From IMG/VR virus record IMGVR_UViG_3300043598_000004, positions 155-64,154 of that record: a stretch of DNA of 64,000 nucleotides; one strand, given 5' to 3'. A program made the position numbers and the translations under genes. Numbering within the stretch: position 1 is the first letter of the stretch; each line of letters starts with the position of its first letter. Shown in pieces: positions 1 through 64,000 of the stretch. A model generated the notes under the pieces. The model saw only the letters and a list, made by a program, of their open reading frames with translations, ran no database searches and was not told the DNA's origin. The DNA comes from a virus (lineage: Duplodnaviria > Caudoviricetes).

Positions 1-104
1 TGACGGATTGCCCGAGCATCATCGGCTGTAACGTCTTTGATTGACATGAGAGCTTTGACACTGGCGCATTTGCGATCGGACAGGGAATAACCTGATTTAG
101 ACAT
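1..104 (-). CDS. Hypothetical protein, 5' part only (MSKSGYSLSDRKCASVKALMSIKDV...)
   Basis: ATG at 104 just after the stop of the 112..435 gene with GAGG upstream; frame open to window edge. Confidence 0.6.
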   Translation of the reverse strand, partial: MSKSGYSLSDRKCASVKALMSIKDVTADDARAIR

Positions 105-111
105 GTGATCC

Positions 112-435
112 TCAGCTGTAATAGGTTGCGCAAATGACATATTCAGAATCATCATCGTCGAATTTAATCAGGACACCAGAAAAGAAACTATCCGAATGGT
201 AGCCATTGAATTTTTCCCATTGTGGGCGCTGGCAGTGTGGCGCGATGCTGCGATCGATCCTTATGAATTCATGAAGATCATAGGTCCAGCCTTTGTATCG
301 AACAAAGGAAGCATCGGACTGCTTTTCTTCATCGTCGAGATAATCGAATTCCTTGCGTTCCTTATCCGTTAGGTCCCACCAATAGATAGTCTCGCGAGCT
401 TGCCAATTACATTTGATCTTCAGAGTGTCGGACAT
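112..435 (-). CDS. Hypothetical phage protein
   Basis: 107 aa ORF in tightly packed minus-strand cluster. Confidence 0.8.
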   Translation of the reverse strand: MSDTLKIKCNWQARETIYWWDLTDKERKEFDYLDDEEKQSDASFVRYKGWTYDLHEFIRIDRSIAPHCQRPQWEKFNGYHSDSFFSGVLIKFDDDDSEYVICATYYS

Positions 436-438
436 GGT

Positions 439-834
439 TTATTCCCCCACGTAGTAAAACACTTCGTCACCCGATGCATAGATGCGTGAGCTTATCTGTC
501 CACGCTCGCTAAGCTTTTCGTATGCGTTCCAATCGGGATTGGTAGTGTTTAGGTCTGCTTCCCTGATATCCCCTGCAACCATCTGAATAAACAGTGCGTT
601 TAAATCCTTGTCGGACATGTTAGCTATCTCCTCTGTGTCCCAAGCTCCAAACCCTTTGATATAGCGCCTGAACTCCTCACGTTGATCCTCCGTGGCAATC
701 ATCAGATAGTCGTCGCTATCGTCCAATGCTGCATTCCACGTATCGGCAGCTGCGTTATCTCCTATCTCGGCGCGACTGGCTGAATAATCCATAGGGGTAG
801 CATTGCGAAAGAAAAGCGTAATGTTAATTTCCAT
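439..834 (-). CDS. Hypothetical phage protein (acidic)
   Basis: 131 aa ORF, 3-5 nt gaps to neighbours. Confidence 0.8.
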   Translation of the reverse strand: MEINITLFFRNATPMDYSASRAEIGDNAAADTWNAALDDSDDYLMIATEDQREEFRRYIKGFGAWDTEEIANMSDKDLNALFIQMVAGDIREADLNTTNPDWNAYEKLSERGQISSRIYASGDEVFYYVGE

Positions 835-839
835 GATGG

Positions 840-1493
840 TTAGGTCCTTTCCTTCCTGTCCTGCAAATAGTCGTGAACCTTAAACAGGCGCCCAATATCC
901 TTTGTAGCGTTTTCAATCCATTGATCAAATAACCCGTTTCCCCTATAGCCTTCCATTAGGGACAATTCGTTATCTTCAGTAAATCGTCCGTAGCTTTCCT
1001 GTCGTGCATACGCTTCAATCAGGGTTCCATATTGGTTATGGTCCCATTCATTGAATGGACCCCAGTCGTTCACGTCAGGCGAATAGGAGGAAATAAACCC
1101 GCTACGCGAAGTAAAGCGCTCCTCTGCCAATTGAGCAAGATCGCCTTTGCTTGTCGCTTTACGAATGGCGCGAAGGTCTTTCAATGTGACGAAAGCAAAT
1201 ATGCGATCGGTCGTAAAATTGTATTCCCGTGGAAAAACGAGCGTTTCGAATTTCATGCTCGGGATTTTGAAATACTGCGCGAAGCTATCTGCATAGGCTT
1301 TAGCGTATTCGAGATGCACCTTGCCAAAATCGCAAGCATCAAACAATCGGGATTGCAACCCTTGATTAGAATCGTCGCCTGTCTGCCTGTCGGAAAACAT
1401 GCGCTCGATTGTTTGATCAATTTCATCATCATGATATGAATTATAAAAACCCGAGAATGGAATAGTCGTGCTTCGCATTTGTGGCTTTGTCAT
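840..1493 (-). CDS. Hypothetical phage protein (IPFSGFY...EYNFTTDRIF...FTSRSGFIS motifs)
   Basis: Start moved to ATG 1493, which overlaps the upstream stop (TAATG). Confidence 0.8.
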   Translation of the reverse strand: MTKPQMRSTTIPFSGFYNSYHDDEIDQTIERMFSDRQTGDDSNQGLQSRLFDACDFGKVHLEYAKAYADSFAQYFKIPSMKFETLVFPREYNFTTDRIFAFVTLKDLRAIRKATSKGDLAQLAEERFTSRSGFISSYSPDVNDWGPFNEWDHNQYGTLIEAYARQESYGRFTEDNELSLMEGYRGNGLFDQWIENATKDIGRLFKVHDYLQDRKERT

Positions 1494-2125
1494 TACATAT
1501 TCCCGTATGTCGCGAGCTTTTCGCGATTGTCCCGGATGCTTTCGACAAGCTCCGTTATTTCGTCCCTGACGTATTCCATGCAAGCCTTGTGGCGCAGTGC
1601 GATGCATTCCCGTAGGCGCGTAAGCTCCCCTTCAATGGTTGATTCAAGCTCGCACATTTCATGAAATTTGACATCGTAGGATTGTTGATCCTCTGCAAAC
1701 ACGCGTGCATGTTCATCGGCCATGTGTGCAGCATCATTTTCATCGTCGAATATCTCGGGGAAATAGACCCTTTCGTCGTTGGCTGTCCACCTATAACCCG
1801 CAATGATCCGACCATGGGTCAATCGCGCAATGATGCCTATTGCCGTTTCGTCACAGTCAACGTCTGAATACCATCCCTTATGCCTAGAGCGCTCCAGCAC
1901 ATCATGGCAATCTTTTTCCCCTCTGAATTGTTCCCCATGGTAACTGGCCCAAATGGGTTTATTCCGGTTTGATCCTTCGTCCAATCCGGTATGGCTTTTC
2001 AACGTGGCAAACCTGACATTGCGCCATGTCATAGGACGGACCCATTTAGGCAGCATAGCTTCCTGCTTAAACATGGCTAGGCGAGCTTTTGCACCGATCT
2101 TCAGCTGTGGATAGGTAGTGGGCAT
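1493..2125 (-). CDS. Hypothetical phage protein with C-terminal coiled coil
   Basis: 210 aa ORF, AGGAG upstream. Confidence 0.8.
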   Translation of the reverse strand: MPTTYPQLKIGAKARLAMFKQEAMLPKWVRPMTWRNVRFATLKSHTGLDEGSNRNKPIWASYHGEQFRGEKDCHDVLERSRHKGWYSDVDCDETAIGIIARLTHGRIIAGYRWTANDERVYFPEIFDDENDAAHMADEHARVFAEDQQSYDVKFHEMCELESTIEGELTRLRECIALRHKACMEYVRDEITELVESIRDNREKLATYGNM

Positions 2126-2128
2126 GTC

Positions 2129-2581
2129 TTAAGCTCCTACGGTCGTTTGAATGCGTGCATACGGGTCAATCTCAATCGACCCGAGATGATGAAACGTATC
2201 GCTAATGAAGTCTTTAATCTGGCGCTTGTCGCGACCCGTAACCCTGATTGAATAATCCGAGATGAGCGACGCAGTAATAATTACTTGATGCTCCGTCCAG
2301 CCACAGTAAAACCCGTTGTCATCCATATGATGAAAATCGGCATTGAATACGAGCTTATCGACAGTCGATTTATCCATGTCGAGCTTGGTGCCAGAATCAA
2401 ACCCGGACCCGCTAGGCGCATGAGCTTTCATCAGAGCTTGAATGCTGTCCCTATGATGCTCTGCCATGTCGCGCCAATGCTTAGAGCTTGCATCGGGATG
2501 CTCGCATGTATTGGCCTTGTCCTGACAATTGACCATGGCTTGCAACAATTGAGCAATGGCTGAATAGAATTTGACTTGCAT
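2129..2581 (-). CDS. Hypothetical phage protein (PSGSGFD...FHHMDDNGFYCGW motif)
   Basis: Start at ATG 2581 with GGAG upstream, 1 nt after previous stop. Confidence 0.8.
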   Translation of the reverse strand: MQVKFYSAIAQLLQAMVNCQDKANTCEHPDASSKHWRDMAEHHRDSIQALMKAHAPSGSGFDSGTKLDMDKSTVDKLVFNADFHHMDDNGFYCGWTEHQVIITASLISDYSIRVTGRDKRQIKDFISDTFHHLGSIEIDPYARIQTTVGA

Positions 2582-2582
2582 G

Positions 2583-2978
2583 TTATTTCGCTCCGATGAT
2601 GAACGTGCGATTGTCGGCAGTGAATTGCAATCCACCATAAAGACCCACATATAGAAAATCCGACAATGGCAGATCGCCTACGATTTTCGCCAATCGTTTC
2701 TTTTGAGCTTCCTTGCGTTTTTCGTACATATCTGCACCATCGTTCCAAATGCGCGATTGATAGGCGTTAGCTTGCTCCGTCGTCATTTTGCGCATTTGCG
2801 CATCCTCATATTCCCCCTTGTATCCATTGCAGTGCCACACTTCATTGGCCATGATGCTATTGGCTAGGCTATTGAGCTTGATTGCGGTATCAGCTGCCGT
2901 AAAGGCGCTAATTTTCTTTTGCCCGTAGTGCGAAGCGAGTAAGGCTGACAACATGGAAACACTTTGATTTTTGGTCAT
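2583..2978 (-). CDS. Hypothetical phage protein
   Basis: 131 aa ORF preceded by TCAATCC motif. Confidence 0.75.
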   Translation of the reverse strand: MTKNQSVSMLSALLASHYGQKKISAFTAADTAIKLNSLANSIMANEVWHCNGYKGEYEDAQMRKMTTEQANAYQSRIWNDGADMYEKRKEAQKKRLAKIVGDLPLSDFLYVGLYGGLQFTADNRTFIIGAK

Positions 2979-3030
2979 TTGGAGAAACCTATAGGGATTG
3001 AAGGATTGACTAACAGGGAAACGAATTTAT

Positions 3031-3345
3031 CTAGCTGCGATCGGAAATGACATTGCGACCCGTAACGCGGGCGATATGCTTTGTCGTCTCGTGCAGGTTA
3101 TAGGACGTGAACACAATTCCCCCGTATTTGGCGCTAACGTCGCCAGTGCGCTCTTCCTCTGTATTCAACCAAAAATAGGCGCAGACATAGCGCGGGTTTC
3201 CATTTACATCATTGTTGATATGGGTCCAGTCAATCACGTCAGGAGATTTACGAGATTTACGAGCTTTACGAGCTTCCCCCTGCGCGATAATGGCATTGGC
3301 AAAGGATGCGTTCTTTAGGATGGCCATGGCTATAGGTCCTTTCAA
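3031..3345 (-). CDS. Hypothetical phage protein (NDVNGNPRYV motif)
   Basis: 104 aa ORF; start uncertain (3345 or 3327). Confidence 0.75.
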   Translation of the reverse strand: MKGPIAMAILKNASFANAIIAQGEARKARKSRKSPDVIDWTHINNDVNGNPRYVCAYFWLNTEEERTGDVSAKYGGIVFTSYNLHETTKHIARVTGRNVISDRS

Positions 3346-3557
3346 AGCCCAAGGAAACGGGCCAGAAAGCCACGGGAATGGGTCGCAGGACCCGCGAGCA
3401 AGCTCGACAAGCTCGGGCCTTGATTGCGCTTCGCTTGCGCTAGCTGGACCCGTGCGAGCGATCGGGCTTTGTCGGCGTTGCGCTCGGATTGACGTTCAAT
3501 GTATTCCGTCCATTCGAGTGCCACATGTGCACGTTGATTCTGGCGACTAAGGATCAT
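3342..3557 (-). CDS. Hypothetical protein
   Basis: 71 aa ORF, GGAG upstream. Confidence 0.65.
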   Translation of the reverse strand: MILSRQNQRAHVALEWTEYIERQSERNADKARSLARVQLAQAKRNQGPSLSSLLAGPATHSRGFLARFLGL

Positions 3558-3643
3558 TTCAAAAGCTCCGATGGTGGATTAAAGGATTGACGATATGCAG
3601 TGCATATCCGATTGCCAACGATCTATTGGCAATCAGCTAAGCG

Positions 3644-3919
3644 CTACTTACAAATATGTTGAAACAGTCGCCCTGCGCTCATTTCGGCGCCACATGACGG
3701 ACATTCACAGCGAACCCGATGGACTGACGATTTACGACCCGATGCTTTAGGCACGAAAGGCGAAACCCAAACCTTGACCCCTTGGATATCGCGAGCGGGC
3801 ATCCCTTCCAAGGGGAGCTTCGCTTTGTCAGGAAGACCGAGATAGGCGCGCATTTGGCTACTGTGGGCATTCCACGTGGCATGCACGGGGTCAGCGAAAA
3901 AGTATTTACCTTTGATCAT
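3644..3919 (-). CDS. Small protein with C-terminal zinc-finger-like motif
   Basis: CPSC...HIC at C-terminus. Confidence 0.7.
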   Translation of the reverse strand: MIKGKYFFADPVHATWNAHSSQMRAYLGLPDKAKLPLEGMPARDIQGVKVWVSPFVPKASGRKSSVHRVRCECPSCGAEMSAGRLFQHICK

Positions 3920-3945
3920 TGGAGCTTTCTAGGTGGATTGAGGAT

Positions 3946-4074
3946 TCAGACAGGGATGAAAAGAAACTTTGCGCCATTCGCAATAGCGACGCGTGCAGCT
4001 GTGCGCCATGCAATGCCATAGGCGCGCTTTTCTAGAGCTTGCGCCAGAGTGAGGATGGGTTTAAGGGCTTGCAT
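3946..4074 (-). CDS. 42 aa hypothetical protein (MQALKPILTLAQALEKRAYG...)
   Basis: Read by hand, below ORF-track cutoff; fills the gap between neighbours. Confidence 0.5.
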   Translation of the reverse strand: MQALKPILTLAQALEKRAYGIAWRTAARVAIANGAKFLFIPV

Positions 4075-4081
4075 GGTTTAT

Positions 4082-4570
4082 TCAGCCTTGTGTATCGTAG
4101 GCGTCCTGCAATGCCACGTAATCAACGTTGCATTTGCTCGACACGGTATATAGGGCATCGGGGAATTCCTGCCCGCATTTGATACATCCATTGAGAATTT
4201 CGAGAGCTTGACTAATGCTCGCTTCCAAATAATTACAATTGGCATGTCCACTAGCTGCATTGATTGCAAAATCTGCCGTGAATTCCTCAAGGTTGCACCA
4301 TCCTTCAGTCAACCCGCATTTGCGGCAATAGGTCAAATAGTTTTGATATGCCGTCGCAACATCAGGAATAAGACTGCCGTCAGCACACAAGCCAATTTGC
4401 ACGCATGCCGTCTGCATTGCGTCAATTTTGTCGTCCGTGAAATAGTCGGCGCCGGATTGACGCACACCATCGATTAAGAATTTAGCGATGTATTCGTCCT
4501 GCGATGCATCGCGATAGACGACGGCAGTTTTATTGCCATTGACGAAGGAAGCGAGCTTGCGATTGGCCAT
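4082..4570 (-). CDS. Hypothetical protein, first gene of left cluster
   Basis: Start moved to ATG 4570 (MANRKL), downstream of the putative promoter. Confidence 0.75.
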   Translation of the reverse strand: MANRKLASFVNGNKTAVVYRDASQDEYIAKFLIDGVRQSGADYFTDDKIDAMQTACVQIGLCADGSLIPDVATAYQNYLTYCRKCGLTEGWCNLEEFTADFAINAASGHANCNYLEASISQALEILNGCIKCGQEFPDALYTVSSKCNVDYVALQDAYDTQG

Positions 4571-4647
4571 GGTGTCGAGCTTTCTAGAGTGAGTCTGAAG
4601 GGTCCTGCCGGGTTGGCTAGGTTTTCCCCTCCCCGTAGGGAAATGAC

Positions 4648-4677
4648 AGTATGACAGCTGCATAGAGTGTCGTGCAA
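4648..4677 (-). promoter_or_regulatory. Putative sigma70 promoter for left cluster
   Basis: TTGCAC-18 nt-CATACT; preceded by GAAACTAC, similar to promoters at 14288 and 16166. Confidence 0.5.
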
Positions 4678-4986
4678 GTAGTTTCGTGAGCTTTAACACA
4701 AGTCTCGGCACAAAGACGACAGATATCCGGCATTTTGTCCGGGTAAAACCTGAAAACCCCGTTTCCAGCCTGTCGAAAAGCACTCAAAACGACCCCTAAA
4801 AACGGGGTCCGTCGCGCCCCGTTTCTCCTCTGTAGCGCATCCCTAGTGAACCCGTTTTTGGACGGACCCTGACGACAGGACCTATCTGGACCCGTCAGCT
4901 AGGCGCCGGACCCTTGCCCGCTCCTCTGCGCTCATGTCCCGTCGCAGGAAACGCCGCTAACCCATTGATTTTCCTCAAAATCTGGG

Positions 4987-5002
4987 TTTTACCCGGGTAA
5001 AA
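4987..5002. repeat. Perfect 16-bp palindrome TTTTACCCGGGTAAAA
   Basis: Seen directly; half-site CCGGGTAAAA also at 4739-4748. Confidence 0.85.
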
Positions 5003-5094
5003 TGGTCCTCAAAATGATTCTGAACCTATCTCTAGAGAGCCCCTCCATCGACCCCCTGCCGTTCTGTAGAGATGAATTCCCCTCTGAACCTTTT

Positions 5095-5189
5095 CCTTAC
5101 TTGACAGACCTCGCCGGTTCTAAACGGCGGCATCGGCCAGGCTCAAGGCTCGACCTGGACCTTACTTGACGAACCTCGCCGGGTCTGAA
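5095..5189 (+). repeat. Imperfect 30-bp direct repeat (5095-5124, 5160-5189)
   Basis: ccttacttgacagacctcgccggttctaaa vs ccttacttgacgaacctcgccgggtctgaa. Confidence 0.85.
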
Positions 5190-5203
5190 TTGTGAGATTG
5201 GCC

Positions 5204-5231
5204 TTGACACTCTTAAAATGTGTGGCACAGT
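5204..5231 (+). promoter_or_regulatory. Putative sigma70 promoter for accessory arm
   Basis: TTGACA-16 nt-CACAGT, then AGGAG RBS and ATG 5261. Confidence 0.45.
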
Positions 5232-5260
5232 AGCGTCTTTATTCATTGCATAGGAGCTTT

Positions 5261-5458
5261 ATGGACCAGGAACAGATCACCATCGAAGTCAAGGTAACGC
5301 TCACCGGGTACGACACGATCGTCACCATGGGCAACCGCTGCACCATCACCCCATGGCCGCACTTCGCCGATGCCAACGAGAACGCGTTGATGGCGTGCCG
5401 CATGTTCAGCGACCCCGAGGGCGCAGCGGACATCATGCGAGTCATCCGCAATGCTTGA
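5261..5458 (+). CDS. Hypothetical protein
   Basis: TAGGAG RBS before ATG 5261. Confidence 0.75.
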   Translation: MDQEQITIEVKVTLTGYDTIVTMGNRCTITPWPHFADANENALMACRMFSDPEGAADIMRVIRNA

Positions 5459-5798
5459 CCACCAGGCCGCTGCACTCACCACCGCGCTTCAAGCTGCGCT
5501 CCTCACACCGGATACCGACGTGACCACACCCATCGACCCCGCGAGCCTCACGTCCAGGATCGGCGAATTGCATCTCTGCGGGTCGCTCGGCACGGTGGCA
5601 AGGGTGACGGTGCCCATCGGTGTACGCGAGCTTCCTGAGTTCGTCGTCGACCAGCGGGCCAGCATGCGCAGCAACGTGTACTCGGCGATCCGTCGCGCCA
5701 GTGATCGGACGGGCCACGTGTACAGCCAGGAAGTGACGCATGTGCTGATGCCGAGTGGCAAGCTCTTCATCCTGGCCGTCATCACCCGCGAAGAATAG
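5451..5798 (+). CDS. Hypothetical protein
   Basis: 115 aa ORF overlapping previous stop. Confidence 0.7.
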   Translation: MLDHQAAALTTALQAALLTPDTDVTTPIDPASLTSRIGELHLCGSLGTVARVTVPIGVRELPEFVVDQRASMRSNVYSAIRRASDRTGHVYSQEVTHVLMPSGKLFILAVITREE

Positions 5799-5912
5799 TT
5801 CAGACGGCATATTGCCAAGTTGACCATTGGCAAGTACAGTCAACAACTCGTCAATCACCCCCAAAACGAAATCGGAAATGGTTTTGCCATTTTCAGAAAG
5901 GCTTACCACCCT

Positions 5913-6809
5913 ATGACCACCGTAGAGAAGATGCATGTCGTTCTCATGGAAACCGAGCGCATAAAACTCCTTGATGAGTTTCTTGATGCCAACGAGATGA
6001 GCCCATCGAACAAGGCACGAGATCGTTTACTGCTGTTGACCATGGTTATCGAGAGCGCTGTCATCGACAAGATGCTTCACAAGTCCACGCACGAAGGCGA
6101 ACTCAAGACCCTGATGAGCTTGGCCGATGGGTATGCCCAAGCTGTGCGAAGTAACATCAACGGAGCTATGTCGGTGCATGTCGACACAAGCCGCAAGGCC
6201 CTCGAAGACACGCTGCGGATGGCCCTGGCCACGAGCAACGCCGACTTGGCCAACAAGCTCTTCGTGCAGCATCGCGACCCCGAGGATTGGATGGCGAAGA
6301 TGCTCGACGACATCATGACGACACTGATGATGGACAAGAACACGGCCTATAGAGAGATCGTGCCGAAGATTCAGCGCATGGTGCGCGATGCATCATTGAT
6401 GCAGGACGACTCCGACAACTGGAAAGCGATGGTCACGTTGCTGAACAACTTCAGCACGTCATGGTTGAAGGGATGGCCCGACGATGCAACGCAATCGCAG
6501 ATTGGCACAGCGGCCCGTCAGTTCGTGCGCAATCAAGTCACGGGCCTGACTGCCATCGTGACGTACCTGGACAGGATTGCCGGCACATCCTGGCGCGAGG
6601 ACGCACTTAATGGCGAGCACATCGGCAACAAGGTTGTCGAGTTCATTCATTCCAGGTACGAGACTGCAAATGACATGTCCACGGTGCTCGATAGCCAGGA
6701 CAACGAAGAGCGCCATGTCACCTTCATGATCGAAGCTCGACGGATTGCCAAGCAAGCCTACGAGATGGGCTTCGAGCACGCCGACGATCTGGCCAGGGTG
6801 ACGCGATAG
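5913..6809 (+). CDS. Hypothetical helical protein
   Basis: Long ORF; start moved to ATG 5913 after GAAAGG. Confidence 0.75.
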   Translation: MTTVEKMHVVLMETERIKLLDEFLDANEMSPSNKARDRLLLLTMVIESAVIDKMLHKSTHEGELKTLMSLADGYAQAVRSNINGAMSVHVDTSRKALEDTLRMALATSNADLANKLFVQHRDPEDWMAKMLDDIMTTLMMDKNTAYREIVPKIQRMVRDASLMQDDSDNWKAMVTLLNNFSTSWLKGWPDDATQSQIGTAARQFVRNQVTGLTAIVTYLDRIAGTSWREDALNGEHIGNKVVEFIHSRYETANDMSTVLDSQDNEERHVTFMIEARRIAKQAYEMGFEHADDLARVTR

Positions 6810-6812
6810 ATC

Positions 6813-7082
6813 ATGGACCCACACATCGGATGGTCGCTTGTCTTCATCCTCAGTTGCTTCCTGTGCGCGTACCTTGGTTATGCTGCCGGCGAAGCGGCGG
6901 GTCGCGCCAAGGGTTGCAAGGTCACGCCGCAAATGATCGAGAAAGCGACAATGGTGCTTCTCGGCAAGGAACATGATCCAACTCCGCACATCAACTGGAT
7001 TTGCGCCCGCAACTGGAAGGTCAACGATGTACGCGGACTCATGCGCCATGCCCTTGTGGAAGCATTCAAGACTGTGACCTGA
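6813..7082 (+). CDS. Small protein with N-terminal transmembrane segment
   Basis: WSLVFILSCFLCAYLGY hydrophobic stretch. Confidence 0.7.
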   Translation: MDPHIGWSLVFILSCFLCAYLGYAAGEAAGRAKGCKVTPQMIEKATMVLLGKEHDPTPHINWICARNWKVNDVRGLMRHALVEAFKTVT

Positions 7083-7085
7083 TCC

Positions 7086-7349
7086 ATGTTCATCAACCGC
7101 AACCCCGTGGGCTTTCCACGGTGTTTTGATTCGATCACGCAATTCAAGCAGTGGCACATCAGCGCCTTGCGATCGAAGGAAGCATGTACGCCTTGCCACG
7201 ATTGCACGCCGTATCACAAGAAAGACATGATGGTTCGCGGGCGCTGTCGCCCCGTCGAAGTACACGAGCAATACACGGTCAACCAGGGACTTGCGAAGAC
7301 GCTCGAAGAACTGGTTGCCCCATTACTTCAGGAAGAAAAATCGATATGA
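7086..7349 (+). CDS. Cys-rich hypothetical protein
   Basis: PRCF...CTPCHDCTP...GRC. Confidence 0.7.
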   Translation: MFINRNPVGFPRCFDSITQFKQWHISALRSKEACTPCHDCTPYHKKDMMVRGRCRPVEVHEQYTVNQGLAKTLEELVAPLLQEEKSI

Positions 7350-7825
7350 ACATCCAATTGGAACCGATGCCTGTCAAGAAAGACACCCGCGATGAAGCTA
7401 CGGTTATCGAGGACCATTGCATCCAGGTTGCATGTCGCAAGTACATCGACACACCCAACGCGGGCAGCGACCATGCGTTGATACCTGAATGGTCGATCAA
7501 GGCGATGCATCAGGTCTACACCGAAGCCTTCGAGCAAGGCCAGCGCAAGGGTGAAGCCGTGGCCGAAGCCGAGTACAGGCTGCTATCCGAAGCCATGGGC
7601 GAGAGCTTCACCCAACGCGAGGACAGCCTGATCAAGTCGGCCATGTTGGCAATGCTCGAAGCCATCCACAACGGCGCATGCTCGACTGACACCCTGCACT
7701 TCCCCGAAGTGAGGCCCTACGCAGAGATCAGCATCGAAGACATGCGAACGATCCATGATCGATATCGGCTCGGCTACGCCATGGTCGACACCGGCCGTGT
7801 GAAGCTCACATTGGAGAAGCTATGA
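7346..7825 (+). CDS. Hypothetical protein
   Basis: ATGA overlap with previous gene. Confidence 0.7.
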   Translation: MNIQLEPMPVKKDTRDEATVIEDHCIQVACRKYIDTPNAGSDHALIPEWSIKAMHQVYTEAFEQGQRKGEAVAEAEYRLLSEAMGESFTQREDSLIKSAMLAMLEAIHNGACSTDTLHFPEVRPYAEISIEDMRTIHDRYRLGYAMVDTGRVKLTLEKL

Positions 7826-8070
7826 GCACGACCCGACATGTGAAGTACATCGGCGAGCGTTTGCAAGGCATCGGCGAGCACATCGAAGAGATGGTGAAGT
7901 ACTACGGCACGCGAGCGCACTTTCTCGTGCTGGTCCAAGCCAACAGCACAATCCAGAGCATCAGCAACGCACCCCGAGCGCACGTCATCACCATGTTGCG
8001 CTCACACCTGGAAATGCTCGAAAAAGACATGGTGCGGCCTGGCCCTGCATCTGACGACAAGATTCACTAG
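7822..8070 (+). CDS. Hypothetical protein
   Basis: ATGA overlap, GGAG RBS. Confidence 0.7.
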   Translation: MSTTRHVKYIGERLQGIGEHIEEMVKYYGTRAHFLVLVQANSTIQSISNAPRAHVITMLRSHLEMLEKDMVRPGPASDDKIH

Positions 8071-8078
8071 GAGCAACG

Positions 8079-8363
8079 ATGACCACGCATCAACTGAAGA
8101 CCGACCCTGCACCGTTTCACGAGACGGTCAACGGTCGCAAGACATTCGAGATTCGCTACAACGATCGCGACTACAAGACAGGGGACGCACTGATCCTGCG
8201 GGAAACCAAGTACTCGGGCGCGGAGATGAAGGAAGGGGCACCGCTCGAATACACGGGCCGCGAGTGCGTGGCCTATGTGACCTACACCATGGAAGACATG
8301 TACGGGCTTTCACAGCGGTGGATGATCATGGGCCACACCATTCCAAGCGAAGTCAGGAGGTAG
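8079..8363 (+). CDS. DUF3850 / ASCH (PUA-like) domain protein
   Basis: HQLKT..PF....GRKTFEIRYNDRDYKTGD.L.LRE signature. Confidence 0.88.
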   Translation: MTTHQLKTDPAPFHETVNGRKTFEIRYNDRDYKTGDALILRETKYSGAEMKEGAPLEYTGRECVAYVTYTMEDMYGLSQRWMIMGHTIPSEVRR

Positions 8364-8365
8364 AC

Positions 8366-8650
8366 ATGAGACGCATCCTGAGAGTTAACGGCGCGATCGT
8401 TGACATCCCTGCCAAGGCGGGCCGCAAGGCACTCGCCAAGCTACTCGACGCAGAGGTACTGACGATGAAGCTGCCACTGGCCAACCCTGCAGGTCACGTC
8501 ATGATCGTTGACGATTCGGGCCAGGGCAAGCGCACCAAGCAAGTGAACCAGCAAGCCACGGACCTCTACTTGGCCGAACACCCTGGCGTCACTCATCAAA
8601 TTCGTGGCGACGTGGTGATCGCCCCTGCATCCGAAGTGGAGGAGCTATGA
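8366..8650 (+). CDS. DUF3846-like protein, ends SEVEEL
   Basis: MIVDDSG...VNQQATDLY...IRGDVVI pattern; AGGAGG RBS. Confidence 0.65.
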   Translation: MRRILRVNGAIVDIPAKAGRKALAKLLDAEVLTMKLPLANPAGHVMIVDDSGQGKRTKQVNQQATDLYLAEHPGVTHQIRGDVVIAPASEVEEL

Positions 8651-9111
8651 AAGCACCGAGCACGCCAGCGCAGCCGTTGACCGATGTGCAGATCGCCGCC
8701 TTGCGTGCGCAGTACGGCATTACCTCCAACGGGCGAGGCATCAAGGAGTTCACGCAGGTTCGCGACTTTGCACGCGCAGCTATCGCGCAAGCCACCACAG
8801 CCACGCCAACGATGACTGATCCGGAGTGGGCAGTTTTGCAAGACAACAAACGTTACTGGCAAGAGCGGGCGCTGAGGGCTGAGGCACGGGCTCCCGCTCC
8901 CGTGGGGGTTGAGCAGAGCAGAATAATCGCCGAACTTCGATCCCTGCACGACAGCATTGCTCCTGGCGCCTCGCATCCGAATCGCGAGTGGAACAGTATC
9001 TACCGAGATGGACAACGAGCCGGGATCAAGCAAGCAATCGAAATCGTCGAGCGCACACCAACAGAGAGCGCAGCACCCATCGCGCCTGCATCCGAAGTGG
9101 AGGAGCTATGA
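8618..9111 (+). repeat. 33-bp direct repeat (8618-8650, 9079-9111) bracketing one gene
   Basis: atcgc(c/g)cctgcatccgaagtggaggagctatga, 32/33 identical. Confidence 0.95.
8647..9111 (+). CDS. Hypothetical protein between direct repeats, ends SEVEEL
   Basis: 154 aa ORF, GGAGGAG RBS, ATGA overlap. Confidence 0.75.
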   Translation: MKAPSTPAQPLTDVQIAALRAQYGITSNGRGIKEFTQVRDFARAAIAQATTATPTMTDPEWAVLQDNKRYWQERALRAEARAPAPVGVEQSRIIAELRSLHDSIAPGASHPNREWNSIYRDGQRAGIKQAIEIVERTPTESAAPIAPASEVEEL

Positions 9112-9623
9112 GAGTCAACATCTACGCTGAAGATATGACCGATCGTCTGTCGATCACATCCAAGGAATTCGACGGCCACGTCTACACGGGTCTTCGGTTC
9201 TGGCTTGAACTGCCGGCGACAGTGAGCGGCAAGCAGTATCAAGGTCCGTTCATGCACAAGCCAGGAGACGACGACAGCAGTGCCGTTACCTTTTGGGGCA
9301 AGCGGGACTTGCGCGAGGTTTTGAAGAAGGCCCTGGACATGCTCGATGAGCATTATGAGAAGCGTGATGGTCCTTCAACTGCGGCCAACCCCTTCGAGGA
9401 TTGCTGCGGCCAGGGGTGCGCCGTGTGCAAGGTCAAGGAAGATGCACCAAGCGACCTCGCACCTGGACCCCGTAAACATGCCCTGTGGGAGACAAAGGAT
9501 GCCAACCGTCCATTGGTCATTTGCGACAGCAATGGTGAAGTGGTACTCGATTTGTGCAAGGTCTGTGGCAAGGCTGAAATCGAATTGGTCGACACCCCCG
9601 AGTGTCCCGGTGCTCATGCCTAG
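9108..9623 (+). CDS. Hypothetical protein with C-terminal Cys clusters
   Basis: Start MRVNIYAE at 9108; CCGQGCAVC and CDS...CKVC motifs. Confidence 0.75.
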   Translation: MRVNIYAEDMTDRLSITSKEFDGHVYTGLRFWLELPATVSGKQYQGPFMHKPGDDDSSAVTFWGKRDLREVLKKALDMLDEHYEKRDGPSTAANPFEDCCGQGCAVCKVKEDAPSDLAPGPRKHALWETKDANRPLVICDSNGEVVLDLCKVCGKAEIELVDTPECPGAHA

Positions 9624-9936
9624 CCGTGCTGTCTACGGACCTATGCGCGTGCAGACGAACTATCACGTGGGCATCATGGTTTTCGTTGAACTGCATCACC
9701 GTATCTTTAAAGGCACCTTTGGCAAAGTCGATCAGCCATTGCGTGATGACGCGTACAGCATGCGTGATTACTGCCTCGATGCCCCGAGCGAAATGCCTGC
9801 GGGCTCGATGGAATGGATCAGCGTAGGACCCAACGACGATGACGGTACATGGTGGCCGACAACTATCAACCGTGATGAGGAATACACGGACTGGTGCAAG
9901 ACGCGACCCTTTTGGGGTTCGAAGGAAAAACAATGA
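9616..9936 (+). CDS. Hypothetical protein
   Basis: Fills gap, overlaps both neighbours; start uncertain. Confidence 0.6.
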   Translation: MPSRAVYGPMRVQTNYHVGIMVFVELHHRIFKGTFGKVDQPLRDDAYSMRDYCLDAPSEMPAGSMEWISVGPNDDDGTWWPTTINRDEEYTDWCKTRPFWGSKEKQ

Positions 9937-10319
9937 TCATCAGTAAAGAATTGGTTTTCGAATGGCTATGCCGCAAATACGTGCAGCGGCAGGACTTGCG
10001 TCAACTGGCATTGAACCTTCAATACACCGAAGCTGAAACGCACGACTTGACCGATGGATTCATGAAGCTCATTGAGAGCTATGAGCCCTTGACGCAGGCG
10101 CCCATCGACATGATCTTGCATTGCCCGCAGTGCCACGTGCAGCACATCGATGAGCCTGAGCGTTCGCTTGGTACAGGAAACAGCGAACGACTCGACTGGG
10201 ACAACCCACCGCATCGATCGCATCTTTGCGGAAACTGCGGCTGTATCTGGCGTCCTGCCGACGTGCCAACCAACGGGGTTGCTGCGATCAAGACCAAGGG
10301 AAAGGCGGACACGACATGA
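9933..10319 (+). CDS. Zinc-ribbon-like protein
   Basis: HCPQCHVQHID...HRSHLCGNCG; AAGGA RBS. Confidence 0.75.
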   Translation: MIISKELVFEWLCRKYVQRQDLRQLALNLQYTEAETHDLTDGFMKLIESYEPLTQAPIDMILHCPQCHVQHIDEPERSLGTGNSERLDWDNPPHRSHLCGNCGCIWRPADVPTNGVAAIKTKGKADTT

Positions 10320-10612
10320 CAACGGTCTATCAAATCGACGGATTGCATCACGAAGGTATCAAGCGACGTGTCAACTTCGTGAAGGCCACAGCGAAGTTCT
10401 ACGTCTTCGAATACTTGGATCAAAAAGGCATGCCCTTTCCACGGCGCGAACAGATCGACCCCACTGGCAAGAACAAAGTCTTCTACACGTGGGAAGACGC
10501 ACGTGGCGAGTACCTGCGGCGCACCGTGAAGCGCCTGAACTCCTGCAAGGCCACCGTTGTCAAGCTCGAAGCCAAGGTCCACCGCATCTCGAAAATGAAG
10601 GAGCCAAGATGA
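10316..10612 (+). CDS. Hypothetical protein
   Basis: ATGA overlap. Confidence 0.7.
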   Translation: MTTVYQIDGLHHEGIKRRVNFVKATAKFYVFEYLDQKGMPFPRREQIDPTGKNKVFYTWEDARGEYLRRTVKRLNSCKATVVKLEAKVHRISKMKEPR

Positions 10613-11010
10613 TTCCCGACAAAATTGAAGAGGCAATGTCACTTTTGATCAAGTCATTGACCGATGGTATCCAGCACATCGAAGTGCCAGAGGACGATCA
10701 GTACATGCTCGATGCGGCGCACAGCCGCGTGCTTGAACTGCGCAGCTTGCTGAGTGCCATCACCGGCAAGGGCGTTCCATTCGTGACGCAGGTTCGCCCC
10801 CTAACGCATGCGATCGACAACTTCATGAAGCGCATGGAAGCTGAGTACATGCAGCCCATACCCGATGACATCGACGACCTGGAAAAGCAGTTGATGACTC
10901 GCGATGAGATCGATCAACTGATGAATCAGGCACGCATCGCGGCCCTCTCGTTCCTGGCACACATCAACGCGTGCTATCTCCTGATACCAACCCTCAAAAG
11001 AGTTAAATGA
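10609..11010 (+). CDS. Hypothetical protein
   Basis: AAGGAG RBS, ATGA overlap. Confidence 0.7.
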   Translation: MIPDKIEEAMSLLIKSLTDGIQHIEVPEDDQYMLDAAHSRVLELRSLLSAITGKGVPFVTQVRPLTHAIDNFMKRMEAEYMQPIPDDIDDLEKQLMTRDEIDQLMNQARIAALSFLAHINACYLLIPTLKRVK

Positions 11011-11507
11011 CAAAACCTCACATCCTCACCACGTTCAGAGTCGTCGTTGAAACCGAAGGCGAAGTAAAAGACTTAGGGAAGTACATCGAAATTCGCATCC
11101 ACTCGCTTGAGAACAACGGAGGGCGCGTGGTCAATGCAACTGCCCTTGAAGTGGCGCGATCGGTCATGCCGCCCAAGATGACGCTTGCCGAGATCGCGAA
11201 GGCTGTCGAGCTTTACCACGGGCGCAAGGGCGCCAGCGATGTTGCTATCAAAACGATAGCACCCGAGCCAGTTGCCGTGCCGTGCGCCGAGGATGCTATC
11301 GAAACGATAGCAAAAACCTTCACAGGCTACCTGCAGACCGTAGGTCCGATCGTCGACGGGATTCAAACAGGCAACGGGCACGCCGTCGATGGCCAACCGA
11401 CGCTTGTGAACATGGATGCGATCAGCAAGATCATCGAGGAGGAAGAGGCGAACCCGCATCCCTTGCGCGGCACTGCAGCCGCCCCACTGCAGGAAGGCGA
11501 ACAGTAA
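11007..11507 (+). CDS. Hypothetical protein
   Basis: 166 aa ORF, overlaps both neighbours. Confidence 0.7.
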   Translation: MTKPHILTTFRVVVETEGEVKDLGKYIEIRIHSLENNGGRVVNATALEVARSVMPPKMTLAEIAKAVELYHGRKGASDVAIKTIAPEPVAVPCAEDAIETIAKTFTGYLQTVGPIVDGIQTGNGHAVDGQPTLVNMDAISKIIEEEEANPHPLRGTAAAPLQEGEQ

Positions 11508-12553
11508 TGGAAGCAAAGCTGTTCAAGAACTTCCATGTGATCGAGCACGCCCTGAACAGTGCAGTTAACCTGGACGAACTGCACAACTTCGAAGCCGTTG
11601 ATCCTACGGGCGGGTCGTGGCGCACGATGGGGTTCGTTCCTGTCGACGTGGACAACGAGTTGACTATGGATGTCCAGGGTGCAGCCCTCCTCGTGTGCGT
11701 CCAGGTCAATGAACGCATCCTGCCTGGTGCAGTGCTTCGAGAGAAGATGGTCGAGCGCATCGCGAGCATACAGGCCCGCGAGGGGCGCAAGCTCGGCAAG
11801 AAAGAGTACGCGCAGATCAGGGATGAAATTGAGTTCGAGCTTTTGCCCACGGCTTTCATTCGCAGAAAGCTGGTGCCAATCATGTTCACCAACAACAATC
11901 GCACGCTGATCTTCACAGCAAGCGCCAAGCTGTGCGATGACATCTTTGTGTTGCTGATGAGGGCCTGCCCTGGCTACGCTGAACTGAAACCGCAAGCGTT
12001 GGATTCCGTGGTCAAGAACAGCATCGCGGGGACGCTGACGACGTTGGCCAAGGACGGTCAAACCGACATGGTGGACGACGATGACAGGGCGACTGACTAC
12101 ATCGGCGTAGCCAACGCCGCTGTGCTCAAAGGCGACGGCAAGAAAACGATTCGCATCAAGGACAAGAACATCGCTGAGTCCGACATGCAAGCGTTGCTCA
12201 AGCAAGACTACACCGTGACAGCCTTGCGCCTGGACTTCTTCGAGGCCAACAGCATCGAGGATGAAGCAGCAACGTTCACGCTCAACGAGCACCTTGTCAT
12301 CAGTGCCCTGGTCCTCGCGAACATCGACGTGGGCAAAGAAAAAGGCAAGGCTGAAGAGTTCGACAAGTTCATGGCGACAGCGTGGGCTGTGGCGATCATC
12401 ACACATCAAATCATCGAGGCAATCATCCGCGTGATGGGAGGTTATCGAGATCCAAGCGAAGTCGATGCCGGCGACGAACTCATTGAAGAATCCATTGAAC
12501 TCGTGAAGTCCATGAAGCCGGTCACTGTCGACGACGACGACGACGAACTCTGA
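11507..12553 (+). CDS. rdgC: Recombination-associated protein RdgC, ends DDDDDEL
   Basis: FKN start, GFVP, ERILPGAV, EGRKLGKKE..QIRDEI..ELLPTAF signature. Confidence 0.9.
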   Translation: MEAKLFKNFHVIEHALNSAVNLDELHNFEAVDPTGGSWRTMGFVPVDVDNELTMDVQGAALLVCVQVNERILPGAVLREKMVERIASIQAREGRKLGKKEYAQIRDEIEFELLPTAFIRRKLVPIMFTNNNRTLIFTASAKLCDDIFVLLMRACPGYAELKPQALDSVVKNSIAGTLTTLAKDGQTDMVDDDDRATDYIGVANAAVLKGDGKKTIRIKDKNIAESDMQALLKQDYTVTALRLDFFEANSIEDEAATFTLNEHLVISALVLANIDVGKEKGKAEEFDKFMATAWAVAIITHQIIEAIIRVMGGYRDPSEVDAGDELIEESIELVKSMKPVTVDDDDDEL

Positions 12554-12840
12554 TGCGCATCCAAATCATTCCAGACGATGACGTTCCATCGCCGAAAGCA
12601 CGCGGCCGTGGTCGGCCCGTAGACGTGCACACGCAAGTGCAAGTCAATCAGTTCCTTGCAATGAAGATCGGGCAGAGCTTCTTTGTGCAGGACGCGAAGA
12701 GCCGCGATCTTGAGTACCTCCGCAGACCGATCAAAAAGGCCGGCGCAGGGATACGCATCATCGAAGTCAAACAGGATGAAATTTATGGCACCGCTGGCGT
12801 TCGATGCTGGCGCGAAGCCGGAGAGTACGACGAACTATGA
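12553..12840 (+). CDS. Small putative DNA-binding protein with AT-hook-like RGRGRP, ends EYDEL
   Basis: RGRGRP, MKIGQSFFV, GVRCWR motifs. Confidence 0.65.
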   Translation: MRIQIIPDDDVPSPKARGRGRPVDVHTQVQVNQFLAMKIGQSFFVQDAKSRDLEYLRRPIKKAGAGIRIIEVKQDEIYGTAGVRCWREAGEYDEL

Positions 12841-13265
12841 ACACACAAATCAAACCCCTGGCCTGGACCCCTTACGAGATCACTGCCGTCGAATGCAACA
12901 ACCGCATGGGCTTCGTTGGCCGTGCAGCTGCAATGTTTATCGACGGCATCGAAGTGATCATGACAACTCGCAATGACGTGGAACTGAAACGCATCGGTGC
13001 GTTCCTGACCATGGGGAACTTCGACGCTGAGACGATTTACAAGGCGACGGTGATCAACAGCGAAGGTATCCAGGTCGTCATCCCCGAAGTGACGATTCCA
13101 ACGCTTACTTCAGAAGTTGAGCCTGCCCCCGACGTGCCCCGCGAGATTCCTACTTTCCAAGGCAGGCCGATCGCGAAGTACGTCACACCGACAGCGGAGC
13201 CAGCGGCCAAGGCTGTCAATGAAAATACGCCAGTGCCTTCGACTGCCGATGACGACGAACTCTAG
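12837..13265 (+). CDS. Hypothetical protein with Pro/Thr-rich tail, ends DDDEL
   Basis: ATGA overlap. Confidence 0.75.
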   Translation: MNTQIKPLAWTPYEITAVECNNRMGFVGRAAAMFIDGIEVIMTTRNDVELKRIGAFLTMGNFDAETIYKATVINSEGIQVVIPEVTIPTLTSEVEPAPDVPREIPTFQGRPIAKYVTPTAEPAAKAVNENTPVPSTADDDEL

Positions 13266-13443
13266 CTCCGAGCCGCGCAGTGGTGCCCTGCGTTATCGCA
13301 ATGAAGAAGGCGAATGGATCGTGGCCAACCCTGGTGATGCCCTGTACTCAACCCTCAGCATGATTGGCACGGAGTACTACACCGCGCACGGATGGGAAGC
13401 GATCTATCTGCCTGACGACGGCGATGACGATGATGTCGAATGA
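13249..13443 (+). CDS. Small acidic protein, ends DDGDDDDVE
   Basis: ATG lies within the DDDEL codons of the upstream gene. Confidence 0.55.
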   Translation: MTTNSSSEPRSGALRYRNEEGEWIVANPGDALYSTLSMIGTEYYTAHGWEAIYLPDDGDDDDVE

Positions 13444-13551
13444 TGACAGTCTTCCACAGCCTCACGCGCAGCACACGAAAGAATCCAGGGCGCATCGGAT
13501 ATTTTCAGGACCAGATACGCGAGTTCGCATTTCACTTCCAAAGGAGAACAA

Positions 13552-13845
13552 ATGATCCGAGTGGACATAACGCAAGGCAGGTTGGACAGTCGCAACCACG
13601 AGATTCTCATAGGCGAGATGATCGTGAAAGCGTTGAAGGTTTCCGGCATCCCTGCAGAGGGCGCCTTCACTGTTCAGGGTGTCGAGCGCGGGCAATTGAT
13701 CTACGAGCGTGGTGAAGGCGGCGTGCACATCTTTCGCTGGCGCGAGGACGCGGAGGACAGGGATACCAATTGGACCCGTGGTCCGGTGCATGAGAACGCA
13801 ACGATCTTCTACAGCGGACGACACGCTGAGGACGACGAACTGTGA
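13552..13845 (+). CDS. Hypothetical protein, ends EDDEL
   Basis: AAGGAG RBS. Confidence 0.75.
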   Translation: MIRVDITQGRLDSRNHEILIGEMIVKALKVSGIPAEGAFTVQGVERGQLIYERGEGGVHIFRWREDAEDRDTNWTRGPVHENATIFYSGRHAEDDEL

Positions 13846-14300
13846 GCCCCGCACATGAAGAGATTTTCGCTTTCACGGATTCGTACGAGTTCCTATCGAA
13901 CTTCTATCCATGGTTCGTGCAGTTCGAAGGTCAGTCGTACCCCACAGCTGAGCATGCGTATCAGGCTGCGAAGTTCAGGGACCCCAAGGATCGCCAACTG
14001 ATTGCGCAGTGCACGACCCCAGGTCGAGCAAAGAAAGCGGCGCATGCGATGACGTGGCGAGCGGACCCGACCTTTCCTGAACGCAAGCTCGAAGTCATGG
14101 AAGTTGTTCTTCGAGACAAGTTCATGCCACGTAGCCGCATGGCTGACAAGCTCATCGCGACAATACCGTGTCAACTCATCGAAGGCAACAACCATGGTGA
14201 TCGCTACTGGGGTGTTTGCAAGGGTGCAGGCTTCAACCATCTCGGCAAGATTCTGATGACGATTCGCGACAGTCTTGTAGAAAGTTCTTGCAACTCGTAG
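13842..14300 (+). CDS. NADAR family (YbiA-like) N-glycosidase
   Basis: FLSNFY, YPTAEHAYQAAKF, LIEGN..GDRYWG, G.NHLGKILM.IR. Confidence 0.92.
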   Translation: MSPAHEEIFAFTDSYEFLSNFYPWFVQFEGQSYPTAEHAYQAAKFRDPKDRQLIAQCTTPGRAKKAAHAMTWRADPTFPERKLEVMEVVLRDKFMPRSRMADKLIATIPCQLIEGNNHGDRYWGVCKGAGFNHLGKILMTIRDSLVESSCNS

Positions 14301-14316
14301 AGATTGTTTCTATAGT
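14288..14316 (+). promoter_or_regulatory. Putative sigma70 promoter
   Basis: TTGCAA-17 nt-TATAGT. Confidence 0.7.
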
Positions 14317-14390
14317 TCGCCCATCGATTGACAAGTTGTTGATAAGAGCAACGAATCGGTACCTCCCCTCAACTGAAAAGGAAACCTCAA

Positions 14391-15104
14391 ATGAAAAGCA
14401 CTTTCAAATCCCTCCTGGTCATTTCGCTCATCGCCGCAAGCATGGCGGCATCAGCGCAGACCAGCATGACCAACGCAGGCGCGATCGGTAACAGCACTCG
14501 TGCCGTCGCCGACGTGAACGGCGCACCAGGAACGTCCTTCAGCGTCTCTCGCGGTGAAGCTGGCGCAACGGCCGCAGGCTCAGTCTCGATGATCCCTGGC
14601 ACAGCCAACGGCCTCACGGGCGCTGTGGGCTTCGTGACCGGCGACAGCACGACCCGCAACGTGGCAACGGCGTTCAACGTCTCCACTGGTGCAGGCACAG
14701 GCTCGGGCTCAAGCACCGGCTTTGCCGACTCGACATCGTTCGGTGCAGCCACGTTCGCCGCAGCGCCAGGGATGGGCCTGAGCCTGGCAGGAAGCAGCGA
14801 CACCGGTTCGCGTGACGGCTCGAATGGATCGAACGCATCGGTGACTGTGGGGACCAATCAGGATGCCGGCGCCTTCGGCTCCTCGCACGGGTCCTTCAAC
14901 GTGAGCGGCTTCGTGGGTGCAGCCACGGGCGCGACAACGATCTTCGTGGGCTCGGTGGCCGACGTGAAGACCAGTGAGGCACAGGCTGAAACCTTTCGCA
15001 TGACCTTCACCGGCACGCAACCCGTGGGCATGACGCAAGGCTCGATGTCGGCCCACGGCGCAGCTGAAGTCACCACGTCCGCCAGCTTCAGCGACGTTCG
15101 CTGA
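14391..15104 (+). CDS. Exported Gly/Ala/Ser/Thr-rich protein
   Basis: Signal peptide MKSTFKSLLVISLIAASMAASA; mature part low-complexity, no Cys. Confidence 0.8.
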   Translation: MKSTFKSLLVISLIAASMAASAQTSMTNAGAIGNSTRAVADVNGAPGTSFSVSRGEAGATAAGSVSMIPGTANGLTGAVGFVTGDSTTRNVATAFNVSTGAGTGSGSSTGFADSTSFGAATFAAAPGMGLSLAGSSDTGSRDGSNGSNASVTVGTNQDAGAFGSSHGSFNVSGFVGAATGATTIFVGSVADVKTSEAQAETFRMTFTGTQPVGMTQGSMSAHGAAEVTTSASFSDVR

Positions 15105-15175
15105 TCAGACAGGTACGGCTCCACCTGATTGCCAACGGGCCACAGAATAATTCTTCCTTTGAAAGGATCAATCCC

Positions 15176-15874
15176 ATGTTGAAATTCTCCAAACCGTTCG
15201 GCTATATTTTTGTCGTCCTGTGCATGCTCATCATCATCGCCTTCGGGATGTCCGAAGCCAATGCACAAGTGACAGGCACAGTCGACTCATCGACGCAGAG
15301 CCAGGCCGGCGCGAACAACGCAGGCAACGTGCAGTCGGTCAATCCGACCATGGTCTTCAACCAGGCGTCGGCTACACCGTTTTCATCCACGGAGATTCGC
15401 TACAGCGGGTCGCAGACGATCAAGACCGTGCCCAACGTGATCGCACCTGGCCTTGTCGCCACGCCGGCATCGTGCCTTGGCTCGCGCAGCGGTGGCTTCG
15501 CATTGACAGGCGTGGGTGCAACCGGAGGCTCGACGTACGAAGATGGCCCATGCAACGGGCGCGAGGGCGCCAAGGTCCTTCATGTCATGGGCATGCAGGA
15601 CGCGGCCATCGAGCGCCTCTGCCTCGTCTCTCAGGAACGAGAGGCGATCGAAGCTGGATTCCTGAAGACTCGCGCAGCGTGGGTGCGCAGTGCCACCGAG
15701 GCTCGAAGCAGTGGCAACCCGCCACCAGCGCTGAAGGCCGTGCCTCGATGCAAGCTGGACCAGGACATCGAGACAGCCAACGATGAGCAAGCTCGACGTG
15801 AGAAGATATCCCAGTCCGAACCCACGGCGCCGGCGGCGATGCTCGCGATCGGCATCCTTGATATCAAGCGGTGA
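15176..15874 (+). CDS. Exported Cys-containing protein
   Basis: N-terminal hydrophobic segment ending ANA; APGL...CLGS.SGG...GGST..D.PC...LC motif. Confidence 0.8.
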   Translation: MLKFSKPFGYIFVVLCMLIIIAFGMSEANAQVTGTVDSSTQSQAGANNAGNVQSVNPTMVFNQASATPFSSTEIRYSGSQTIKTVPNVIAPGLVATPASCLGSRSGGFALTGVGATGGSTYEDGPCNGREGAKVLHVMGMQDAAIERLCLVSQEREAIEAGFLKTRAAWVRSATEARSSGNPPPALKAVPRCKLDQDIETANDEQARREKISQSEPTAPAAMLAIGILDIKR

Positions 15875-16086
15875 ACACCATGGCCAGAAAAGACATGACC
15901 TTGAATCTTCGCCGTGAGAACGGGAAGAAAATCACCCTCGAAGCCACCGACAGAGGGCTCGTTGCCTTCATCATATGGAAGAGAAACGATACACCTGCCC
16001 TGGTGCTAGCACTTGAACGCGACGAAGCTGACGTGCTTTCAGAGATGCTTGACATTGCCGGGCTCGAAGCCGACAAAGCGGCTTGA
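15871..16086 (+). CDS. Hypothetical protein
   Basis: 71 aa ORF, GTGA overlap. Confidence 0.65.
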   Translation: MNTMARKDMTLNLRRENGKKITLEATDRGLVAFIIWKRNDTPALVLALERDEADVLSEMLDIAGLEADKAA

Positions 16087-16122
16087 TTCTGTTCCTCCTC
16101 CTGCGGTGCAATACCGCAGTTC

Positions 16123-16151
16123 ACCGTGCATCGAAAGGTGCACGGTTTTTT
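16123..16151 (+). terminator. Rho-independent terminator
   Basis: accgtgca-tcgaaagg-tgcacggt hairpin plus T run. Confidence 0.8.
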
Positions 16152-16165
16152 CTTGTCGAAAGTTC

Positions 16166-16194
16166 TTGCAGCATAGAAACATTGCGCTTATGAT
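16166..16194 (+). promoter_or_regulatory. Putative sigma70 promoter
   Basis: TTGCAG-17 nt-TATGAT; shares CTTGT(A/C)GAAAGTTCTTGCA with 14274-14292. Confidence 0.7.
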
Positions 16195-16227
16195 TCGCTA
16201 TCAACAACTCGTCGATAGGAGCAACAG

Positions 16228-16509
16228 ATGGCAGTTAGTCAGTTTCGAAAGTCATTCTTCAAGCAGACCGTGTTCGAATGCCGCGTCTGCCATCGTCGCA
16301 CCCGTGACACGGGCGACAACGGCGCAATCGAGCTTTGCCCCCAGTGCTATATCGCAGCGAGTATCGAGAACGGCCTGAACGACGGTCACTTCGGCGAGAA
16401 GCATTCGCCCGCGTACAAGCAAGCGGATGCCGAGTACAACCACCTGCGGCAAGCCGCCGTCGATCTCGGCGGCATCATCCACGGTTTCACCAAACGAGGA
16501 AAATCATGA
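16228..16509 (+). CDS. Zinc-finger protein
   Basis: CRVC...LCPQC; AGGAG RBS. Confidence 0.75.
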   Translation: MAVSQFRKSFFKQTVFECRVCHRRTRDTGDNGAIELCPQCYIAASIENGLNDGHFGEKHSPAYKQADAEYNHLRQAAVDLGGIIHGFTKRGKS

Positions 16510-16712
16510 CCAATCAGGAATTTCGAGTAGCCCCGACCGTCCTCAGCGATAACTCCGTTGTCTACGACGTGGTGGGCTTCGACGGCCAGTGCAAGATCAC
16601 AATCAACTGCACCACCGAAGTCGGCGCGATCAACGTGGCGCACGCGCTAAACAACGGCGTGGACGTGAATAGCTTCACCATCGACGTTCTGCCGCACCTG
16701 AAATCGTCATGA
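16506..16712 (+). CDS. Hypothetical protein
   Basis: GAGGA RBS, ATGA overlap. Confidence 0.7.
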   Translation: MTNQEFRVAPTVLSDNSVVYDVVGFDGQCKITINCTTEVGAINVAHALNNGVDVNSFTIDVLPHLKSS

Positions 16713-16972
16713 ACGTTGACAGCGACGGCGTGATTGAAGGTCCTCCGCGTTCAGCTGCCGTCGCTGAACTGTGGGAGGCGGCGCAACTGGCCAAGGCCAA
16801 CATGCAGGCCATTTCCAATGACCTTTGCGCTGCGGTGATCAAGGCCGCTGATGCAGGCGTCACCATCCGTGGCATGAAAGTGACCACGGATAACCATTCA
16901 CGACAAGCCGCAAGTCATCCTAACGGTATCGAGTTCTTTTATTTCCTACCCGAGGTAATCATTCAACTATGA
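16709..16972 (+). CDS. Hypothetical protein
   Basis: ATGA overlaps. Confidence 0.65.
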   Translation: MNVDSDGVIEGPPRSAAVAELWEAAQLAKANMQAISNDLCAAVIKAADAGVTIRGMKVTTDNHSRQAASHPNGIEFFYFLPEVIIQL

Positions 16973-17313
16973 ATAACAGTCCCACCCGGTCAGGCTTCAT
17001 GGTCCCATTCAACATGACAGGCATCCACACACGCGACACAGTGATCAAGCATCTCAACCATATCATTTTGTTGATGATGAAGGACAACGCTGAATACGTC
17101 AGTGGGGAGGGCGTCAGTACCGATCGAAGTGATCTCAACGAAAACACGGTGCGCGTCACTCTCAGCATCGATCTCGTGTTCGATCTTCACTACCCGGAGA
17201 AACGGCCCACGGTCACGGCAACCAAACCAGGCAAGGTCGCCAAGACCTATTCAAGCATGGGACCCGTGCCGCCTCCCATCACTGAGCCAAGCGAAAAGGG
17301 CTCAGGTAAATGA
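16969..17313 (+). CDS. Hypothetical protein
   Basis: ATGA overlaps. Confidence 0.65.
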   Translation: MNNSPTRSGFMVPFNMTGIHTRDTVIKHLNHIILLMMKDNAEYVSGEGVSTDRSDLNENTVRVTLSIDLVFDLHYPEKRPTVTATKPGKVAKTYSSMGPVPPPITEPSEKGSGK

Positions 17314-17930
17314 GCAACGACATCTCTATTGATTGCGAGACGCTCGGCAAGATGTTCGATGCGCCAGTAATCGCCATCGGTGCTCGCGCATTCGATCGCA
17401 TGACAGGCAAGCTCGGTGCCAAGTTCTACATCGAAATTGAACTGGCGAGTGCGATCAAGACAGGCCGCGTCGATGGCAGCACGATCGGATGGTGGATCAT
17501 GCAATCGCCACGAGCCAAGGTCATCTTCGATCCTGATCGCGAGTCGAAGAAGTCGAGCATGGCTACGGCACTGGTCGAGTTTTCTCATTGGTGCATCGGC
17601 CAGGGCAAAGACACCAACCAGCAATCAGGTGTCCTCCACGCGTGGAGCAACGGCGCCGCGCAAGACATCACCTGGCTTGAGCATGCCTACACCGTGGGCG
17701 GGCACGGCTTGACGATCCCGTGGCAGTACAACATGTCCAGGGACCTTCGCACCATCGAGAAAGCTGCCACCGACATCGCCGGCTTCGATCGCGCCACCGT
17801 CAAGCCTGTCGGTGTCGAGCACAACGCAGTGGACGATGCGACCTATCAAGCCAACATCATCATCGCTGCATACAAGGCACTGAGAGGTAGCAAAACTACA
17901 CCTGTTCCAACTGACGACGACGAACTCTGA
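17310..17930 (+). CDS. DEDDh 3'-5' exonuclease, ends DDDEL
   Basis: IDCETLG, WSNG..DI, RDLRT, HNAVDDA..QA motifs. Confidence 0.88.
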   Translation: MSNDISIDCETLGKMFDAPVIAIGARAFDRMTGKLGAKFYIEIELASAIKTGRVDGSTIGWWIMQSPRAKVIFDPDRESKKSSMATALVEFSHWCIGQGKDTNQQSGVLHAWSNGAAQDITWLEHAYTVGGHGLTIPWQYNMSRDLRTIEKAATDIAGFDRATVKPVGVEHNAVDDATYQANIIIAAYKALRGSKTTPVPTDDDEL

Positions 17931-17950
17931 TCAACAATGAAAGGAATCAA

Positions 17951-18823
17951 ATGACCAATCAAACTCCCCTTTTCACTCCTCCCGAACTCGTGGGCGGCAA
18001 CGTCAAGACAGCGATGAAATCCGTGGGCGCATCGAGCGCTGACTTGTGGAAAGTCAAGCCTTCGGAAATCAAGTTCATGGACGGCTTCAATCTGCGGCAG
18101 CACAACACCGAGTACGAAGAGCACATCGAGTGGCTCACGTCTTCGATCATGCAGAACGGCTACTACCAGGACAAGCCGATCGCTGGCTACGTTGCCACAG
18201 ACGACGTGAATGGCCAAGTCATTTTCTGCACCGATGGCCACAGCCGCGTGACGGCAGCGCTCCGCGCCATCTCTAGGGGTGCGCCGATCGAAACCGTCCC
18301 GATGGTGATCAAGCCCAAGGGCACCACCATGGAGGACCTGACCTTCGCTCTCTTCACAAGCAACGAAGGCCGTCCGTTCTCGCCATTCGAGAAGGGCCTC
18401 GCGATCAAGCGGCTCATCGACATGGGTGTGGATGAAACCGTGATCGCCAAGCGACTCGGCATCACTGTGCCGTACGTCAACGATCTCCTGACAGCTGTCG
18501 GCGCCCCACGTGCTGTGCGCGAGATGATCGCCAGCGGCGCAGTGTCGGCAGCGACGGCCGTGGCTCAGATAAAGAAGCACGGGTCCAAAGCGACTGAAAA
18601 GCTCCAGGAGGCTGCGAAGGTGGCCAAGGCATCCGGGAAGACCAAGGTAACGGCAAAGCATCTCCTGAAGCCTTCTACGCTGAAGCTGACGGGTCAGATA
18701 CGGGCGGACGCCAGCGAAGGCGCGAGCCGCATCTCTATATCCCTGGACTTGGGGCTCGAAGTCATGCTGAAGGCCGGCAGCAAGGTCCGCCTGGTGATCA
18801 CCGACGTGGAGGACGAATTGTGA
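17951..18823 (+). CDS. ParB/Srx N-terminal domain protein with HTH, ends EDEL
   Basis: GFNLR, DGHSR, SNEGRPFSPFE, IAKRLG. Confidence 0.82.
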   Translation: MTNQTPLFTPPELVGGNVKTAMKSVGASSADLWKVKPSEIKFMDGFNLRQHNTEYEEHIEWLTSSIMQNGYYQDKPIAGYVATDDVNGQVIFCTDGHSRVTAALRAISRGAPIETVPMVIKPKGTTMEDLTFALFTSNEGRPFSPFEKGLAIKRLIDMGVDETVIAKRLGITVPYVNDLLTAVGAPRAVREMIASGAVSAATAVAQIKKHGSKATEKLQEAAKVAKASGKTKVTAKHLLKPSTLKLTGQIRADASEGASRISISLDLGLEVMLKAGSKVRLVITDVEDEL

Positions 18824-18981
18824 GAAGGTTCGTGGCCTGGATCACCACGGGCCGCTTCAGCATGATCGACATCATCGGGAGCGTCTTCATCGGCGCGTCG
18901 ATCGCGCAGCGCAACTACCTGGTGGCGTTGATCTGCTTGCTGGCCATGGTCTTCATCGCCGGACTGCGGGGCAAGCCGTGA
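18820..18981 (+). CDS. 53 aa membrane protein
   Basis: Read by hand; GTGA overlaps on both sides, GGAGG RBS, two hydrophobic stretches. Confidence 0.6.
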   Translation: MRRFVAWITTGRFSMIDIIGSVFIGASIAQRNYLVALICLLAMVFIAGLRGKP

Positions 18982-19175
18982 GTCGTCGAACACCTGAATG
19001 GCATGCGGCCCGTGAAGCAGAGGTACAACGTCAACACGATCGTGATGAGGAGCGCTTGCGCGAGCGACGTGAAGTGATCTCCCTGGCGATCCTCGAAGCA
19101 GCTGCAGAGACTGGCTACAGCCCAAGTGACAAGCTGGTCGAGTTTCTTTCCAACTTGCTTGAGAGGGTGACGTGA
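18978..19175 (+). CDS. Hypothetical protein
   Basis: 65 aa ORF. Confidence 0.65.
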   Translation: MSRRTPEWHAAREAEVQRQHDRDEERLRERREVISLAILEAAAETGYSPSDKLVEFLSNLLERVT

Positions 19176-19507
19176 TGCCGCTCGACACCCGTGCCCAAGG
19201 CATAGCGCTCCTACGTGACGATGCCAGGGCCAAGGCCCGCGTCAACGTGCACAAGGCGCACATGGAACTGCTTCGAGCTACCAAAGGCTTGCTCGATGAC
19301 TTCAGGATGCAGTTCAACCCGCCAGGGGTCCGCTACTGGGAAAGCTATTCCGATGAGACACCGCCACGGCGGGCCTACTACACCACGTTGCTTCGATCGG
19401 ATGACGACACGAAGCTACCCGACAACTACACCATTGCCGAACTGAGCCATGTCGAGTACCTCTCACGGCAAGGCATGGGTGACACCTACGATGAGGATGA
19501 ATTGTGA
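19172..19507 (+). CDS. Hypothetical protein, ends DEDEL
   Basis: 111 aa ORF. Confidence 0.7.
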   Translation: MMPLDTRAQGIALLRDDARAKARVNVHKAHMELLRATKGLLDDFRMQFNPPGVRYWESYSDETPPRRAYYTTLLRSDDDTKLPDNYTIAELSHVEYLSRQGMGDTYDEDEL

Positions 19508-20037
19508 TTCCACCACGCTTCAGTTTTGAACTCACTAAAACCGAACTCGCCAAGCTCAAGACACTCGGGGGCGGGCGCTGGTTGCGCAAGGCGATACGTG
19601 AAGCATCGGCGCCTGCACCCCTTGAAGAATTCCCTGACGTGTCGATCGCGCAGCGCGATGCTCGCATCATCGCGGACTTGCGGCCGGCGAAGCTGATCGC
19701 AGCCGAGTGGAAAATCTCACCCAAGACCGTCTACTGCATCCGCCACCATGCCAGGAAGGCCGGCAAGGCAGTGGTCGAATTCGAGCAATCAAAAGGAAGT
19801 GCTAAACATGATCGTCGCAGCGGCAATCAAATTCGGGGAACTGGTGTGCTCGATGCAGGCGCCCCACCACCACGGGGACATCATCTTGGCGTGCAGCACA
19901 GCTGGCCTGCCAATCCCGATTTGCGCGGTGCAGGGATTCCTGACAAGCAGCGGCAGGTTCCTGGATCGCAAGGAAGCAGCCATCCGAGCGGTGCAAAAGA
20001 ATCAACTCGCCAGGGCCAACGTTCATTCGAACGGTGA
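19504..20037 (+). CDS. Putative DNA-binding protein (HTH-like); C-terminal part overlaps next gene
   Basis: LGGGRWLR and LIAAEWKISPKTVYCIR. Confidence 0.55.
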   Translation: MIPPRFSFELTKTELAKLKTLGGGRWLRKAIREASAPAPLEEFPDVSIAQRDARIIADLRPAKLIAAEWKISPKTVYCIRHHARKAGKAVVEFEQSKGSAKHDRRSGNQIRGTGVLDAGAPPPRGHHLGVQHSWPANPDLRGAGIPDKQRQVPGSQGSSHPSGAKESTRQGQRSFER

Positions 20038-20062
20038 GCTTTATTGCGGCGATCTCTGGTGA
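19808..20062 (+). CDS. Hypothetical phage protein (QGFL...FLDRKEA...DLW pattern)
   Basis: AAGGA RBS before ATG 19808; pattern recalled from other phage proteins. Confidence 0.7.
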   Translation: MIVAAAIKFGELVCSMQAPHHHGDIILACSTAGLPIPICAVQGFLTSSGRFLDRKEAAIRAVQKNQLARANVHSNGELYCGDLW

Positions 20063-20066
20063 CGTG

Positions 20067-20090
20067 AAAAAGCCGCCCGTGGGCGGCCTT
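20067..20090 (-). terminator. Terminator between convergent genes
   Basis: AAAAA-gccgccc-gt-gggcggc. Confidence 0.7.
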
Positions 20091-20109
20091 GTCATTGGAT
20101 CGCTTCGGT

Positions 20110-20589
20110 TCAGACTTCGGTAGCGCCACCGTCAGCGCCGGCCTTGCCTGTGGTTTGCTCGGTGGATTCGCTTGGGTCGGTCGTGACGTTTGGGGTAGCC
20201 GTGCGATCACTGATCGTCGCGGCCGTGTCCGGCGCGTTCGGTGCAGCGTCCTTCACCAGGTCGTCAACCACGCTGGCCTTTTGGACAACGGCGTTGACTG
20301 CGGCTTGCAGGCGCGGGCTCAGCTTGCCTGCGTCCTTGGCTGCAGCTTCGAGTTCGTCGACCTTGCTAACCAGCGCGGAGGTTTCCCCGCCGATTTTGTC
20401 GAGCTTGCCCGACAGGTCTTCAAGGGCTTGTGCTGCATCGTCTTGTTCACTCATGATTTTCTCCAGTTTGGCGTTGATAACGTTGAAATTTGCGTTGAGT
20501 ACAGTGAGGGCTATTGCCAGTTTTTCAACCTGACCACGCGAGGCGATCTTGTGCAATGGCCAGGGAAGGATCAAGTGTGTTTTTGACAT
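20110..20589 (-). CDS. Coiled-coil hypothetical protein on the opposite strand
   Basis: 159 aa, heptad pattern, followed by terminator. Confidence 0.7.
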   Translation of the reverse strand: MSKTHLILPWPLHKIASRGQVEKLAIALTVLNANFNVINAKLEKIMSEQDDAAQALEDLSGKLDKIGGETSALVSKVDELEAAAKDAGKLSPRLQAAVNAVVQKASVVDDLVKDAAPNAPDTAATISDRTATPNVTTDPSESTEQTTGKAGADGGATEV

Positions 20590-20681
20590 GGCGATCGATA
20601 TTGTCGATGAATCGTCATGACCGATTTGTGACTAGAAGTTACAGTTCACTTTTGTTTGCAGAACTATTCTTGTGCAAGTCG

Positions 20682-20709
20682 TTGACTTAATAAACGGTTC
20701 GTTGATAAT
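20682..20709 (+). promoter_or_regulatory. Putative sigma70 promoter
   Basis: TTGACT-16 nt-GATAAT. Confidence 0.55.
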
Positions 20710-20744
20710 CGAGGCTCCCTCAATCCACCACAGGAGTTCTCCAC

Positions 20745-20972
20745 ATGCCCAACATGACCGTCGGCGACATCAGCAAAAAGATTGGTTTCATCGTTACCCG
20801 CAAGGACATCGAAGCGCTCGGCATCACGGCCGCAGAGCACGTCAAGGGTTATCCTAAGTTCTCGCCGGCAGCTTTTCCCGCGATCTGCCGGGGCTTCATC
20901 ACGAAGCTGGAAGCATTGGAGGCGGGTTACGTACCTGCCGAGGAGCCCGATGATGATGACGACGAACTTTGA
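20745..20972 (+). CDS. Small protein, ends DDDDDEL
   Basis: CAGGAG RBS. Confidence 0.8.
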   Translation: MPNMTVGDISKKIGFIVTRKDIEALGITAAEHVKGYPKFSPAAFPAICRGFITKLEALEAGYVPAEEPDDDDDEL

Positions 20973-21126
20973 TCCTGCAAACGACATCGACAGAGCATCA
21001 TGCGATTGCGAAGTTATCGAGATCGTGCCCGAGTACATCGAGATTTTTGGCGTGCACGATATACCCGAGGGCACGCTAAACTTTCTCGTGCAATGGGTTC
21101 CATCCTTTCCCTCTGGCCCCGTCTGA
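20950..21126 (+). CDS. Hypothetical protein
   Basis: GAGGAG then ATGs embedded in upstream Asp codons. Confidence 0.5.
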   Translation: MMMTTNFDPANDIDRASCDCEVIEIVPEYIEIFGVHDIPEGTLNFLVQWVPSFPSGPV

Positions 21127-21128
21127 CC

Positions 21129-21464
21129 ATGCCCTCATGGGTTCCACCGATGGGTCCGCCGCCACCGATCCTCTCTGAATGGCTCGACTCGCGCCCGCTG
21201 CGCGTCCCACCATCCACCATGAACATCCCAACACCTGAAGAGTTCGCCAGCTATGTTGTCGTAGAGAAGATCATCGAGTTCCGCGACGTGGCTGACTGGC
21301 TATTGAAAGTCAAACGCACCTACACCATCCGCGCAGCAAGACTGGTCATGCAGCATTGCGCCGGCACGCAATGGGCCATAGAGATTCAGCCCAAGGACTA
21401 TGCGAAGGTCGTCGGCCTGTGCAAGCTTCTTATCGAACTGAGTGACGGGACGGCCGGCGAATGA
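21129..21464 (+). CDS. Hypothetical protein
   Basis: Start moved to ATG 21129. Confidence 0.6.
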   Translation: MPSWVPPMGPPPPILSEWLDSRPLRVPPSTMNIPTPEEFASYVVVEKIIEFRDVADWLLKVKRTYTIRAARLVMQHCAGTQWAIEIQPKDYAKVVGLCKLLIELSDGTAGE

Positions 21465-21670
21465 CCTATCCGCTTGAACACAAGATCATTCGACCGTCCA
21501 AGTGGGACCCGTCACCAAACGTGGCTGAGACGTTCAGACGGGCCAGAGAAAAAGGCCCGCTCGTTGGCGGACCTGTCTCAGTGGTGCAAGTAGCACCGTT
21601 CGATCTCAACCATCCACTGCACTCGCGTCATGCGTGCTACATCATGAGTATTCGGCAGAGGGCGCAGTAA
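21461..21670 (+). CDS. Hypothetical protein
   Basis: ATGA overlap; last gene of plus arm. Confidence 0.55.
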   Translation: MTYPLEHKIIRPSKWDPSPNVAETFRRAREKGPLVGGPVSVVQVAPFDLNHPLHSRHACYIMSIRQRAQ

Positions 21671-22994
21671 ACGCGCTCGTATGGTTCGCATCGCCGCCGA
21701 TGGTTTGCTGTTCGTCATAAATGTAGTTCGGCGAGCCTGCCACGGGTGCGCCGGCCTGGAACATCTCACCCACGGTGAGCCTCCCGCTGAAGGCCGTTGT
21801 GTCCGTGACAGAAGCAACCACTGCGCCATTCACAAAGATGCGAACCATACCCGCGCCGTCTCGTGTAATTTCCAGGTGACGGAAACCTGAAGACGGTTCA
21901 CCCATCGGCGTATTGGTCAATTGAATGATCGGCGTCCCGCCTCCAGTGGTGCCAGTGAAGACAGCCATCTCGAATTGGTTCACATACTGATAGATGCGGA
22001 ATCCTCCCGCCACTCCGTCTTCGCCCACCGACAGCAACGTTCCCGTGTAGCCTGTTCGATAGCCCTGAATGGCCAATGAGAATTGGCCCGACCAGTCGAC
22101 CGACTCCGCGCTGCGGTAGTAGCTTGAACCCGACAAATCCATTGCGGCAGTGCCGAACTTCTTCGTCGTCGTCGTGAGCGCAGCTGCACCGTAGGCAGTG
22201 AACGTCAGAACACCGTCGCTGTTGACGATCGTCGTTGAGCCTGCCGTACCGTTGAAGTGCAGCAAGGACGAACGCACACCATTGTTCGGAGCCACGATCG
22301 CAGGCTGCAGCGCCAAGGCGATCTTGGCAGACTGGCTCGACGTGGCCAGGGTGACTGCCGTTGTCCCGGAGTTGCCTGCCAGAGCCAAAAGTCCTGTGAC
22401 TACCGAAAACCCGCCGCCATTGCCTGACGTTGTTGAGGCATCCATGCGCTCGGCGCCGCCGCTCAAATTCGCATTGGTCTGCCCACTGGCTTGCGCTGTG
22501 GCTGTGTCCGTTACCCATGAGCAACACGCCAGAATCCAGGCGTTATCGCACGTGGTCGTAACCGCAGGGACTGTAACGGCTGTCGACGCTGACGCGTTCA
22601 CGTCGCCTGCGCTCGCGTTGAATGGTGTCGTCTGGTCGACCCCAGTGAAGGCCATGATCTGCGCAATCAAGTGGTCGCCTGGATCGGCGATCACCGGAGC
22701 ACTGTCTGAGCCCGTGGCTATTCTGTAGAAGATCGACAGGCGGGTCGCCGTGGTTGCAGCTGCAGTGCCGGTGCTCTGCGGGCTGCTAGGCGCGATCGTC
22801 CAGCCTGTAGGGGTCGTGACAGCCTCGTTGGCCGTCTCGCATAGCAGGATGAGCAAATCACCCGAAGCGATGCCTGTGGGCAGTGCAGGGGTCACGGCGC
22901 CCGTGCCACTCGATGCCGCTGCCACGTTGCCTATGGCGATCGTGGCGTACGTGACGGCAGCAAATGCCACCGACATGAGCATTTGACCGATCAT
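21642..22994 (-). CDS. Putative receptor-binding virion protein with C-terminal LamG/ConA-like domain
   Basis: PALPTGIASGDLLIL N-domain; SLLHFNG...KKFG...HLEITRDG...IFVNG...FTAPSA; ATGA-coupled start. Confidence 0.72.
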   Translation of the reverse strand: MIGQMLMSVAFAAVTYATIAIGNVAAASSGTGAVTPALPTGIASGDLLILLCETANEAVTTPTGWTIAPSSPQSTGTAAATTATRLSIFYRIATGSDSAPVIADPGDHLIAQIMAFTGVDQTTPFNASAGDVNASASTAVTVPAVTTTCDNAWILACCSWVTDTATAQASGQTNANLSGGAERMDASTTSGNGGGFSVVTGLLALAGNSGTTAVTLATSSQSAKIALALQPAIVAPNNGVRSSLLHFNGTAGSTTIVNSDGVLTFTAYGAAALTTTTKKFGTAAMDLSGSSYYRSAESVDWSGQFSLAIQGYRTGYTGTLLSVGEDGVAGGFRIYQYVNQFEMAVFTGTTGGGTPIIQLTNTPMGEPSSGFRHLEITRDGAGMVRIFVNGAVVASVTDTTAFSGRLTVGEMFQAGAPVAGSPNYIYDEQQTIGGDANHTSAFTAPSAEYS

Positions 22995-24043
22995 GTGAGG
23001 CCGACTCCGCTGATGCGCCACCGGGTCGTAGTCACCTTTTGCATGACTGCGCGCCCACCAGCTGCCAGGGTCCGTGAACCCGTCGTGCCCGCAGCGCCCA
23101 CGAGCACCAGGGTATCGGTCGTGATCGCGATCGTGACGATGCCTGCGCTGATGTCGTTGTCAACGGTGATCACAGAACCAACAGGCATCGGGATGGTCGC
23201 ATTGGCAGGCAGCGTCACCGTTCGCGCCGTTGTATCCGATGACGGATGGTAGAGCGTGGTGCCGGCATCCGCTGCAACAACTGGTCGTGCTGCACTGAAC
23301 GAACTAATGTTCGGTGCGATCACCTGAGCCTGCAGCAACCCGATCGCAGCAAGCACCGTATCTGTCGCAGCAACGGGCGAGTTGGTCGCCGTCGACAGGC
23401 CCGTGAGCACAGCTGCCCGAACTCGCGTATCGGTGTAGTACTTGTTTGTCGAGCCCTCAGTCACGCTGTCACTGTTGCCCACCATCCACGAGTCGGCTTC
23501 GATCAAGTGACCTGACAGGAACGACAGGAAACCAGGCGTCGCCGAGAAGTTGACGCTGATCGTTCCGCTCGCGGCAGTCACGAAGGCGAACAGTTCGATG
23601 TAGTCAGTCGACCCGTTCATGTAGACGATGCCGGACCCTGACGCGATGTAATAGGAGAAGTACCCGGTACTTGCGCCAGGCACCATCGCCGAACCACGAT
23701 TAACTTCAGCACCGTTCTTGAAGATCGCCGCGTACCCTACTGCGCCCACTGCCGCCGATGACTGCAACGACAATTGAAAGTCGAAGTGGTAGTACCCTGC
23801 AATGGCAGGCGTGAATCGATAGTTGGTCGCCGAATCGAACGCGTTGGTCGTGTCGAAGTTCTCGGCATTCAACTGGACCTTGGTCGCAGTAGCGCTCGAA
23901 AACGTTTGATCACTCGTGGCGCGATACGCTCGAAAGCAAGGCCCCGCAAGCAACGTGACTGCAGCTGCCGCAGCATCCGCGTAAGCCTTCGTAGCCAGGT
24001 CCGCTGCGACGGCCGTGGCCGTTCCATATTGCTTGCGTGCCAT
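22991..24043 (-). CDS. Fibre protein with C1q/TNF-like domain and C-terminal adaptor-like domain
   Basis: FRAY...NFDT.NAFD...YRFTP..AGYYHF...DYIELF; EGSTNKYYT motif. Confidence 0.72.
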   Translation of the reverse strand: MARKQYGTATAVAADLATKAYADAAAAAVTLLAGPCFRAYRATSDQTFSSATATKVQLNAENFDTTNAFDSATNYRFTPAIAGYYHFDFQLSLQSSAAVGAVGYAAIFKNGAEVNRGSAMVPGASTGYFSYYIASGSGIVYMNGSTDYIELFAFVTAASGTISVNFSATPGFLSFLSGHLIEADSWMVGNSDSVTEGSTNKYYTDTRVRAAVLTGLSTATNSPVAATDTVLAAIGLLQAQVIAPNISSFSAARPVVAADAGTTLYHPSSDTTARTVTLPANATIPMPVGSVITVDNDISAGIVTIAITTDTLVLVGAAGTTGSRTLAAGGRAVMQKVTTTRWRISGVGLT

Positions 24044-24049
24044 CTCTTA

Positions 24050-25036
24050 TCAGCCTTGAACCAGGACGCGGAATTGTGCCGTCGTCGGTGCCACATTGAA
24101 CCCGAGCGTGACTTGGCTCGTGCTGTTGCGCACCACGTCGCATTCGACCGTGGCACCCGTGGAGATTTCAACCACCTGGACCATGACATCGAGCGTACCG
24201 AGGCTGTGCGTCACGGCAATCGATGTCGCCGAGTTGTCTCCAATATTCGCAGCGTACTTGCGAGGCACCAGCGCTGTATCGATCGAGATGTTGCCACCGC
24301 TGATGATGATGCCGGTGCTCTGCGAATAGGTCGTGCCTGCACCTGTCTGCGCGAACACGAGCGCCGTCGTAGCCAGGGTGATCGGGTTGTTGGTCGTCAA
24401 CGTCCATTGCGTATCAGCGTTGACCGTACCTTCTTCGACCATGACCGACATGCCGGACGTGACTTCAGCGCTCGCGTCTGCATCCGTGGCCCGCGACCAT
24501 GCGCCCGAGGCTGCGGTATAGATGCCGTTCTGCGAGCCCGTGGTCTGGTTCTTCAACAGCACACGATCGTTGGCGACCAGGGTGATACCGTCGATGGTGA
24601 GCAAGCCCGAGAGCGATGCAACGTTGGCAGTGGAAGCAACGCGAACAGCGTCCTTGAAGTCCCGGCCGTTGGCGATCGCCTGCAACTGGCTATATGTGAC
24701 AGCATCCTGCGCTGAACTGCCATCGGTCACGTTCGTGATCTTGTGGGTGTTCATCGAGAAGTCAGCCGTGGGCGCCGTCAACTGATTGATCGTCGATGTC
24801 CGCACCTGCGTATCGAAGTCACTGATCGTTGCCGCCAGCTGCGTACCTGAATGGTTTGCGCGAGCGGTCGGGTCAACCCACGCCGATGCGTTGCGGTAGT
24901 TGAACTTGCCAGTGCCGCTGTCGTAATAGATTTGTCCAGCGACAGGCGAACTCGGCGCCGAGCCGAGTACTTGAAGGACAGCGTTCTGGATTTCGTTCTT
25001 GGTGAAATCTACTGCGGTAAGAAACTTTTTGGCCAT
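24050..25036 (-). CDS. Virion fibre/decoration protein
   Basis: FKDAVRVAST..LSGLLTIDG..DRVLLKNQT...NGIY; RANHSGTQ; THSLGT.DV. Confidence 0.72.
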   Translation of the reverse strand: MAKKFLTAVDFTKNEIQNAVLQVLGSAPSSPVAGQIYYDSGTGKFNYRNASAWVDPTARANHSGTQLAATISDFDTQVRTSTINQLTAPTADFSMNTHKITNVTDGSSAQDAVTYSQLQAIANGRDFKDAVRVASTANVASLSGLLTIDGITLVANDRVLLKNQTTGSQNGIYTAASGAWSRATDADASAEVTSGMSVMVEEGTVNADTQWTLTTNNPITLATTALVFAQTGAGTTYSQSTGIIISGGNISIDTALVPRKYAANIGDNSATSIAVTHSLGTLDVMVQVVEISTGATVECDVVRNSTSQVTLGFNVAPTTAQFRVLVQG

Positions 25037-25044
25037 GATGATTC

Positions 25045-25380
25045 CTAGTTGAGATAAGCAACGCCGGCAAACGCGGCTGAGAAAGTCAGCGTGAGGGTGT
25101 TGACACTGAGGTAATCAATGTCACCCTCACACACGTCACCCGCGCTGTCCACGACAGTCACCGAGGGATATTTGCCCAAGTTGTGCGTAACCGACCAGGA
25201 TGTCGATGCGGACATTTGGGTGTGTAGGTAGTTGAGATCGCCTGAGCCCTCTACATCACCACCAGACGGGCCAGGAGGACCCGAGGGACCTTGGCCAACG
25301 GTGAGGGTGCTGCGCAGCACATCAGGCGCTTCCACGGTCGTCTTCATGACGGCCGGTCCAATGAGTGTTGTAGTGGCCAT
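25045..25380 (-). CDS. Small virion protein with short collagen-like stretch
   Basis: GPSGPPGPSG; HTQ....W.VTHNLGKYPSVTVVD. Confidence 0.68.
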   Translation of the reverse strand: MATTTLIGPAVMKTTVEAPDVLRSTLTVGQGPSGPPGPSGGDVEGSGDLNYLHTQMSASTSWSVTHNLGKYPSVTVVDSAGDVCEGDIDYLSVNTLTLTFSAAFAGVAYLN

Positions 25381-25383
25381 GGC

Positions 25384-25818
25384 TTAGACAACGCAAGGAT
25401 CAGGTTCTGCAGCTACTTCAGTGTCTTCCCGCGTGGCTTCGGCGTAGACCTTGAACTGCCCGTAGAACAACGGGATGACGCGACCCAATGCATCGATCAG
25501 TTCGCTGTCCCAATAGAACGTCACCATGTCTTCAGTGACATCCATGGTCGCGGTGATCTCATCGGGAATGGTCATGTCGTAGTAGCCGAGCGTTCGGTCA
25601 CTGGCCATGGTGATCGTGAACGATGCCTGTGGCGGGCCTGCCTCACGCGGAGCCTTGCGCACCGTGCCGAGCACGGTACAACCCGTCAGGTCCATTGGGG
25701 TCACATCGTCGGGTTGGTAGATGGTATGACGCATCGGTCCAAGCGTGGACCCCTGCCTCACTTCGAGATCAAGCCGTTCTCCGCGTTGGCTGATCGTTGG
25801 TACAACGGTAGGTCGCAT
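25384..25818 (-). CDS. Putative fibre attachment (BppU-N-like) protein
   Basis: LEVRQGST...PMDLTGCT...G.VRK...YWD.EL. Confidence 0.6.
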   Translation of the reverse strand: MRPTVVPTISQRGERLDLEVRQGSTLGPMRHTIYQPDDVTPMDLTGCTVLGTVRKAPREAGPPQASFTITMASDRTLGYYDMTIPDEITATMDVTEDMVTFYWDSELIDALGRVIPLFYGQFKVYAEATREDTEVAAEPDPCVV

Positions 25819-25828
25819 GGTTGGTCTT

Positions 25829-26083
25829 TCAAAGACAGGATTTAAGTTCGGTCACCAACTGGATTTCGTACGCTTCTCGATAAGCCAATTCGGCCAGGGC
25901 CGCACGCACGATCTGGTACATGCCGGCCTTCGCCGACAGGACTTCGGTAGGCATCACAGGGCGCTCCGGCAGCTTGGCTTTGCACTTGATTGGTATGGCC
26001 ACGTTCACCGGCACGGCACGTTGGGTCATTGCGCTGCAGCCCGACAGAGCCGCGCACATGACAGCCGCAAGCACGCGGCTCAT
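25829..26083 (-). CDS. o-spanin (Rz1-like lipoprotein)
   Basis: Lipobox LSGC, Pro-rich, follows i-spanin. Confidence 0.75.
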   Translation of the reverse strand: MSRVLAAVMCAALSGCSAMTQRAVPVNVAIPIKCKAKLPERPVMPTEVLSAKAGMYQIVRAALAELAYREAYEIQLVTELKSCL

Positions 26084-26436
26084 TTCAGCTTCCTCGATGA
26101 CTGCCAGGTTCGCAGCAAGTCGTTGGTGCTTTTGCAATCGTCTGCCGGCGCCGATGGGGCAGTGCTCAATATCTCTTGAGCTTCAACCTGCTTGCTTCGA
26201 ACGATCGGCGCAGCCTTTACGCGAGCCGCCGTTGCTGCAACCTCATCGGCTTCGGCTTCGGCTTCCAAAGTATCCACGGATGCACTGCAAACCCTTAGTT
26301 GAGTAGCGTTCCAAGTTGATGCTTCCTTGGCTTTCTCAACTTCATGCACCATGTCTTCACGGGTATTGAACATCCACACGTTCGCCATTGCCGAGATGGC
26401 CAATGTCGTACCGAGGACAACCATTGAGTAGCTCAA
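26080..26436 (-). CDS. i-spanin (Rz-like)
   Basis: N-terminal TM segment, Ala-rich coiled coil, C-terminal Cys; TTG start after GAGGAG. Confidence 0.72.
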   Translation of the reverse strand: MSYSMVVLGTTLAISAMANVWMFNTREDMVHEVEKAKEASTWNATQLRVCSASVDTLEAEAEADEVAATAARVKAAPIVRSKQVEAQEILSTAPSAPADDCKSTNDLLRTWQSSRKLK

Positions 26437-26687
26437 CGGATGCTCCTCGCGCATTGTTCGTACAGCGCAATAAGTGTGTATGTAAACAGCTTCCGCTCGG
26501 TGAGGCTCGCGTCCGCTGGTATCTCGGGAAGAGGCGGGCATGCGTGATCCTTCACTGTCGTTGGCGGGAGCATGCGCTCGACGCGTTCGTTCTGTTGATC
26601 GATGAGCTTCAACAATTCAGTATCAGGATGAGGAAGCGTGCCGCATCCGGCCAGGCACGCAAGAACGATGACAGGCGTCATGTTCAT
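26433..26687 (-). CDS. Second lipoprotein in lysis cassette
   Basis: Lipobox LAGC; CPPLPEIP...YEQC. Confidence 0.7.
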   Translation of the reverse strand: MNMTPVIVLACLAGCGTLPHPDTELLKLIDQQNERVERMLPPTTVKDHACPPLPEIPADASLTERKLFTYTLIALYEQCARSIR

Positions 26688-27193
26688 TTCGACTCAAGTG
26701 CGCGATTAGCTTCGCGTACCTTGGAATTGATTTGTGCACGCGTGGGCTCTGGCACGTGGCCCGCTTTGTCGACGGCACGCGTGGCTTGCTGCACTGCCGT
26801 CTTGGCCGTCCGGGATGCGCTCTCGGCTGTATTAGCTGCCGACTCAGCCGTCTCAGCGGCGTTGCCCACGGTCACAGCTGTCTGAGCCATGCTGCGCGTG
26901 ATGTAGCCAAGGGTATTCGTGTACGCATCAGTGGTGCGTTTAAGTTCGGCCTGATGCTCTTCCAACATCTCTTGTCGACGGGCCACAGCCTGAACGTCGC
27001 GTATCCAGTAGCCGCCCACAGCACCCGAGGTAAGCAGAATGGCACTCACAGCAAGCGCCTCCACAATGCGAACACCGCGCTTCGCCTTGACCCTGGTTTC
27101 ATCGCTGAAGAGTTCAGCGAAGCTGCTGTTTGTAGCCACTGATCTCTTTTCGTAGGTCATCGACGGTTGTGGTGAGTTGTCGGACTTGTTCAC
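26684..27193 (-). CDS. Membrane-anchored coiled-coil lysis-cassette protein
   Basis: One TM segment followed by Ala/Thr-rich helix. Confidence 0.65.
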   Translation of the reverse strand: MNKSDNSPQPSMTYEKRSVATNSSFAELFSDETRVKAKRGVRIVEALAVSAILLTSGAVGGYWIRDVQAVARRQEMLEEHQAELKRTTDAYTNTLGYITRSMAQTAVTVGNAAETAESAANTAESASRTAKTAVQQATRAVDKAGHVPEPTRAQINSKVREANRALESK

Positions 27194-27458
27194 GTAGCGC
27201 TCCTATCTCGTGGACGGCTTCGTTGCGCTCTTTTTGCGCATCGTCCGCTCGCTTCTCTGCCGCCTCTGCGCGACGTTCGGCACGATCGGCGATCTCGGTC
27301 AAGCGTTGAATCACATCGACGTTGCCCTGCGCGGTGGCACTCGCCACCTTGTCACTCAACAGGAACCTTCGAAGCAGGTACGCAACGGTCGTGACAGCCG
27401 CTATTGCGGAGCCGAACAAACCCCCTGATGTCTTGACGATCTCATTGATGTCGCCCAT
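27114..27458 (-). CDS. Putative holin (1 TM plus coiled coil)
   Basis: Directly after endolysin (TGATG overlap); GGLFGSAIAAVTTVAYLL. Confidence 0.6.
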   Translation of the reverse strand: MGDINEIVKTSGGLFGSAIAAVTTVAYLLRRFLLSDKVASATAQGNVDVIQRLTEIADRAERRAEAAEKRADDAQKERNEAVHEIGALREQVRQLTTTVDDLRKEISGYKQQLR

Positions 27459-28036
27459 CACACACTCACATCCATGCACTGACGAAACGCTGCTTTGCGC
27501 TCTGCCAAGTGCATCTTCTTCGGCCCGTTGACGCGCTCGGTAACCAGGTCCATATCGCCAATGGAGGCAGGCTCGACGCAGTGCTTGGCGTAGAAGTACC
27601 AGCAAGCCGTCATGGCCGCATGCCATGGCTCAGTGACTAGCTTGGGATTATTGACGTAATTAAACCCGAGGGCTTTTCCAGCCATCGAGTAGTTATCCAG
27701 CCAGGTCAATTGAATGAGCCCACGGCCCCAAAACCCATCCGGGTAGAGCAAGTGCCCGAGCTTCTCATGGTTGCGTACATAAGGCGCTGCACGTGCTGGA
27801 TCACTATGGAAGACGCGGGGGAAGATGCCGGCGAGCCTCACAGCATCCTTGTAGTAGAACGACTCTTCAACCGACGACAAGTTGCCTGACTCGACATCCA
27901 CTGTGGCAATCAACGCGGCCCGCTGCATGGGGGTGCGGATACCGAACAAGGCCATGCCCTCTTCGAGATGCAAGTAGTACTTGCTGGCATCTTCCAGAGA
28001 TGCGCCCGTGGCTTTGGAAAGTTTCTCAGGCGTCAT
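27458..28036 (-). CDS. Endolysin, glycoside hydrolase family 19
   Basis: ESG.L..VEE, GRGLIQLT..DNY, A.WYF, VT.RVNG. Confidence 0.9.
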   Translation of the reverse strand: MTPEKLSKATGASLEDASKYYLHLEEGMALFGIRTPMQRAALIATVDVESGNLSSVEESFYYKDAVRLAGIFPRVFHSDPARAAPYVRNHEKLGHLLYPDGFWGRGLIQLTWLDNYSMAGKALGFNYVNNPKLVTEPWHAAMTACWYFYAKHCVEPASIGDMDLVTERVNGPKKMHLAERKAAFRQCMDVSV

Positions 28037-28075
28037 CAGGTCGTCTCCTATGGTATAGGCCGGATGCTGTTGATT

Positions 28076-29437
28076 TTAACCGGCAGGGAAAATGCCTGCG
28101 GGTGTGCCAGGGGGTCGCGCCACGGTGCTAATACGAAGGTTCTGCATATTGCCGTTGAGATAACCGCCGCTGTTTTGCGTTCCCAAGCGCAAATGATCAG
28201 TGTTGCTTAGCAGATTTCCTGTGATGGCTTCATTATCTTGAAGGACGGCTGTGCCTCCAATCTCTTGAACCCAAAACTCGATGACATCACCGCCACCGTC
28301 GTTCACTCGACGCAGGGTAATCCAATACCACACGCCAGGGACCACATCGGTTATGCCGGTGAGCGTAATCAAAGTAACGGTTGCATCAAAGCAGAACGCT
28401 CCAAACCGAGCGGTTGCATCATGGTAGTAAATCAGGAACGGATAGGTCCCGCTGCCGTTTGCCTTGGCCATGAAAACCTGATTGGCACTTGTCGAGCCCT
28501 GGATGCGTGCAGCAAATTCAATCGTCCATTCGTCTGAGCCGAAGTCATTCAATGCTGCGTAGTTGTCCACGGCTGTGTCAGCGGGTTTCCATGAAAGCCA
28601 TGAAGCGCTCTTCGTGCCCCAAACGTGATTGTCCGTGTCAGCGATGGCAGCTAGAGCCAGGTACGGATTGCTTACCGTGGCAGCATGGGTGCTCAGGTCC
28701 ACGAGCGGGAAGTCATCCATCGGCATAAATAGAACAACTTGTTCGAAGTCAGGATCGATGGCGTCACGCACCAGGCTGAAGGTATCGAAGTACATGCCGT
28801 TCACTGGCGCACGATCAGCAAATGTGGGTGTACCGATGCGCCAATCCTGGTCAGCGGCAACCGGGAAGCTGCCTGTGAATGTTCCTGTGCCGATGCTCAC
28901 ATCGTTGATCAGGAAATCAATCGTGTCGCCGATACGCTTCACTTCGAACGTGACCGTCGCTGCTGTGGTCAATGCGTCGGTGCCGGTGATCAGCACCGAT
29001 CGTGTGGTCCCGTCGCTGACGACCAGGACAGGACGCGAAAAGCTGTCCGTGGCGATCGCAATCACCGTGCCTGCAGCTGTCGGTGTTGCGTCCTGCACTG
29101 ACAGGATGTACGCGCCCGTCGAGCCCGCTGACAACCAGGATGTTGCACGAGCCTTGAACTTGAGCCGCCAGTCACCATCGGCAGGAATCCGATTGCCTGC
29201 GACGTACGCTGTCTTGAGATAGCCAGCGGCCGGCACGAAGAGCGACGATGCACCTTCGATCACGATGTCTTCGCTGATCTCTACAGCCCCCGCGCCGATG
29301 GTCCAGACACTTCCGCCGAGATCGGTAAACGTCGTCGAGCCGTCACCGGCATCGAAGTTCATGCTGATGGCCAGGGTAGGGTCCGCTTCCTCTTCGACAT
29401 CGCCGAAGACGTACGAAGCTGTGATACCTGGAATCAT
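28076..29437 (-). CDS. Tail protein with two LamG/ConA-like domains
   Basis: WTIEF, WYWITLRR, LRLG...YLNGNMQNLRIS; DPDFEQVVLFM linker. Confidence 0.72.
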   Translation of the reverse strand: MIPGITASYVFGDVEEEADPTLAISMNFDAGDGSTTFTDLGGSVWTIGAGAVEISEDIVIEGASSLFVPAAGYLKTAYVAGNRIPADGDWRLKFKARATSWLSAGSTGAYILSVQDATPTAAGTVIAIATDSFSRPVLVVSDGTTRSVLITGTDALTTAATVTFEVKRIGDTIDFLINDVSIGTGTFTGSFPVAADQDWRIGTPTFADRAPVNGMYFDTFSLVRDAIDPDFEQVVLFMPMDDFPLVDLSTHAATVSNPYLALAAIADTDNHVWGTKSASWLSWKPADTAVDNYAALNDFGSDEWTIEFAARIQGSTSANQVFMAKANGSGTYPFLIYYHDATARFGAFCFDATVTLITLTGITDVVPGVWYWITLRRVNDGGGDVIEFWVQEIGGTAVLQDNEAITGNLLSNTDHLRLGTQNSGGYLNGNMQNLRISTVARPPGTPAGIFPAG

Positions 29438-30129
29438 GGTGCTTCCGTTTGACCAAACACGTCAGCCTCAGCCGTGTCGACGATCTTGACTGTGAAGGTA
29501 GCGCCCTGCTTGACAACGAGCGATCCACCACGCGGCGCATTGAGCACAAAGGACCCTACAGGCAGCAATGTGAGGTCCCCTGCGCCGACGTTGCGCCCGT
29601 GGTATTCGGCATTCAGTTCGAACGTGTCTGAACTATTGAACGTGTACGACTTGGTGCTCGAATTAGTAAAGCGTGAATAGTTGCCCGAGTTCGCGGACGT
29701 GGCACCAAAGGATGAATCCGTGATCTCGACTACTGGCGGCACTGATGCACCGCCACCGCCACCGCCTGCCGCGATCTCTGCCCATGCCGTACCGTCGAAT
29801 CGATAAGCCTTGTCCTCATCGACAATCCAGACTTCCCATCCTTCCTTCGGCGTGACGAACTTCCATGCAGCTGTCAGGTCGTCGCCTGCCTGCCATACCG
29901 CTAGGTGCGTCTCATGCGAGGCCCAGTCACCTGATGATGAAGCTCCAACGATGTACAGCTGGCCACCTGTCGGGGACCCTGGTGGAGCGGTCAAGTCCTT
30001 GTCGACGACAACGGGTTGCACGAGCGCATCGAGCAAGCGCAGATTGGCGGACATCTCGTTGTCCCATCCGTCCTCACCAGGGGCGAAGCCCGCGACGATG
30101 CCGACGTTAGGAAGGGTTACTGCAGCCAT
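29434..30129 (-). CDS. DUF2793-domain tail protein
   Basis: NLRLLDALVQ...PPGSPTGG.LYIV...W.FVTPKEGW. Confidence 0.82.
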   Translation of the reverse strand: MAAVTLPNVGIVAGFAPGEDGWDNEMSANLRLLDALVQPVVVDKDLTAPPGSPTGGQLYIVGASSSGDWASHETHLAVWQAGDDLTAAWKFVTPKEGWEVWIVDEDKAYRFDGTAWAEIAAGGGGGGASVPPVVEITDSSFGATSANSGNYSRFTNSSTKSYTFNSSDTFELNAEYHGRNVGAGDLTLLPVGSFVLNAPRGGSLVVKQGATFTVKIVDTAEADVFGQTEAP

Positions 30130-30147
30130 GGTTTCTCCAAATCAATT

Positions 30148-30999
30148 TCAACCGCCCCAATCGCTACCCCAGTTCGCGCCCCATCCGATAAGCGCACCTG
30201 GAATAACTCTCAACGGCATGCGATAGCTCTGCCAGGACTCGAAGCCCCCGCGCATTGAAAACAGTTCAAGCGTTGCGTCCACTGGCGCATCGGCATCGGT
30301 AATGCCAAGGCCCGTCATCGCGGTCCATAGCGTGAACGTTGCTGCAGCGTCAGTAATGCCCGTGATCGTGGCTACCACTGTGTCAGCCGCATTGCGCAGA
30401 CGCAGGCCATAGGTCGTGCCAGCCTCAGGCCCGATGCTTGCGATCTGGTGATCCACGAGCACGTCCGCTTGGGTGATTCGATCTCTATGAGTCCATGAGA
30501 GGCTCAGCGCCGTGTTGTCAGGATCAAGCTGATGAGGCAGGTAGAACGCATCGGTCCCGACAAGGACCTTTCCGGGCGGATAGGGGCGCGCAAAGCGTGA
30601 ATTGAAGGTCAGGGTATTCGGTGGCGCGTTTTCAGGCCCCATCGACCCGCCAGTGGTCTTCATGAGCACCTTGACGCCTACCGTCTCACTAGCCATGTAC
30701 TCGCGATTGGCGTAGCCCGTTCGATCGTTCAGGAACCAGACCAGGGACCCTGCGGCGTGGCTCGCCGGCACCGTGTCGGCACAGCCTCGAAGGATGGTCA
30801 CGCTGTCGAGCGTGATCGCCGTGACCTTCACGATCTCGTCATTGATCATCGCGGCCCCGCCGATCGCCGGCAGCAAGCCGTTCTGCGATCGGTAGCTTCC
30901 AATAAAGAGGGTATCCGCTGCAGGGTTCACCGAGCCGAGCAAGTTGGCCACGGGGCAAATGAGCCCCGAACCTCGAACGATGTAGTCAACGTTGGCCAT
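30148..30999 (-). CDS. Tail tip-associated protein
   Basis: INDEIV...RGCADTVP..H; RPYPPG; WTHRDR...GPEAGTTY. Confidence 0.75.
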   Translation of the reverse strand: MANVDYIVRGSGLICPVANLLGSVNPAADTLFIGSYRSQNGLLPAIGGAAMINDEIVKVTAITLDSVTILRGCADTVPASHAAGSLVWFLNDRTGYANREYMASETVGVKVLMKTTGGSMGPENAPPNTLTFNSRFARPYPPGKVLVGTDAFYLPHQLDPDNTALSLSWTHRDRITQADVLVDHQIASIGPEAGTTYGLRLRNAADTVVATITGITDAAATFTLWTAMTGLGITDADAPVDATLELFSMRGGFESWQSYRMPLRVIPGALIGWGANWGSDWGG

Positions 31000-33317
31000 C
31001 AGGGAATGTATCCGCAATACAGCTGGTCAGCTTCATCGGGAATGTCTTCAACCGTGGGAGCACCGTCGCGTATGGCAATGTCGTAAAGCGAATTGATCGG
31101 TTGGCCACGTTCAGCCACGGTGCCCGCATAGGCTGACGCATCCGTGAGCATTGCGAAGTCGGCGGGCCGCATCGCTCGATTGATCAGGAAGTACGGCAAC
31201 TCGAAAACCTCGTGCTGCCCGATGCATGGTGTGAAGTTCGGAGGAACCCATGTGTTCGGTTGGTCCAAGGTAAAACCTTGGGCCGGGAAGCTGAAGACAT
31301 CCTGCACGACATCGAAGGTGCACTTGCCATCGGTGAGCGTACCGTCATGTGCTGTACCGATGCGGACCACCATGTCGGGGATGCCGCGAGCCACGTTCTG
31401 AATCCTCATCACATCACCCGGCAGCATGTCCGAAGCTCGACGGTCGGTCGTGATCTTGAAGCGGCGCAGACCTTGCGCCATGGCCTTCAGGTCACGCAAC
31501 GCAACACGCCTGGCCAGGCCCGGTATCGGGAGCCCTAAGTACTCGATGGTCCGGGTATTGAACGCACCCGATTGCAAGCTGGCAAGGTTCTGTTCATTGA
31601 CCGATCGAATCTCGTTGTAGATCGGGTCTTTGTACTTGACGATCACTTCGTTGATGATCACCGTGGCCGTGTTGACATTCGAGTCACTGATTTCAAGGAT
31701 GCCGTTCGTGGTGTCCCACAGCTTCAAGCCGCTGCGAATGTAGTCAGCGCGAATCAGCTTGATCTCAAGTAGTGCCGTGCTCCGACTATGACGCAGTGAC
31801 GCACCAATGTGATTGAGGATGTTCTGAATGAATACTTTGATGTCGTCCTTGCGACTCCATTTCATGCAGAGCCCGAAGCCCTCTTCGTACAACTGTTGAG
31901 CAGCATCCTCAAATGAAGCAGTATCGATTCCCGAACGATCCTTGCCGCGACCCCACTCGCGATTCGTCAGGCATTCATAAATCATGTGCGACGGATTCAT
32001 CGCCCAAATGTTTGCATCAGGCGTCAGCGTCGACTGCCCGAGGTTCGGCTCATAGAAGAACTGGATCGCTACTTCCTGGCCCTCGTAGGCGGGCCGCATG
32101 ATGTTGATATAGCCGATGCTCGCATTCTCGGGGTCGATGCCTGCCTCTTCGAAGAAGACACCCTGCGGCGAGTAGTCGACATCCATCAGTTCAGTACTGT
32201 TCGTCGTGTTGACATCAATGGTCGAGTGATAGCGCCCGCCGTTCGGCGCCGTCACTGCCACCTGTGCAGGCGTACCGATGTCCTGGTCCGCTGCGAAGAT
32301 GGTCCGCGAACCCGTGATCATCGTCATCGAGCCTGCAGGGGTGTAGAGGTAATTGCAGATTAGTTCTACGCCGTAGTAGTACTCATCGATGATGATCCAC
32401 GCCGAGCCATCTGGCATGACTTCATCCCACCAATTGCGTACCGTCGCCGGAAAGTCGGGGTTGGCGTTGTAGTAGACGTTGGTGATTCCGTTGACCACGC
32501 CGCTCGGTGGAACCACATGGATGCGGACCTTGTTGGTCCAGGTCGTCGGCACTGCCGTATAGGCTTGCGATGCGAGCCCACCGCCACTGATCGAATAGAA
32601 GAAGCTGACAGTAAGCTCGAAGCCTTCCCACTTGCCAGGCGCCATGACATCAGCTGTACCGTCAGGCTTGTAGACGACGTTGAAAAACGGTATGGGCACC
32701 GCGTCGCCGCCGCCTGCGTAATAAACACTATTTACTGATGCAATTGGACCACCGGGCGGATGGTCAACGTTCATGCTTACACCGTGCACCCGTGGCACTG
32801 TCGTCATGATGGTTGCACGGGCCAGTGCTTGCGGCGATGTCGAGCCTTCGGATGCGACCTGGCCATAGAGCGGAATCATCGCGAGTTCGGGCGCCAAGAC
32901 ATCGCCGTCCCATCCTGCCGTTGAGCGGCGCACACGCCAGGACCAGGGCTTCGGGTACGGGTTGACTGCGCTGATCTGGCCGTCGTAGTGGATCGTCAGC
33001 TGCCGGCGAAAGCCTGGCACAGGGGTTGGAGCGCACAGCGCCTTCAGCGCATCGCTGGCCACCTGTAGTGGCTCACCGAACATGGCATGAAAGAAGCCGA
33101 CGATGCCGCCTTCCTTCTTCAGACCACCGAAGAGATTCGGCTGATTGATCGACACCACACCCGATGCCGTCAAAGTGCCTTGCCATGCCAGCTTGCCGCC
33201 AACCCGGCATTCGCGCAGCTGGTTGACCGGGCCACGGCCGATGCCCATGTGGATGCCGAACGAATAGATGAAGCCCGCAGACCCCTCCGGTGCGCCGCCG
33301 CCTGCCAAATCACTCAT
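30999..33317 (-). CDS. Central tail tip/hub protein
   Basis: NPYPKPW, MNPSHMIYECLTN.EWG.G, LYEEGFGL, KLIRADY. Confidence 0.8.
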   Translation of the reverse strand: MSDLAGGGAPEGSAGFIYSFGIHMGIGRGPVNQLRECRVGGKLAWQGTLTASGVVSINQPNLFGGLKKEGGIVGFFHAMFGEPLQVASDALKALCAPTPVPGFRRQLTIHYDGQISAVNPYPKPWSWRVRRSTAGWDGDVLAPELAMIPLYGQVASEGSTSPQALARATIMTTVPRVHGVSMNVDHPPGGPIASVNSVYYAGGGDAVPIPFFNVVYKPDGTADVMAPGKWEGFELTVSFFYSISGGGLASQAYTAVPTTWTNKVRIHVVPPSGVVNGITNVYYNANPDFPATVRNWWDEVMPDGSAWIIIDEYYYGVELICNYLYTPAGSMTMITGSRTIFAADQDIGTPAQVAVTAPNGGRYHSTIDVNTTNSTELMDVDYSPQGVFFEEAGIDPENASIGYINIMRPAYEGQEVAIQFFYEPNLGQSTLTPDANIWAMNPSHMIYECLTNREWGRGKDRSGIDTASFEDAAQQLYEEGFGLCMKWSRKDDIKVFIQNILNHIGASLRHSRSTALLEIKLIRADYIRSGLKLWDTTNGILEISDSNVNTATVIINEVIVKYKDPIYNEIRSVNEQNLASLQSGAFNTRTIEYLGLPIPGLARRVALRDLKAMAQGLRRFKITTDRRASDMLPGDVMRIQNVARGIPDMVVRIGTAHDGTLTDGKCTFDVVQDVFSFPAQGFTLDQPNTWVPPNFTPCIGQHEVFELPYFLINRAMRPADFAMLTDASAYAGTVAERGQPINSLYDIAIRDGAPTVEDIPDEADQLYCGYIP

Positions 33318-33522
33318 CTAGTTCTCCTGCCGCGTCCTGGCGGGCAATCGAGGCAACCATGCGACCAAGCTCATCGCCGGTATTCTCGATGACTTCCACG
33401 GGATAGCCTTTGGTGATGAAGGTATTGAAGTCGAGCCCGTGCCGAGCAAACCAGATTCGAGCACCACGGCTGCAAAAATTCGCATTGCGAATGTGCTTCA
33501 CCGTGACCATGATGTCGCTCAT
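33310..33522 (-). CDS. Small tail assembly protein
   Basis: CSRGARIWFARHGLDF; position in tail module. Confidence 0.75.
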   Translation of the reverse strand: MSDIMVTVKHIRNANFCSRGARIWFARHGLDFNTFITKGYPVEVIENTGDELGRMVASIARQDAAGELDE

Positions 33523-33758
33523 TTTTTGCCCGAGCCAATTGGAATCGGCTCTGTTCGATAGTTCCCATACGTGATCACCAACCAATCTTCGGACCAGCAA
33601 TCACCGAAGAAGACAGCTTGCGGTGTGCCTTCATCGGCTTGAGGAAAGTCGATCTCTTCAAGCGCTGCAGGCGTTGGTGGCACAGCCTTGGGTGTGAGCA
33701 CCGCAGTGATCACGATCGATGCGATCATCAAATAGATCGCGGTGTCCCAACCCATCAT
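33519..33758 (-). CDS. Small tail assembly protein
   Basis: FPQADEGTPQAVFFGDCW. Confidence 0.75.
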   Translation of the reverse strand: MMGWDTAIYLMIASIVITAVLTPKAVPPTPAALEEIDFPQADEGTPQAVFFGDCWSEDWLVITYGNYRTEPIPIGSGKK

Positions 33759-33768
33759 GGCGCGTACC

Positions 33769-34593
33769 TCAATTAAAGACGGACTGGCCGTCAAAAGGCG
33801 ACTTGCCCTTCAACGACGGAGCCCCGCCATAGTTGTCGTAATTGTTGAAGATCACACTGCAGGCATTGACCGTTCGATCGCAGCCAGGATACGCAGTCAG
33901 AACAGTTCCGATCGCGATACCTTCGGCCCCACCGAACATCACCAACGTTGAATCAACAGCGTGATCCTCGATGCTACGTCGCTCGATGCCGCGCACCGGG
34001 TCGGTCCACTCGACGAATCCGCCACGGTAGTGCCCGAGTCCTTGGCCACCGATCGCCGGCAGCGTCACCACGTTGTCGACAACATTCGTGACAGCCCCGG
34101 TGAGAGCAATAGCCGTCTTGTCCACCTTGCACGTCACCGGGTCGTACAGAGCATAGGGGCAGTTCCGCTGCCATCCAAGGCGCAAGCCTTCGCGTTCCAT
34201 GGTCGCGGAGAACGTCTCGCATGTCAGCTTCGCTGTGCCAGGCTGCAGGACATTGCACTGCGTCACGTCGCCCACGTAGATCGCCCTGATCTCGTCATCG
34301 CCTTCGTGGCTCGTGAAGATCGCCACCGACACATCCCGCGAGGGCGGATAGTGCATGTACAGCTGCACAGGCACGATGCTCGTGGTCGTCGTGATGTTCA
34401 ACGAGTCGGTGACAGCATCCCCGGTTTGCCTGATACCGTCGTCGGCGATCGGCACTGCTATCCACAACTGGCCCGCCTTCTCGATGTCCTCGTCAGCTGA
34501 CGTGTAGCGCCAGGTCTTGTCATTGAGGCTGAATCGATAGAGATAGATTGGCCTGCCGTCTTCGAGGGAGAACTCTAGGGATGCGTATGACAT
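33769..34593 (-). CDS. DUF2163/BR0599 family tail protein
   Basis: CPYALYD..C; YPGCDRT...C...FNN.DNYGG. Confidence 0.85.
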   Translation of the reverse strand: MSYASLEFSLEDGRPIYLYRFSLNDKTWRYTSADEDIEKAGQLWIAVPIADDGIRQTGDAVTDSLNITTTTSIVPVQLYMHYPPSRDVSVAIFTSHEGDDEIRAIYVGDVTQCNVLQPGTAKLTCETFSATMEREGLRLGWQRNCPYALYDPVTCKVDKTAIALTGAVTNVVDNVVTLPAIGGQGLGHYRGGFVEWTDPVRGIERRSIEDHAVDSTLVMFGGAEGIAIGTVLTAYPGCDRTVNACSVIFNNYDNYGGAPSLKGKSPFDGQSVFN

Positions 34594-34596
34594 GGC

Positions 34597-35193
34597 TTAG
34601 ACCAGTTCGAATTGCATGCGCAAGTTCTTGTTCATGCCGATGTTCTTCAGCTTGGTCCCTGGAAACAGGTCCGTGCGCAAAGCCCGCTCGATAAGGAAGC
34701 GATCGCGTTGCTGCCGGTAGTAGAGCGTACTGCCACGGAGGTATGCGAGGATCATGTCTGACGTGTCGACAGACAAGGCCCGCTTGTCGTCCAGTGCCAT
34801 CTTCGGATTCACTGCAGCTTCGAACGTGGTCGTCACGCGAGCGCTCACGGTCGAGTCGTACCAACGCAGCTTCAGAACACCGTTGGCGATGTACCCCACG
34901 GACCAGCGCATGTTCTGATCGAAGGCCAGGGATATCTCGGTGATCTGCGATTCGCTGAACAGCAGCGTCGGCGACGGGTCACCTTCACCGAGCACGTACA
35001 CGTTCACATCTTCGAGGTACACGCGCCAGTTCTTGACCTGCAGACCTTGCGACGTATCGAGCAACGCAATGCCGCCACGTTCGTAGTCGACGATCGGCGT
35101 GGTAACGCGATCATCCGGCGAGACGAAGAGCCCGCCGAAGCCGATCGATGACGTGACGTTATCGGGCAGCATGATCAAGCGTGGCGAGCCCAC
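34597..35193 (-). CDS. Tail-associated protein
   Basis: Position in tail module; SLAFDQNMR, LYYRQQRDRF; start uncertain. Confidence 0.65.
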   Translation of the reverse strand: MGSPRLIMLPDNVTSSIGFGGLFVSPDDRVTTPIVDYERGGIALLDTSQGLQVKNWRVYLEDVNVYVLGEGDPSPTLLFSESQITEISLAFDQNMRWSVGYIANGVLKLRWYDSTVSARVTTTFEAAVNPKMALDDKRALSVDTSDMILAYLRGSTLYYRQQRDRFLIERALRTDLFPGTKLKNIGMNKNLRMQFELV

Positions 35194-36089
35194 GAGTACT
35201 CATACCCGATGGTCAACACCTTGGTAGCGTCCTTCGGAATCTTGGCGCTGAATTCGAATTGGAACTTCGAGCCCATGTTTGTCTGCATCGCAATCGTTTT
35301 GATGCCGCCGCCATCGAGATTGCCTTGAAGCAAGCCCCACGCTGCAGTACCAGTGCGCTTCAGGCTGTTATTCGAATAAGTGGCATTGGTTCCACTGGCG
35401 CCATCCGATTGCGTACCTGACGGGTCCTGGATCACCGTACCAGCTGCACCGGAGTATGGCGTGAGCACTGGCGCATTGGTCGATCCATATACAAGCGTAG
35501 TGTACGGACTCCATTCGCTATTGGCCTGGCAGGCACGACCCGTGACACCGTAGGTCACGCCAGCAATGACAAGATCGAAAGTCACATCGGCTGTCGGCGC
35601 ATAGTTGCGCAACTCGTACGTGACATCGAGCACTTCATCGGCGAGCACGGTGATCGTTGTTGGATCGCCTTCGGCATCGCGCACGAGCGCACGACTGAAG
35701 AGCGTTGCGCCAGTGGTTGCCCAACCGATACCGACTTCGGACACGTTGCCTGTGGCTGCGCCTGCCCCGAAGCGATAGGTGAACCTGATCCATCCGTACC
35801 ACGGTGCCGATGCTGAGTGACCGTTGTTCTGTGCTTGAAGGGTTCCTGTCACGCCGATCTGCGACACCAACGATGTGTCGCCGTTCGCTGGCGGCGTTGA
35901 GCCCGAGCCCACACGACAATTGTTGTAGACAGAGCCAGTGCCGAGTCTGTTGAGGCCAATCGTGGTGATAAGGTTGTCAAACCAATCGGCCAATACGCGT
36001 TCTGAAATCACTTCACCGTTGGCATCGAGCTTCTTTGCCACCATGGTGTAGCGGCCGGCCAGTTCCATCGGCAGTATCAAATTCTTCAT
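35175..36089 (-). CDS. Tail-associated protein
   Basis: NLITTIGLN, VGSGST.P, GNVSEVG, LFSRAL. Confidence 0.68.
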   Translation of the reverse strand: MKNLILPMELAGRYTMVAKKLDANGEVISERVLADWFDNLITTIGLNRLGTGSVYNNCRVGSGSTPPANGDTSLVSQIGVTGTLQAQNNGHSASAPWYGWIRFTYRFGAGAATGNVSEVGIGWATTGATLFSRALVRDAEGDPTTITVLADEVLDVTYELRNYAPTADVTFDLVIAGVTYGVTGRACQANSEWSPYTTLVYGSTNAPVLTPYSGAAGTVIQDPSGTQSDGASGTNATYSNNSLKRTGTAAWGLLQGNLDGGGIKTIAMQTNMGSKFQFEFSAKIPKDATKVLTIGYEYSWARHA

Positions 36090-37717
36090 GTCAAAGTTCC
36101 TTCAGTGAGCGTGGCCACCACTGCGATTTCGTCAGCGGGGTCAATGATATGCGTGATCAACAAAACTATAAGTGACCCACTGGTGAGAGTTCCAAAGTCA
36201 TCTATTGAATCGAAACCTGCATCCCCGGTAAGCAGCAATGTAACCAGTGCGCCGCTTGTCAGCAGACCTTCGAAATCCATCTCATCAAAGCCTGCATCAC
36301 CTGAAAGCAACACGGTATTCAACGTGCCCTCTGTGAAGACACCCATGCAATCCATGCTGTCATTCCATGCAGGCGGGAAGCGCAAATCAGACACGGTAAG
36401 CACTGCGCCCATCGTCATCTCATCGATGTTCTGCAACGGATATGGACGACTCGTAACCCAACACTCGATTGGCGGCATGCCTTCGACGACATTGGACTTG
36501 ACCACCACTGCGGCCTTGGCACCCTTGCCACTGTCGGTGACATGCAGGATTTCAAACGAGTCCTGATCGAAGCGTGACGGCACGATGAAGGAGATGCGAT
36601 CGATCTCGCGCTTCAGGATCGGCGGCATGTCGGATGCCAGAGTGAAGCGTTCCGCGACCTGGTTGTATGGCGCAACGTCGTTCAGGACAGGCTCGATGCC
36701 GATGATGTCTCGATAGATCGTCGGCCTGCCGTCTTTGAAGACCACAGAGATGATTCGGCGAGCTTCCTGAGGGTCAGGCATGTACGCATTGAATCCGTTC
36801 ACCACAGCGTCGAATATGTCGCCGCTCAGGTCATCGAGAGGGATGATGTCTCGCGTGAAGCTCGGTACATAGAAGCGACGGACCTTGCCCCTGGCCTGAT
36901 ACAGGAAAGATCGAAACCTGCCGATCTCCGCATGCCCGTACATCGTCAAGGCGAGCGACGTGCTGATCTGCGCTCGGTTGCCGGGGTCGGTCACTTCAAC
37001 CACGCCGGCATCCATGTCCAGGATATAGGCGCTGCGTTCGTAGCTGAATTCGATCTCGGTGGCGCGATCGGGAACGAATCTCCACAGCGGCGAACAGTAG
37101 CCCCACGATGCCGTGAAACGCGAGTCCGCATCGCTCAAGCTGAATCGAATCTGCGCCTTGCCCACGCGATCGCTTGCGTTGCCCAAGGACATCGGGTCCA
37201 GGATGCGGGCCACACGCAACGGCGTGATGCGTGAGCCCACGGGCCACGTGCCAACGTCATCGAGTGACCCGAGCGTGATCCTGTCGTTGCCCGTGTTGAC
37301 CGTGAGCACCGTGAGCACTGCGAAGCGCTCGCCAGCGGTGATGAGCACCAGGTCATCGACATGGAACTCTCGATGTACCAACGTGCTCGTGGGGAACTGC
37401 ACATAGGCGCCGGGCTCGCCGAGCTTGAATTGATCGTGCCACAGGGGCACAAGAAACTTGTTGCGCCCCATGCCTGCGGCGAAGAGATCGATACGTGAAC
37501 GTTCGCTGTCGGCACGCAAAAAGGATACTTCGAACGAACGTCGTGGAAACCTGCGTGAGGCCCGACGTTGCTCGACGGCTTGCTCACTGGACATCAGGTC
37601 CGTCTTGAACTCAAGCCGTTCAAGGATGCCGTCTTTCCAGTTAGGGCTCAGCGTGAAGACGCGCAGCGACCTGTTTGGATCAGCGGGAGCCGTCGCCGGC
37701 CAGGACCAGGTTGCCAT
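36086..37717 (-). CDS. Distal tail-like protein
   Basis: First gene after tape measure; PNWKDGI.ERLEF.TD, EQRR..R..PRRSFE. Confidence 0.72.
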   Translation of the reverse strand: MATWSWPATAPADPNRSLRVFTLSPNWKDGILERLEFKTDLMSSEQAVEQRRASRRFPRRSFEVSFLRADSERSRIDLFAAGMGRNKFLVPLWHDQFKLGEPGAYVQFPTSTLVHREFHVDDLVLITAGERFAVLTVLTVNTGNDRITLGSLDDVGTWPVGSRITPLRVARILDPMSLGNASDRVGKAQIRFSLSDADSRFTASWGYCSPLWRFVPDRATEIEFSYERSAYILDMDAGVVEVTDPGNRAQISTSLALTMYGHAEIGRFRSFLYQARGKVRRFYVPSFTRDIIPLDDLSGDIFDAVVNGFNAYMPDPQEARRIISVVFKDGRPTIYRDIIGIEPVLNDVAPYNQVAERFTLASDMPPILKREIDRISFIVPSRFDQDSFEILHVTDSGKGAKAAVVVKSNVVEGMPPIECWVTSRPYPLQNIDEMTMGAVLTVSDLRFPPAWNDSMDCMGVFTEGTLNTVLLSGDAGFDEMDFEGLLTSGALVTLLLTGDAGFDSIDDFGTLTSGSLIVLLITHIIDPADEIAVVATLTEGTLT

Positions 37718-37721
37718 GTCG

Positions 37722-40700
37722 TTACTTCATCATTTGCTTGACCGAGGCACGATTGCGTTTCAGCATGACCAATTGTGCCCGCTCACCTTCAGCTGACATC
37801 ATGGCTTCAGGAACGCCAGCGCGATCATCCACGAGAACAAAACGGTTGTCGGGGATGTCGACATTCATCTTGCGACCACCGTTCAGCACGTTGTCTGGAT
37901 TGTTGCGATCAAGAACCTCTTCACCCTTTTGCAGGATCGTCGGCACTTCATTGCTTTTGAGTCCAGGCAAACCTCCCTCGTGGAAGCGCGGAGCATTGGC
38001 GAAGAGAGACATATCGACTTTGCGATACGTGCCAGTGCTGCGACCCACCACGCCGCCGCTGTGCTGCGTAGAAACTCTGCCGCCCGCTGCAACCGCGGCC
38101 TGGCCCAATACACCACCGCTGCTTGCGATGGCATTGAGAATAAGTTGCTTGGCGATAGCCTTGCTGATCTCAAACAGGAAGCTCGCAACGAAGCTCACCA
38201 CCGTGCCACCGAGTTGCCTGAATGCATCGCCGGCAGACTTCGCATTGGTTGCGATGTCCGTAAGTGATTGAGCCAACGCGTTGAAGCTCTGATCGATGCC
38301 AGATGTCATGAAGTTGCTGAGAGTCTTGCCCATCAGATCGAGTTCAGGCAATGCGTTCGCGGTCTGAGTGCGCAGCAATTGCACGCGAGCAATCTGCGCA
38401 TCGAGCGCTGCGATCTGTTCAACATTCAATGTGTTGTTGAGAATCCCTTCAGCCCTTTGAACTTCGAGCCTGGCTTGCATCACTTGAGTCAATTCGAGAA
38501 TCTTCGCCTTGTACTCATCGGCGTTGTCATTGACCCGCTTCGCGTAGTCGTCTTCGCTGATCACACGCAATTCGAGTTGAGCCTTGAAGATAGCTTCAGC
38601 TGCAGTGCGCTTGGCCACCAGGGAGTTGATTTCGTCTTCCTGTGCCTTGTTTAGAGCCTCATCAGCCTTGCGTGGGCTCGCCACAGCTGCGGCCGTCGCG
38701 GTCGTGGTCTTCGTTTTGATCTCGGCTTGATCGGTGAGCGACAGCAAGCCTTTCTTCGCATCGACAACACCATCGGCAAATCGTTGAAGGTTGTCCGCAG
38801 CCTTGGTGATCGCGCCATCGGCAACGCGATTGATCTCTGCGGTGTTCTTCAGAAAGTCCTCTTGCGAAGTCAAGCCAGCGTCGTACTTGATCTTCTCTTG
38901 TTCAAGACCGGCCTGGCGCAATTTGGTTTGATCTTCGAGTTCCTTTTCGAGCCGCTTGACTTCTTCGAGCGTGACCTTTTGCTCTTCGACTGATTGCAAT
39001 TGCTTGATATAGATATCAAGCTTTGCAGAGGCCGCAACAGCTGCATCCTTGTCCAGGGTGCTCAACGTGGCGATCGACTTCTTCAGCTTGTCATAGGAGT
39101 GCGCGATAGCATCCAAGCGGGTCTTCTTCCGCTCATCGAAGGTCGCGTTCTGGTCAAGCTTCACTTCGGCCTTTGCAAGGTCGTCCTGAATCTTCAGCAA
39201 GGCATTCTTGACTTCTTCCTTGACCGTGACTTCTTTCTTGGCTGCAGAGGCGCCGCTCTTCTCGTGCTCCGTGTTGTAGCGAATCTGATCGGCCAATAGT
39301 GCTTGCTTTTCCTGAGCATCAACTTGCTTCAGCAGTTCGGACTTCTTCGTCGCGTCCTTGATATCTTTGTTGATGCCTTCACGCGTGAGATTGAAGCCTT
39401 CTTTGATGATGTCGGCCCTGTCGCCGAGTTCGTCCTTGGCTGCACGCTTGCGAGCGGACTTGAGTTCCTTGTCGGCCTTCTCTTGATCCTTTTTCAGCTT
39501 CTCCTGCGTACGCTTAAAAACTGCCTCTTCGTTGCTGAAGCCACCGCCAGGATCAGGCGTGAGCCCTTCGGTCGGCATGCCAACGTTGTCGAGCTTCTTT
39601 CGATTGACCGTGCCGCTTGCTGCGCCTGCCACTGCACCGAATGTCCGGGCCGATTCCGCCCTGGACTTTTCCAAGTGGTCGAAGGCTTTGGTGACAAGCT
39701 CGATACCCTTCAACAGGCTGTACATGAAGGGAATCATCATCGCCGCCCGCTTCAAGCGACCAATGAACGTGTCAATGCCATCGGCACCCCTGGTGGCACT
39801 ATCACCAACGGCAACCAGGCTGAAGCCCATAGCAGTCAGCAGTCCCGTCAATTGAGTGGTCAGTGCGATCAACGGCCCGAGAGTTTCGATCAGCAACACG
39901 ATGCCTCGATAAGCCACAAACAACCAGCGACCAACCGTCAAGCCAATGAGCAACGCGAAACCTATCTTGATTTCCTCAAGATGATCAATCAGGAAACCGA
40001 TGACATCGACAACAGCTTGGAACGCCGTGGCCAGGTCCTTCGCGAGCTTGGTCCCTTGTTCGCTGGCCAGGAATGCCGTGATCTTGTTGAGTAGCTCCGT
40101 CCAGGCGTCGGCGAATCCACTGCGGGCAATCAAATCCTGAAAGCGCAATGTCTCGTTGGCGAAGCGAGCTTGCGCAATGGCCAGGGCTTGCACTTGCATG
40201 CTCGCGCCCTGATAGTCCGTTGCCAGCGTGCGAGCGAAGTCAATGAAGGCTACTGACGCGACTTCGTTCTTCTCCATGAGCTTGCCAAGCTCTTCGGTCG
40301 TCTTGCCGATCGACTTGGCGAACAGAACAAACGCGCCTGGCAGCCTGTCGCCCAATTGGCCACGAAGCTCTTCGGCCTGGATTGAGCCCTTGGAAAAACC
40401 TTGTTCAACCGCCTTCAACACGCCTTCGAAGTCACTGGCACTGAGCCCCGCGCTGCGGCCGGCGATCGCCAATTGCTCGAAGATGAATCGCGTTTGATCG
40501 ACAGTCAGGCCCGTCGCCTTCGCAGCAATCGCGAACTTCGCATAGGCAGGCGCAGCCTCGCGCAACGAGATGCCAATCCTGTCAGCTGCAGCTGAGAGGT
40601 AGGTGAACTCCGCAGCTGCTTTCTGTGCATCGCCGCCTGAAGCGATCGTCAGCTGCGATTGAATCTTGTTGATGGTGTTGAACGAATCCAGGGCACTCTT

Positions 40701-42224
40701 GCCGAGATCGATCGCACCTTGCAAGCCGACGTACGCCGCTGCCAGGGCAAGCAGTTCGCCCTTCAGGCGTTGCGTCATCGAGAGCGTGGTCCGGCCACCT
40801 TCGAAGAATTTGAACGTACTCTTGCCTGCGCCTTCAGCTGCAGCACCATACTTTTTATAAGCACTTTCCAACGTGCCGATTGCGCCCACCGCTCGATTCG
40901 TCTGATCAATCAGCCGCGTCTCTGCAGCTGCCAGGTTGTTCGTGTCAACGCCTGCAGCTTTCAAGGACGCCTGCAGGTCCCTGGTGATCGTCGATTGTTG
41001 TGCCAGTCCGGCAGCTGCGGATTTCAGCGTTGCTTGTGCCGTCGCGAGTTGCCTGCCGAGTTCGGCCGCATCGCCACCACCGGCACGCATCGCCGTGGTC
41101 AATGTCCGCAATGCGACTTGAGCCTGAGCGTACGCGGCCGACGATTCTTTCAGGACGGCTTGCTGGCGCTTGAAGGCGTCGATTTGAGCCGCGATGCCCT
41201 CTGCCCCCTTCATCGAGGCGTTCAGAGCCGCCATCGTTGTTCTAAGGTCTTTGACAGGCCCATTGATGGCGTTGACCTGAGATACCAGTCTGTCGAGCCC
41301 CGATGTCAGGCCATCGAGTGAACCATTCGCGGCCTTGGCAGGGTCGATGATCGCCGCCAGCTGCGCCGCGAGATCACCACCTTTGACGGATGCCACCGAT
41401 CGCGCCAGCGTGACATAACCCTTTGCTGCCGCGTCGGCCTGGTCGGCGGACTTGCGCATCGAGGCGTTCAATGCGTCCTGTGCATTGCGAGCATCGAGGT
41501 TGGCCTTGGCAACGTTCAGGACGTTGCGAGCGTTCTTCTCTTGGGCATCGGTCGCGGCCTTGGCTGCATCAGTGATGACCTTTTGCGCAGCTGCGTCCTC
41601 CTGAGCCCACTTGAGTTTTTGAGCAGCAACGCGTTCTTCAGTCGCAGCGAATGCACGAATATCCGCTTCGATCGTGCTTAAGGCTTGCTCCTGACGTTCA
41701 AGTGCAGCATTTCCCACAGCAACGCCATTAGCCATGCGCTGTTGCGCACTCGCCAATTGGTCTGCAGCAATTCCATTTTCTTTAAGAGACGCGCCTGTTC
41801 GGTCGAGCCTATTTTGCGCTTGGGTCTGTGCCTTGTCGGCTTGCGTGACAGCCGATGCAAGGGAGCGTACTGCTTTGGCTTGAGCCTCAGTCTTCTTCTC
41901 GATGCCTTCGAGTGACTTGGCATATTCAAGCTGCTTGGTGCGAGCCTCATCAGCTGCACGCTTGGCTTCATCGAGAGCTTTGGCTTGTTCCTCGTAGAGC
42001 TTGACCAGAGCGCTTTGCTTGATCAGCTTTTCAACAGCGCTCTCGATTTTCTTGTAGCTGGCTTCGAGTTCGCGAGCGGATGATTCACCGCGCTTGGCTG
42101 CACCGAGTTGCGCGTCCTGAGCCTTGGTAAGGTTGTCGAGTGCCTTGGTTACCTCGTCCAGGGTCTTCGTGCTGTAGTCCCTGGCCCTTACTCGTAGCTC
42201 AACGTCTTTCGAATCAGTTGCCAT
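37722..42224 (-). CDS. Tape measure protein
   Basis: 1500 aa Ala-rich helical; SKGSIQAEELRGQLGDRLPGA; FHEGG. Confidence 0.93.
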   Translation of the reverse strand: MATDSKDVELRVRARDYSTKTLDEVTKALDNLTKAQDAQLGAAKRGESSARELEASYKKIESAVEKLIKQSALVKLYEEQAKALDEAKRAADEARTKQLEYAKSLEGIEKKTEAQAKAVRSLASAVTQADKAQTQAQNRLDRTGASLKENGIAADQLASAQQRMANGVAVGNAALERQEQALSTIEADIRAFAATEERVAAQKLKWAQEDAAAQKVITDAAKAATDAQEKNARNVLNVAKANLDARNAQDALNASMRKSADQADAAAKGYVTLARSVASVKGGDLAAQLAAIIDPAKAANGSLDGLTSGLDRLVSQVNAINGPVKDLRTTMAALNASMKGAEGIAAQIDAFKRQQAVLKESSAAYAQAQVALRTLTTAMRAGGGDAAELGRQLATAQATLKSAAAGLAQQSTITRDLQASLKAAGVDTNNLAAAETRLIDQTNRAVGAIGTLESAYKKYGAAAEGAGKSTFKFFEGGRTTLSMTQRLKGELLALAAAYVGLQGAIDLGKSALDSFNTINKIQSQLTIASGGDAQKAAAEFTYLSAAADRIGISLREAAPAYAKFAIAAKATGLTVDQTRFIFEQLAIAGRSAGLSASDFEGVLKAVEQGFSKGSIQAEELRGQLGDRLPGAFVLFAKSIGKTTEELGKLMEKNEVASVAFIDFARTLATDYQGASMQVQALAIAQARFANETLRFQDLIARSGFADAWTELLNKITAFLASEQGTKLAKDLATAFQAVVDVIGFLIDHLEEIKIGFALLIGLTVGRWLFVAYRGIVLLIETLGPLIALTTQLTGLLTAMGFSLVAVGDSATRGADGIDTFIGRLKRAAMMIPFMYSLLKGIELVTKAFDHLEKSRAESARTFGAVAGAASGTVNRKKLDNVGMPTEGLTPDPGGGFSNEEAVFKRTQEKLKKDQEKADKELKSARKRAAKDELGDRADIIKEGFNLTREGINKDIKDATKKSELLKQVDAQEKQALLADQIRYNTEHEKSGASAAKKEVTVKEEVKNALLKIQDDLAKAEVKLDQNATFDERKKTRLDAIAHSYDKLKKSIATLSTLDKDAAVAASAKLDIYIKQLQSVEEQKVTLEEVKRLEKELEDQTKLRQAGLEQEKIKYDAGLTSQEDFLKNTAEINRVADGAITKAADNLQRFADGVVDAKKGLLSLTDQAEIKTKTTTATAAAVASPRKADEALNKAQEDEINSLVAKRTAAEAIFKAQLELRVISEDDYAKRVNDNADEYKAKILELTQVMQARLEVQRAEGILNNTLNVEQIAALDAQIARVQLLRTQTANALPELDLMGKTLSNFMTSGIDQSFNALAQSLTDIATNAKSAGDAFRQLGGTVVSFVASFLFEISKAIAKQLILNAIASSGGVLGQAAVAAGGRVSTQHSGGVVGRSTGTYRKVDMSLFANAPRFHEGGLPGLKSNEVPTILQKGEEVLDRNNPDNVLNGGRKMNVDIPDNRFVLVDDRAGVPEAMMSAEGERAQLVMLKRNRASVKQMMK

Positions 42225-42546
42225 CTCGCATTGCCTTCAACTGTTTGTTTAAATTCGTCACCCCTTTGCCCTTGGGTGACATGATGGCAACCATCGCCGA
42301 ATGCATCAATGTTACTTCGGTGGCGATGCGCTGATTAATCCTTTCACGAATGATCTGCGCTTCATACCAAACCTTCGCCAGCGCATAACGATTTGCATAT
42401 CGATGCCCTTCGCTCAGCAAGAGACTGACAGCCACTCGCAAGTTGCGATAGAACAGTTCCGCCCGCGTTAGGTGCGAGAGCCTGTCATCGTCTGGTTGGG
42501 GGCGACCATCCTGACTAGTTCGCTCAAGCTCTCGAACAATTTTTTT
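42214..42546 (-). CDS. Tail assembly chaperone GT extension (-1 frameshift)
   Basis: A7 run (plus 42540-42546) in CCA AAA AAA TTG; -1 frame open into the 42214..42441 ORF. Confidence 0.72.
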   Translation of the reverse strand, partial: KKIVRELERTSQDGRPQPDDDRLSHLTRAELFYRNLRVAVSLLLSEGHRYANRYALAKVWYEAQIIRERINQRIATEVTLMHSAMVAIMSPKGKGVTNLNKQLKAMRDGN

Positions 42547-42902
42547 GGCCCGCCTGCCTCCGCAAACGTGAGCCGCCCGATGACCTTCAACGCAGCCACT
42601 TGCGTAGGCATGCTTAGGGCTCGCGCCTTGTCGACGACATCAGGCTCATCCGAGGCAATTGCAATCAGGTTCCCGACCAGTCCGGGTGCTTCCTTGGCCA
42701 ATGCGATCGTGTACTGAGCAAACGCAGCCACGGCCGCATCACCTTTGATTCCGGCCGAATAAATGGCGATCAGCTTGTCCAGGTCCTGTGCATGGTTCTG
42801 CATCAGTAGCGAGATGTCATCCAAAGAAAGGCCCCTTACGATGAAGGAGCCTCCTGTGAAAGCGACTTCTTCGCGTTGCGGCGAATAGTCAGCTAATGGC
42901 AT
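42468..42902 (-). CDS. Tail assembly chaperone (G-like)
   Basis: Between major tail and tape measure genes; VRGLSLDD, AGGPKK. Confidence 0.82.
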   Translation of the reverse strand: MPLADYSPQREEVAFTGGSFIVRGLSLDDISLLMQNHAQDLDKLIAIYSAGIKGDAAVAAFAQYTIALAKEAPGLVGNLIAIASDEPDVVDKARALSMPTQVAALKVIGRLTFAEAGGPKKLFESLSELVRMVAPNQTMTGSRT

Positions 42903-43675
42903 TACACAGTCCGGCGTTCAGCATAGACGCGCTCGGTCGTGGCATCGAGTTTCAGCACTTCGAACGAGAACGGAATCTGCATCCATTCGTCGCTCTTCAG
43001 TGCGAAGTCGCCATTGGCCGACAGCTTGACGTAGGGCCAGAAGTAGTCGGTCTGCGATCCCACGGGATTCGCCGAGATGAAGCGCAGCGCACCGCGCACT
43101 TCGGTCCCGCTGCCAATAATTTGGGTACGAGTGCTGCCGGCGATGTTGTACGTGAAGATCACTGGATCGGTATCATCGATGTCGGGGGAATCCAGTTCGA
43201 TATAGACGCGGCCCAAGTCGAGATCAGCTTCGTAGTTGTTCGGCTGCGCGATCGTGACGACACCCACCTTTACAACCAGGGTCGTGATGTCGCGGGCGCC
43301 TGTCGGGTTGGCTTCGTTGACACCGAGTTGCACGTAGCGGCCCCTGACGTTAGCGACCGTTTCTGTCAGGGCCGTCGCCGGGGCGATCACGACTTCGCCA
43401 ACAGCGCCGCCGAAGAACATGGCGACGTTCTCAGGCGAGATGTGATCGGTGACCAGGGTGCCGGTGATGTTCTTTTCGATCGTGACCGATTCATCCTTGA
43501 CGTTCAATCCCGAGTCCGCATCGAAGTGATCGAGCGTGCTTTCGTCGGATGACGTAGAGAGTTCTGGCGTATTGCCAAGGTAGCGCTCGGGTCCTGCGAT
43601 TTTGGTGCCTTCAGCGAAGGCCGCAAAATAGACGCGACCCTTACCAACAACGTAGTCTTTGCCTTCGGTTGCCAT
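42902..43675 (-). CDS. Major tail (tube) protein
   Basis: YVVGKGRVYF, RYLGNTPEL, GDFALKSDEW; synteny. Confidence 0.85.
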   Translation of the reverse strand: MATEGKDYVVGKGRVYFAAFAEGTKIAGPERYLGNTPELSTSSDESTLDHFDADSGLNVKDESVTIEKNITGTLVTDHISPENVAMFFGGAVGEVVIAPATALTETVANVRGRYVQLGVNEANPTGARDITTLVVKVGVVTIAQPNNYEADLDLGRVYIELDSPDIDDTDPVIFTYNIAGSTRTQIIGSGTEVRGALRFISANPVGSQTDYFWPYVKLSANGDFALKSDEWMQIPFSFEVLKLDATTERVYAERRTV

Positions 43676-43716
43676 GTTGATTTCCTCAGAGGTTGAAACG
43701 ATTTACAAGTGAAGCG

Positions 43717-44256
43717 TCACGGTGAGACTTGAGTGTACGGCTCACCAATCAGCGTCGCGATTCCAACCCGCAGGGGTAGGAAGAAGAAGGCGGCAGCTGA
43801 CGACTTGTCGTCTGCCTGCCTTATCACTGGCGCGAAGATTTCCACGCTCGTGATGAGTTTGCCAAGCAAGTAGTTATCGGGATACTTCGGCAGTCCTGAG
43901 TTCGACTTGACGGCATTGATTCGACTTAAGAGCACTTCGGTCGCGGCATAAAAATAGTACGCCTGATCAGTCGCATGAACCTCTTCCACGCCAGCTTCGC
44001 ATATGCCTTGGATCAGCAGTGTCCAACCATACTTCGTATAGCGATTCTCTTCAGCTCCAAACGTCGAGATGTCCGATGCAGGCGATTCCATGATCGAGAT
44101 GATCGGCCAAGGCTTGCTCTCATCACCGAGCAAATTGCGGCCACGAAACACAGCACCAGCTGTCTTGAAGGTCTGATCATCGTACTCGTACTCAACGCCT
44201 TCAAGCAACGCTGTCAGACGCTCCAGAATCAACAGGCGAGTTGGTATTTGGCTCAT
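43717..44256 (-). CDS. Putative tail terminator
   Basis: Immediately before major tail gene; VFRGR. Confidence 0.65.
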   Translation of the reverse strand: MSQIPTRLLILERLTALLEGVEYEYDDQTFKTAGAVFRGRNLLGDESKPWPIISIMESPASDISTFGAEENRYTKYGWTLLIQGICEAGVEEVHATDQAYYFYAATEVLLSRINAVKSNSGLPKYPDNYLLGKLITSVEIFAPVIRQADDKSSAAAFFFLPLRVGIATLIGEPYTQVSP

Positions 44257-44879
44257 GAGAGTCGTTCGAACTGTCGAAGGAATTCCACCGACACGAGTTT
44301 GAGAACTGTGGGGCCAGTGTCTTCAGCTACGTCCCTGAATACCTGGTCAACCGATGGACCATAGAGCAACGCGACGGTATGTGCTTGGTTCAACCAGGCT
44401 TGGTGCGCCGTTTTCTTGCCCTTCAAACTATCACCTGGACGTACCCTCACAGCCAAGCCGATGTTGAAGTTGTCTTCGGTGATGCTCTTCGCACCGGCCT
44501 TCAGGCGAACCAACCATGCGTTACGCAGGTAGGTCGCCCCGCCATTGCGTACCGTGACCTTCACAGTGCGCCCGCGTGCCGAACCGAGGGGTGTACCAGG
44601 GGCAACGAATCTTGCGAGGCTGGTGGCCCGTTTGCGGCCCACGATGATGCCTTCCAAATCCTCTTCCTTGGCCAGCTTCGAAACCCGCAGGCGATCGCCG
44701 TTCAAGTAGCCCTTCGGGAAGTTGATTTCCCGGTACATCTGATCCTTGATCGCCTTCATGCCGCCGCGATTGATCACGGTGTTGATGGCCAGTCGGGCAG
44801 CACGCTTGGTCAGGTCAGGAAGATGCTTGAAATACTCGGCGGCATCCTTGACGCCTTCAATGTCAACGTACGTTGTCAT
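44253..44879 (-). CDS. Tail completion/neck protein (gpZ-like)
   Basis: Basic; LYGPSVDQVF; synteny. Confidence 0.68.
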   Translation of the reverse strand: MTTYVDIEGVKDAAEYFKHLPDLTKRAARLAINTVINRGGMKAIKDQMYREINFPKGYLNGDRLRVSKLAKEEDLEGIIVGRKRATSLARFVAPGTPLGSARGRTVKVTVRNGGATYLRNAWLVRLKAGAKSITEDNFNIGLAVRVRPGDSLKGKKTAHQAWLNQAHTVALLYGPSVDQVFRDVAEDTGPTVLKLVSVEFLRQFERLS

Positions 44880-45241
44880 GACGACACCGTTGGAACGCTG
44901 ATGTTCCAAATCTCGTTGATCGGACCTACGTCTGGTTCTTGAGAGTCCAGGACTAGAACAACACCGTTATTCAATGCATCGGTGAGCGTGACCCGCCCAC
45001 CGCGTTGCAGAACGATGCTCTTCAAGGCCAGTTCTTCTTTGTTGAAAAACACGCGATTGACACCCTCGATGATGTCGGAATATCCGTCATCACTAATGTT
45101 GCCACGCAAGGCAATGCGGTTATGCCAACGCACGGAAATCTTGGTTTCGCCACTCGCCGAGCGATGGCTATAGACAGCGTTCTCGCCGAAGGTGGAATGC
45201 ACCACGCGGCGAGCTTGAGCCATGATTTCCGTGATTGACAT
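44876..45241 (-). CDS. Head closure/head-tail joining protein (FII-like)
   Basis: ARRVVHSTFG; synteny. Confidence 0.65.
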   Translation of the reverse strand: MSITEIMAQARRVVHSTFGENAVYSHRSASGETKISVRWHNRIALRGNISDDGYSDIIEGVNRVFFNKEELALKSIVLQRGGRVTLTDALNNGVVLVLDSQEPDVGPINEIWNISVPTVSS

Positions 45242-45247
45242 TTCGCT

Positions 45248-45568
45248 TTACAGGTCGGCAGCGCTGGTCTTGGCGGCAGGCTTCGGCGTGACGTTGCCCT
45301 TCTCGGCAGCTGCGTCGGCCTTGGCCTTCTCGTCCTTGGCCTTCTCTGCAGCGGCAACGGCCTTGGCCTTTTCTTCCTCTTCGGTTGCTGCAGCTTGCTG
45401 CGCGAGCAACTTGTCTTCGATGACGATCTTGCGCAACGAGTTCGGTGACGAAGCCTCGATGTCCTTCAGTTCGTCGGCAGTGAAATCGAATTCCGTTCCG
45501 ATCTGCAGACGCTTTTGCTTGCCGTCGCGTTGAATGATGACGGACTTGACTGGGATGCGCTTGGGCAT
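45248..45568 (-). CDS. Small protein after capsid gene (lambda FI position), ends AADL
   Basis: Ala/Lys/Glu-rich C-terminus; function inferred from position only. Confidence 0.55.
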   Translation of the reverse strand: MPKRIPVKSVIIQRDGKQKRLQIGTEFDFTADELKDIEASSPNSLRKIVIEDKLLAQQAAATEEEEKAKAVAAAEKAKDEKAKADAAAEKGNVTPKPAAKTSAADL

Positions 45569-45621
45569 GATTGAATCTCCGGTGAAGTGAACGATAAGCC
45601 GCCGCAGCGGCCCGCAAAGAA

Positions 45622-46674
45622 TCAGGCTACCTTGACTGAGAACGTGGCATTCGGGTTCTTGGGAACCATCAGCGGCGCCGACTGCGAAAGCAGCATTTCA
45701 GCTGAAGGGTTCGGCTGACGCCAGTTCTTCAGGAAGTACTCCAACGGACGATAGCCCGCTTCGGCATCCATGATCGCGCCATAGCAGCGCACACCCTGGA
45801 CATCCTGCGACACACCAACCACGGTGTTCTGATCAAGGAAGTACTGAGTCGTGCCATCCTCAGCACTGATGTACTTCGAAGTGTCCACGAAGACATCGAT
45901 TGCACCTTGACCGTTCGCGCCAGCGATGCGACCCATGTACTCCTGACCACCTTGGTAGTCATCGGCGATAAGGGTCACAGCCACTTGTCGACCACCGAAT
46001 TGATTGTTCATCAATTCCTTCAGGTCAACGCGTTGCGTGAACAGTTCCCAAGCGTTTGCGCCGAAGACGTGTTTGCTGATGCGAGCCCCGCTCAGATCGT
46101 TCGCTGCCAGGCGCAAGTCCTTCAGCGTGGCCAGCGGGTCACCCGTGCTCACGTCCCACTTCGCAGCGCCCGCGAGGACGGCTGTCAGCGTTGCGTCGCG
46201 ACGGAAATCCACCAGGGTCGCCGGGTAGTCTTCGCCGGAGATCGTCACTTCACCATCGATGATCGCACGCGAAGCAAGCCACTCGTTCGTGTTCTGGAAC
46301 TTCACGCGAGCCTTGCGCAGGAGTTCCGCGATCACGGCATCGCGACGTTGAGAGATCGACAGCGATCCACCGAACGATTCGCCAGGCATGCGCGAGATGT
46401 GCATTTGCGGATTCACCACGTCGAGAATCTTGACGTAGGCCGGTGCCAGCGCAACAGCGGTGTAGCCATCGAGCTTTTGCGGACGACCTTGCATCGTCGG
46501 GATAACGAACGGCGCAAGCCCGCGATCATCGCCCTGGACCTTCTCGAAATAAATCTCGGGAGTGTCGAAGTTGATTTGACGGTTGAAGAGCGTCAGCCAG
46601 AACGGGGGCGACGGGGTTTTCTGCGTACGCATCACTGCGTCGAGTGTCAGAAGATCGTAGAGATCGAATGCCAT
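45622..46674 (-). CDS. Major capsid protein (lambda gpE family)
   Basis: LAPFV.P..QG, PAYVK, YGAIMD, QSAPLMVP. Confidence 0.92.
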   Translation of the reverse strand: MAFDLYDLLTLDAVMRTQKTPSPPFWLTLFNRQINFDTPEIYFEKVQGDDRGLAPFVIPTMQGRPQKLDGYTAVALAPAYVKILDVVNPQMHISRMPGESFGGSLSISQRRDAVIAELLRKARVKFQNTNEWLASRAIIDGEVTISGEDYPATLVDFRRDATLTAVLAGAAKWDVSTGDPLATLKDLRLAANDLSGARISKHVFGANAWELFTQRVDLKELMNNQFGGRQVAVTLIADDYQGGQEYMGRIAGANGQGAIDVFVDTSKYISAEDGTTQYFLDQNTVVGVSQDVQGVRCYGAIMDAEAGYRPLEYFLKNWRQPNPSAEMLLSQSAPLMVPKNPNATFSVKVA

Positions 46675-46712
46675 GGTTTATATCTCCGAGAGTTGAGGGT
46701 GCTTATCCGAAC

Positions 46713-47096
46713 TCAAGCGCTCGGGGGTTTGGCGTGACCGATTTGCAGCGGCCCGTTGCCCATGAGTGACTTGCGCAGCGCGAACGTATTCACACCTGCC
46801 GGCCACACGATCATGTTGTGGTTGAACTTGCCTGCGGTGTAGTACATCGCACGCTGGCCCGAGAGCACCGCCACTTGAGCAATGGCCAGCTTGCGCAGCG
46901 CATCACCCGTGTGCGTGGCCACCACGTAGGGTGTGACCCCGGTGTCGGTGATCACGATCAGTTGGTACTTGGCGATGTTCGCCAGTGCCGGTGCCGAGTC
47001 GGTGCCGATATCGTCCTGGCCGACGATGAAGCCTTCGATGCCAGCAACGGTTGTTTCGTCGCTGTAAGCTGCCAGTTGCGGGTATGAGCCTGCCAT
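46713..47096 (-). CDS. Head decoration protein (gpD-like)
   Basis: Between protease and capsid; YTAGKFN...VWP. Confidence 0.75.
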   Translation of the reverse strand: MAGSYPQLAAYSDETTVAGIEGFIVGQDDIGTDSAPALANIAKYQLIVITDTGVTPYVVATHTGDALRKLAIAQVAVLSGQRAMYYTAGKFNHNMIVWPAGVNTFALRKSLMGNGPLQIGHAKPPSA

Positions 47097-47120
47097 ATTC
47101 GATTCTCCTGAGAGGTTGAC

Positions 47121-48458
47121 TTACTTGACAGCCGCGAGCTTGCGACCCGTTGCCAGTTCTTGATTCGCGAGGATGCGTTGCGCAGGGGTTTGCCCGTCGC
47201 CGCCCGCGCCGCCACCGTTGGCGCCGACATTCGGATTCGCCGTGTTATCCATGGCCTGATTGAACGCTGCACCTGCGGCAGCGGCCGGCGCTTCGGCGGC
47301 AGCGACCTTCAGCATCGCCTTGGCATCATCGACAGACATGTCGGTGTTGAGAGCCAAGTGGTTCGCCAGAGCGCTTTTGCCCTTGGCTTCCTCGCAATTG
47401 AGGATGCCTTGCACGCGAGCGCGTTCAGCAGTCTTCGCCGTGGCGGATGCCGTGGCGGATGCATCGGCGATGGCCTTTGCGTTTGCAGCAGCTTGCGCGT
47501 CAGCTGCGTCCTTGGATGCCTGGTCGGTTGCACCCGGCTGCGCTTTTGTATCGGACATTTCGTCGTCTTTCCTTGCAGTGGTTGAAGTCGAGCCGGATAG
47601 CTCGTCGAATAACACCTGCATCGCCTGTGAAGGCGTTGCAATGGCGTCGATGAGGCCAAGCGACAAAGCGTCGTCGGCGTCATAACAACGGGCTTCGGTG
47701 TCTCGCACCTTGGCCGCGTCAATGTTCCTGTGCGATGCGATAAGCGCAACGAACTTTCCGCCCGTCTTATCGACATTCTTTTGAATGGATTTTTTGGCAT
47801 CGGCAGACAGCGCTTCGTAGGGATTGCCGTCGACCTTGTGATCACCAAAATGAATAAACGTGATCTTGATTCCAATATCCGTCAGCAGCTTCGAGAAGTC
47901 CATGTGCATCGCCACTACACCAACGGAGCCTGCCCCGCCACTGGGGGTCATGACCACCTTCGATGCCGCTGAAGCCAGGGCGTAGCCCGCGCTGTATGCG
48001 TTGGAATCAATCAAGGACATGCTTGGCTTCACCGCCGCAGCCTGACTCATCTCAGCGGCGAGTTCAAAGCAGCCTGCAGCTTCCCCACCGTTGCTGTTCA
48101 CGTCGTAGACAATCGCCTTCACGTCATCATCAGCCATGGCTTGAGCCAGCTGACGACGAATGAAGTTGTACCCCGTGATGAATCCATAAGATTGCCCGAA
48201 GCGATTGATCAACGTTCCTTGAATCGGAATAATGGCCACACCGTCAGCGAAGGCGAAAGGTTTGCTTTGCTCTCTTTGACTGAAGCCAAAGGACTCGCAC
48301 ATCTCGCCAAGGCGGGCCTGAAACTTCACCTGAGCTTCAACAGGATCGGTCATCGCCATATCGCGAAGGTCTTGTGCAAATCCTGAATACGCCGGTGACA
48401 GCGCCACAGCTTGAAGATGCATCCGCGAGAGTGCGGCGCGGGCAGCGATATCGCTCAT
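47121..48458 (-). CDS. S49 prohead protease with C-terminal scaffold (gpC/Nu3-like; probable internal start 47558)
   Basis: DVNSNGGE, AYSAGYALAS, GSVGVV, HKVDGNPY; AAGGA before internal ATG. Confidence 0.9.
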   Translation of the reverse strand: MSDIAARAALSRMHLQAVALSPAYSGFAQDLRDMAMTDPVEAQVKFQARLGEMCESFGFSQREQSKPFAFADGVAIIPIQGTLINRFGQSYGFITGYNFIRRQLAQAMADDDVKAIVYDVNSNGGEAAGCFELAAEMSQAAAVKPSMSLIDSNAYSAGYALASAASKVVMTPSGGAGSVGVVAMHMDFSKLLTDIGIKITFIHFGDHKVDGNPYEALSADAKKSIQKNVDKTGGKFVALIASHRNIDAAKVRDTEARCYDADDALSLGLIDAIATPSQAMQVLFDELSGSTSTTARKDDEMSDTKAQPGATDQASKDAADAQAAANAKAIADASATASATAKTAERARVQGILNCEEAKGKSALANHLALNTDMSVDDAKAMLKVAAAEAPAAAAGAAFNQAMDNTANPNVGANGGGAGGDGQTPAQRILANQELATGRKLAAVK

Positions 48459-50071
48459 AGTTCGTCGTCCTGGTTGTCGGCAGCGTTATTCGGAGCCGCA
48501 ACCGCAGGTTTCGCGGCAGACGGGCCGATCTTGTCTTCGAGCCCGAGCGTCTTCAGCATTGCGACTTCACGAGCCCGTTGCTCCAAGATCGTTCGCCAGT
48601 CTTCGCCCAATCGGGCGCATTCTGCCTCAAGCGTAGAAAAGCCGTTTGTGATGCGAAGGGCCGCAGCCTCGGTTTCCTTCTTCTCATCGATCTGGCCACG
48701 AGATGCGCCGATCCATGAGCCCTTCAAGAGAGCCTCACGCATCAAAGGATCGTAGAAGATGTCCTTGGTCTTACCTGGGGGCAACGGCACACGGTCGTTG
48801 TTGATCTCTTCTTCGAACCAAAGCGAATAAACCGAATTGGCCAGGCGATCGGCAACCTGCTTCTTCCGCGACTGCATGTACTTCCACGTCTCAGCCATCG
48901 AGGCGCGAGCGCTTGAGTAGTTCGTCTTCGTGTAATCACGACTGAATTGTTCATAAGAGAGCCCAAGCCCTGCAGCTGTGTGACGCAAAAGTGATTCTTC
49001 GAAACCATCACCCACGCCGCCAGGAGAACCAAGCGGCTTCATCGACAGCTTGGTCCCTGGAAACAAGTGCGGCATCTTCACGCCATCGACGTTGATGTTC
49101 TTGGCGCCGTCGCTGTACTGGCTCAACGCAGTCATGTACTCGCCGAGCAATGACGCAAACCCGGTCTGTCCAGCACCCATCGATGCGAAGACGACATCGC
49201 TCGGGAGATCGGATTCGATCGCCGCCGCATAGCTGGCCTGGACCACGGCGTTCTGTAGTGTCACGTCCTGGAACTTCTTCGTCATGTGCATTTGCTTCAG
49301 CACAGACACCATGTCGGCCACGCCGCGAGTTTGATCAGCCTGCAATGGATCGGTGATATGGATCACCATGCGCCGGCCCCACGGCTTGCGAGCCTCGACG
49401 CGACGAAACTCGGTGCGTCGTGGATCGAAGATTTCGCCAGGGTGCACCACGCGAATCCAATAGGCGATCGGCGCACCGTAGATGTCATGCTCGACACCAC
49501 GGCGCAGCTTGGTATCGTCAGGCAAGCCATCAGGATTCGAGAGCCGTGACGGCGACACCATTTGAAGAGCCGTAGAGAATGGGCGCCCGCCGCCGCGTAG
49601 CCACTCTGCGGTAGCCAGGACTTCACCGGTCATCACAAAGCCGCCAATCGCGAGGCGAATCAGTCCCGTGAGGGTCATCGAGCCACCAGCGTCAAACCAG
49701 CAATCGAGCGAATCAGCGTACAGGTTGAAGCGCGATTCCATTTGCAGCTGAAACGCTTCGGCCCATTCCTTCGTTGCGCCAAGCGTTTTCCAGTCGGGTT
49801 GCGCATTGAATCGGTACTGTGCACCGACAATCGAATCCCTGTGGATATTGACAGCACCCGTCGCATAGCCGTCGTTCTGCACCGACTCGCGCCCGCGAGC
49901 ATCAATGGTGTCCTTGACGGAATTAATTTGCCTATCGGGGGAGACGATGCCGGGGTTCCACGAGAACATCTCTCGATTCAGAACCTCAGCCCCTTCGAGT
50001 GCGCCGCCCATCGCACGTTGCTGGACGGGCGCCAGCACTGTCGATGTGGGCACTAAATTGAGGGTGCTCAT
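48455..50071 (-). CDS. Portal protein (lambda family), ends QDDEL
   Basis: QTRGV, GLGLSYEQFSRDY..TNYSSARAS, IDEKKE. Confidence 0.92.
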   Translation of the reverse strand: MSTLNLVPTSTVLAPVQQRAMGGALEGAEVLNREMFSWNPGIVSPDRQINSVKDTIDARGRESVQNDGYATGAVNIHRDSIVGAQYRFNAQPDWKTLGATKEWAEAFQLQMESRFNLYADSLDCWFDAGGSMTLTGLIRLAIGGFVMTGEVLATAEWLRGGGRPFSTALQMVSPSRLSNPDGLPDDTKLRRGVEHDIYGAPIAYWIRVVHPGEIFDPRRTEFRRVEARKPWGRRMVIHITDPLQADQTRGVADMVSVLKQMHMTKKFQDVTLQNAVVQASYAAAIESDLPSDVVFASMGAGQTGFASLLGEYMTALSQYSDGAKNINVDGVKMPHLFPGTKLSMKPLGSPGGVGDGFEESLLRHTAAGLGLSYEQFSRDYTKTNYSSARASMAETWKYMQSRKKQVADRLANSVYSLWFEEEINNDRVPLPPGKTKDIFYDPLMREALLKGSWIGASRGQIDEKKETEAAALRITNGFSTLEAECARLGEDWRTILEQRAREVAMLKTLGLEDKIGPSAAKPAVAAPNNAADNQDDEL

Positions 50072-50072
50072 C

Positions 50073-50285
50073 TCAGAAAATGAATCGAGCTGGACCTGAA
50101 GGAATACCCGTTGCGCAGCCCAGTTCGGCTTCAAGCGCCTGGATATATCCGTAGAGGTTTTGCTTGTTGGCTGCGGCGTATTCAACGCGGGAACCATTCT
50201 GATCGACCACCACGCGGGGCATGCCGCCCGTGTGCAATTGATGGTATGCGACACGCGCTTGCGCGAGCATCTCTGCCTTGGTCAT
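50073..50285 (-). CDS. Head-tail joining protein (gpW family)
   Basis: AYHQL.TG...VVDQNGSRVEY...L..YI..LE. Confidence 0.85.
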   Translation of the reverse strand: MTKAEMLAQARVAYHQLHTGGMPRVVVDQNGSRVEYAAANKQNLYGYIQALEAELGCATGIPSGPARFIF

Positions 50286-50294
50286 TGTTGTCCT

Positions 50295-52373
50295 TTAGGC
50301 AAGGGCTTTGCCGAAGCTCGAAAAATCGTACGCGGATTTTAGGGTATTTGAGAATTTAGGAGATTCTGCGGGCGCCCGCACCAGATCATTCGGGGCTCCA
50401 TCGGCCCAATCTGCCGCCCAAGTTGGCGGATTCGACCAGTCCAAATGCTCGACTTTGATCAATTCTGAAATGCAGAGCCCAAGTGCGTAATAGCTCAAAT
50501 CCCAGTTCTCGTTACGATGGCCAGCGGGGTTCGTCCAGCCCTTGATAGTGCGAACTTCCGTACACAGTTCGGCGTAGAACTTGTCATCCATCCAAGAAGG
50601 GGTTCTGTACATTCCCTTGCCTGGCTGCACCACATCGAGCCTCCCATTCAGGTCATCTTTCAACAGGTTGGAATTGAGCAAGAGGACGGGCACGTCACCC
50701 TTCGCAATGGCTTTCTTGTCCCGCTGGTTTGAATCGGGATAGCTGATACGGCAACGTGGTTGTCCCGGCGAAGGATCGCCCTTGATCAGAATGAAGCGGC
50801 GATGCTGGTTCTTGGCTCGAAGCCCCCGATAGTAGTCATAGGCTTTGCTGGTCACGCCTTCCTTGCCACCTGAGTCGCAGCCAACGAACTTCAACCCCAT
50901 CATCCGCCCGCTGTCGTCGTCGAGCGGGTACTCCTTCGACAGCACTTGCTCTGTCAATTCATCCCAATCCTCTAGATAACTGGCAGGCTTCACCCACAAG
51001 CGCTCACCGTCATCGTCTGTTCGCTTCGACTTTCGAACATCGAAACGATCGACCACCACCGTGTCGAATGGCCTACCTGCCAGAACGCCAGTCACCAGGA
51101 CAACCCACATGTTTTGCTGCACGTCGACCGTGGCCACCAGGAAGCGCACGCCTGTGGGAACATGGCGCTCGCGCAAGTGCTCAGCCCGCGACTTCAGCGT
51201 CTCAGGCAGACGCAAGTCATCGAGGTTTTTGTCGTAGAAAGGTTCACCCAAGTCGTTGTTGTAGAACTTCCTGAGAGCCTCTTGAGAACCTGTGCGCTCG
51301 TACTCATCATTGGCGTCCAGATAGAGCGCTACGAGCTTCTTCCAGTTCGTAAACACAGCTGCCAGGCCGCGCATCCAGAACGATGCAATCGAGGTTCTCG
51401 GATTTGGCCCGAACACCTGACCGTTGTTGTCGACACCCTGGCCATCCTTCACCCACGTGCCGCGAGCATTCATCTCCTCGCGATCGTCGGTCAGCATCTC
51501 GTGAGCACAGAACGGGCATTTGAGCCGAACCGTCTCCGACACTTCCAAATTCGTTTGCCCCTCGCGCCGCTCGTACGTGAGCATCTCGAAGCGGCCCTCA
51601 AAGTAATTGCTGCACTTCACGCAAGGCCAGTACCAGCGGCGCCGATCGCCACGGTTGTAGAGAGCAAGGATGCCCTCGCACGGAGGAGCTTCGTGAGCGG
51701 TCTTCGCAATCCATTTCAGGTTTTCAACCATCTTCGACGGTGACGATTCCGCCAACGTCATCGCATACGAGCCGAAGGTCGTCGTTCGCTTCGAGGCCAA
51801 GTCATACGGATTGCCGTCGCCGTCCACGTCCATCGGCATGCGGTCGAAGTCAGTCATCACGATGCGACCGATCGGCTTGCCCGCCAGTTCAGTAGGCGTC
51901 GGCCACGAGATCGTGAGAAGCATCCCGTTGCGATACTGCTTGTCGAATTTATTATCGTAGTCAGCGCCCTTCAGCATCATCTTGCCGATCTCTTCACTGT
52001 GCCGGTGCAGACGATCGATACGACGAATCGAGAAGTCGCGGCCCGCCGTGTTGGTCGGGCACACGATCATCATGTCCATGGGCTCGACTTTCACGGCATA
52101 TGCCACCGTGTTGATGATGAGCGAATCCGTCTTGCCGGACTGAGCTGGACCAACAAAAATCAGTCCGTTGTATGAGCGCGATGTGAAAGTATCCATTGGC
52201 TCAACCATCATCGGTGTGGTCGAGTTCAACCATTTACCGACGTACGCGCCAGGCTGATTGACGTAGCGATACTTTTCTGCAGCTTGCGAAACGCTCAACT
52301 CATCGGACGGCTGAAGCATCTCAGCCACCGACATGATCATTTCGCCAATGGATTTAAAGCTCATCGTCGTCAT
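50295..52373 (-). CDS. Terminase large subunit (gpA family)
   Basis: GPAQSGKT Walker A, ESSP, GDRRRWYWPC, VDVQ, DSGG, RNE.WD. Confidence 0.93.
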   Translation of the reverse strand: MTTMSFKSIGEMIMSVAEMLQPSDELSVSQAAEKYRYVNQPGAYVGKWLNSTTPMMVEPMDTFTSRSYNGLIFVGPAQSGKTDSLIINTVAYAVKVEPMDMMIVCPTNTAGRDFSIRRIDRLHRHSEEIGKMMLKGADYDNKFDKQYRNGMLLTISWPTPTELAGKPIGRIVMTDFDRMPMDVDGDGNPYDLASKRTTTFGSYAMTLAESSPSKMVENLKWIAKTAHEAPPCEGILALYNRGDRRRWYWPCVKCSNYFEGRFEMLTYERREGQTNLEVSETVRLKCPFCAHEMLTDDREEMNARGTWVKDGQGVDNNGQVFGPNPRTSIASFWMRGLAAVFTNWKKLVALYLDANDEYERTGSQEALRKFYNNDLGEPFYDKNLDDLRLPETLKSRAEHLRERHVPTGVRFLVATVDVQQNMWVVLVTGVLAGRPFDTVVVDRFDVRKSKRTDDDGERLWVKPASYLEDWDELTEQVLSKEYPLDDDSGRMMGLKFVGCDSGGKEGVTSKAYDYYRGLRAKNQHRRFILIKGDPSPGQPRCRISYPDSNQRDKKAIAKGDVPVLLLNSNLLKDDLNGRLDVVQPGKGMYRTPSWMDDKFYAELCTEVRTIKGWTNPAGHRNENWDLSYYALGLCISELIKVEHLDWSNPPTWAADWADGAPNDLVRAPAESPKFSNTLKSAYDFSSFGKALA

Positions 52374-52944
52374 CGATCACAACAATCGGCTCCGATATTT
52401 TCTCGGTTGGAGGCTTCACTTGGAACTTCTCTTCGAGCCGTTTCAGCATGTTGACCTTTGCCCCTTTAACCAATTGCTTGATCACGTCACGTTGACGATC
52501 GGTAAGCTCCGTTGCCCGCTCGACACCATCGGTCAACAGGTCCAATTCCATCTTTAGAGACTTCACCATCTCACCCACTTGCTCGATGACCTTGGTCGTC
52601 GGCCACAAGTCGCCGGCCCGTAGTTCGAACTCCTGACGACTTCGCTGGCCTGCCCAGTATTCTTTGCTCAGTTGCTTCGGCAGTTGGTCATGATTCATCG
52701 TCATCATGGCCTTGCGCACTTGCTCTTCGCTGAGCTTGCCCATCTTCTCGGCGACGGCAGCGATCTCATAGATCGATGCGCCGTGACGCGTCCCCACGGG
52801 CTCGATGCCATACATGCGTTGCTTCAGCGTGCGATGGTCCGCCCTGAACAAAACACCTAGCTCTGAAAGGTTTGCGCCCTGGAAAAGAATTGCGCGACTT
52901 TCCGCATCCAGGTTGCGGCCCTCAGTTTTTAGCTTAGTTGCCAT
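52354..52944 (-). CDS. Terminase small subunit (DUF1441-like), ends DDDDEL
   Basis: Directly upstream of TerL; N-terminal HTH; LPKQLSKEYW...GDLW.T. Confidence 0.8.
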   Translation of the reverse strand: MATKLKTEGRNLDAESRAILFQGANLSELGVLFRADHRTLKQRMYGIEPVGTRHGASIYEIAAVAEKMGKLSEEQVRKAMMTMNHDQLPKQLSKEYWAGQRSRQEFELRAGDLWPTTKVIEQVGEMVKSLKMELDLLTDGVERATELTDRQRDVIKQLVKGAKVNMLKRLEEKFQVKPPTEKISEPIVVIDDDDEL

Positions 52945-53149
52945 TGAGCTTCCAATCCAGGAATTGTTTTTGGCATCCGCATCCGCAGTTGCAAAGGAGA
53001 ATCACTTTGTCAACGTGATAAACGGGTAGTTCCCGCGTCTGGTTGCGGTAGCCTGCATACGTGGCATAGGCGATGCCGAGAACCGTTGCTGCCCTGGCCG
53101 AATTCAAGCCAAGCTGGTTTTCGAAATCGATCAGGAACTGCGAAGCCAT
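52934..53149 (-). CDS. Small HTH protein
   Basis: LGLNSARAATVLGIAYATY. Confidence 0.6.
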   Translation of the reverse strand: MASQFLIDFENQLGLNSARAATVLGIAYATYAGYRNQTRELPVYHVDKVILLCNCGCGCQKQFLDWKLNGN

Positions 53150-53191
53150 CGGACCTATGCATTGCATAAAAACCGAATGGTAGCAGGAACC

Positions 53192-53223
53192 AAAAAAAAG
53201 AGGCGCCGTGTGACGGGCGCCTC
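53192..53223 (-). terminator. Rho-independent terminator after helicase
   Basis: A8-gaggcgcc...ggcgcctc on plus strand. Confidence 0.8.
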
Positions 53224-53278
53224 AAATCAAACATCAATCCCCCTTAGACCTCTCCACAAGGCCACAGGAACCTGCATT

Positions 53279-54877
53279 TTACAACTCATCCGAGGTATCG
53301 ACTAACAATTTTTGCTTCCTATATGCAGCAATCAGCCTGCGTAATTTGGCGAACATCTTCGCTTGGGCGTCTTCCTTCCCCTTGATGGTCTTCGCAACAA
53401 GCTCATCCAGGGTGCCAACGGCCGTTAGCATATAAACAACAACCGGATGTTTTTGTCCCTGCCGAGCAATACGTCCGACCAATTGCATGAACCGTTCAAG
53501 CGAATGGAACAAATCAAACAACACCATGATGTGCCCGCCTAACTGCAGGTTCAGTCCGTGCCCGCCTGACTGGGGATGCATCAGCAACAGCGGAATCTTC
53601 CGCTTGTTCCACGCTGCCACGCACTTGCCTTCCTTGTCCATTACAACAGCCTGCGGGAACGCTTTCTTCAGCCGATCCAGCGACGATCGCCAGTGGTAGG
53701 CAACGATGATCGGCTCCCCTTGCGCCTCTTCGATCAACTCTCGAAGCTCTTCGATTTTCTGATCATGTAAATGGTGAACCTTCTTCACCTTGCGCATGTC
53801 ATCCGTCTCGATGTCCTCTTCGAGATACGTCTCATAGAGCACACCCGAGGCCATTTGCAACAGCTTGGCTGAGAGAGCCGCAGCGGTCTTTGCTTCCACT
53901 TCGCTGCCATCGGGCAGGGTGACTATGAACTCACGCTGCATCTCCTCGTAGAGAGCCATCTCACGCTCGCCAAGTACTACCGGCCTGTGGATGATCGTCG
54001 GCTTTTCGCGAGGTAGGTACTGATCGGCTTTCATGACCAACGTAACGTCGGCAATCTTGGCCAGGATTTCATCATCAGCATCGGGACGTAGATCGTATTT
54101 GCGGGTGTACTTGTTTTTATTGAAGTACTTCAGGAAAAAGCGAGTGCTCGTTTCACCGAACCGCTTGCCACGATCCAGCAGAAACGTGATTGACCAAAAC
54201 GCCGTGTAGCCCTCAGCTGCAGGCGTGGCCGTCAAGGCATGCAGACGCGTGATGTAGCCCTCATACTTGCGCACCTTGGCCAGGGCCTTGAATCGCTCGC
54301 TTTGCCAGTCCTTGAAGCCGCTGGCTTCGTCAATGAAGACTGTCCGGTATGGCCACCTGTGCTGATGAAGCTCCACGAGCCACACAAGCCAATCGTTGCT
54401 CACAATGTGCACGGTCGCAGGATCACGGGCCTGGATAGCTCGAATGCGATTCTTCTCCTGCGTCTCAGCCCTGCCGCGAACGCCCTGCGCCTCCGCGCCG
54501 CTCATGCCATTCAATCGAGCTTCCGCAGCTGCAGCCTTGCCCGCCGCAATCACGCTCGGATGATCATCGGAAACGTTGATCAGCTGATGGTTCAAATGTG
54601 CGATGTGGGACCACTCGCGTTTCTCATTCGGCCACGTCTGCGTTGCGACCCGCTTCGGCCCGACGATGAGAATCTTGCCCTCGTGGTACTCGTCAATCAG
54701 GTCCGCGATGAGGGTCCAGCTGCAGATTGATTTGCCGAGCCCCATGTCCATCAGCAAGAGGCTGAAGGGGTTCTCTTTCAGGAACGGAATCGCGATATCG
54801 GTTTGATAGTCATGCAAGTCGGCTCGTGTGTGAATCACATCCGTGAACTTGGCACGGACCCATTGCATCAGACTCAT
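53279..54877 (-). CDS. SNF2-family helicase, ends SDEL
   Basis: DMGLGKS, IDEAS, LTATP, HPQSGGHGLNLQ, GRIARQGQ. Confidence 0.92.
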   Translation of the reverse strand: MSLMQWVRAKFTDVIHTRADLHDYQTDIAIPFLKENPFSLLLMDMGLGKSICSWTLIADLIDEYHEGKILIVGPKRVATQTWPNEKREWSHIAHLNHQLINVSDDHPSVIAAGKAAAAEARLNGMSGAEAQGVRGRAETQEKNRIRAIQARDPATVHIVSNDWLVWLVELHQHRWPYRTVFIDEASGFKDWQSERFKALAKVRKYEGYITRLHALTATPAAEGYTAFWSITFLLDRGKRFGETSTRFFLKYFNKNKYTRKYDLRPDADDEILAKIADVTLVMKADQYLPREKPTIIHRPVVLGEREMALYEEMQREFIVTLPDGSEVEAKTAAALSAKLLQMASGVLYETYLEEDIETDDMRKVKKVHHLHDQKIEELRELIEEAQGEPIIVAYHWRSSLDRLKKAFPQAVVMDKEGKCVAAWNKRKIPLLLMHPQSGGHGLNLQLGGHIMVLFDLFHSLERFMQLVGRIARQGQKHPVVVYMLTAVGTLDELVAKTIKGKEDAQAKMFAKLRRLIAAYRKQKLLVDTSDEL

Positions 54878-55173
54878 CGCATGTACGCCATGAACTCTTC
54901 CACGTTGTCAGTCCACTTCACGATAATGCCGTGCTCGCGCATTTCTCTATGCCTGGCCAATTGCTGCAGCGTTGGCTCCGAGCCTTTGCGCTTGAACTCC
55001 CAAAACACGATCACACCGCTTCGAGCAAAGAAGCGATCGGGCCATCCACGGGATGTTTGACTCACGAGCTTTTGGCATAACCATCCGCGCTTCTCGGCGA
55101 ACTCGACGCAAGGCAACTCGACATCGGGAATCTCAAGCTCAACACGTTCGTACAGCAAGGCAGCTTTCCTCAT
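54874..55173 (-). CDS. VRR-NUC domain nuclease
   Basis: GWPDRFF...WEFKR....PT.QQ. Confidence 0.88.
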   Translation of the reverse strand: MRKAALLYERVELEIPDVELPCVEFAEKRGWLCQKLVSQTSRGWPDRFFARSGVIVFWEFKRKGSEPTLQQLARHREMREHGIIVKWTDNVEEFMAYMR

Positions 55174-57263
55174 AGTTCTTCGTCCTTTCGACACTTGGCG
55201 CAATATCTCGCGTCTTCAGGTTTCGAAGCGAACTCTACCCACATGTCGCGGCGTTGCTTCCGCTTCATCCCACATCGAGCGATGCCAGTGCTGGCGTCGA
55301 CACGGTGAACTGTTTTCTGATCCTCTAGGCGTCCGTAGAACATCCCTGTGCGTCCGATGAGCGAAGGGTCCGGTGACTCCATGCCAACGTCGTCCAGGAT
55401 CGCGTACGCCTCACGCTCGTACCACTCGTAGTCGATGTTGCGGGGCAACTCATCAGGCAGGCGCATGCACGGCTGCGCCCCCTTGCTGCGGGGCACTTTG
55501 TTGCCGGTTTCTTTGTACGTCAGTGTCCCGTGCACGTCATCGGCGTAGTAATAGCGCGGCACCTTGGCCACCAACTCGCCTTCGAACATCGCGCCGCCCT
55601 TGACCTTGCGAACGCTCACGAATTTGCGAATGTCCTGGCACTCGCGAATCGTCGACTCCACCGGCGTGCCGTCCTTCAGGAAAGCAATCACAGCGTCATA
55701 ACAAATCTCAACCATCGGCGTTTTCTTGAGCCCGAATGCTGCAGGGATGCCGCGACCTGACGGAGCAAACAACCCCTTGCGCTTGGCTTCGAGTCCGCCG
55801 TTGCCATCGTGCTTGAACGCCACGTAGTTATTCACGTTCTGTGCATGCAGCGATCGATACCGAACTTCCTCAGTGATCAGTCCTGTCTCATTTTCCCAGT
55901 CGAAGACCACGCAACAGAACATCCCGTATTCGGCGCGAGGAACGCGGGTAACGAAGCCATCGGTGTTCGCACTGATGACTTCCCAACCGTGCAGCACCAC
56001 GTCTTCGATCAGCATCAGGATATCCAGTTGGCCGCTGACGGTTGTCTGAATCATCATCGGCGGCGAGTAGACAATCGAAAAAGGCGAGCCAGTCTTACCA
56101 AATATTCCATTGGTCGCGATCTTTCCTGACTCGGCTTCATCCTTGCGACCGGCGATCTTCGCTGCATCACGTTCGTCCTTGATACGCGTGTACTCAACCG
56201 TGAAGTGCCCGCGCATGTTGGCAGGCTCGCGCCCACTCGTGATGATCAGACTCGGGTAGTAGCCACGCACATCACGATCGACAATGATGTACTCATCGTC
56301 CTCGTAGACACTGACGCTCTTCTCTTGAGAATGCAGTCCACCGATGCCCATCTTGTAGACGTTGTTCCCAAGATGAATCTCGGCGCCGCCTTCGAGATGC
56401 TCCTCATCCGTCTCTTCGTCCTTCTTCTTCGCACCGAAGATTTCCGGCAGTTGCACGTAGCCATCACGCTTGACAATGAACGGTGCTCGAAGCAAGCGGC
56501 TCAACATCTCCTGCATCGCAGGCGTCTGGAATTTGATGTATGCCGGCGCCTCGAAGTGGAACGCACCCGGTTGGATGTCCGGCTTGTAGATGCGCTTGCC
56601 GCCCATGCGCTTCTCGACGCGAGCCCGCATGATCGCTTCACCGATCTGTGCATCCGACTTGCTGCGGCAGTCCACGCCGATCCTGGCACTGATCTTTGCT
56701 CGAATGGCCACCTGAGGCTGCAACTCGGTCGCGAGGTCGTCGGTCACTTCGAGGTCGTTGTCCAGATAGGCAAGAACCTCTTCGATTTCATCGTCTTCGA
56801 GCCACGTGTCAGGGGTGTACGGCAACTCCTGCATGTGTCGCGAGTGCATCATGCCGGCGTACTTCTTCAGGCTCGCACGCTGCGCAGCTGAAGGTGCTAC
56901 TTCCATCAGGTCGATGTGATCGATCCAGTCGGGCACGCGGATGTTGTACGAGTCATAGAACTCCCAATACTTCATCCCGCCGATGATGATTCGGTCGTTG
57001 GCTGTCTTCAACTCCTCGCACGTCGCGCCCTGCATCGCGAGCATGATCATCGGCAAGTCGTAGTTGATGCCGTTGAAGGTATAGAAGCGGTGATAGCGCA
57101 GGATCGTCGAGATGCGCGGCCGATCAAGCTCTTCACCCACGCGCATAGCGACCTTGACGACCTTGCGAGTCTCTAGAGATCGAAACCCGATAGCCCACAG
57201 GTTCCGGTAGCACTCCGAATCACAAACCGCCTGAGGCCGCGTGGCTAGATAGTCGATTGGCAT
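55170..57263 (-). CDS. DNA polymerase, family B-like, with 3'-5' exonuclease; ends DEEL
   Basis: DSECY, FNGINYD, DVRGYYPS, KIATNGIFGK, SANTDG. Confidence 0.88.
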   Translation of the reverse strand: MPIDYLATRPQAVCDSECYRNLWAIGFRSLETRKVVKVAMRVGEELDRPRISTILRYHRFYTFNGINYDLPMIMLAMQGATCEELKTANDRIIIGGMKYWEFYDSYNIRVPDWIDHIDLMEVAPSAAQRASLKKYAGMMHSRHMQELPYTPDTWLEDDEIEEVLAYLDNDLEVTDDLATELQPQVAIRAKISARIGVDCRSKSDAQIGEAIMRARVEKRMGGKRIYKPDIQPGAFHFEAPAYIKFQTPAMQEMLSRLLRAPFIVKRDGYVQLPEIFGAKKKDEETDEEHLEGGAEIHLGNNVYKMGIGGLHSQEKSVSVYEDDEYIIVDRDVRGYYPSLIITSGREPANMRGHFTVEYTRIKDERDAAKIAGRKDEAESGKIATNGIFGKTGSPFSIVYSPPMMIQTTVSGQLDILMLIEDVVLHGWEVISANTDGFVTRVPRAEYGMFCCVVFDWENETGLITEEVRYRSLHAQNVNNYVAFKHDGNGGLEAKRKGLFAPSGRGIPAAFGLKKTPMVEICYDAVIAFLKDGTPVESTIRECQDIRKFVSVRKVKGGAMFEGELVAKVPRYYYADDVHGTLTYKETGNKVPRSKGAQPCMRLPDELPRNIDYEWYEREAYAILDDVGMESPDPSLIGRTGMFYGRLEDQKTVHRVDASTGIARCGMKRKQRRDMWVEFASKPEDARYCAKCRKDEEL

Positions 57264-57291
57264 TTTCAGTTGAACCCATCAGACGCAAATG

Positions 57292-57321
57292 AAAATGCCC
57301 TGGCCCCGCGAGGCCAAGGCA
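57292..57321 (-). terminator. Putative terminator/attenuator after SSB gene
   Basis: Minus-strand tgccttggcc-tcgcgg-ggccagggca-tttt. Confidence 0.55.
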
Positions 57322-57339
57322 AGCTCTCATGCCGGCGAT

Positions 57340-58011
57340 TTACATTTCGTCGTCGTCGTCGATGCCGTTCGATGCACCTTCGGTTTCAGGCAGGTTGTCC
57401 CATGCGTCGCTGTCGTCCACGGTGCCGCCGCCAAACGCCTTGTCGTCCTTCCAATGGATCACCGACACCATGCCGGCGCTCACGCGCTTGGGATAGGTCT
57501 TGGTCTTGCCCTTCACGTTGCCGTCGAAGAACCACGGACGCACCAGGACGTGCCCCCAACATCCCGAGAAAAACACGCGGTCGATCTCGGCAGATTCCAC
57601 CAGGATTTCACCGCGGCCGTTGCGGGCCTTCGGTCGATTCTTTTGCTCGCGCATGGAGATAAGCCAGTGGCCCGCCGCGATCTCGTCTTTCTTCCCGGTC
57701 TTTTGGATGATCTTTTGGTCACCGTCCGACATGCACCACTTGTCCATGGGCACCTGGAATTTGTTCTTGGCGCAAATCGCCTGAATGCATTCCTTCATCG
57801 CGTTCTTGGCCGCAAGGTGCGTTGCCTTGGGCAGCATGGCCGTCAATTGCCACGAGTAGGTTTTCTCGCCGGCTTCATTCGTTTCCTCTCGTTTCTCGCC
57901 AAGGTTGGCAAAGCTGAATCGCACCTTGTCGATGCGAAGCACGGGATTGCCCTCGCGATCGTTGAAGATGACGAAGTGTTCACCGCGTTTGATTTCAGTC
58001 AGGTCGGACAT
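57340..58011 (-). CDS. ssDNA-binding protein (DUF2815, T7 gp2.5-like), ends DDDDEM
   Basis: VRFSFA.L, DGD, FFSGCW, FGGG plus acidic tail; between nuclease and polymerase. Confidence 0.82.
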   Translation of the reverse strand: MSDLTEIKRGEHFVIFNDREGNPVLRIDKVRFSFANLGEKREETNEAGEKTYSWQLTAMLPKATHLAAKNAMKECIQAICAKNKFQVPMDKWCMSDGDQKIIQKTGKKDEIAAGHWLISMREQKNRPKARNGRGEILVESAEIDRVFFSGCWGHVLVRPWFFDGNVKGKTKTYPKRVSAGMVSVIHWKDDKAFGGGTVDDSDAWDNLPETEGASNGIDDDDEM

Positions 58012-58038
58012 GGTTAAAAGGTTCCTTCAGGTACAGGG

Positions 58039-59355
58039 TTAAAGGTCATCGGTTTCACAGTTTTCATCGAGCAAGTCCGCAAAGGCGATCTCACTCACAT
58101 CCACGATGGCGGGGCGCCGATCAGACGCATCCACCAACGTCGCCTTCCCCGGTGGCTTGTAGACCAACGGTTTCAGGATCTTCTCGATATCCGCAGCTGC
58201 GTGAACACCGTGCTTGCGCAACAGGCGTTCAACTTCAGCGGGACTCTCGATTGTTTCTTTCACAAGCTCCTCACGCTCGATGCCGTACGCGTCAAGCGCT
58301 TTAACGGCACGCTCAATATGGGTGAACTGTCTATGTGTTCGGCCCTCCACGAGCTTCTTTCCAGGCACAACTATTCCGTTGATGGCTCGCCGTGTCAATT
58401 CGTTGTGCAGCGCCTTCCACCAGCGCTCCACCATGGGCCTGAACTTCAGCATGAAAGCCATGTTCTCGACGCTGATGCGGTGCGGCTCCATGTACTTCGT
58501 GAAGATGCCGTCGTCCAGGCGTTGCTTCAGCGCTTCTTCCCGCTCCGGTGCGATCGGTTGGAACAGGTCTGCGAACGCCGCAGTAACGATGTCCTCTTGC
58601 ATTTGGATGTTCGCAGCGCAATCGGTCTTCACGCGGCAGAACAGGCATTGCTTCGACCCTGCGGTGCGTGGCGCATCGAGGCGCCAGGCCAAGTGCGCTC
58701 GCACCCTCGCGTACTCAGCCCATTCCAGTAGGAACTCACGCGTGATCGTCCACGTCTCGAAGATATCCATTCGAGGCTGAACGATGCGGATGTTGATCTC
58801 CTGGAAGTCGTAGAGCCAATCGAACTCATAGAAAAACCCAAGCGCATAGAGAAGCGCCTGAGTGTTGTTCTCGGCATGCACGGCATGACCCTTGCCGTAC
58901 TTGAAATCGGTGATCGTCAGCTTTTGCCACGAGCATGCAGCATGGTCCGCCGTGCCGCCCTGGTTGGGTATCGGCGTGATCGCGTCGTAGTAGACCTTCG
59001 TCTCGATGTAATGCTCACCGGGTATCCAGTCGCACGCATCGACGTACATCTGACAGTAGTCGAGCATCGTGTCAGTGATCTCGATGACGTGCCATTCGTC
59101 GCCGTTCTTGACGCGTTGCCTCGTGCCCACCAGTTGCTTCGGTTTCTTGTCGGTGCGCAGCCAGAGTTCGCAGACGCCATGGGCCACGGTGCCCTCAGCG
59201 GCATCAACCCCTGAATCATCTTTCGCGAGTATGTTCGCGATGAGTCCGCCTGAACAATTCAGCCACAGCGGCGAGCCCGATGCCGAGAAGATGCTGTGAG
59301 CACCATTCTTCAGCGACTCCGCAAGGGCAGAAAGGTTCAGACGGTGCTCGGTCAT
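58039..59355 (-). CDS. DUF2800 Cas4-like PD-(D/E)xK nuclease, ends TDDL
   Basis: HSIFSASG..W..C, EGTVAH, GTAD, DFKYGKG, NTQ..LYALG, C.FC. Confidence 0.88.
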   Translation of the reverse strand: MTEHRLNLSALAESLKNGAHSIFSASGSPLWLNCSGGLIANILAKDDSGVDAAEGTVAHGVCELWLRTDKKPKQLVGTRQRVKNGDEWHVIEITDTMLDYCQMYVDACDWIPGEHYIETKVYYDAITPIPNQGGTADHAACSWQKLTITDFKYGKGHAVHAENNTQALLYALGFFYEFDWLYDFQEINIRIVQPRMDIFETWTITREFLLEWAEYARVRAHLAWRLDAPRTAGSKQCLFCRVKTDCAANIQMQEDIVTAAFADLFQPIAPEREEALKQRLDDGIFTKYMEPHRISVENMAFMLKFRPMVERWWKALHNELTRRAINGIVVPGKKLVEGRTHRQFTHIERAVKALDAYGIEREELVKETIESPAEVERLLRKHGVHAAADIEKILKPLVYKPPGKATLVDASDRRPAIVDVSEIAFADLLDENCETDDL

Positions 59356-60014
59356 TACATGTCGCTGTCGCCGCCGCCGTTGCCCGCTTCGGCTTCGGTG
59401 ATCGCCGCTTCGAGGGCAGCGCACAACGCGTCGATGTTCGCGTCCGCGACTTCCTTCAGTTTCGCCGCCTTACCTGTTGCCGCGATGATGGCCTGCGTCT
59501 TTTCCTTGCCGCCGTTCGCGTCGCCGATCGTCTCGCGGTACTTGACGGCCAAGGCTGACATCTCCTCGCGGGTCCTGGTCGGCTTGACCACGGTCGCCGC
59601 AGGTTTGACTGCCGCCGTGGTTGTCTTCGTTGCTGCAGCACCAGCGGGCTTGCCGCCACCTAACAGGAGTGCTGCGGTGTTGGCTTCGACGGCCTTTGTC
59701 AGCGCCAGGACGCTATCTTCTAGAGACATTTGATTTTCCTTATCGGCCGGGTTTTGATCAGGTCGCCCGATGGCCAGTCGGTCGACCTGTTTGATTCGTT
59801 CCTTGAGGTTCTCAAGGAACCACTCCTGTTCGCTCTCATCGAGTTCAGCAAACATGCGTTTGATGCGATCGGCAACGTTGTGATGACCTTCGTAGTGAGC
59901 CTTAGCCAGGTTGAACGTGCTGATGAGCCCTTCACGCTGCCAACGACTATCACAGGCCGCGATGCGCTTTTGCAGCGCCTTCGCCTGCGGCGTTTCCTCG
60001 AAGGACTTCATCAA
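59355..60014 (-). CDS. Ala-rich hypothetical protein (probable internal start 59729), ends DSDM
   Basis: AAGGA RBS before MSLEDSVLAL; upstream 95 codons in frame. Confidence 0.7.
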   Translation of the reverse strand: MMKSFEETPQAKALQKRIAACDSRWQREGLISTFNLAKAHYEGHHNVADRIKRMFAELDESEQEWFLENLKERIKQVDRLAIGRPDQNPADKENQMSLEDSVLALTKAVEANTAALLLGGGKPAGAAATKTTTAAVKPAATVVKPTRTREEMSALAVKYRETIGDANGGKEKTQAIIAATGKAAKLKEVADANIDALCAALEAAITEAEAGNGGGDSDM

Positions 60015-60562
60015 TCGATCGGCTTGTCCACGTAGGGACCGAGATATGGAGGGGTCCAGCCTGCAGGCTTCATGATCTTGCCGTTGGCGTCATGCGTGGC
60101 AACACCACCGGGGCACTTCCTCGCATTGGCTTTGAGCACTGTGCTGATTGCGCCGAGCCACATCGGGGTTTGGTACATGATCGCCCCGAGGCTGACAACG
60201 GCAACATCGATGCTGCCATCGAGAAGTTTTTCACGGTTTCCACGCAGAACTGAACCGTGATGCTGATCAGCCTTGAATTCCTTGCCCCACGAATCCATCG
60301 TGGCTGCAAAGATTTCGATCCGAGCACGATCGGCGTGGGTAACGCAACCCTCCGAGATGGCTTCGAGAGTTTCCGCAAGCTCTTCGAGCATCATGCCGAC
60401 GTAGAAGCCGACACGGTTGGCATCGAAGTGGCCCGGTTTGACCAATGCCGCTCGCATGTTGAACTCGAAAACGCTCAAGACAAGCTCATTGCCTTCGGTG
60501 GGGATGTCGTTCAGCGTCACCCTGCCATGACTGTCCTGGTCTTGGACATGCTTTGTAGTCAT
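60011..60562 (-). CDS. MazG-like NTP pyrophosphohydrolase
   Basis: EELAE, LDG.ID, AN..K...D.NGKIMKP.GW.PP. Confidence 0.8.
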   Translation of the reverse strand: MTTKHVQDQDSHGRVTLNDIPTEGNELVLSVFEFNMRAALVKPGHFDANRVGFYVGMMLEELAETLEAISEGCVTHADRARIEIFAATMDSWGKEFKADQHHGSVLRGNREKLLDGSIDVAVVSLGAIMYQTPMWLGAISTVLKANARKCPGGVATHDANGKIMKPAGWTPPYLGPYVDKPID

Positions 60563-60606
60563 TTCGTATTCCTTCGTGGAGATTGAGGGATTGAAAGCGA
60601 GCCGCC

Positions 60607-60694
60607 AGTATAGACGACTTGTTTACGTCGTCAACTATCTTTTTCGCGGTGTTTCCTACTGTTTTTGACTTGCCGATGGTCCGAAGCATAGAAT
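60607..60694. promoter_or_regulatory. Divergent sigma70 promoters with candidate operator
   Basis: Minus TTGACG-16-TATACT (60634-60607) overlapping GACGAC-N8-GTCGTC; plus TTGACT-18-TAGAAT (60665-60694). Confidence 0.65.
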
Positions 60695-60733
60695 CCCGAG
60701 CTATCAACCCCTCCCACACCACAAGGACAAGCC

Positions 60734-61018
60734 ATGATATTCCCGCGATGGGTCAACAAACCCGGTACAACAAAGCAAGAGAAAGCTTCTAACCGGTTGC
60801 GATATCTGATCCTGCGCCTCGCGATCGACCTGGACAAGGATGCCACGTTGATGAAGGTCGCGGAGAAGGTGGGATTCTCCCACTCATACATCAGTTTTCA
60901 TATCACCAAGGGGTACTTTTCTGCATCCCTGGCCACGGCTTTCGAAGATACCTTCGGTCGCGAGCTTTGTCCTAACGAGTGGTTGCGTAATCCGCTCCTC
61001 ATACCAGTCACGAAGTGA
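60734..61018 (+). CDS. Cro/Xre-like HTH regulator
   Basis: LMKVAEKVGFSHSYIS; upstream of primase. Confidence 0.68.
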   Translation: MIFPRWVNKPGTTKQEKASNRLRYLILRLAIDLDKDATLMKVAEKVGFSHSYISFHITKGYFSASLATAFEDTFGRELCPNEWLRNPLLIPVTK

Positions 61019-63549
61019 CGACACGTCCGAATTCATCGGACGAATCCAAGCGTATCGACTTCCTGGCACTCCACGGTGCCAAGTTGCTCGACAACGGCTA
61101 TAGCATCGTACCGATCAGGCAGGGCGGCAAATCCCCCGACTTCGAGGGATGGGCGAAGGCGAAAGCCTCCAAGGAACAGTTGCGTGAGTGGCTCGACGGC
61201 GGGCACCGCAATGCAGGCGTGGGTATCCTGACCAAATACACCCCGGCCGTAGACCTTGATATCCGCGACCCCGACGTTGCGGCCCTCATGGTGACCTACG
61301 TGAAGGAGAAAATGGGCGGCACGCTCATGCGCATCGGGCAAGCTCCCAAAGCGCTCTTCTTCTTCAGAACGGATGTCCCCTTCAGGAAACGCCGAACCAC
61401 CGAACGCGAGGACGACTGGGGCTTGAAAAACCAGATCGAGGTCCTTGGTGAAGGTCAGCAAGCGGTGGCCTACCACCGGCATCCAGAGACGGGCAGGCCC
61501 TACACCTGGCCCGACTACGAAGAGAACCCCCTCGAAGTACGCCAGGCCGATCTCCCGACGATCACGCAAGAGATGATCGATGGGCTCTTTGCCTACTTCG
61601 AGGAGGTTTGCGACGGGCTCGGATGGGATATCAAGAAAGCTGCCAGGGGTAGTGCCAAGGCGATCAACCAGGACAACCCGTTTCTGGAAGACACCACGCC
61701 GGTCGACATGCCCGATGGTGAAATCTTCAACCAGCTGATGCTCGTTCCCGGCGCCGACGACTATGACGTGTGGTCGCAAATCGGCATGTGCCTCTATCAC
61801 CAGTGGGACGGTGCCGAGATCGGCAAGCAGTATTGGCACGAGTGGTCGGAGACGGCCGACAACTACGACCGGGAGGCTCTAGAAGACAAATGGAACAGCT
61901 TTTCCATCGATGGCAAGCTCCGGGCGCCAATCACCGTCCGATCGATCCTGAAATGGGCCGCTGAGGCTGTAGAGCGCACACGGCTCGAAGAGGGCAATCG
62001 TCTGCGCACCATGTTCGCAGCGGCACACGACATGGCGTCGTGGGACAAGGCACGAAAGGAAACTCAACATGCTGAAATCGACACCATCACGCGAGACGGC
62101 CTTGCTGCGATCGCGAAGGAAAGGCGGGACGCGATTACTGGTATCCGATCTTCGATCCAGACCATCCGTAAAGCGCTTGCTTTTGTCTATATCGCTCCGA
62201 AGGGTGACAAGATTCCGGGATGGGTTCGGCCCTACGTCTACGACATAAGCGACGATCGGTTCTTCGACACGGAAAGGAAGTACTCGGCGACCAAGCAAGG
62301 CTTCGATGCGATGCACGATCGCGAGGCGATGACGAAGAAGGACATCGTTGACGGTCGGAGTTCGCCATCGGATAACGCTTCCACGCTGGCGCTCAACTTC
62401 TTCAGGATCAGGGCAGTCCAGGGGCGACGCTACGAGCCAGGGCAGGACGAAATCTTCACGAACCTCGAAGGTACGTTCGCCAACAGCTACACCGAAAAGG
62501 AAATCCCGGCACTGCCCGAGCATCGGATACCAAGGGATGTCAAGAACGTCCAGAGGGTGAAGGATCACATCGCCCACTTGCTACCGCACGAGCACGAGCA
62601 ACGCATGTTCATTGACTGGCTCTCGTGGGTTGTTCAGAACCCCGGCAAGCACATGAACTATGCGATCCTGCTTCAAGGGGTCGAAGGTGACGGGAAGAGC
62701 TTCTTCGGGTCATTGATGCAGGCTGTAATGGGCATCTCCAACGTGACCATGTTGAACGCCCACATCTTCGAGTCAGACTTCACGGATTGGACAGTCGGTC
62801 AATGCCTGTCATGCGTCGAAGAGGTTCGCTTGATCAAGGTACACAACAAGTACGAAGTCTTGAACCGCATCAAACCCTTCGTCACCAACGACACCATCGA
62901 GGTACACCCCAAGGGAAAGCCAATTCACAATGCCAAGAACACCACGAGCTATCTACTGTTCTCGAATCACAAGGACGCCTTGCCATTGGATGATGATGGC
63001 CGGCGCTACCTGGTGCTTTTCAGCCAATGGCAAAGGCGGGTCGAGATTCGTGCCTTCAAGGATGCACACCCCCGCTATTACACCTTGCTGTATCAAACCT
63101 TCATCGAGTCACCGGGTGCCTTGCGTCAATGGTTGCTTGATCACCAGCAAGCGGCCAACTTCGATCCGACCGGCGATGCTCCTCAAACCAAGGCTCGCAA
63201 ATTCATGATTCGCCAAGCGAAGCCTGAGTTCATTCAGGAGTTGGATCAGGTGATCAGGGAAGACGAAACGCTATGCGCCTCAGAAGAGTTGGTCGACGTG
63301 ACTGCGCTTGCTGAAGTGTTCATGGCCAGGGGCTTTGATTGGCCGGCGCCGAAGACGCTTGGAACAATGATGACCAGGGATGGATATGAGGAGTTAGGAA
63401 AGGTAATGATCAATGGAACTCGTGACAGTTACTACTCCAAAAGCCCCCATTTGTTCCGCAAAACCTCTGGTGATGACGACGTGACAAATGCCTCGTTAAT
63501 ACGCGAATATTTAAGCGAACGTTCTGCCAAGATTGACGATGACCTTTAG
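61015..63549 (+). CDS. Primase-helicase (Prim-Pol, PriCT-2, SF3/DUF5906 ATPase), ends DDDL
   Basis: GYSIVPI, AVDLD, AYHRHP.TG.PY.W; DYDVW..IGM.L; GVEGDGKS, VEE, FSN, RRY. Confidence 0.9.
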   Translation: MTTRPNSSDESKRIDFLALHGAKLLDNGYSIVPIRQGGKSPDFEGWAKAKASKEQLREWLDGGHRNAGVGILTKYTPAVDLDIRDPDVAALMVTYVKEKMGGTLMRIGQAPKALFFFRTDVPFRKRRTTEREDDWGLKNQIEVLGEGQQAVAYHRHPETGRPYTWPDYEENPLEVRQADLPTITQEMIDGLFAYFEEVCDGLGWDIKKAARGSAKAINQDNPFLEDTTPVDMPDGEIFNQLMLVPGADDYDVWSQIGMCLYHQWDGAEIGKQYWHEWSETADNYDREALEDKWNSFSIDGKLRAPITVRSILKWAAEAVERTRLEEGNRLRTMFAAAHDMASWDKARKETQHAEIDTITRDGLAAIAKERRDAITGIRSSIQTIRKALAFVYIAPKGDKIPGWVRPYVYDISDDRFFDTERKYSATKQGFDAMHDREAMTKKDIVDGRSSPSDNASTLALNFFRIRAVQGRRYEPGQDEIFTNLEGTFANSYTEKEIPALPEHRIPRDVKNVQRVKDHIAHLLPHEHEQRMFIDWLSWVVQNPGKHMNYAILLQGVEGDGKSFFGSLMQAVMGISNVTMLNAHIFESDFTDWTVGQCLSCVEEVRLIKVHNKYEVLNRIKPFVTNDTIEVHPKGKPIHNAKNTTSYLLFSNHKDALPLDDDGRRYLVLFSQWQRRVEIRAFKDAHPRYYTLLYQTFIESPGALRQWLLDHQQAANFDPTGDAPQTKARKFMIRQAKPEFIQELDQVIREDETLCASEELVDVTALAEVFMARGFDWPAPKTLGTMMTRDGYEELGKVMINGTRDSYYSKSPHLFRKTSGDDDVTNASLIREYLSERSAKIDDDL

Positions 63550-63574
63550 CTCGGGTCCGACCACTTGACCACTT

Positions 63575-63596
63575 GCCACCTTCGGGTGGCTTTTTT
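63575..63596 (+). terminator. Rho-independent terminator
   Basis: gccacc-ttcg-ggtggc-T6. Confidence 0.9.
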
Positions 63597-63603
63597 CTGC
63601 CCC

Positions 63604-63759
63604 GTCCGTTCTTATTGTCCTGATAAGTCAGCTTTGTCTTGATATTTACTAGATTGACTACGCACGTGCGGAAAAAAACAACTTACAAAAAAATCCTGAC
63701 GAACCCGATATGTCCGTTTTTCAGGACAAAGCTGACTTATCAGGACAATAAGAACGGAC
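63604..63759. repeat. 39-bp inverted repeat (63604-63642 / 63721-63759) around an A-tract spacer
   Basis: gtccgttcttattgtcctgataagtcagctttgtc(t/c)tga, 38/39 match. Confidence 0.95.
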
Positions 63760-63762
63760 TGC

Positions 63763-63832
63763 CATCTCTAGAGAAGTCGGCCATCTCTAGAGTTAATTCG
63801 ACCCCGACCTGGTGCCCTGGTCATCTCTAGAG
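63763..63832. repeat. Three CATCTCTAGAG boxes (63763, 63782, 63822)
   Basis: Seen directly; core CTCTAGAG is palindromic. Confidence 0.85.
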
Positions 63833-63837
63833 AATAA

Positions 63838-63950
63838 AGCGCTATGTTTGACAGGATATGGCGAGCGCTATGTTTGGCAGGATATGGCGACCTCGAGATT
63901 TGTTCGAACATATCGACGGGTTGAGCGCTATGTTTTGCCGGATATAACGG
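63838..63950 (+). repeat. Three ~26-bp direct repeats (63838, 63864, 63924)
   Basis: agcgctatgtttgacaggatatggcg / agcgctatgtttggcaggatatggcg / agcgctatgttttgccggatataacg. Confidence 0.9.
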
Positions 63951-63988
63951 GGCAGCCTGACAGCTTTCATGACTTTTCGCCAACCGGG

Positions 63989-64000
63989 GCTCTGCGCCCT
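63989..64000 (-). other. Putative cohesive end (cos) AGGGCGCAGAGC
   Basis: 10/12 match to the Chi cohesive end as recalled (GGTGCGCAGAGC); gpA-type terminase; sequence stops here. Confidence 0.65.

What the first reader, a model, noticed from the sequence alone, without database searches (positions are those of the whole stretch)
11507..63549. Genome-wide C-terminal (D/E)nDEL tag shared by unrelated phage proteins
Seen: 11 proteins end in exactly D-E-L-stop: RdgC (DDDDDEL, 12553), 12840 (EYDEL), 13265 (DDDEL), 13845 (EDDEL), exonuclease (DDDEL, 17930), ParB-like (EDEL, 18823), 19507 (DEDEL), 20972 (DDDDDEL), portal (QDDEL), small terminase (DDDDEL) and SNF2 helicase (SDEL). Variants: polymerase DEEL, SSB DDDDEM, DUF2800 TDDL, primase DDDL, 59355 DSDM, 45248 AADL, and two EVEEL. 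The final codons vary (GAA CTC/CTA/CTG/CTT/TTG, GAG CTT/TTG; all three stops; both strands), so this is not a DNA repeat and points to protein-level selection. Rough chance expectation for one given terminal tripeptide among ~95 proteins is far below 1. Every carrier with a recognisable function acts on DNA (replication, recombination, packaging); no tail, capsid, lysis, exported or left-cluster protein has it. Known: acidic tails ending in a hydrophobic residue are docking motifs in bacterial SSB (DDDIPF) and T7 gp2.5, and C-terminal residues control bacterial proteolysis. Inference: a common address or stability tag read by one hub (phage or host), e.g. assembling a replication-packaging factory, competing for host SSB-tail pockets, or setting turnover. 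I know of no description of such a system.
Basis: partly seen in the sequence, partly recalled or inferred. Interest (0 to 1): 0.93.

Follow-up and report, generated by a model that had tools for sequence, protein, structure and literature searches.

The report
Shared acidic C-terminal tail in chi-like phages
About one protein in six of this chi-like phage, including its DNA-binding protein SSB, ends in the same short acidic tail closed by a leucine, and related phages carry the same tail with their own last residue, which suggests one shared docking site that gathers the phage's DNA-handling proteins.

Summary
In my gene call, 11 of 83 proteins end in DEL (0.02-0.05 expected). Fifteen end in [DE][DE][LIVMFYW]. 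Of 477 non-gene ORFs, 0 end in DEL. Codons and stop codons vary, and half the tails overlap no downstream gene, so the signal lies in the protein.

The window is a complete Casjensviridae-type siphophage. Relatives carry the same tail on 3-15 proteins per genome: SSB, RdgC, TerS, the DUF2800 exonuclease, primase, Dam and others. Unrelated proteins of one genome share the same last residue, but it differs between lineages (L, V, I, F, M) and switches in concert.

My best reading is an SSB-type acidic docking tail, as on T7 gp2.5 and gp4, that has spread to most DNA-handling proteins. One co-evolving receptor, probably phage-encoded, would read it. That receptor was not identified.

- The "two EVEEL" variants are a 36-nt DNA repeat.
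- In relatives the tail also sits on a head-gene-cluster protein.

Eight literature searches found no description of the shared tail. I rate it a new variant of a known kind.

The parts
11282..12553 (+). RdgC-family protein, ends ..DDDDDEL (longest-ORF start; the true start may lie later)
   Evidence: Pfam PF04381 E 8.6e-30. Tail. Orthogroup carries a tail in 18 of 21 genomes.
12553..12840 (+). 95-aa protein of unknown function, ends ..EYDEL
   Evidence: phrog_7200. Tail. Relatives end YDEL/YDDL in L-class genomes and DNDF in the F-class genome.
12804..13265 (+). 153-aa protein of unknown function, ends ..ADDDEL (start uncertain)
   Evidence: No Pfam or PHROG hit. No gene overlaps its stop.
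13552..13845 (+). 97-aa protein of unknown function, ends ..AEDDEL
   Evidence: phrog_31589.
17310..17930 (+). 3'-5' exonuclease (Rv2179c-like), ends ..TDDDEL
   Evidence: PF16473 E 6e-40. Orthologues have a tail in 3 of 8 genomes: DDEL, DDEL, DDDF.
17951..18823 (+). ParB-HTH/KorB-like DNA-binding protein, ends ..VEDEL
   Evidence: PF17762. The one relative found (a 324-aa protein in the Burkholderia phage AH2 record) ends ..DPADDL.
19172..19507 (+). 111-aa protein of unknown function, ends ..YDEDEL
   Evidence: No family hit.
20745..20972 (+). 75-aa protein of unknown function, ends ..DDDDDEL
   Evidence: Highest coding score per codon among the small genes.
48455..50254 (-). Portal protein (lambda family), ends ..NQDDEL; an unusual carrier
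   Evidence: PF05136 E 6.9e-86. Only 1 of 22 whole-genome orthologues (this one) has a tail. 3 of 75 portal matches have one (L062, L005, L056), and Xanthomonas phage FoX4 has ..EDEDEL.
52354..52944 (-). Small terminase (DUF1441), ends ..DDDDEL
   Evidence: PF07278. Tail in 13 of 21 genomes.
53279..54877 (-). SNF2-family helicase, ends ..DTSDEL
   Evidence: PF00176 and PF00271. Tail in 7 of 24 genomes; others end ..VWDDEE or ..WDDEDD.
55170..57263 (-). DNA polymerase (type shared with phage AH2), ends ..RKDEEL
   Evidence: tblastn 47.5% identity to the annotated AH2 DNA polymerase. No Pfam or PDB sequence hit. Tail in 3 of 9 genomes that have this polymerase type.
57340..58011 (-). T7-gp2.5/Enc34-type SSB, ends ..IDDDDEM; the prototype carrier
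   Evidence: PF10991. PDB 5odj E 1.2e-18. AF2 gives a confident core and a low-confidence tail over residues 191-223. Tail in 17 of 23 genomes.
58039..59424 (-). DUF2800 (annotated Cas4-like exonuclease in relatives), ends ..CETDDL
   Evidence: PF10926 E 8e-76. Tail in 10 of 24 genomes; others end ..WDDE or ..IWDD.
61015..63549 (+). Primase-helicase (Prim-Pol, PriCT-2, DUF5906), ends ..KIDDDL
   Evidence: Tail in 11 of 24 genomes.
59355..60014 (-). 219-aa protein, weak relative of phrog_7721, ends ..GGDSDM (degenerate variant)
   Evidence: phrog_7721 E 2.6e-4. The 133-aa phrog_7721 orthogroup of relatives carries a tail in 18 of 20 genomes.
45248..45568 (-). DUF7443 protein just downstream of the major capsid gene, ends ..TSAADL (degenerate variant)
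   Evidence: PF24227. Orthologues carry a full tail in 13 of 16 genomes.

Best explanation
The window is a complete chi-like (Casjensviridae-type) siphophage. Fifteen of its roughly 86 proteins end in a flexible acidic run closed by one aliphatic residue that carries the free carboxylate: (D/E)2-6 then L or M at the C-terminus, and 11 of them read exactly DEL.

This is a protein-level short linear motif. It is the acidic docking tail of the phage's T7-gp2.5-type SSB, which has spread to most proteins that handle phage DNA. The carriers are:
- replication: polymerase, primase-helicase, SNF2 helicase;
- recombination: RdgC, two exonucleases;
- a ParB-like protein;
- packaging: TerS and portal;
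- five small proteins of unknown function.

Shown here: the enrichment, the protein-level nature, the family-wide distribution, and the concerted, lineage-specific choice of the last residue.

Inferred: all tails are read by one receptor. It would have a pocket for the last side chain and carboxylate beside a basic surface. It co-evolves with the phage lineage and is therefore most likely phage-encoded. A core replisome part is the likeliest candidate, by analogy with T7, where acidic tails of this kind dock on the polymerase. The likely function is to concentrate DNA enzymes on replicating and packaging phage DNA and to hand them over there.
For: 1. Enrichment: 11 DEL ends against 0.02-0.05 expected; 15 broad-motif ends against 0.34-0.47; 0 DEL among 477 non-gene ORFs.

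2. Protein level: five Leu codons and three stop codons are used. 7 of 14 tails have no overlapping downstream gene, against 27 of 70 other genes that do overlap.

3. Family-wide: 179 of 1797 proteins in 22 of 24 whole genomes carry the tail, 3-15 per genome. Named phages (each read over a 50-kb stretch): Chi 10 of 63 ORFs (9 V, 1 I), Klebsiella KPN N98 6 of 57 (all V), Aeromonas phiWae15 11 of 60 (all L), AVP3 12 of 56 (10 L), BUCT551 9 of 55 (all I), Achromobacter AXY1 8 of 54 (7 L), Xanthomonas FoX4 5 of 59.

4. One reader: identity of the last residue is 0.716 within genomes, 0.322 after shuffling (maximum 0.402 in 5000 shuffles) and 0.301 within orthogroups. Sisters on the TerL tree (95% SH-aLRT), G009 (L) and G017 (F), differ L to F in all 4 orthogroups scored by the strict motif: DUF2800, primase, RdgC and exonuclease. 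TerS also differs (LEEL against EAEF). Tails gained on new proteins take the genome's own residue: portal DDEL here, DUF7609 DDEV only in the V clade.

5. Phage-encoded reader: Aeromonas phages use L (phiWae15, AVP3) or I (BUCT551).

6. SSB link: the SSB is Enc34/T7-gp2.5-type. AF2 models its last 33 residues with low confidence. In the T7 record gp2.5 ends ..DEDGDF and gp4 ..SNDTDF. The gp4 tails dock on two basic patches of gp5 (PMC12593628, passages). The acidic C-terminal segment of Enc34 SSB lies in the beta-sheet groove of neighbouring molecules in the crystal (PMC5686142, passages).
Against: - No receptor was identified. A column-by-column covariation screen of 26 orthogroups present in at least 18 genomes flagged only scattered columns, one of which was the tail column itself.
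- The code is not absolute. G004 has 3 F, 3 I, 1 L and 1 W. G014 and G022 mix M, I, W and L. The phrog_7721 protein often ends in I in L-class genomes. The SSBs of G009 and G017 end in I although the other tails end in L or F.
- Only about seven class changes occur on a 23-genome tree, so shared descent explains part of the within-genome agreement.
- The family uses two polymerase types that did not cluster together, which speaks against the polymerase as the sole reader.
- Relatives with the same replication module have no canonical tail: G025, Klebsiella phage N133 and Ruegeria V16.
- In the Enc34 crystal the last 11 residues are disordered. The segment seen in the groove is upstream of the terminal motif (PMC5686142, passages).
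Confidence: 0.55

Rival explanations
1. The same docking motif, but read by a host protein such as a replication, repair or chaperone factor. The phage would plug its DNA enzymes into a host hub or compete for it.
For: Phages do place host-type tails on their own enzymes. The helicase of Pseudomonas phage NP1 ends ..DLDDDIPF, which I recall as the bacterial SSB-Ct hexapeptide (the DDDIPF motif is named in the abstract of PMC5872125 listed). No phage receptor was found here.
Against: Three Aeromonas phages use different last residues: L in phiWae15 and AVP3, I in BUCT551. Sister phages G009 and G017 use L and F. A conserved host pocket would not drive lineage-specific concerted switches, unless host strains differ in that pocket. 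The hosts of the metagenomic genomes are unknown.
Confidence: 0.15
2. There is no shared reader. Each tail folds back on its own protein's DNA-binding surface as a DNA mimic, which gives auto-inhibition and ssDNA/dsDNA discrimination. Such tails would have evolved repeatedly because all carriers bind DNA.
For: Removing the Enc34 SSB tail lets the protein bind dsDNA as well as ssDNA (PMC5686142, passages). The title of a 2008 PNAS paper cited there states that the T7 gp2.5 tail and ssDNA compete for one binding surface (only the reference-list entry was seen). Every carrier with an assigned function acts on DNA.
Against: This reading does not explain why unrelated proteins of one genome share the same last residue, or why it switches in concert. 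AF2 does not dock the SSB tail on its core (pLDDT 66 falling to 44), although that is weak evidence.
Confidence: 0.15
3. The tail sets protein stability. It would be either a C-terminal degron or a cap that protects against proteases reading C-termini, and so would time the abundance of DNA enzymes.
For: C-terminal residues are known determinants of bacterial proteolysis (recalled, no call). The tail is terminal and modelled as disordered.
Against: The portal carries it here, the portal of FoX4 carries it, and the DUF7443 head-cluster protein carries it in relatives. A degron on a virion protein is unlikely. The ssrA-type signal as I recall it is non-polar, whereas positions -2 and -3 here are always D or E by the definition of the motif, and position -4 is D or E in 78% of tails. 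A lineage-specific last residue is not expected for a conserved host protease.
Confidence: 0.08
4. It is a by-product of nucleotide-level signals at gene ends, such as translational coupling, a Shine-Dalgarno site for the next gene, or a repeated DNA element.
For: 3 of 3 CTA leucine codons form CTATGA, an overlapping ATG. The EVEEL pair really is such a junction repeat. GAC and GAA are mildly over-used in the tails.
Against: 7 of 14 tails overlap no downstream gene. The tail codons (GAY, GAR, YTN) contain no GGAG. Synonymous codons and stop codons vary. Across genomes the amino-acid pattern is kept while the last residue changes class.
Confidence: 0.02

Closest known systems
Phage T7 gp2.5 (SSB) and gp4 (helicase-primase) acidic C-terminal tails
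   Same: Two unrelated replisome proteins of one phage end in an acidic stretch closed by a hydrophobic residue..DEDGDF and ..SNDTDF in the T7 record. The gp4 tails dock on basic patches of the polymerase (PMC12593628, passages). The SSB here belongs to the same structural class.
   Different: T7 has 2 carriers. This window has 15, and relatives have 3-13. The extra carriers include TerS, portal, RdgC, exonucleases, Dam methylase, a PAPS-reductase-like protein and small unknown proteins. The last residue here is aliphatic and lineage-specific rather than Phe. The receptor here is unknown.
Bacterial SSB C-terminal tip (SSB-Ct, DDDIPF) and its interactome
   Same: An acidic run plus terminal hydrophobic residues, read through the free C-terminus, organises many DNA-metabolism proteins (the abstracts of PMC5872125 and PMC7913777 listed; the rest is recalled).
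   Different: The polarity is reversed. In bacteria one ligand (SSB) meets many readers. Here many proteins carry the ligand, which implies few readers. The sequence also differs: D-E-L, D-E-V or D-D-I rather than I-P-F.
Enterobacter phage Enc34 ORF6 SSB (PDB 5odj, 5odk, 5odl)
   Same: It is a homologue of the window's SSB (E 1.2e-18). 16 of its last 29 residues are acidic. The cloning primer in the paper encodes ..WDEDEV. The C-terminal segment lies in the groove of neighbouring molecules in the crystal (PMC5686142, passages).
   Different: In the passages I read, the paper treats the tail as an SSB feature only. It does not mention that other proteins of the phage share it.
Eukaryotic C-terminal peptide codes (KDEL/HDEL retrieval, EEVD-TPR, PDZ ligands)
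   Same: A short C-terminal peptide with a free carboxylate is read by one receptor and shared by unrelated proteins (recalled, no call).
   Different: There is no ER in bacteria. None of the 11 DEL ends has K or H at position -4. This is an analogy of logic only.

Membership tests
SSB-type acidic C-terminal docking tail (T7 gp2.5/gp4, bacterial SSB-Ct) | A run of D/E ending in a hydrophobic residue that is the very last residue of the protein | tested here: met
   15 of 83-86 proteins in the window. Over 179 tails, D+E is 58% at position -5, 78% at -4 and 100% at -3 and -2 (the last two by the definition of the motif). The last residue is L 49%, V 25%, I 15%, F 5%, M 3%.
SSB-type acidic C-terminal docking tail (T7 gp2.5/gp4, bacterial SSB-Ct) | Carried by the organism's own SSB | tested here: met
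   The window SSB (PF10991; PDB 5odj E 1.2e-18) ends ..DDDDEM. 17 of 23 related SSBs carry the tail.
SSB-type acidic C-terminal docking tail (T7 gp2.5/gp4, bacterial SSB-Ct) | The tail is flexible or disordered and joined to the fold by a variable linker | tested here: met
   In the AF2 model, 10-residue block means of pLDDT are 83-98 up to residue 190, and 66, 65, 55 and 44 over residues 191-223. The linker varies in length and sequence in the alignment of 20 SSBs.
SSB-type acidic C-terminal docking tail (T7 gp2.5/gp4, bacterial SSB-Ct) | The tail binds a defined pocket or basic patch on partner proteins, and the last residue is essential | not testable with these tools
   This needs binding assays and mutants. 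The indirect support is the concerted change of the last residue across proteins.
ssrA-like / non-polar C-terminal degron | Non-polar residues over the last three to five positions (the signal as I recall it) | tested here: not met
   Positions -2 and -3 are D or E in every tail by the definition of the motif, and position -4 is D or E in 78%.
KDEL/HDEL retrieval signal | K or H at position -4, and an ER with a KDEL receptor | tested here: not met
   0 of the 11 DEL ends have K or H at -4: D in 7, E in 2, Y in 1, S in 1. This is a bacterial virus.
Repeated DNA element or translational-coupling junction | Conserved nucleotide sequence, or dependence on an overlapping downstream start or Shine-Dalgarno site | tested here: not met
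   Synonymous codons and stop codons vary. 7 of 14 tails have no overlapping downstream gene. The feature is met only by the separate EVEEL pair, a 36-nt repeat with GGAGGAG and CTATGA.
Casjensviridae (chi-like siphophages), as the host genome of the feature | Homology of the core genes and the annotated gene order of named members (replication genes, TerS, TerL, W, portal, protease, decorator, capsid) | tested here: met
   The polymerase is 47.5% identical to that of AH2 (Casjensviridae). TerL is 50-59% identical to Chi, Aeromonas, Providencia and other members. Orthogroups are shared with 23 genomes. No formal taxonomic assignment was made.

The most novel reading that the evidence does not exclude
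Chi-like phages use a private, lineage-specific C-terminal address code: an acidic run plus one chosen hydrophobic residue. A single phage-encoded receptor would use it to assemble replication, recombination, DNA-modification and packaging proteins into one DNA factory. This would be an SSB interactome run in reverse, with many ligands and one reader. The code would drift between lineages and could keep co-infecting relatives' machineries apart.
Probability: 0.3. Interest if true: 0.85.

Novelty: new variant of a known kind. Interest (0 to 1): 0.72.

Why it matters
If one receptor reads these tails, a six-residue peptide would define the protein-interaction network of a whole phage family, which includes the model flagellotropic phage Chi.

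The finding would:
- assign a working context (phage DNA transactions) to several proteins of unknown function, namely the five small carriers here and the phrog_7721, DUF7443 and DUF7609 proteins in relatives;
- link replication and recombination physically to terminase and portal;
- provide a natural set of orthogonal peptide-receptor pairs (L, V, I and F versions) that peptide pull-downs and tail swaps could test;
- extend the T7 gp2.5/gp4 principle from two proteins to a proteome-scale code.

Tried and rejected
- Megablast of two 10-kb stretches against GenBank phages found nothing.

- Complex prediction with SSB residues 1-192 and TerS residues 120-196, each with its own 20-row alignment, returned 'no answer'. 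The scores were 0.30, 0.33 and 0.25 against a mark of 0.32, and the controls were not run. This counts neither for nor against binding. The single job is now used, so polymerase, primase and TerL were not tried.

- Covariation screen for a receptor. In 26 orthogroups present in at least 18 genomes I looked for columns fixed differently in the L and V clades, changed in the F genome, and shared by the two outlying L genomes. Five columns met all criteria: primase 307, capsid 170 and 333, protease 47, and RdgC 582. RdgC 582 is the tail's own last residue. With about seven class changes on the tree this has no statistical power, so I draw nothing from it.

- Net-charge ranking of conserved orthogroups, looking for a basic hub. 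The most basic are the tape measure protein and a 208-aa protein of the head-tail gene block. Neither is a plausible reader of replication proteins.

- Presence/absence comparison against tail-less relatives (G024, G025, N133). They keep SSB, DUF2800, primase, SNF2, VRR-NUC, polymerase and terminase, so no gene marks the system. G024 has a variant tail (..DFDD..EFDD..DEFD).

- Literature, 8 searches. None returned a description of a tail shared by many proteins of chi-like phages. I read passages only of PMC5686142, PMC10359462 and PMC12593628. Subscription papers and supplementary files were not visible and may hold relevant remarks, for example in the Chi or Enc34 genome papers.

- My gene calls come from a simple codon-usage caller of my own. 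Start codons are unreliable, but C-termini depend only on stop codons. The caller gave 83 genes with a training cut-off of 300 aa and 86 genes with 250 aa.

- For named phages other than AH2 and T7, only one 50-kb stretch of each record was read, so their counts are lower bounds.

Full report
**What the window is.** The window covers bases 155-64154 of a 64154-base IMG/VR virus record that CheckV rates 100% complete. It has no near-identical relative among GenBank phages. Its polymerase is 47.5% identical to that of Burkholderia phage AH2, a member of Casjensviridae. Its large terminase is 50-59% identical to those of Chi, Aeromonas, Providencia, Proteus and other chi-like siphophages. It is therefore a new chi-like (Casjensviridae-type) siphophage. 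I made no formal taxonomic assignment.

**Checking the observation.** I called genes with a simple codon-usage caller of my own. A protein's C-terminus depends only on its stop codon, so uncertain starts do not matter here.

- Chance gives 0.025 such ends from amino-acid composition and 0.048 from the internal DEL rate. In 5000 shuffles the mean was 0.02 and the maximum 2.
- With the wider pattern [DE][DE][LIVMF], 15 proteins qualify against 0.34-0.47 expected.
- Among the 477 ORFs of at least 40 aa that are not called genes, none ends in DEL and two end in the wider pattern.
- Tails are absent from the 21 left-cluster genes and the 31 lysis, tail and head genes. They are present on 8 of 21 genes in 11282-21600 and on 7 of 13 genes in 48455-64000.

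**Protein level or DNA level.** The 14 terminal leucines use five codons (CTT 4, CTC 3, CTA 3, TTG 3, CTG 1), and all three stop codons occur. GAC and GAA are only mildly over-used. Seven of 14 tails have no overlapping downstream gene, and 27 of 70 other genes do overlap, so the tail does not depend on translational coupling. The codons GAY, GAR and YTN cannot spell a GGAG Shine-Dalgarno site.

ORFs 8264-8650 and 8647-9111 are unrelated except for their last ten residues. These are encoded by a 36-nt direct repeat, 94% identical, that holds GGAGGAG and CTATGA. That is a gene-junction repeat and should be removed from the list.

**Relatives.**

- A portal-based scan of IMG/VR gave 80 loci. Many carry acidic, hydrophobic-ended C-termini on several genes. 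Loci with only about 30% portal identity have none.
- I then fetched 22 whole related records and added AH2. Across the 24 genomes, 179 of 1797 called proteins in 22 genomes carry the tail, 3 to 15 per genome.
- The most frequent carriers, as genomes with a tail out of genomes with the gene: RdgC 18 of 21, a 133-aa phrog_7721 protein 18 of 20, SSB 17 of 23, DUF7443 13 of 16, TerS 13 of 21, Dam methylase 11 of 13, primase 11 of 24, DUF2800 10 of 24, SNF2 7 of 24.
- The large terminase never carries it, and the portal does so only in this window.
- Named GenBank phages show the same. Each of those listed here was read over one 50-kb stretch, so the counts are lower bounds. Chi has 10 of 63 ORFs (9 V, 1 I), Klebsiella KPN N98 6 of 57 (all V), Aeromonas phiWae15 11 of 60 (all L), AVP3 12 of 56 (10 L), BUCT551 9 of 55 (all I), Achromobacter AXY1 8 of 54 (7 L, 1 M) and Xanthomonas FoX4 5 of 59 (4 L, 1 M, including its portal).
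- Some phages have no canonical tail: Klebsiella N133 (0 of 58), G024 and G025, Ruegeria V16 (0 of 52), and the non-Casjensviridae phages T7 (0 of 43 by the strict pattern) and NP1 (1 of 56).
- Some of these show variants. In G024 the SSB, TerS and DUF2800 end ..DFDD..EFDD and ..DEFD. In V16 two proteins end ..DDDLLG and ..DDDDILG.

**The key result: the last residue tracks the genome, not the protein family.**

- Within a genome, two tails share their last residue with probability 0.716. After shuffling the value is 0.322, with a maximum of 0.402 in 5000 shuffles. Within an orthogroup across genomes it is 0.301.
- On a TerL tree the V genomes form one clade, and the class changes about seven times over 23 genomes.
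- G009 (L) and G017 (F) are sisters (95% SH-aLRT). Their DUF2800, primase, RdgC and exonuclease all differ L against F, and TerS differs LEEL against EAEF.
- Proteins that gained a tail only in some lineages took the local residue. The portal has ..DDEL here. DUF7609 has ..DDEV only in the V clade. The phrog_7200 protein has ..YDEL in L genomes and ..DNDF in the F genome.
- The rule is not absolute. G004 has 3 F, 3 I, 1 L and 1 W. G014 and G022 are mixed. The phrog_7721 protein often ends in I in L genomes. The SSBs of G009 and G017 end in I.
- Shared descent inflates the shuffle statistic. The sister contrasts and the new gains are the stronger argument.

**Mechanism.**

- The SSB is a homologue of Enc34 ORF6 (PDB 5odj, E 1.2e-18), which belongs to the T7 gp2.5 structural class (PMC5686142, abstract and passages).
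- AF2 models its core with confidence (10-residue block means of pLDDT 83-98 up to residue 190) and its last 33 residues with low confidence (66 falling to 44), as expected for a flexible tail.
- In the T7 record gp2.5 ends ..DEDGDF and gp4 ..SNDTDF. The gp4 acidic tails dock on two basic patches of the polymerase (PMC12593628, passages). The gp2.5 tail is described as interacting with other replication proteins (PMC10359462 and PMC5686142, passages).
- I therefore read the DEL tail as this known device, an SSB-type acidic docking tail, spread to most DNA-handling proteins of the phage.
- The concerted, lineage-specific last residue implies one receptor with a pocket for the last side chain and carboxylate next to a basic surface.
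- Because Aeromonas phages use either L or I, and sister phages use L or F, the receptor most likely travels with the phage.
- The receptor's identity is open. The SSB groove binds the upstream acidic segment in crystals, but the last 11 residues are disordered there (PMC5686142, passages). The family uses two polymerase types that did not cluster together, which argues against the polymerase as the sole reader. The primase-helicase, SNF2, VRR-NUC and TerL remain candidates.

**Rivals.**

- Host reader (0.15). The NP1 helicase ends in ..DDDIPF, which I recall as the bacterial SSB tip, so phages do place host-type tails on their enzymes. This rival does not explain the lineage-specific switches.
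- Self-acting DNA-mimic tails (0.15). This fits the Enc34 truncation result, where loss of the tail allowed dsDNA binding (PMC5686142, passages). It does not explain why unrelated proteins of one genome share a last residue.
- Stability signal (0.08). This fits poorly with tails on portals and with the acidic positions -2 to -4.
- Nucleotide-level by-product (0.02). The calls cited above contradict it.

**Comparison and novelty.** The closest known system is the T7 gp2.5/gp4 pair, followed by the bacterial SSB-Ct interactome. Four things differ here:

- the scale: 15 carriers here, 3-13 in relatives;
- the kinds of carrier: terminase small subunit, portal, a protein at the position after the capsid gene, Dam methylase, a PAPS-reductase-like protein, RdgC, and small unknown proteins;
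- the reversed polarity: many ligands, presumably few readers;
- the lineage-specific aliphatic last residue.

Eight literature searches returned no description of this. The Enc34 SSB paper, in the passages I read, treats the tail as an SSB feature only. Papers outside the library and supplementary files could not be checked. I file the finding as a new variant of a known kind and rate it of high interest, because it can be tested directly with peptides and tail swaps in phage Chi.

**Limits.**

- No binding was shown.
- The one co-folding job gave no verdict (see Tried and rejected).
- The receptor screen by covariation had no power.
- Gene calls are my own.
- For most named phages only 50 kb was read.

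Noticed in passing
window 8618-8653 and 9079-9114: A 36-nt direct repeat, 94% identical, encodes the identical last 10 residues (..IAPASEVEEL) and the stop of two adjacent, otherwise unrelated ORFs (8264-8650, 8647-9111). It contains GGAGGAG and CTATGA, that is, a Shine-Dalgarno site plus an overlapping start. It looks like a duplicated gene junction, perhaps the scar of a gene insertion. My caller did not pick these two ORFs, so gene content in 8.0-9.6 kb is uncertain.
   Followed up: partly
L169:36601-38487 (-), Pseudomonas phage NP1 NC_031058.1: The annotated DNA helicase ends ..DLDDDIPF, which I recall as the conserved C-terminal tip of bacterial SSB. It is the only acidic-ended ORF among the 56 called in that 50-kb stretch. 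A phage helicase seems to carry the host SSB's docking peptide.
   Followed up: no
G024 (L148:6522-7109 SSB; L148:14021-14662 TerS; record positions 5176-6456 DUF2800): This relative has no canonical tail, but its SSB, TerS and DUF2800 end ..DDFDD, ..DEFDD and ..MDEFD. The hydrophobic residue lies inside the acidic end. Ruegeria phage V16 has two proteins ending ..DDDLLG and ..DDDDILG (L170:42417-43142 and 45289-45906).
   Followed up: partly
orthogroups DUF2800, SNF2 and primase in G001-G004, G013-G016, G018-G020, G022: A second kind of end recurs, with a tryptophan followed by two to four acidic residues..AWDDE..IWDD..VWDDEE..WDDEDD..VWGDD. Dam methylases end ..WDE[IVL].
   Followed up: no
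window 57340-58011 (-), SSB residues 193-205; alignment A1: A nearly invariant motif (F193, G194, D199, W204, D205..FGxGxVDxSDAWD..) lies between the OB fold and the variable acidic linker in 20 SSBs. From the alignment it appears to correspond to the Enc34 C-terminal segment described as lying in a neighbour's groove in the crystal.
   Followed up: partly
window 50295-52373 (-), large terminase and its orthologues: The TerL C-terminus is conserved. It ends in ..LA in 17 of 23 genomes (12 of them ..ALA) and in ..LG in 4. It never carries the acidic tail.
   Followed up: no
window 55170-57263 (-) and the polymerase orthogroups of relatives: The family uses two polymerase types that did not cluster together. 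One is a family-A-like type ending ..[FY][RK]KD, found in 15 genomes including the Chi-like ones. The other is the window's type, found in 9 genomes, with no Pfam or PDB sequence match.
   Followed up: partly
window 1-4000: GC content is 0.48 here against 0.55-0.58 in the rest of the genome. The genes lie on the minus strand and none has the tail. This may be a recently acquired accessory block.
   Followed up: no
L165:35397-36404, Aeromonas phage phiWae15 LC778250.1: An annotated RNA-directed DNA polymerase lies just after the large tail genes. This may be a diversity-generating retroelement.
   Followed up: no
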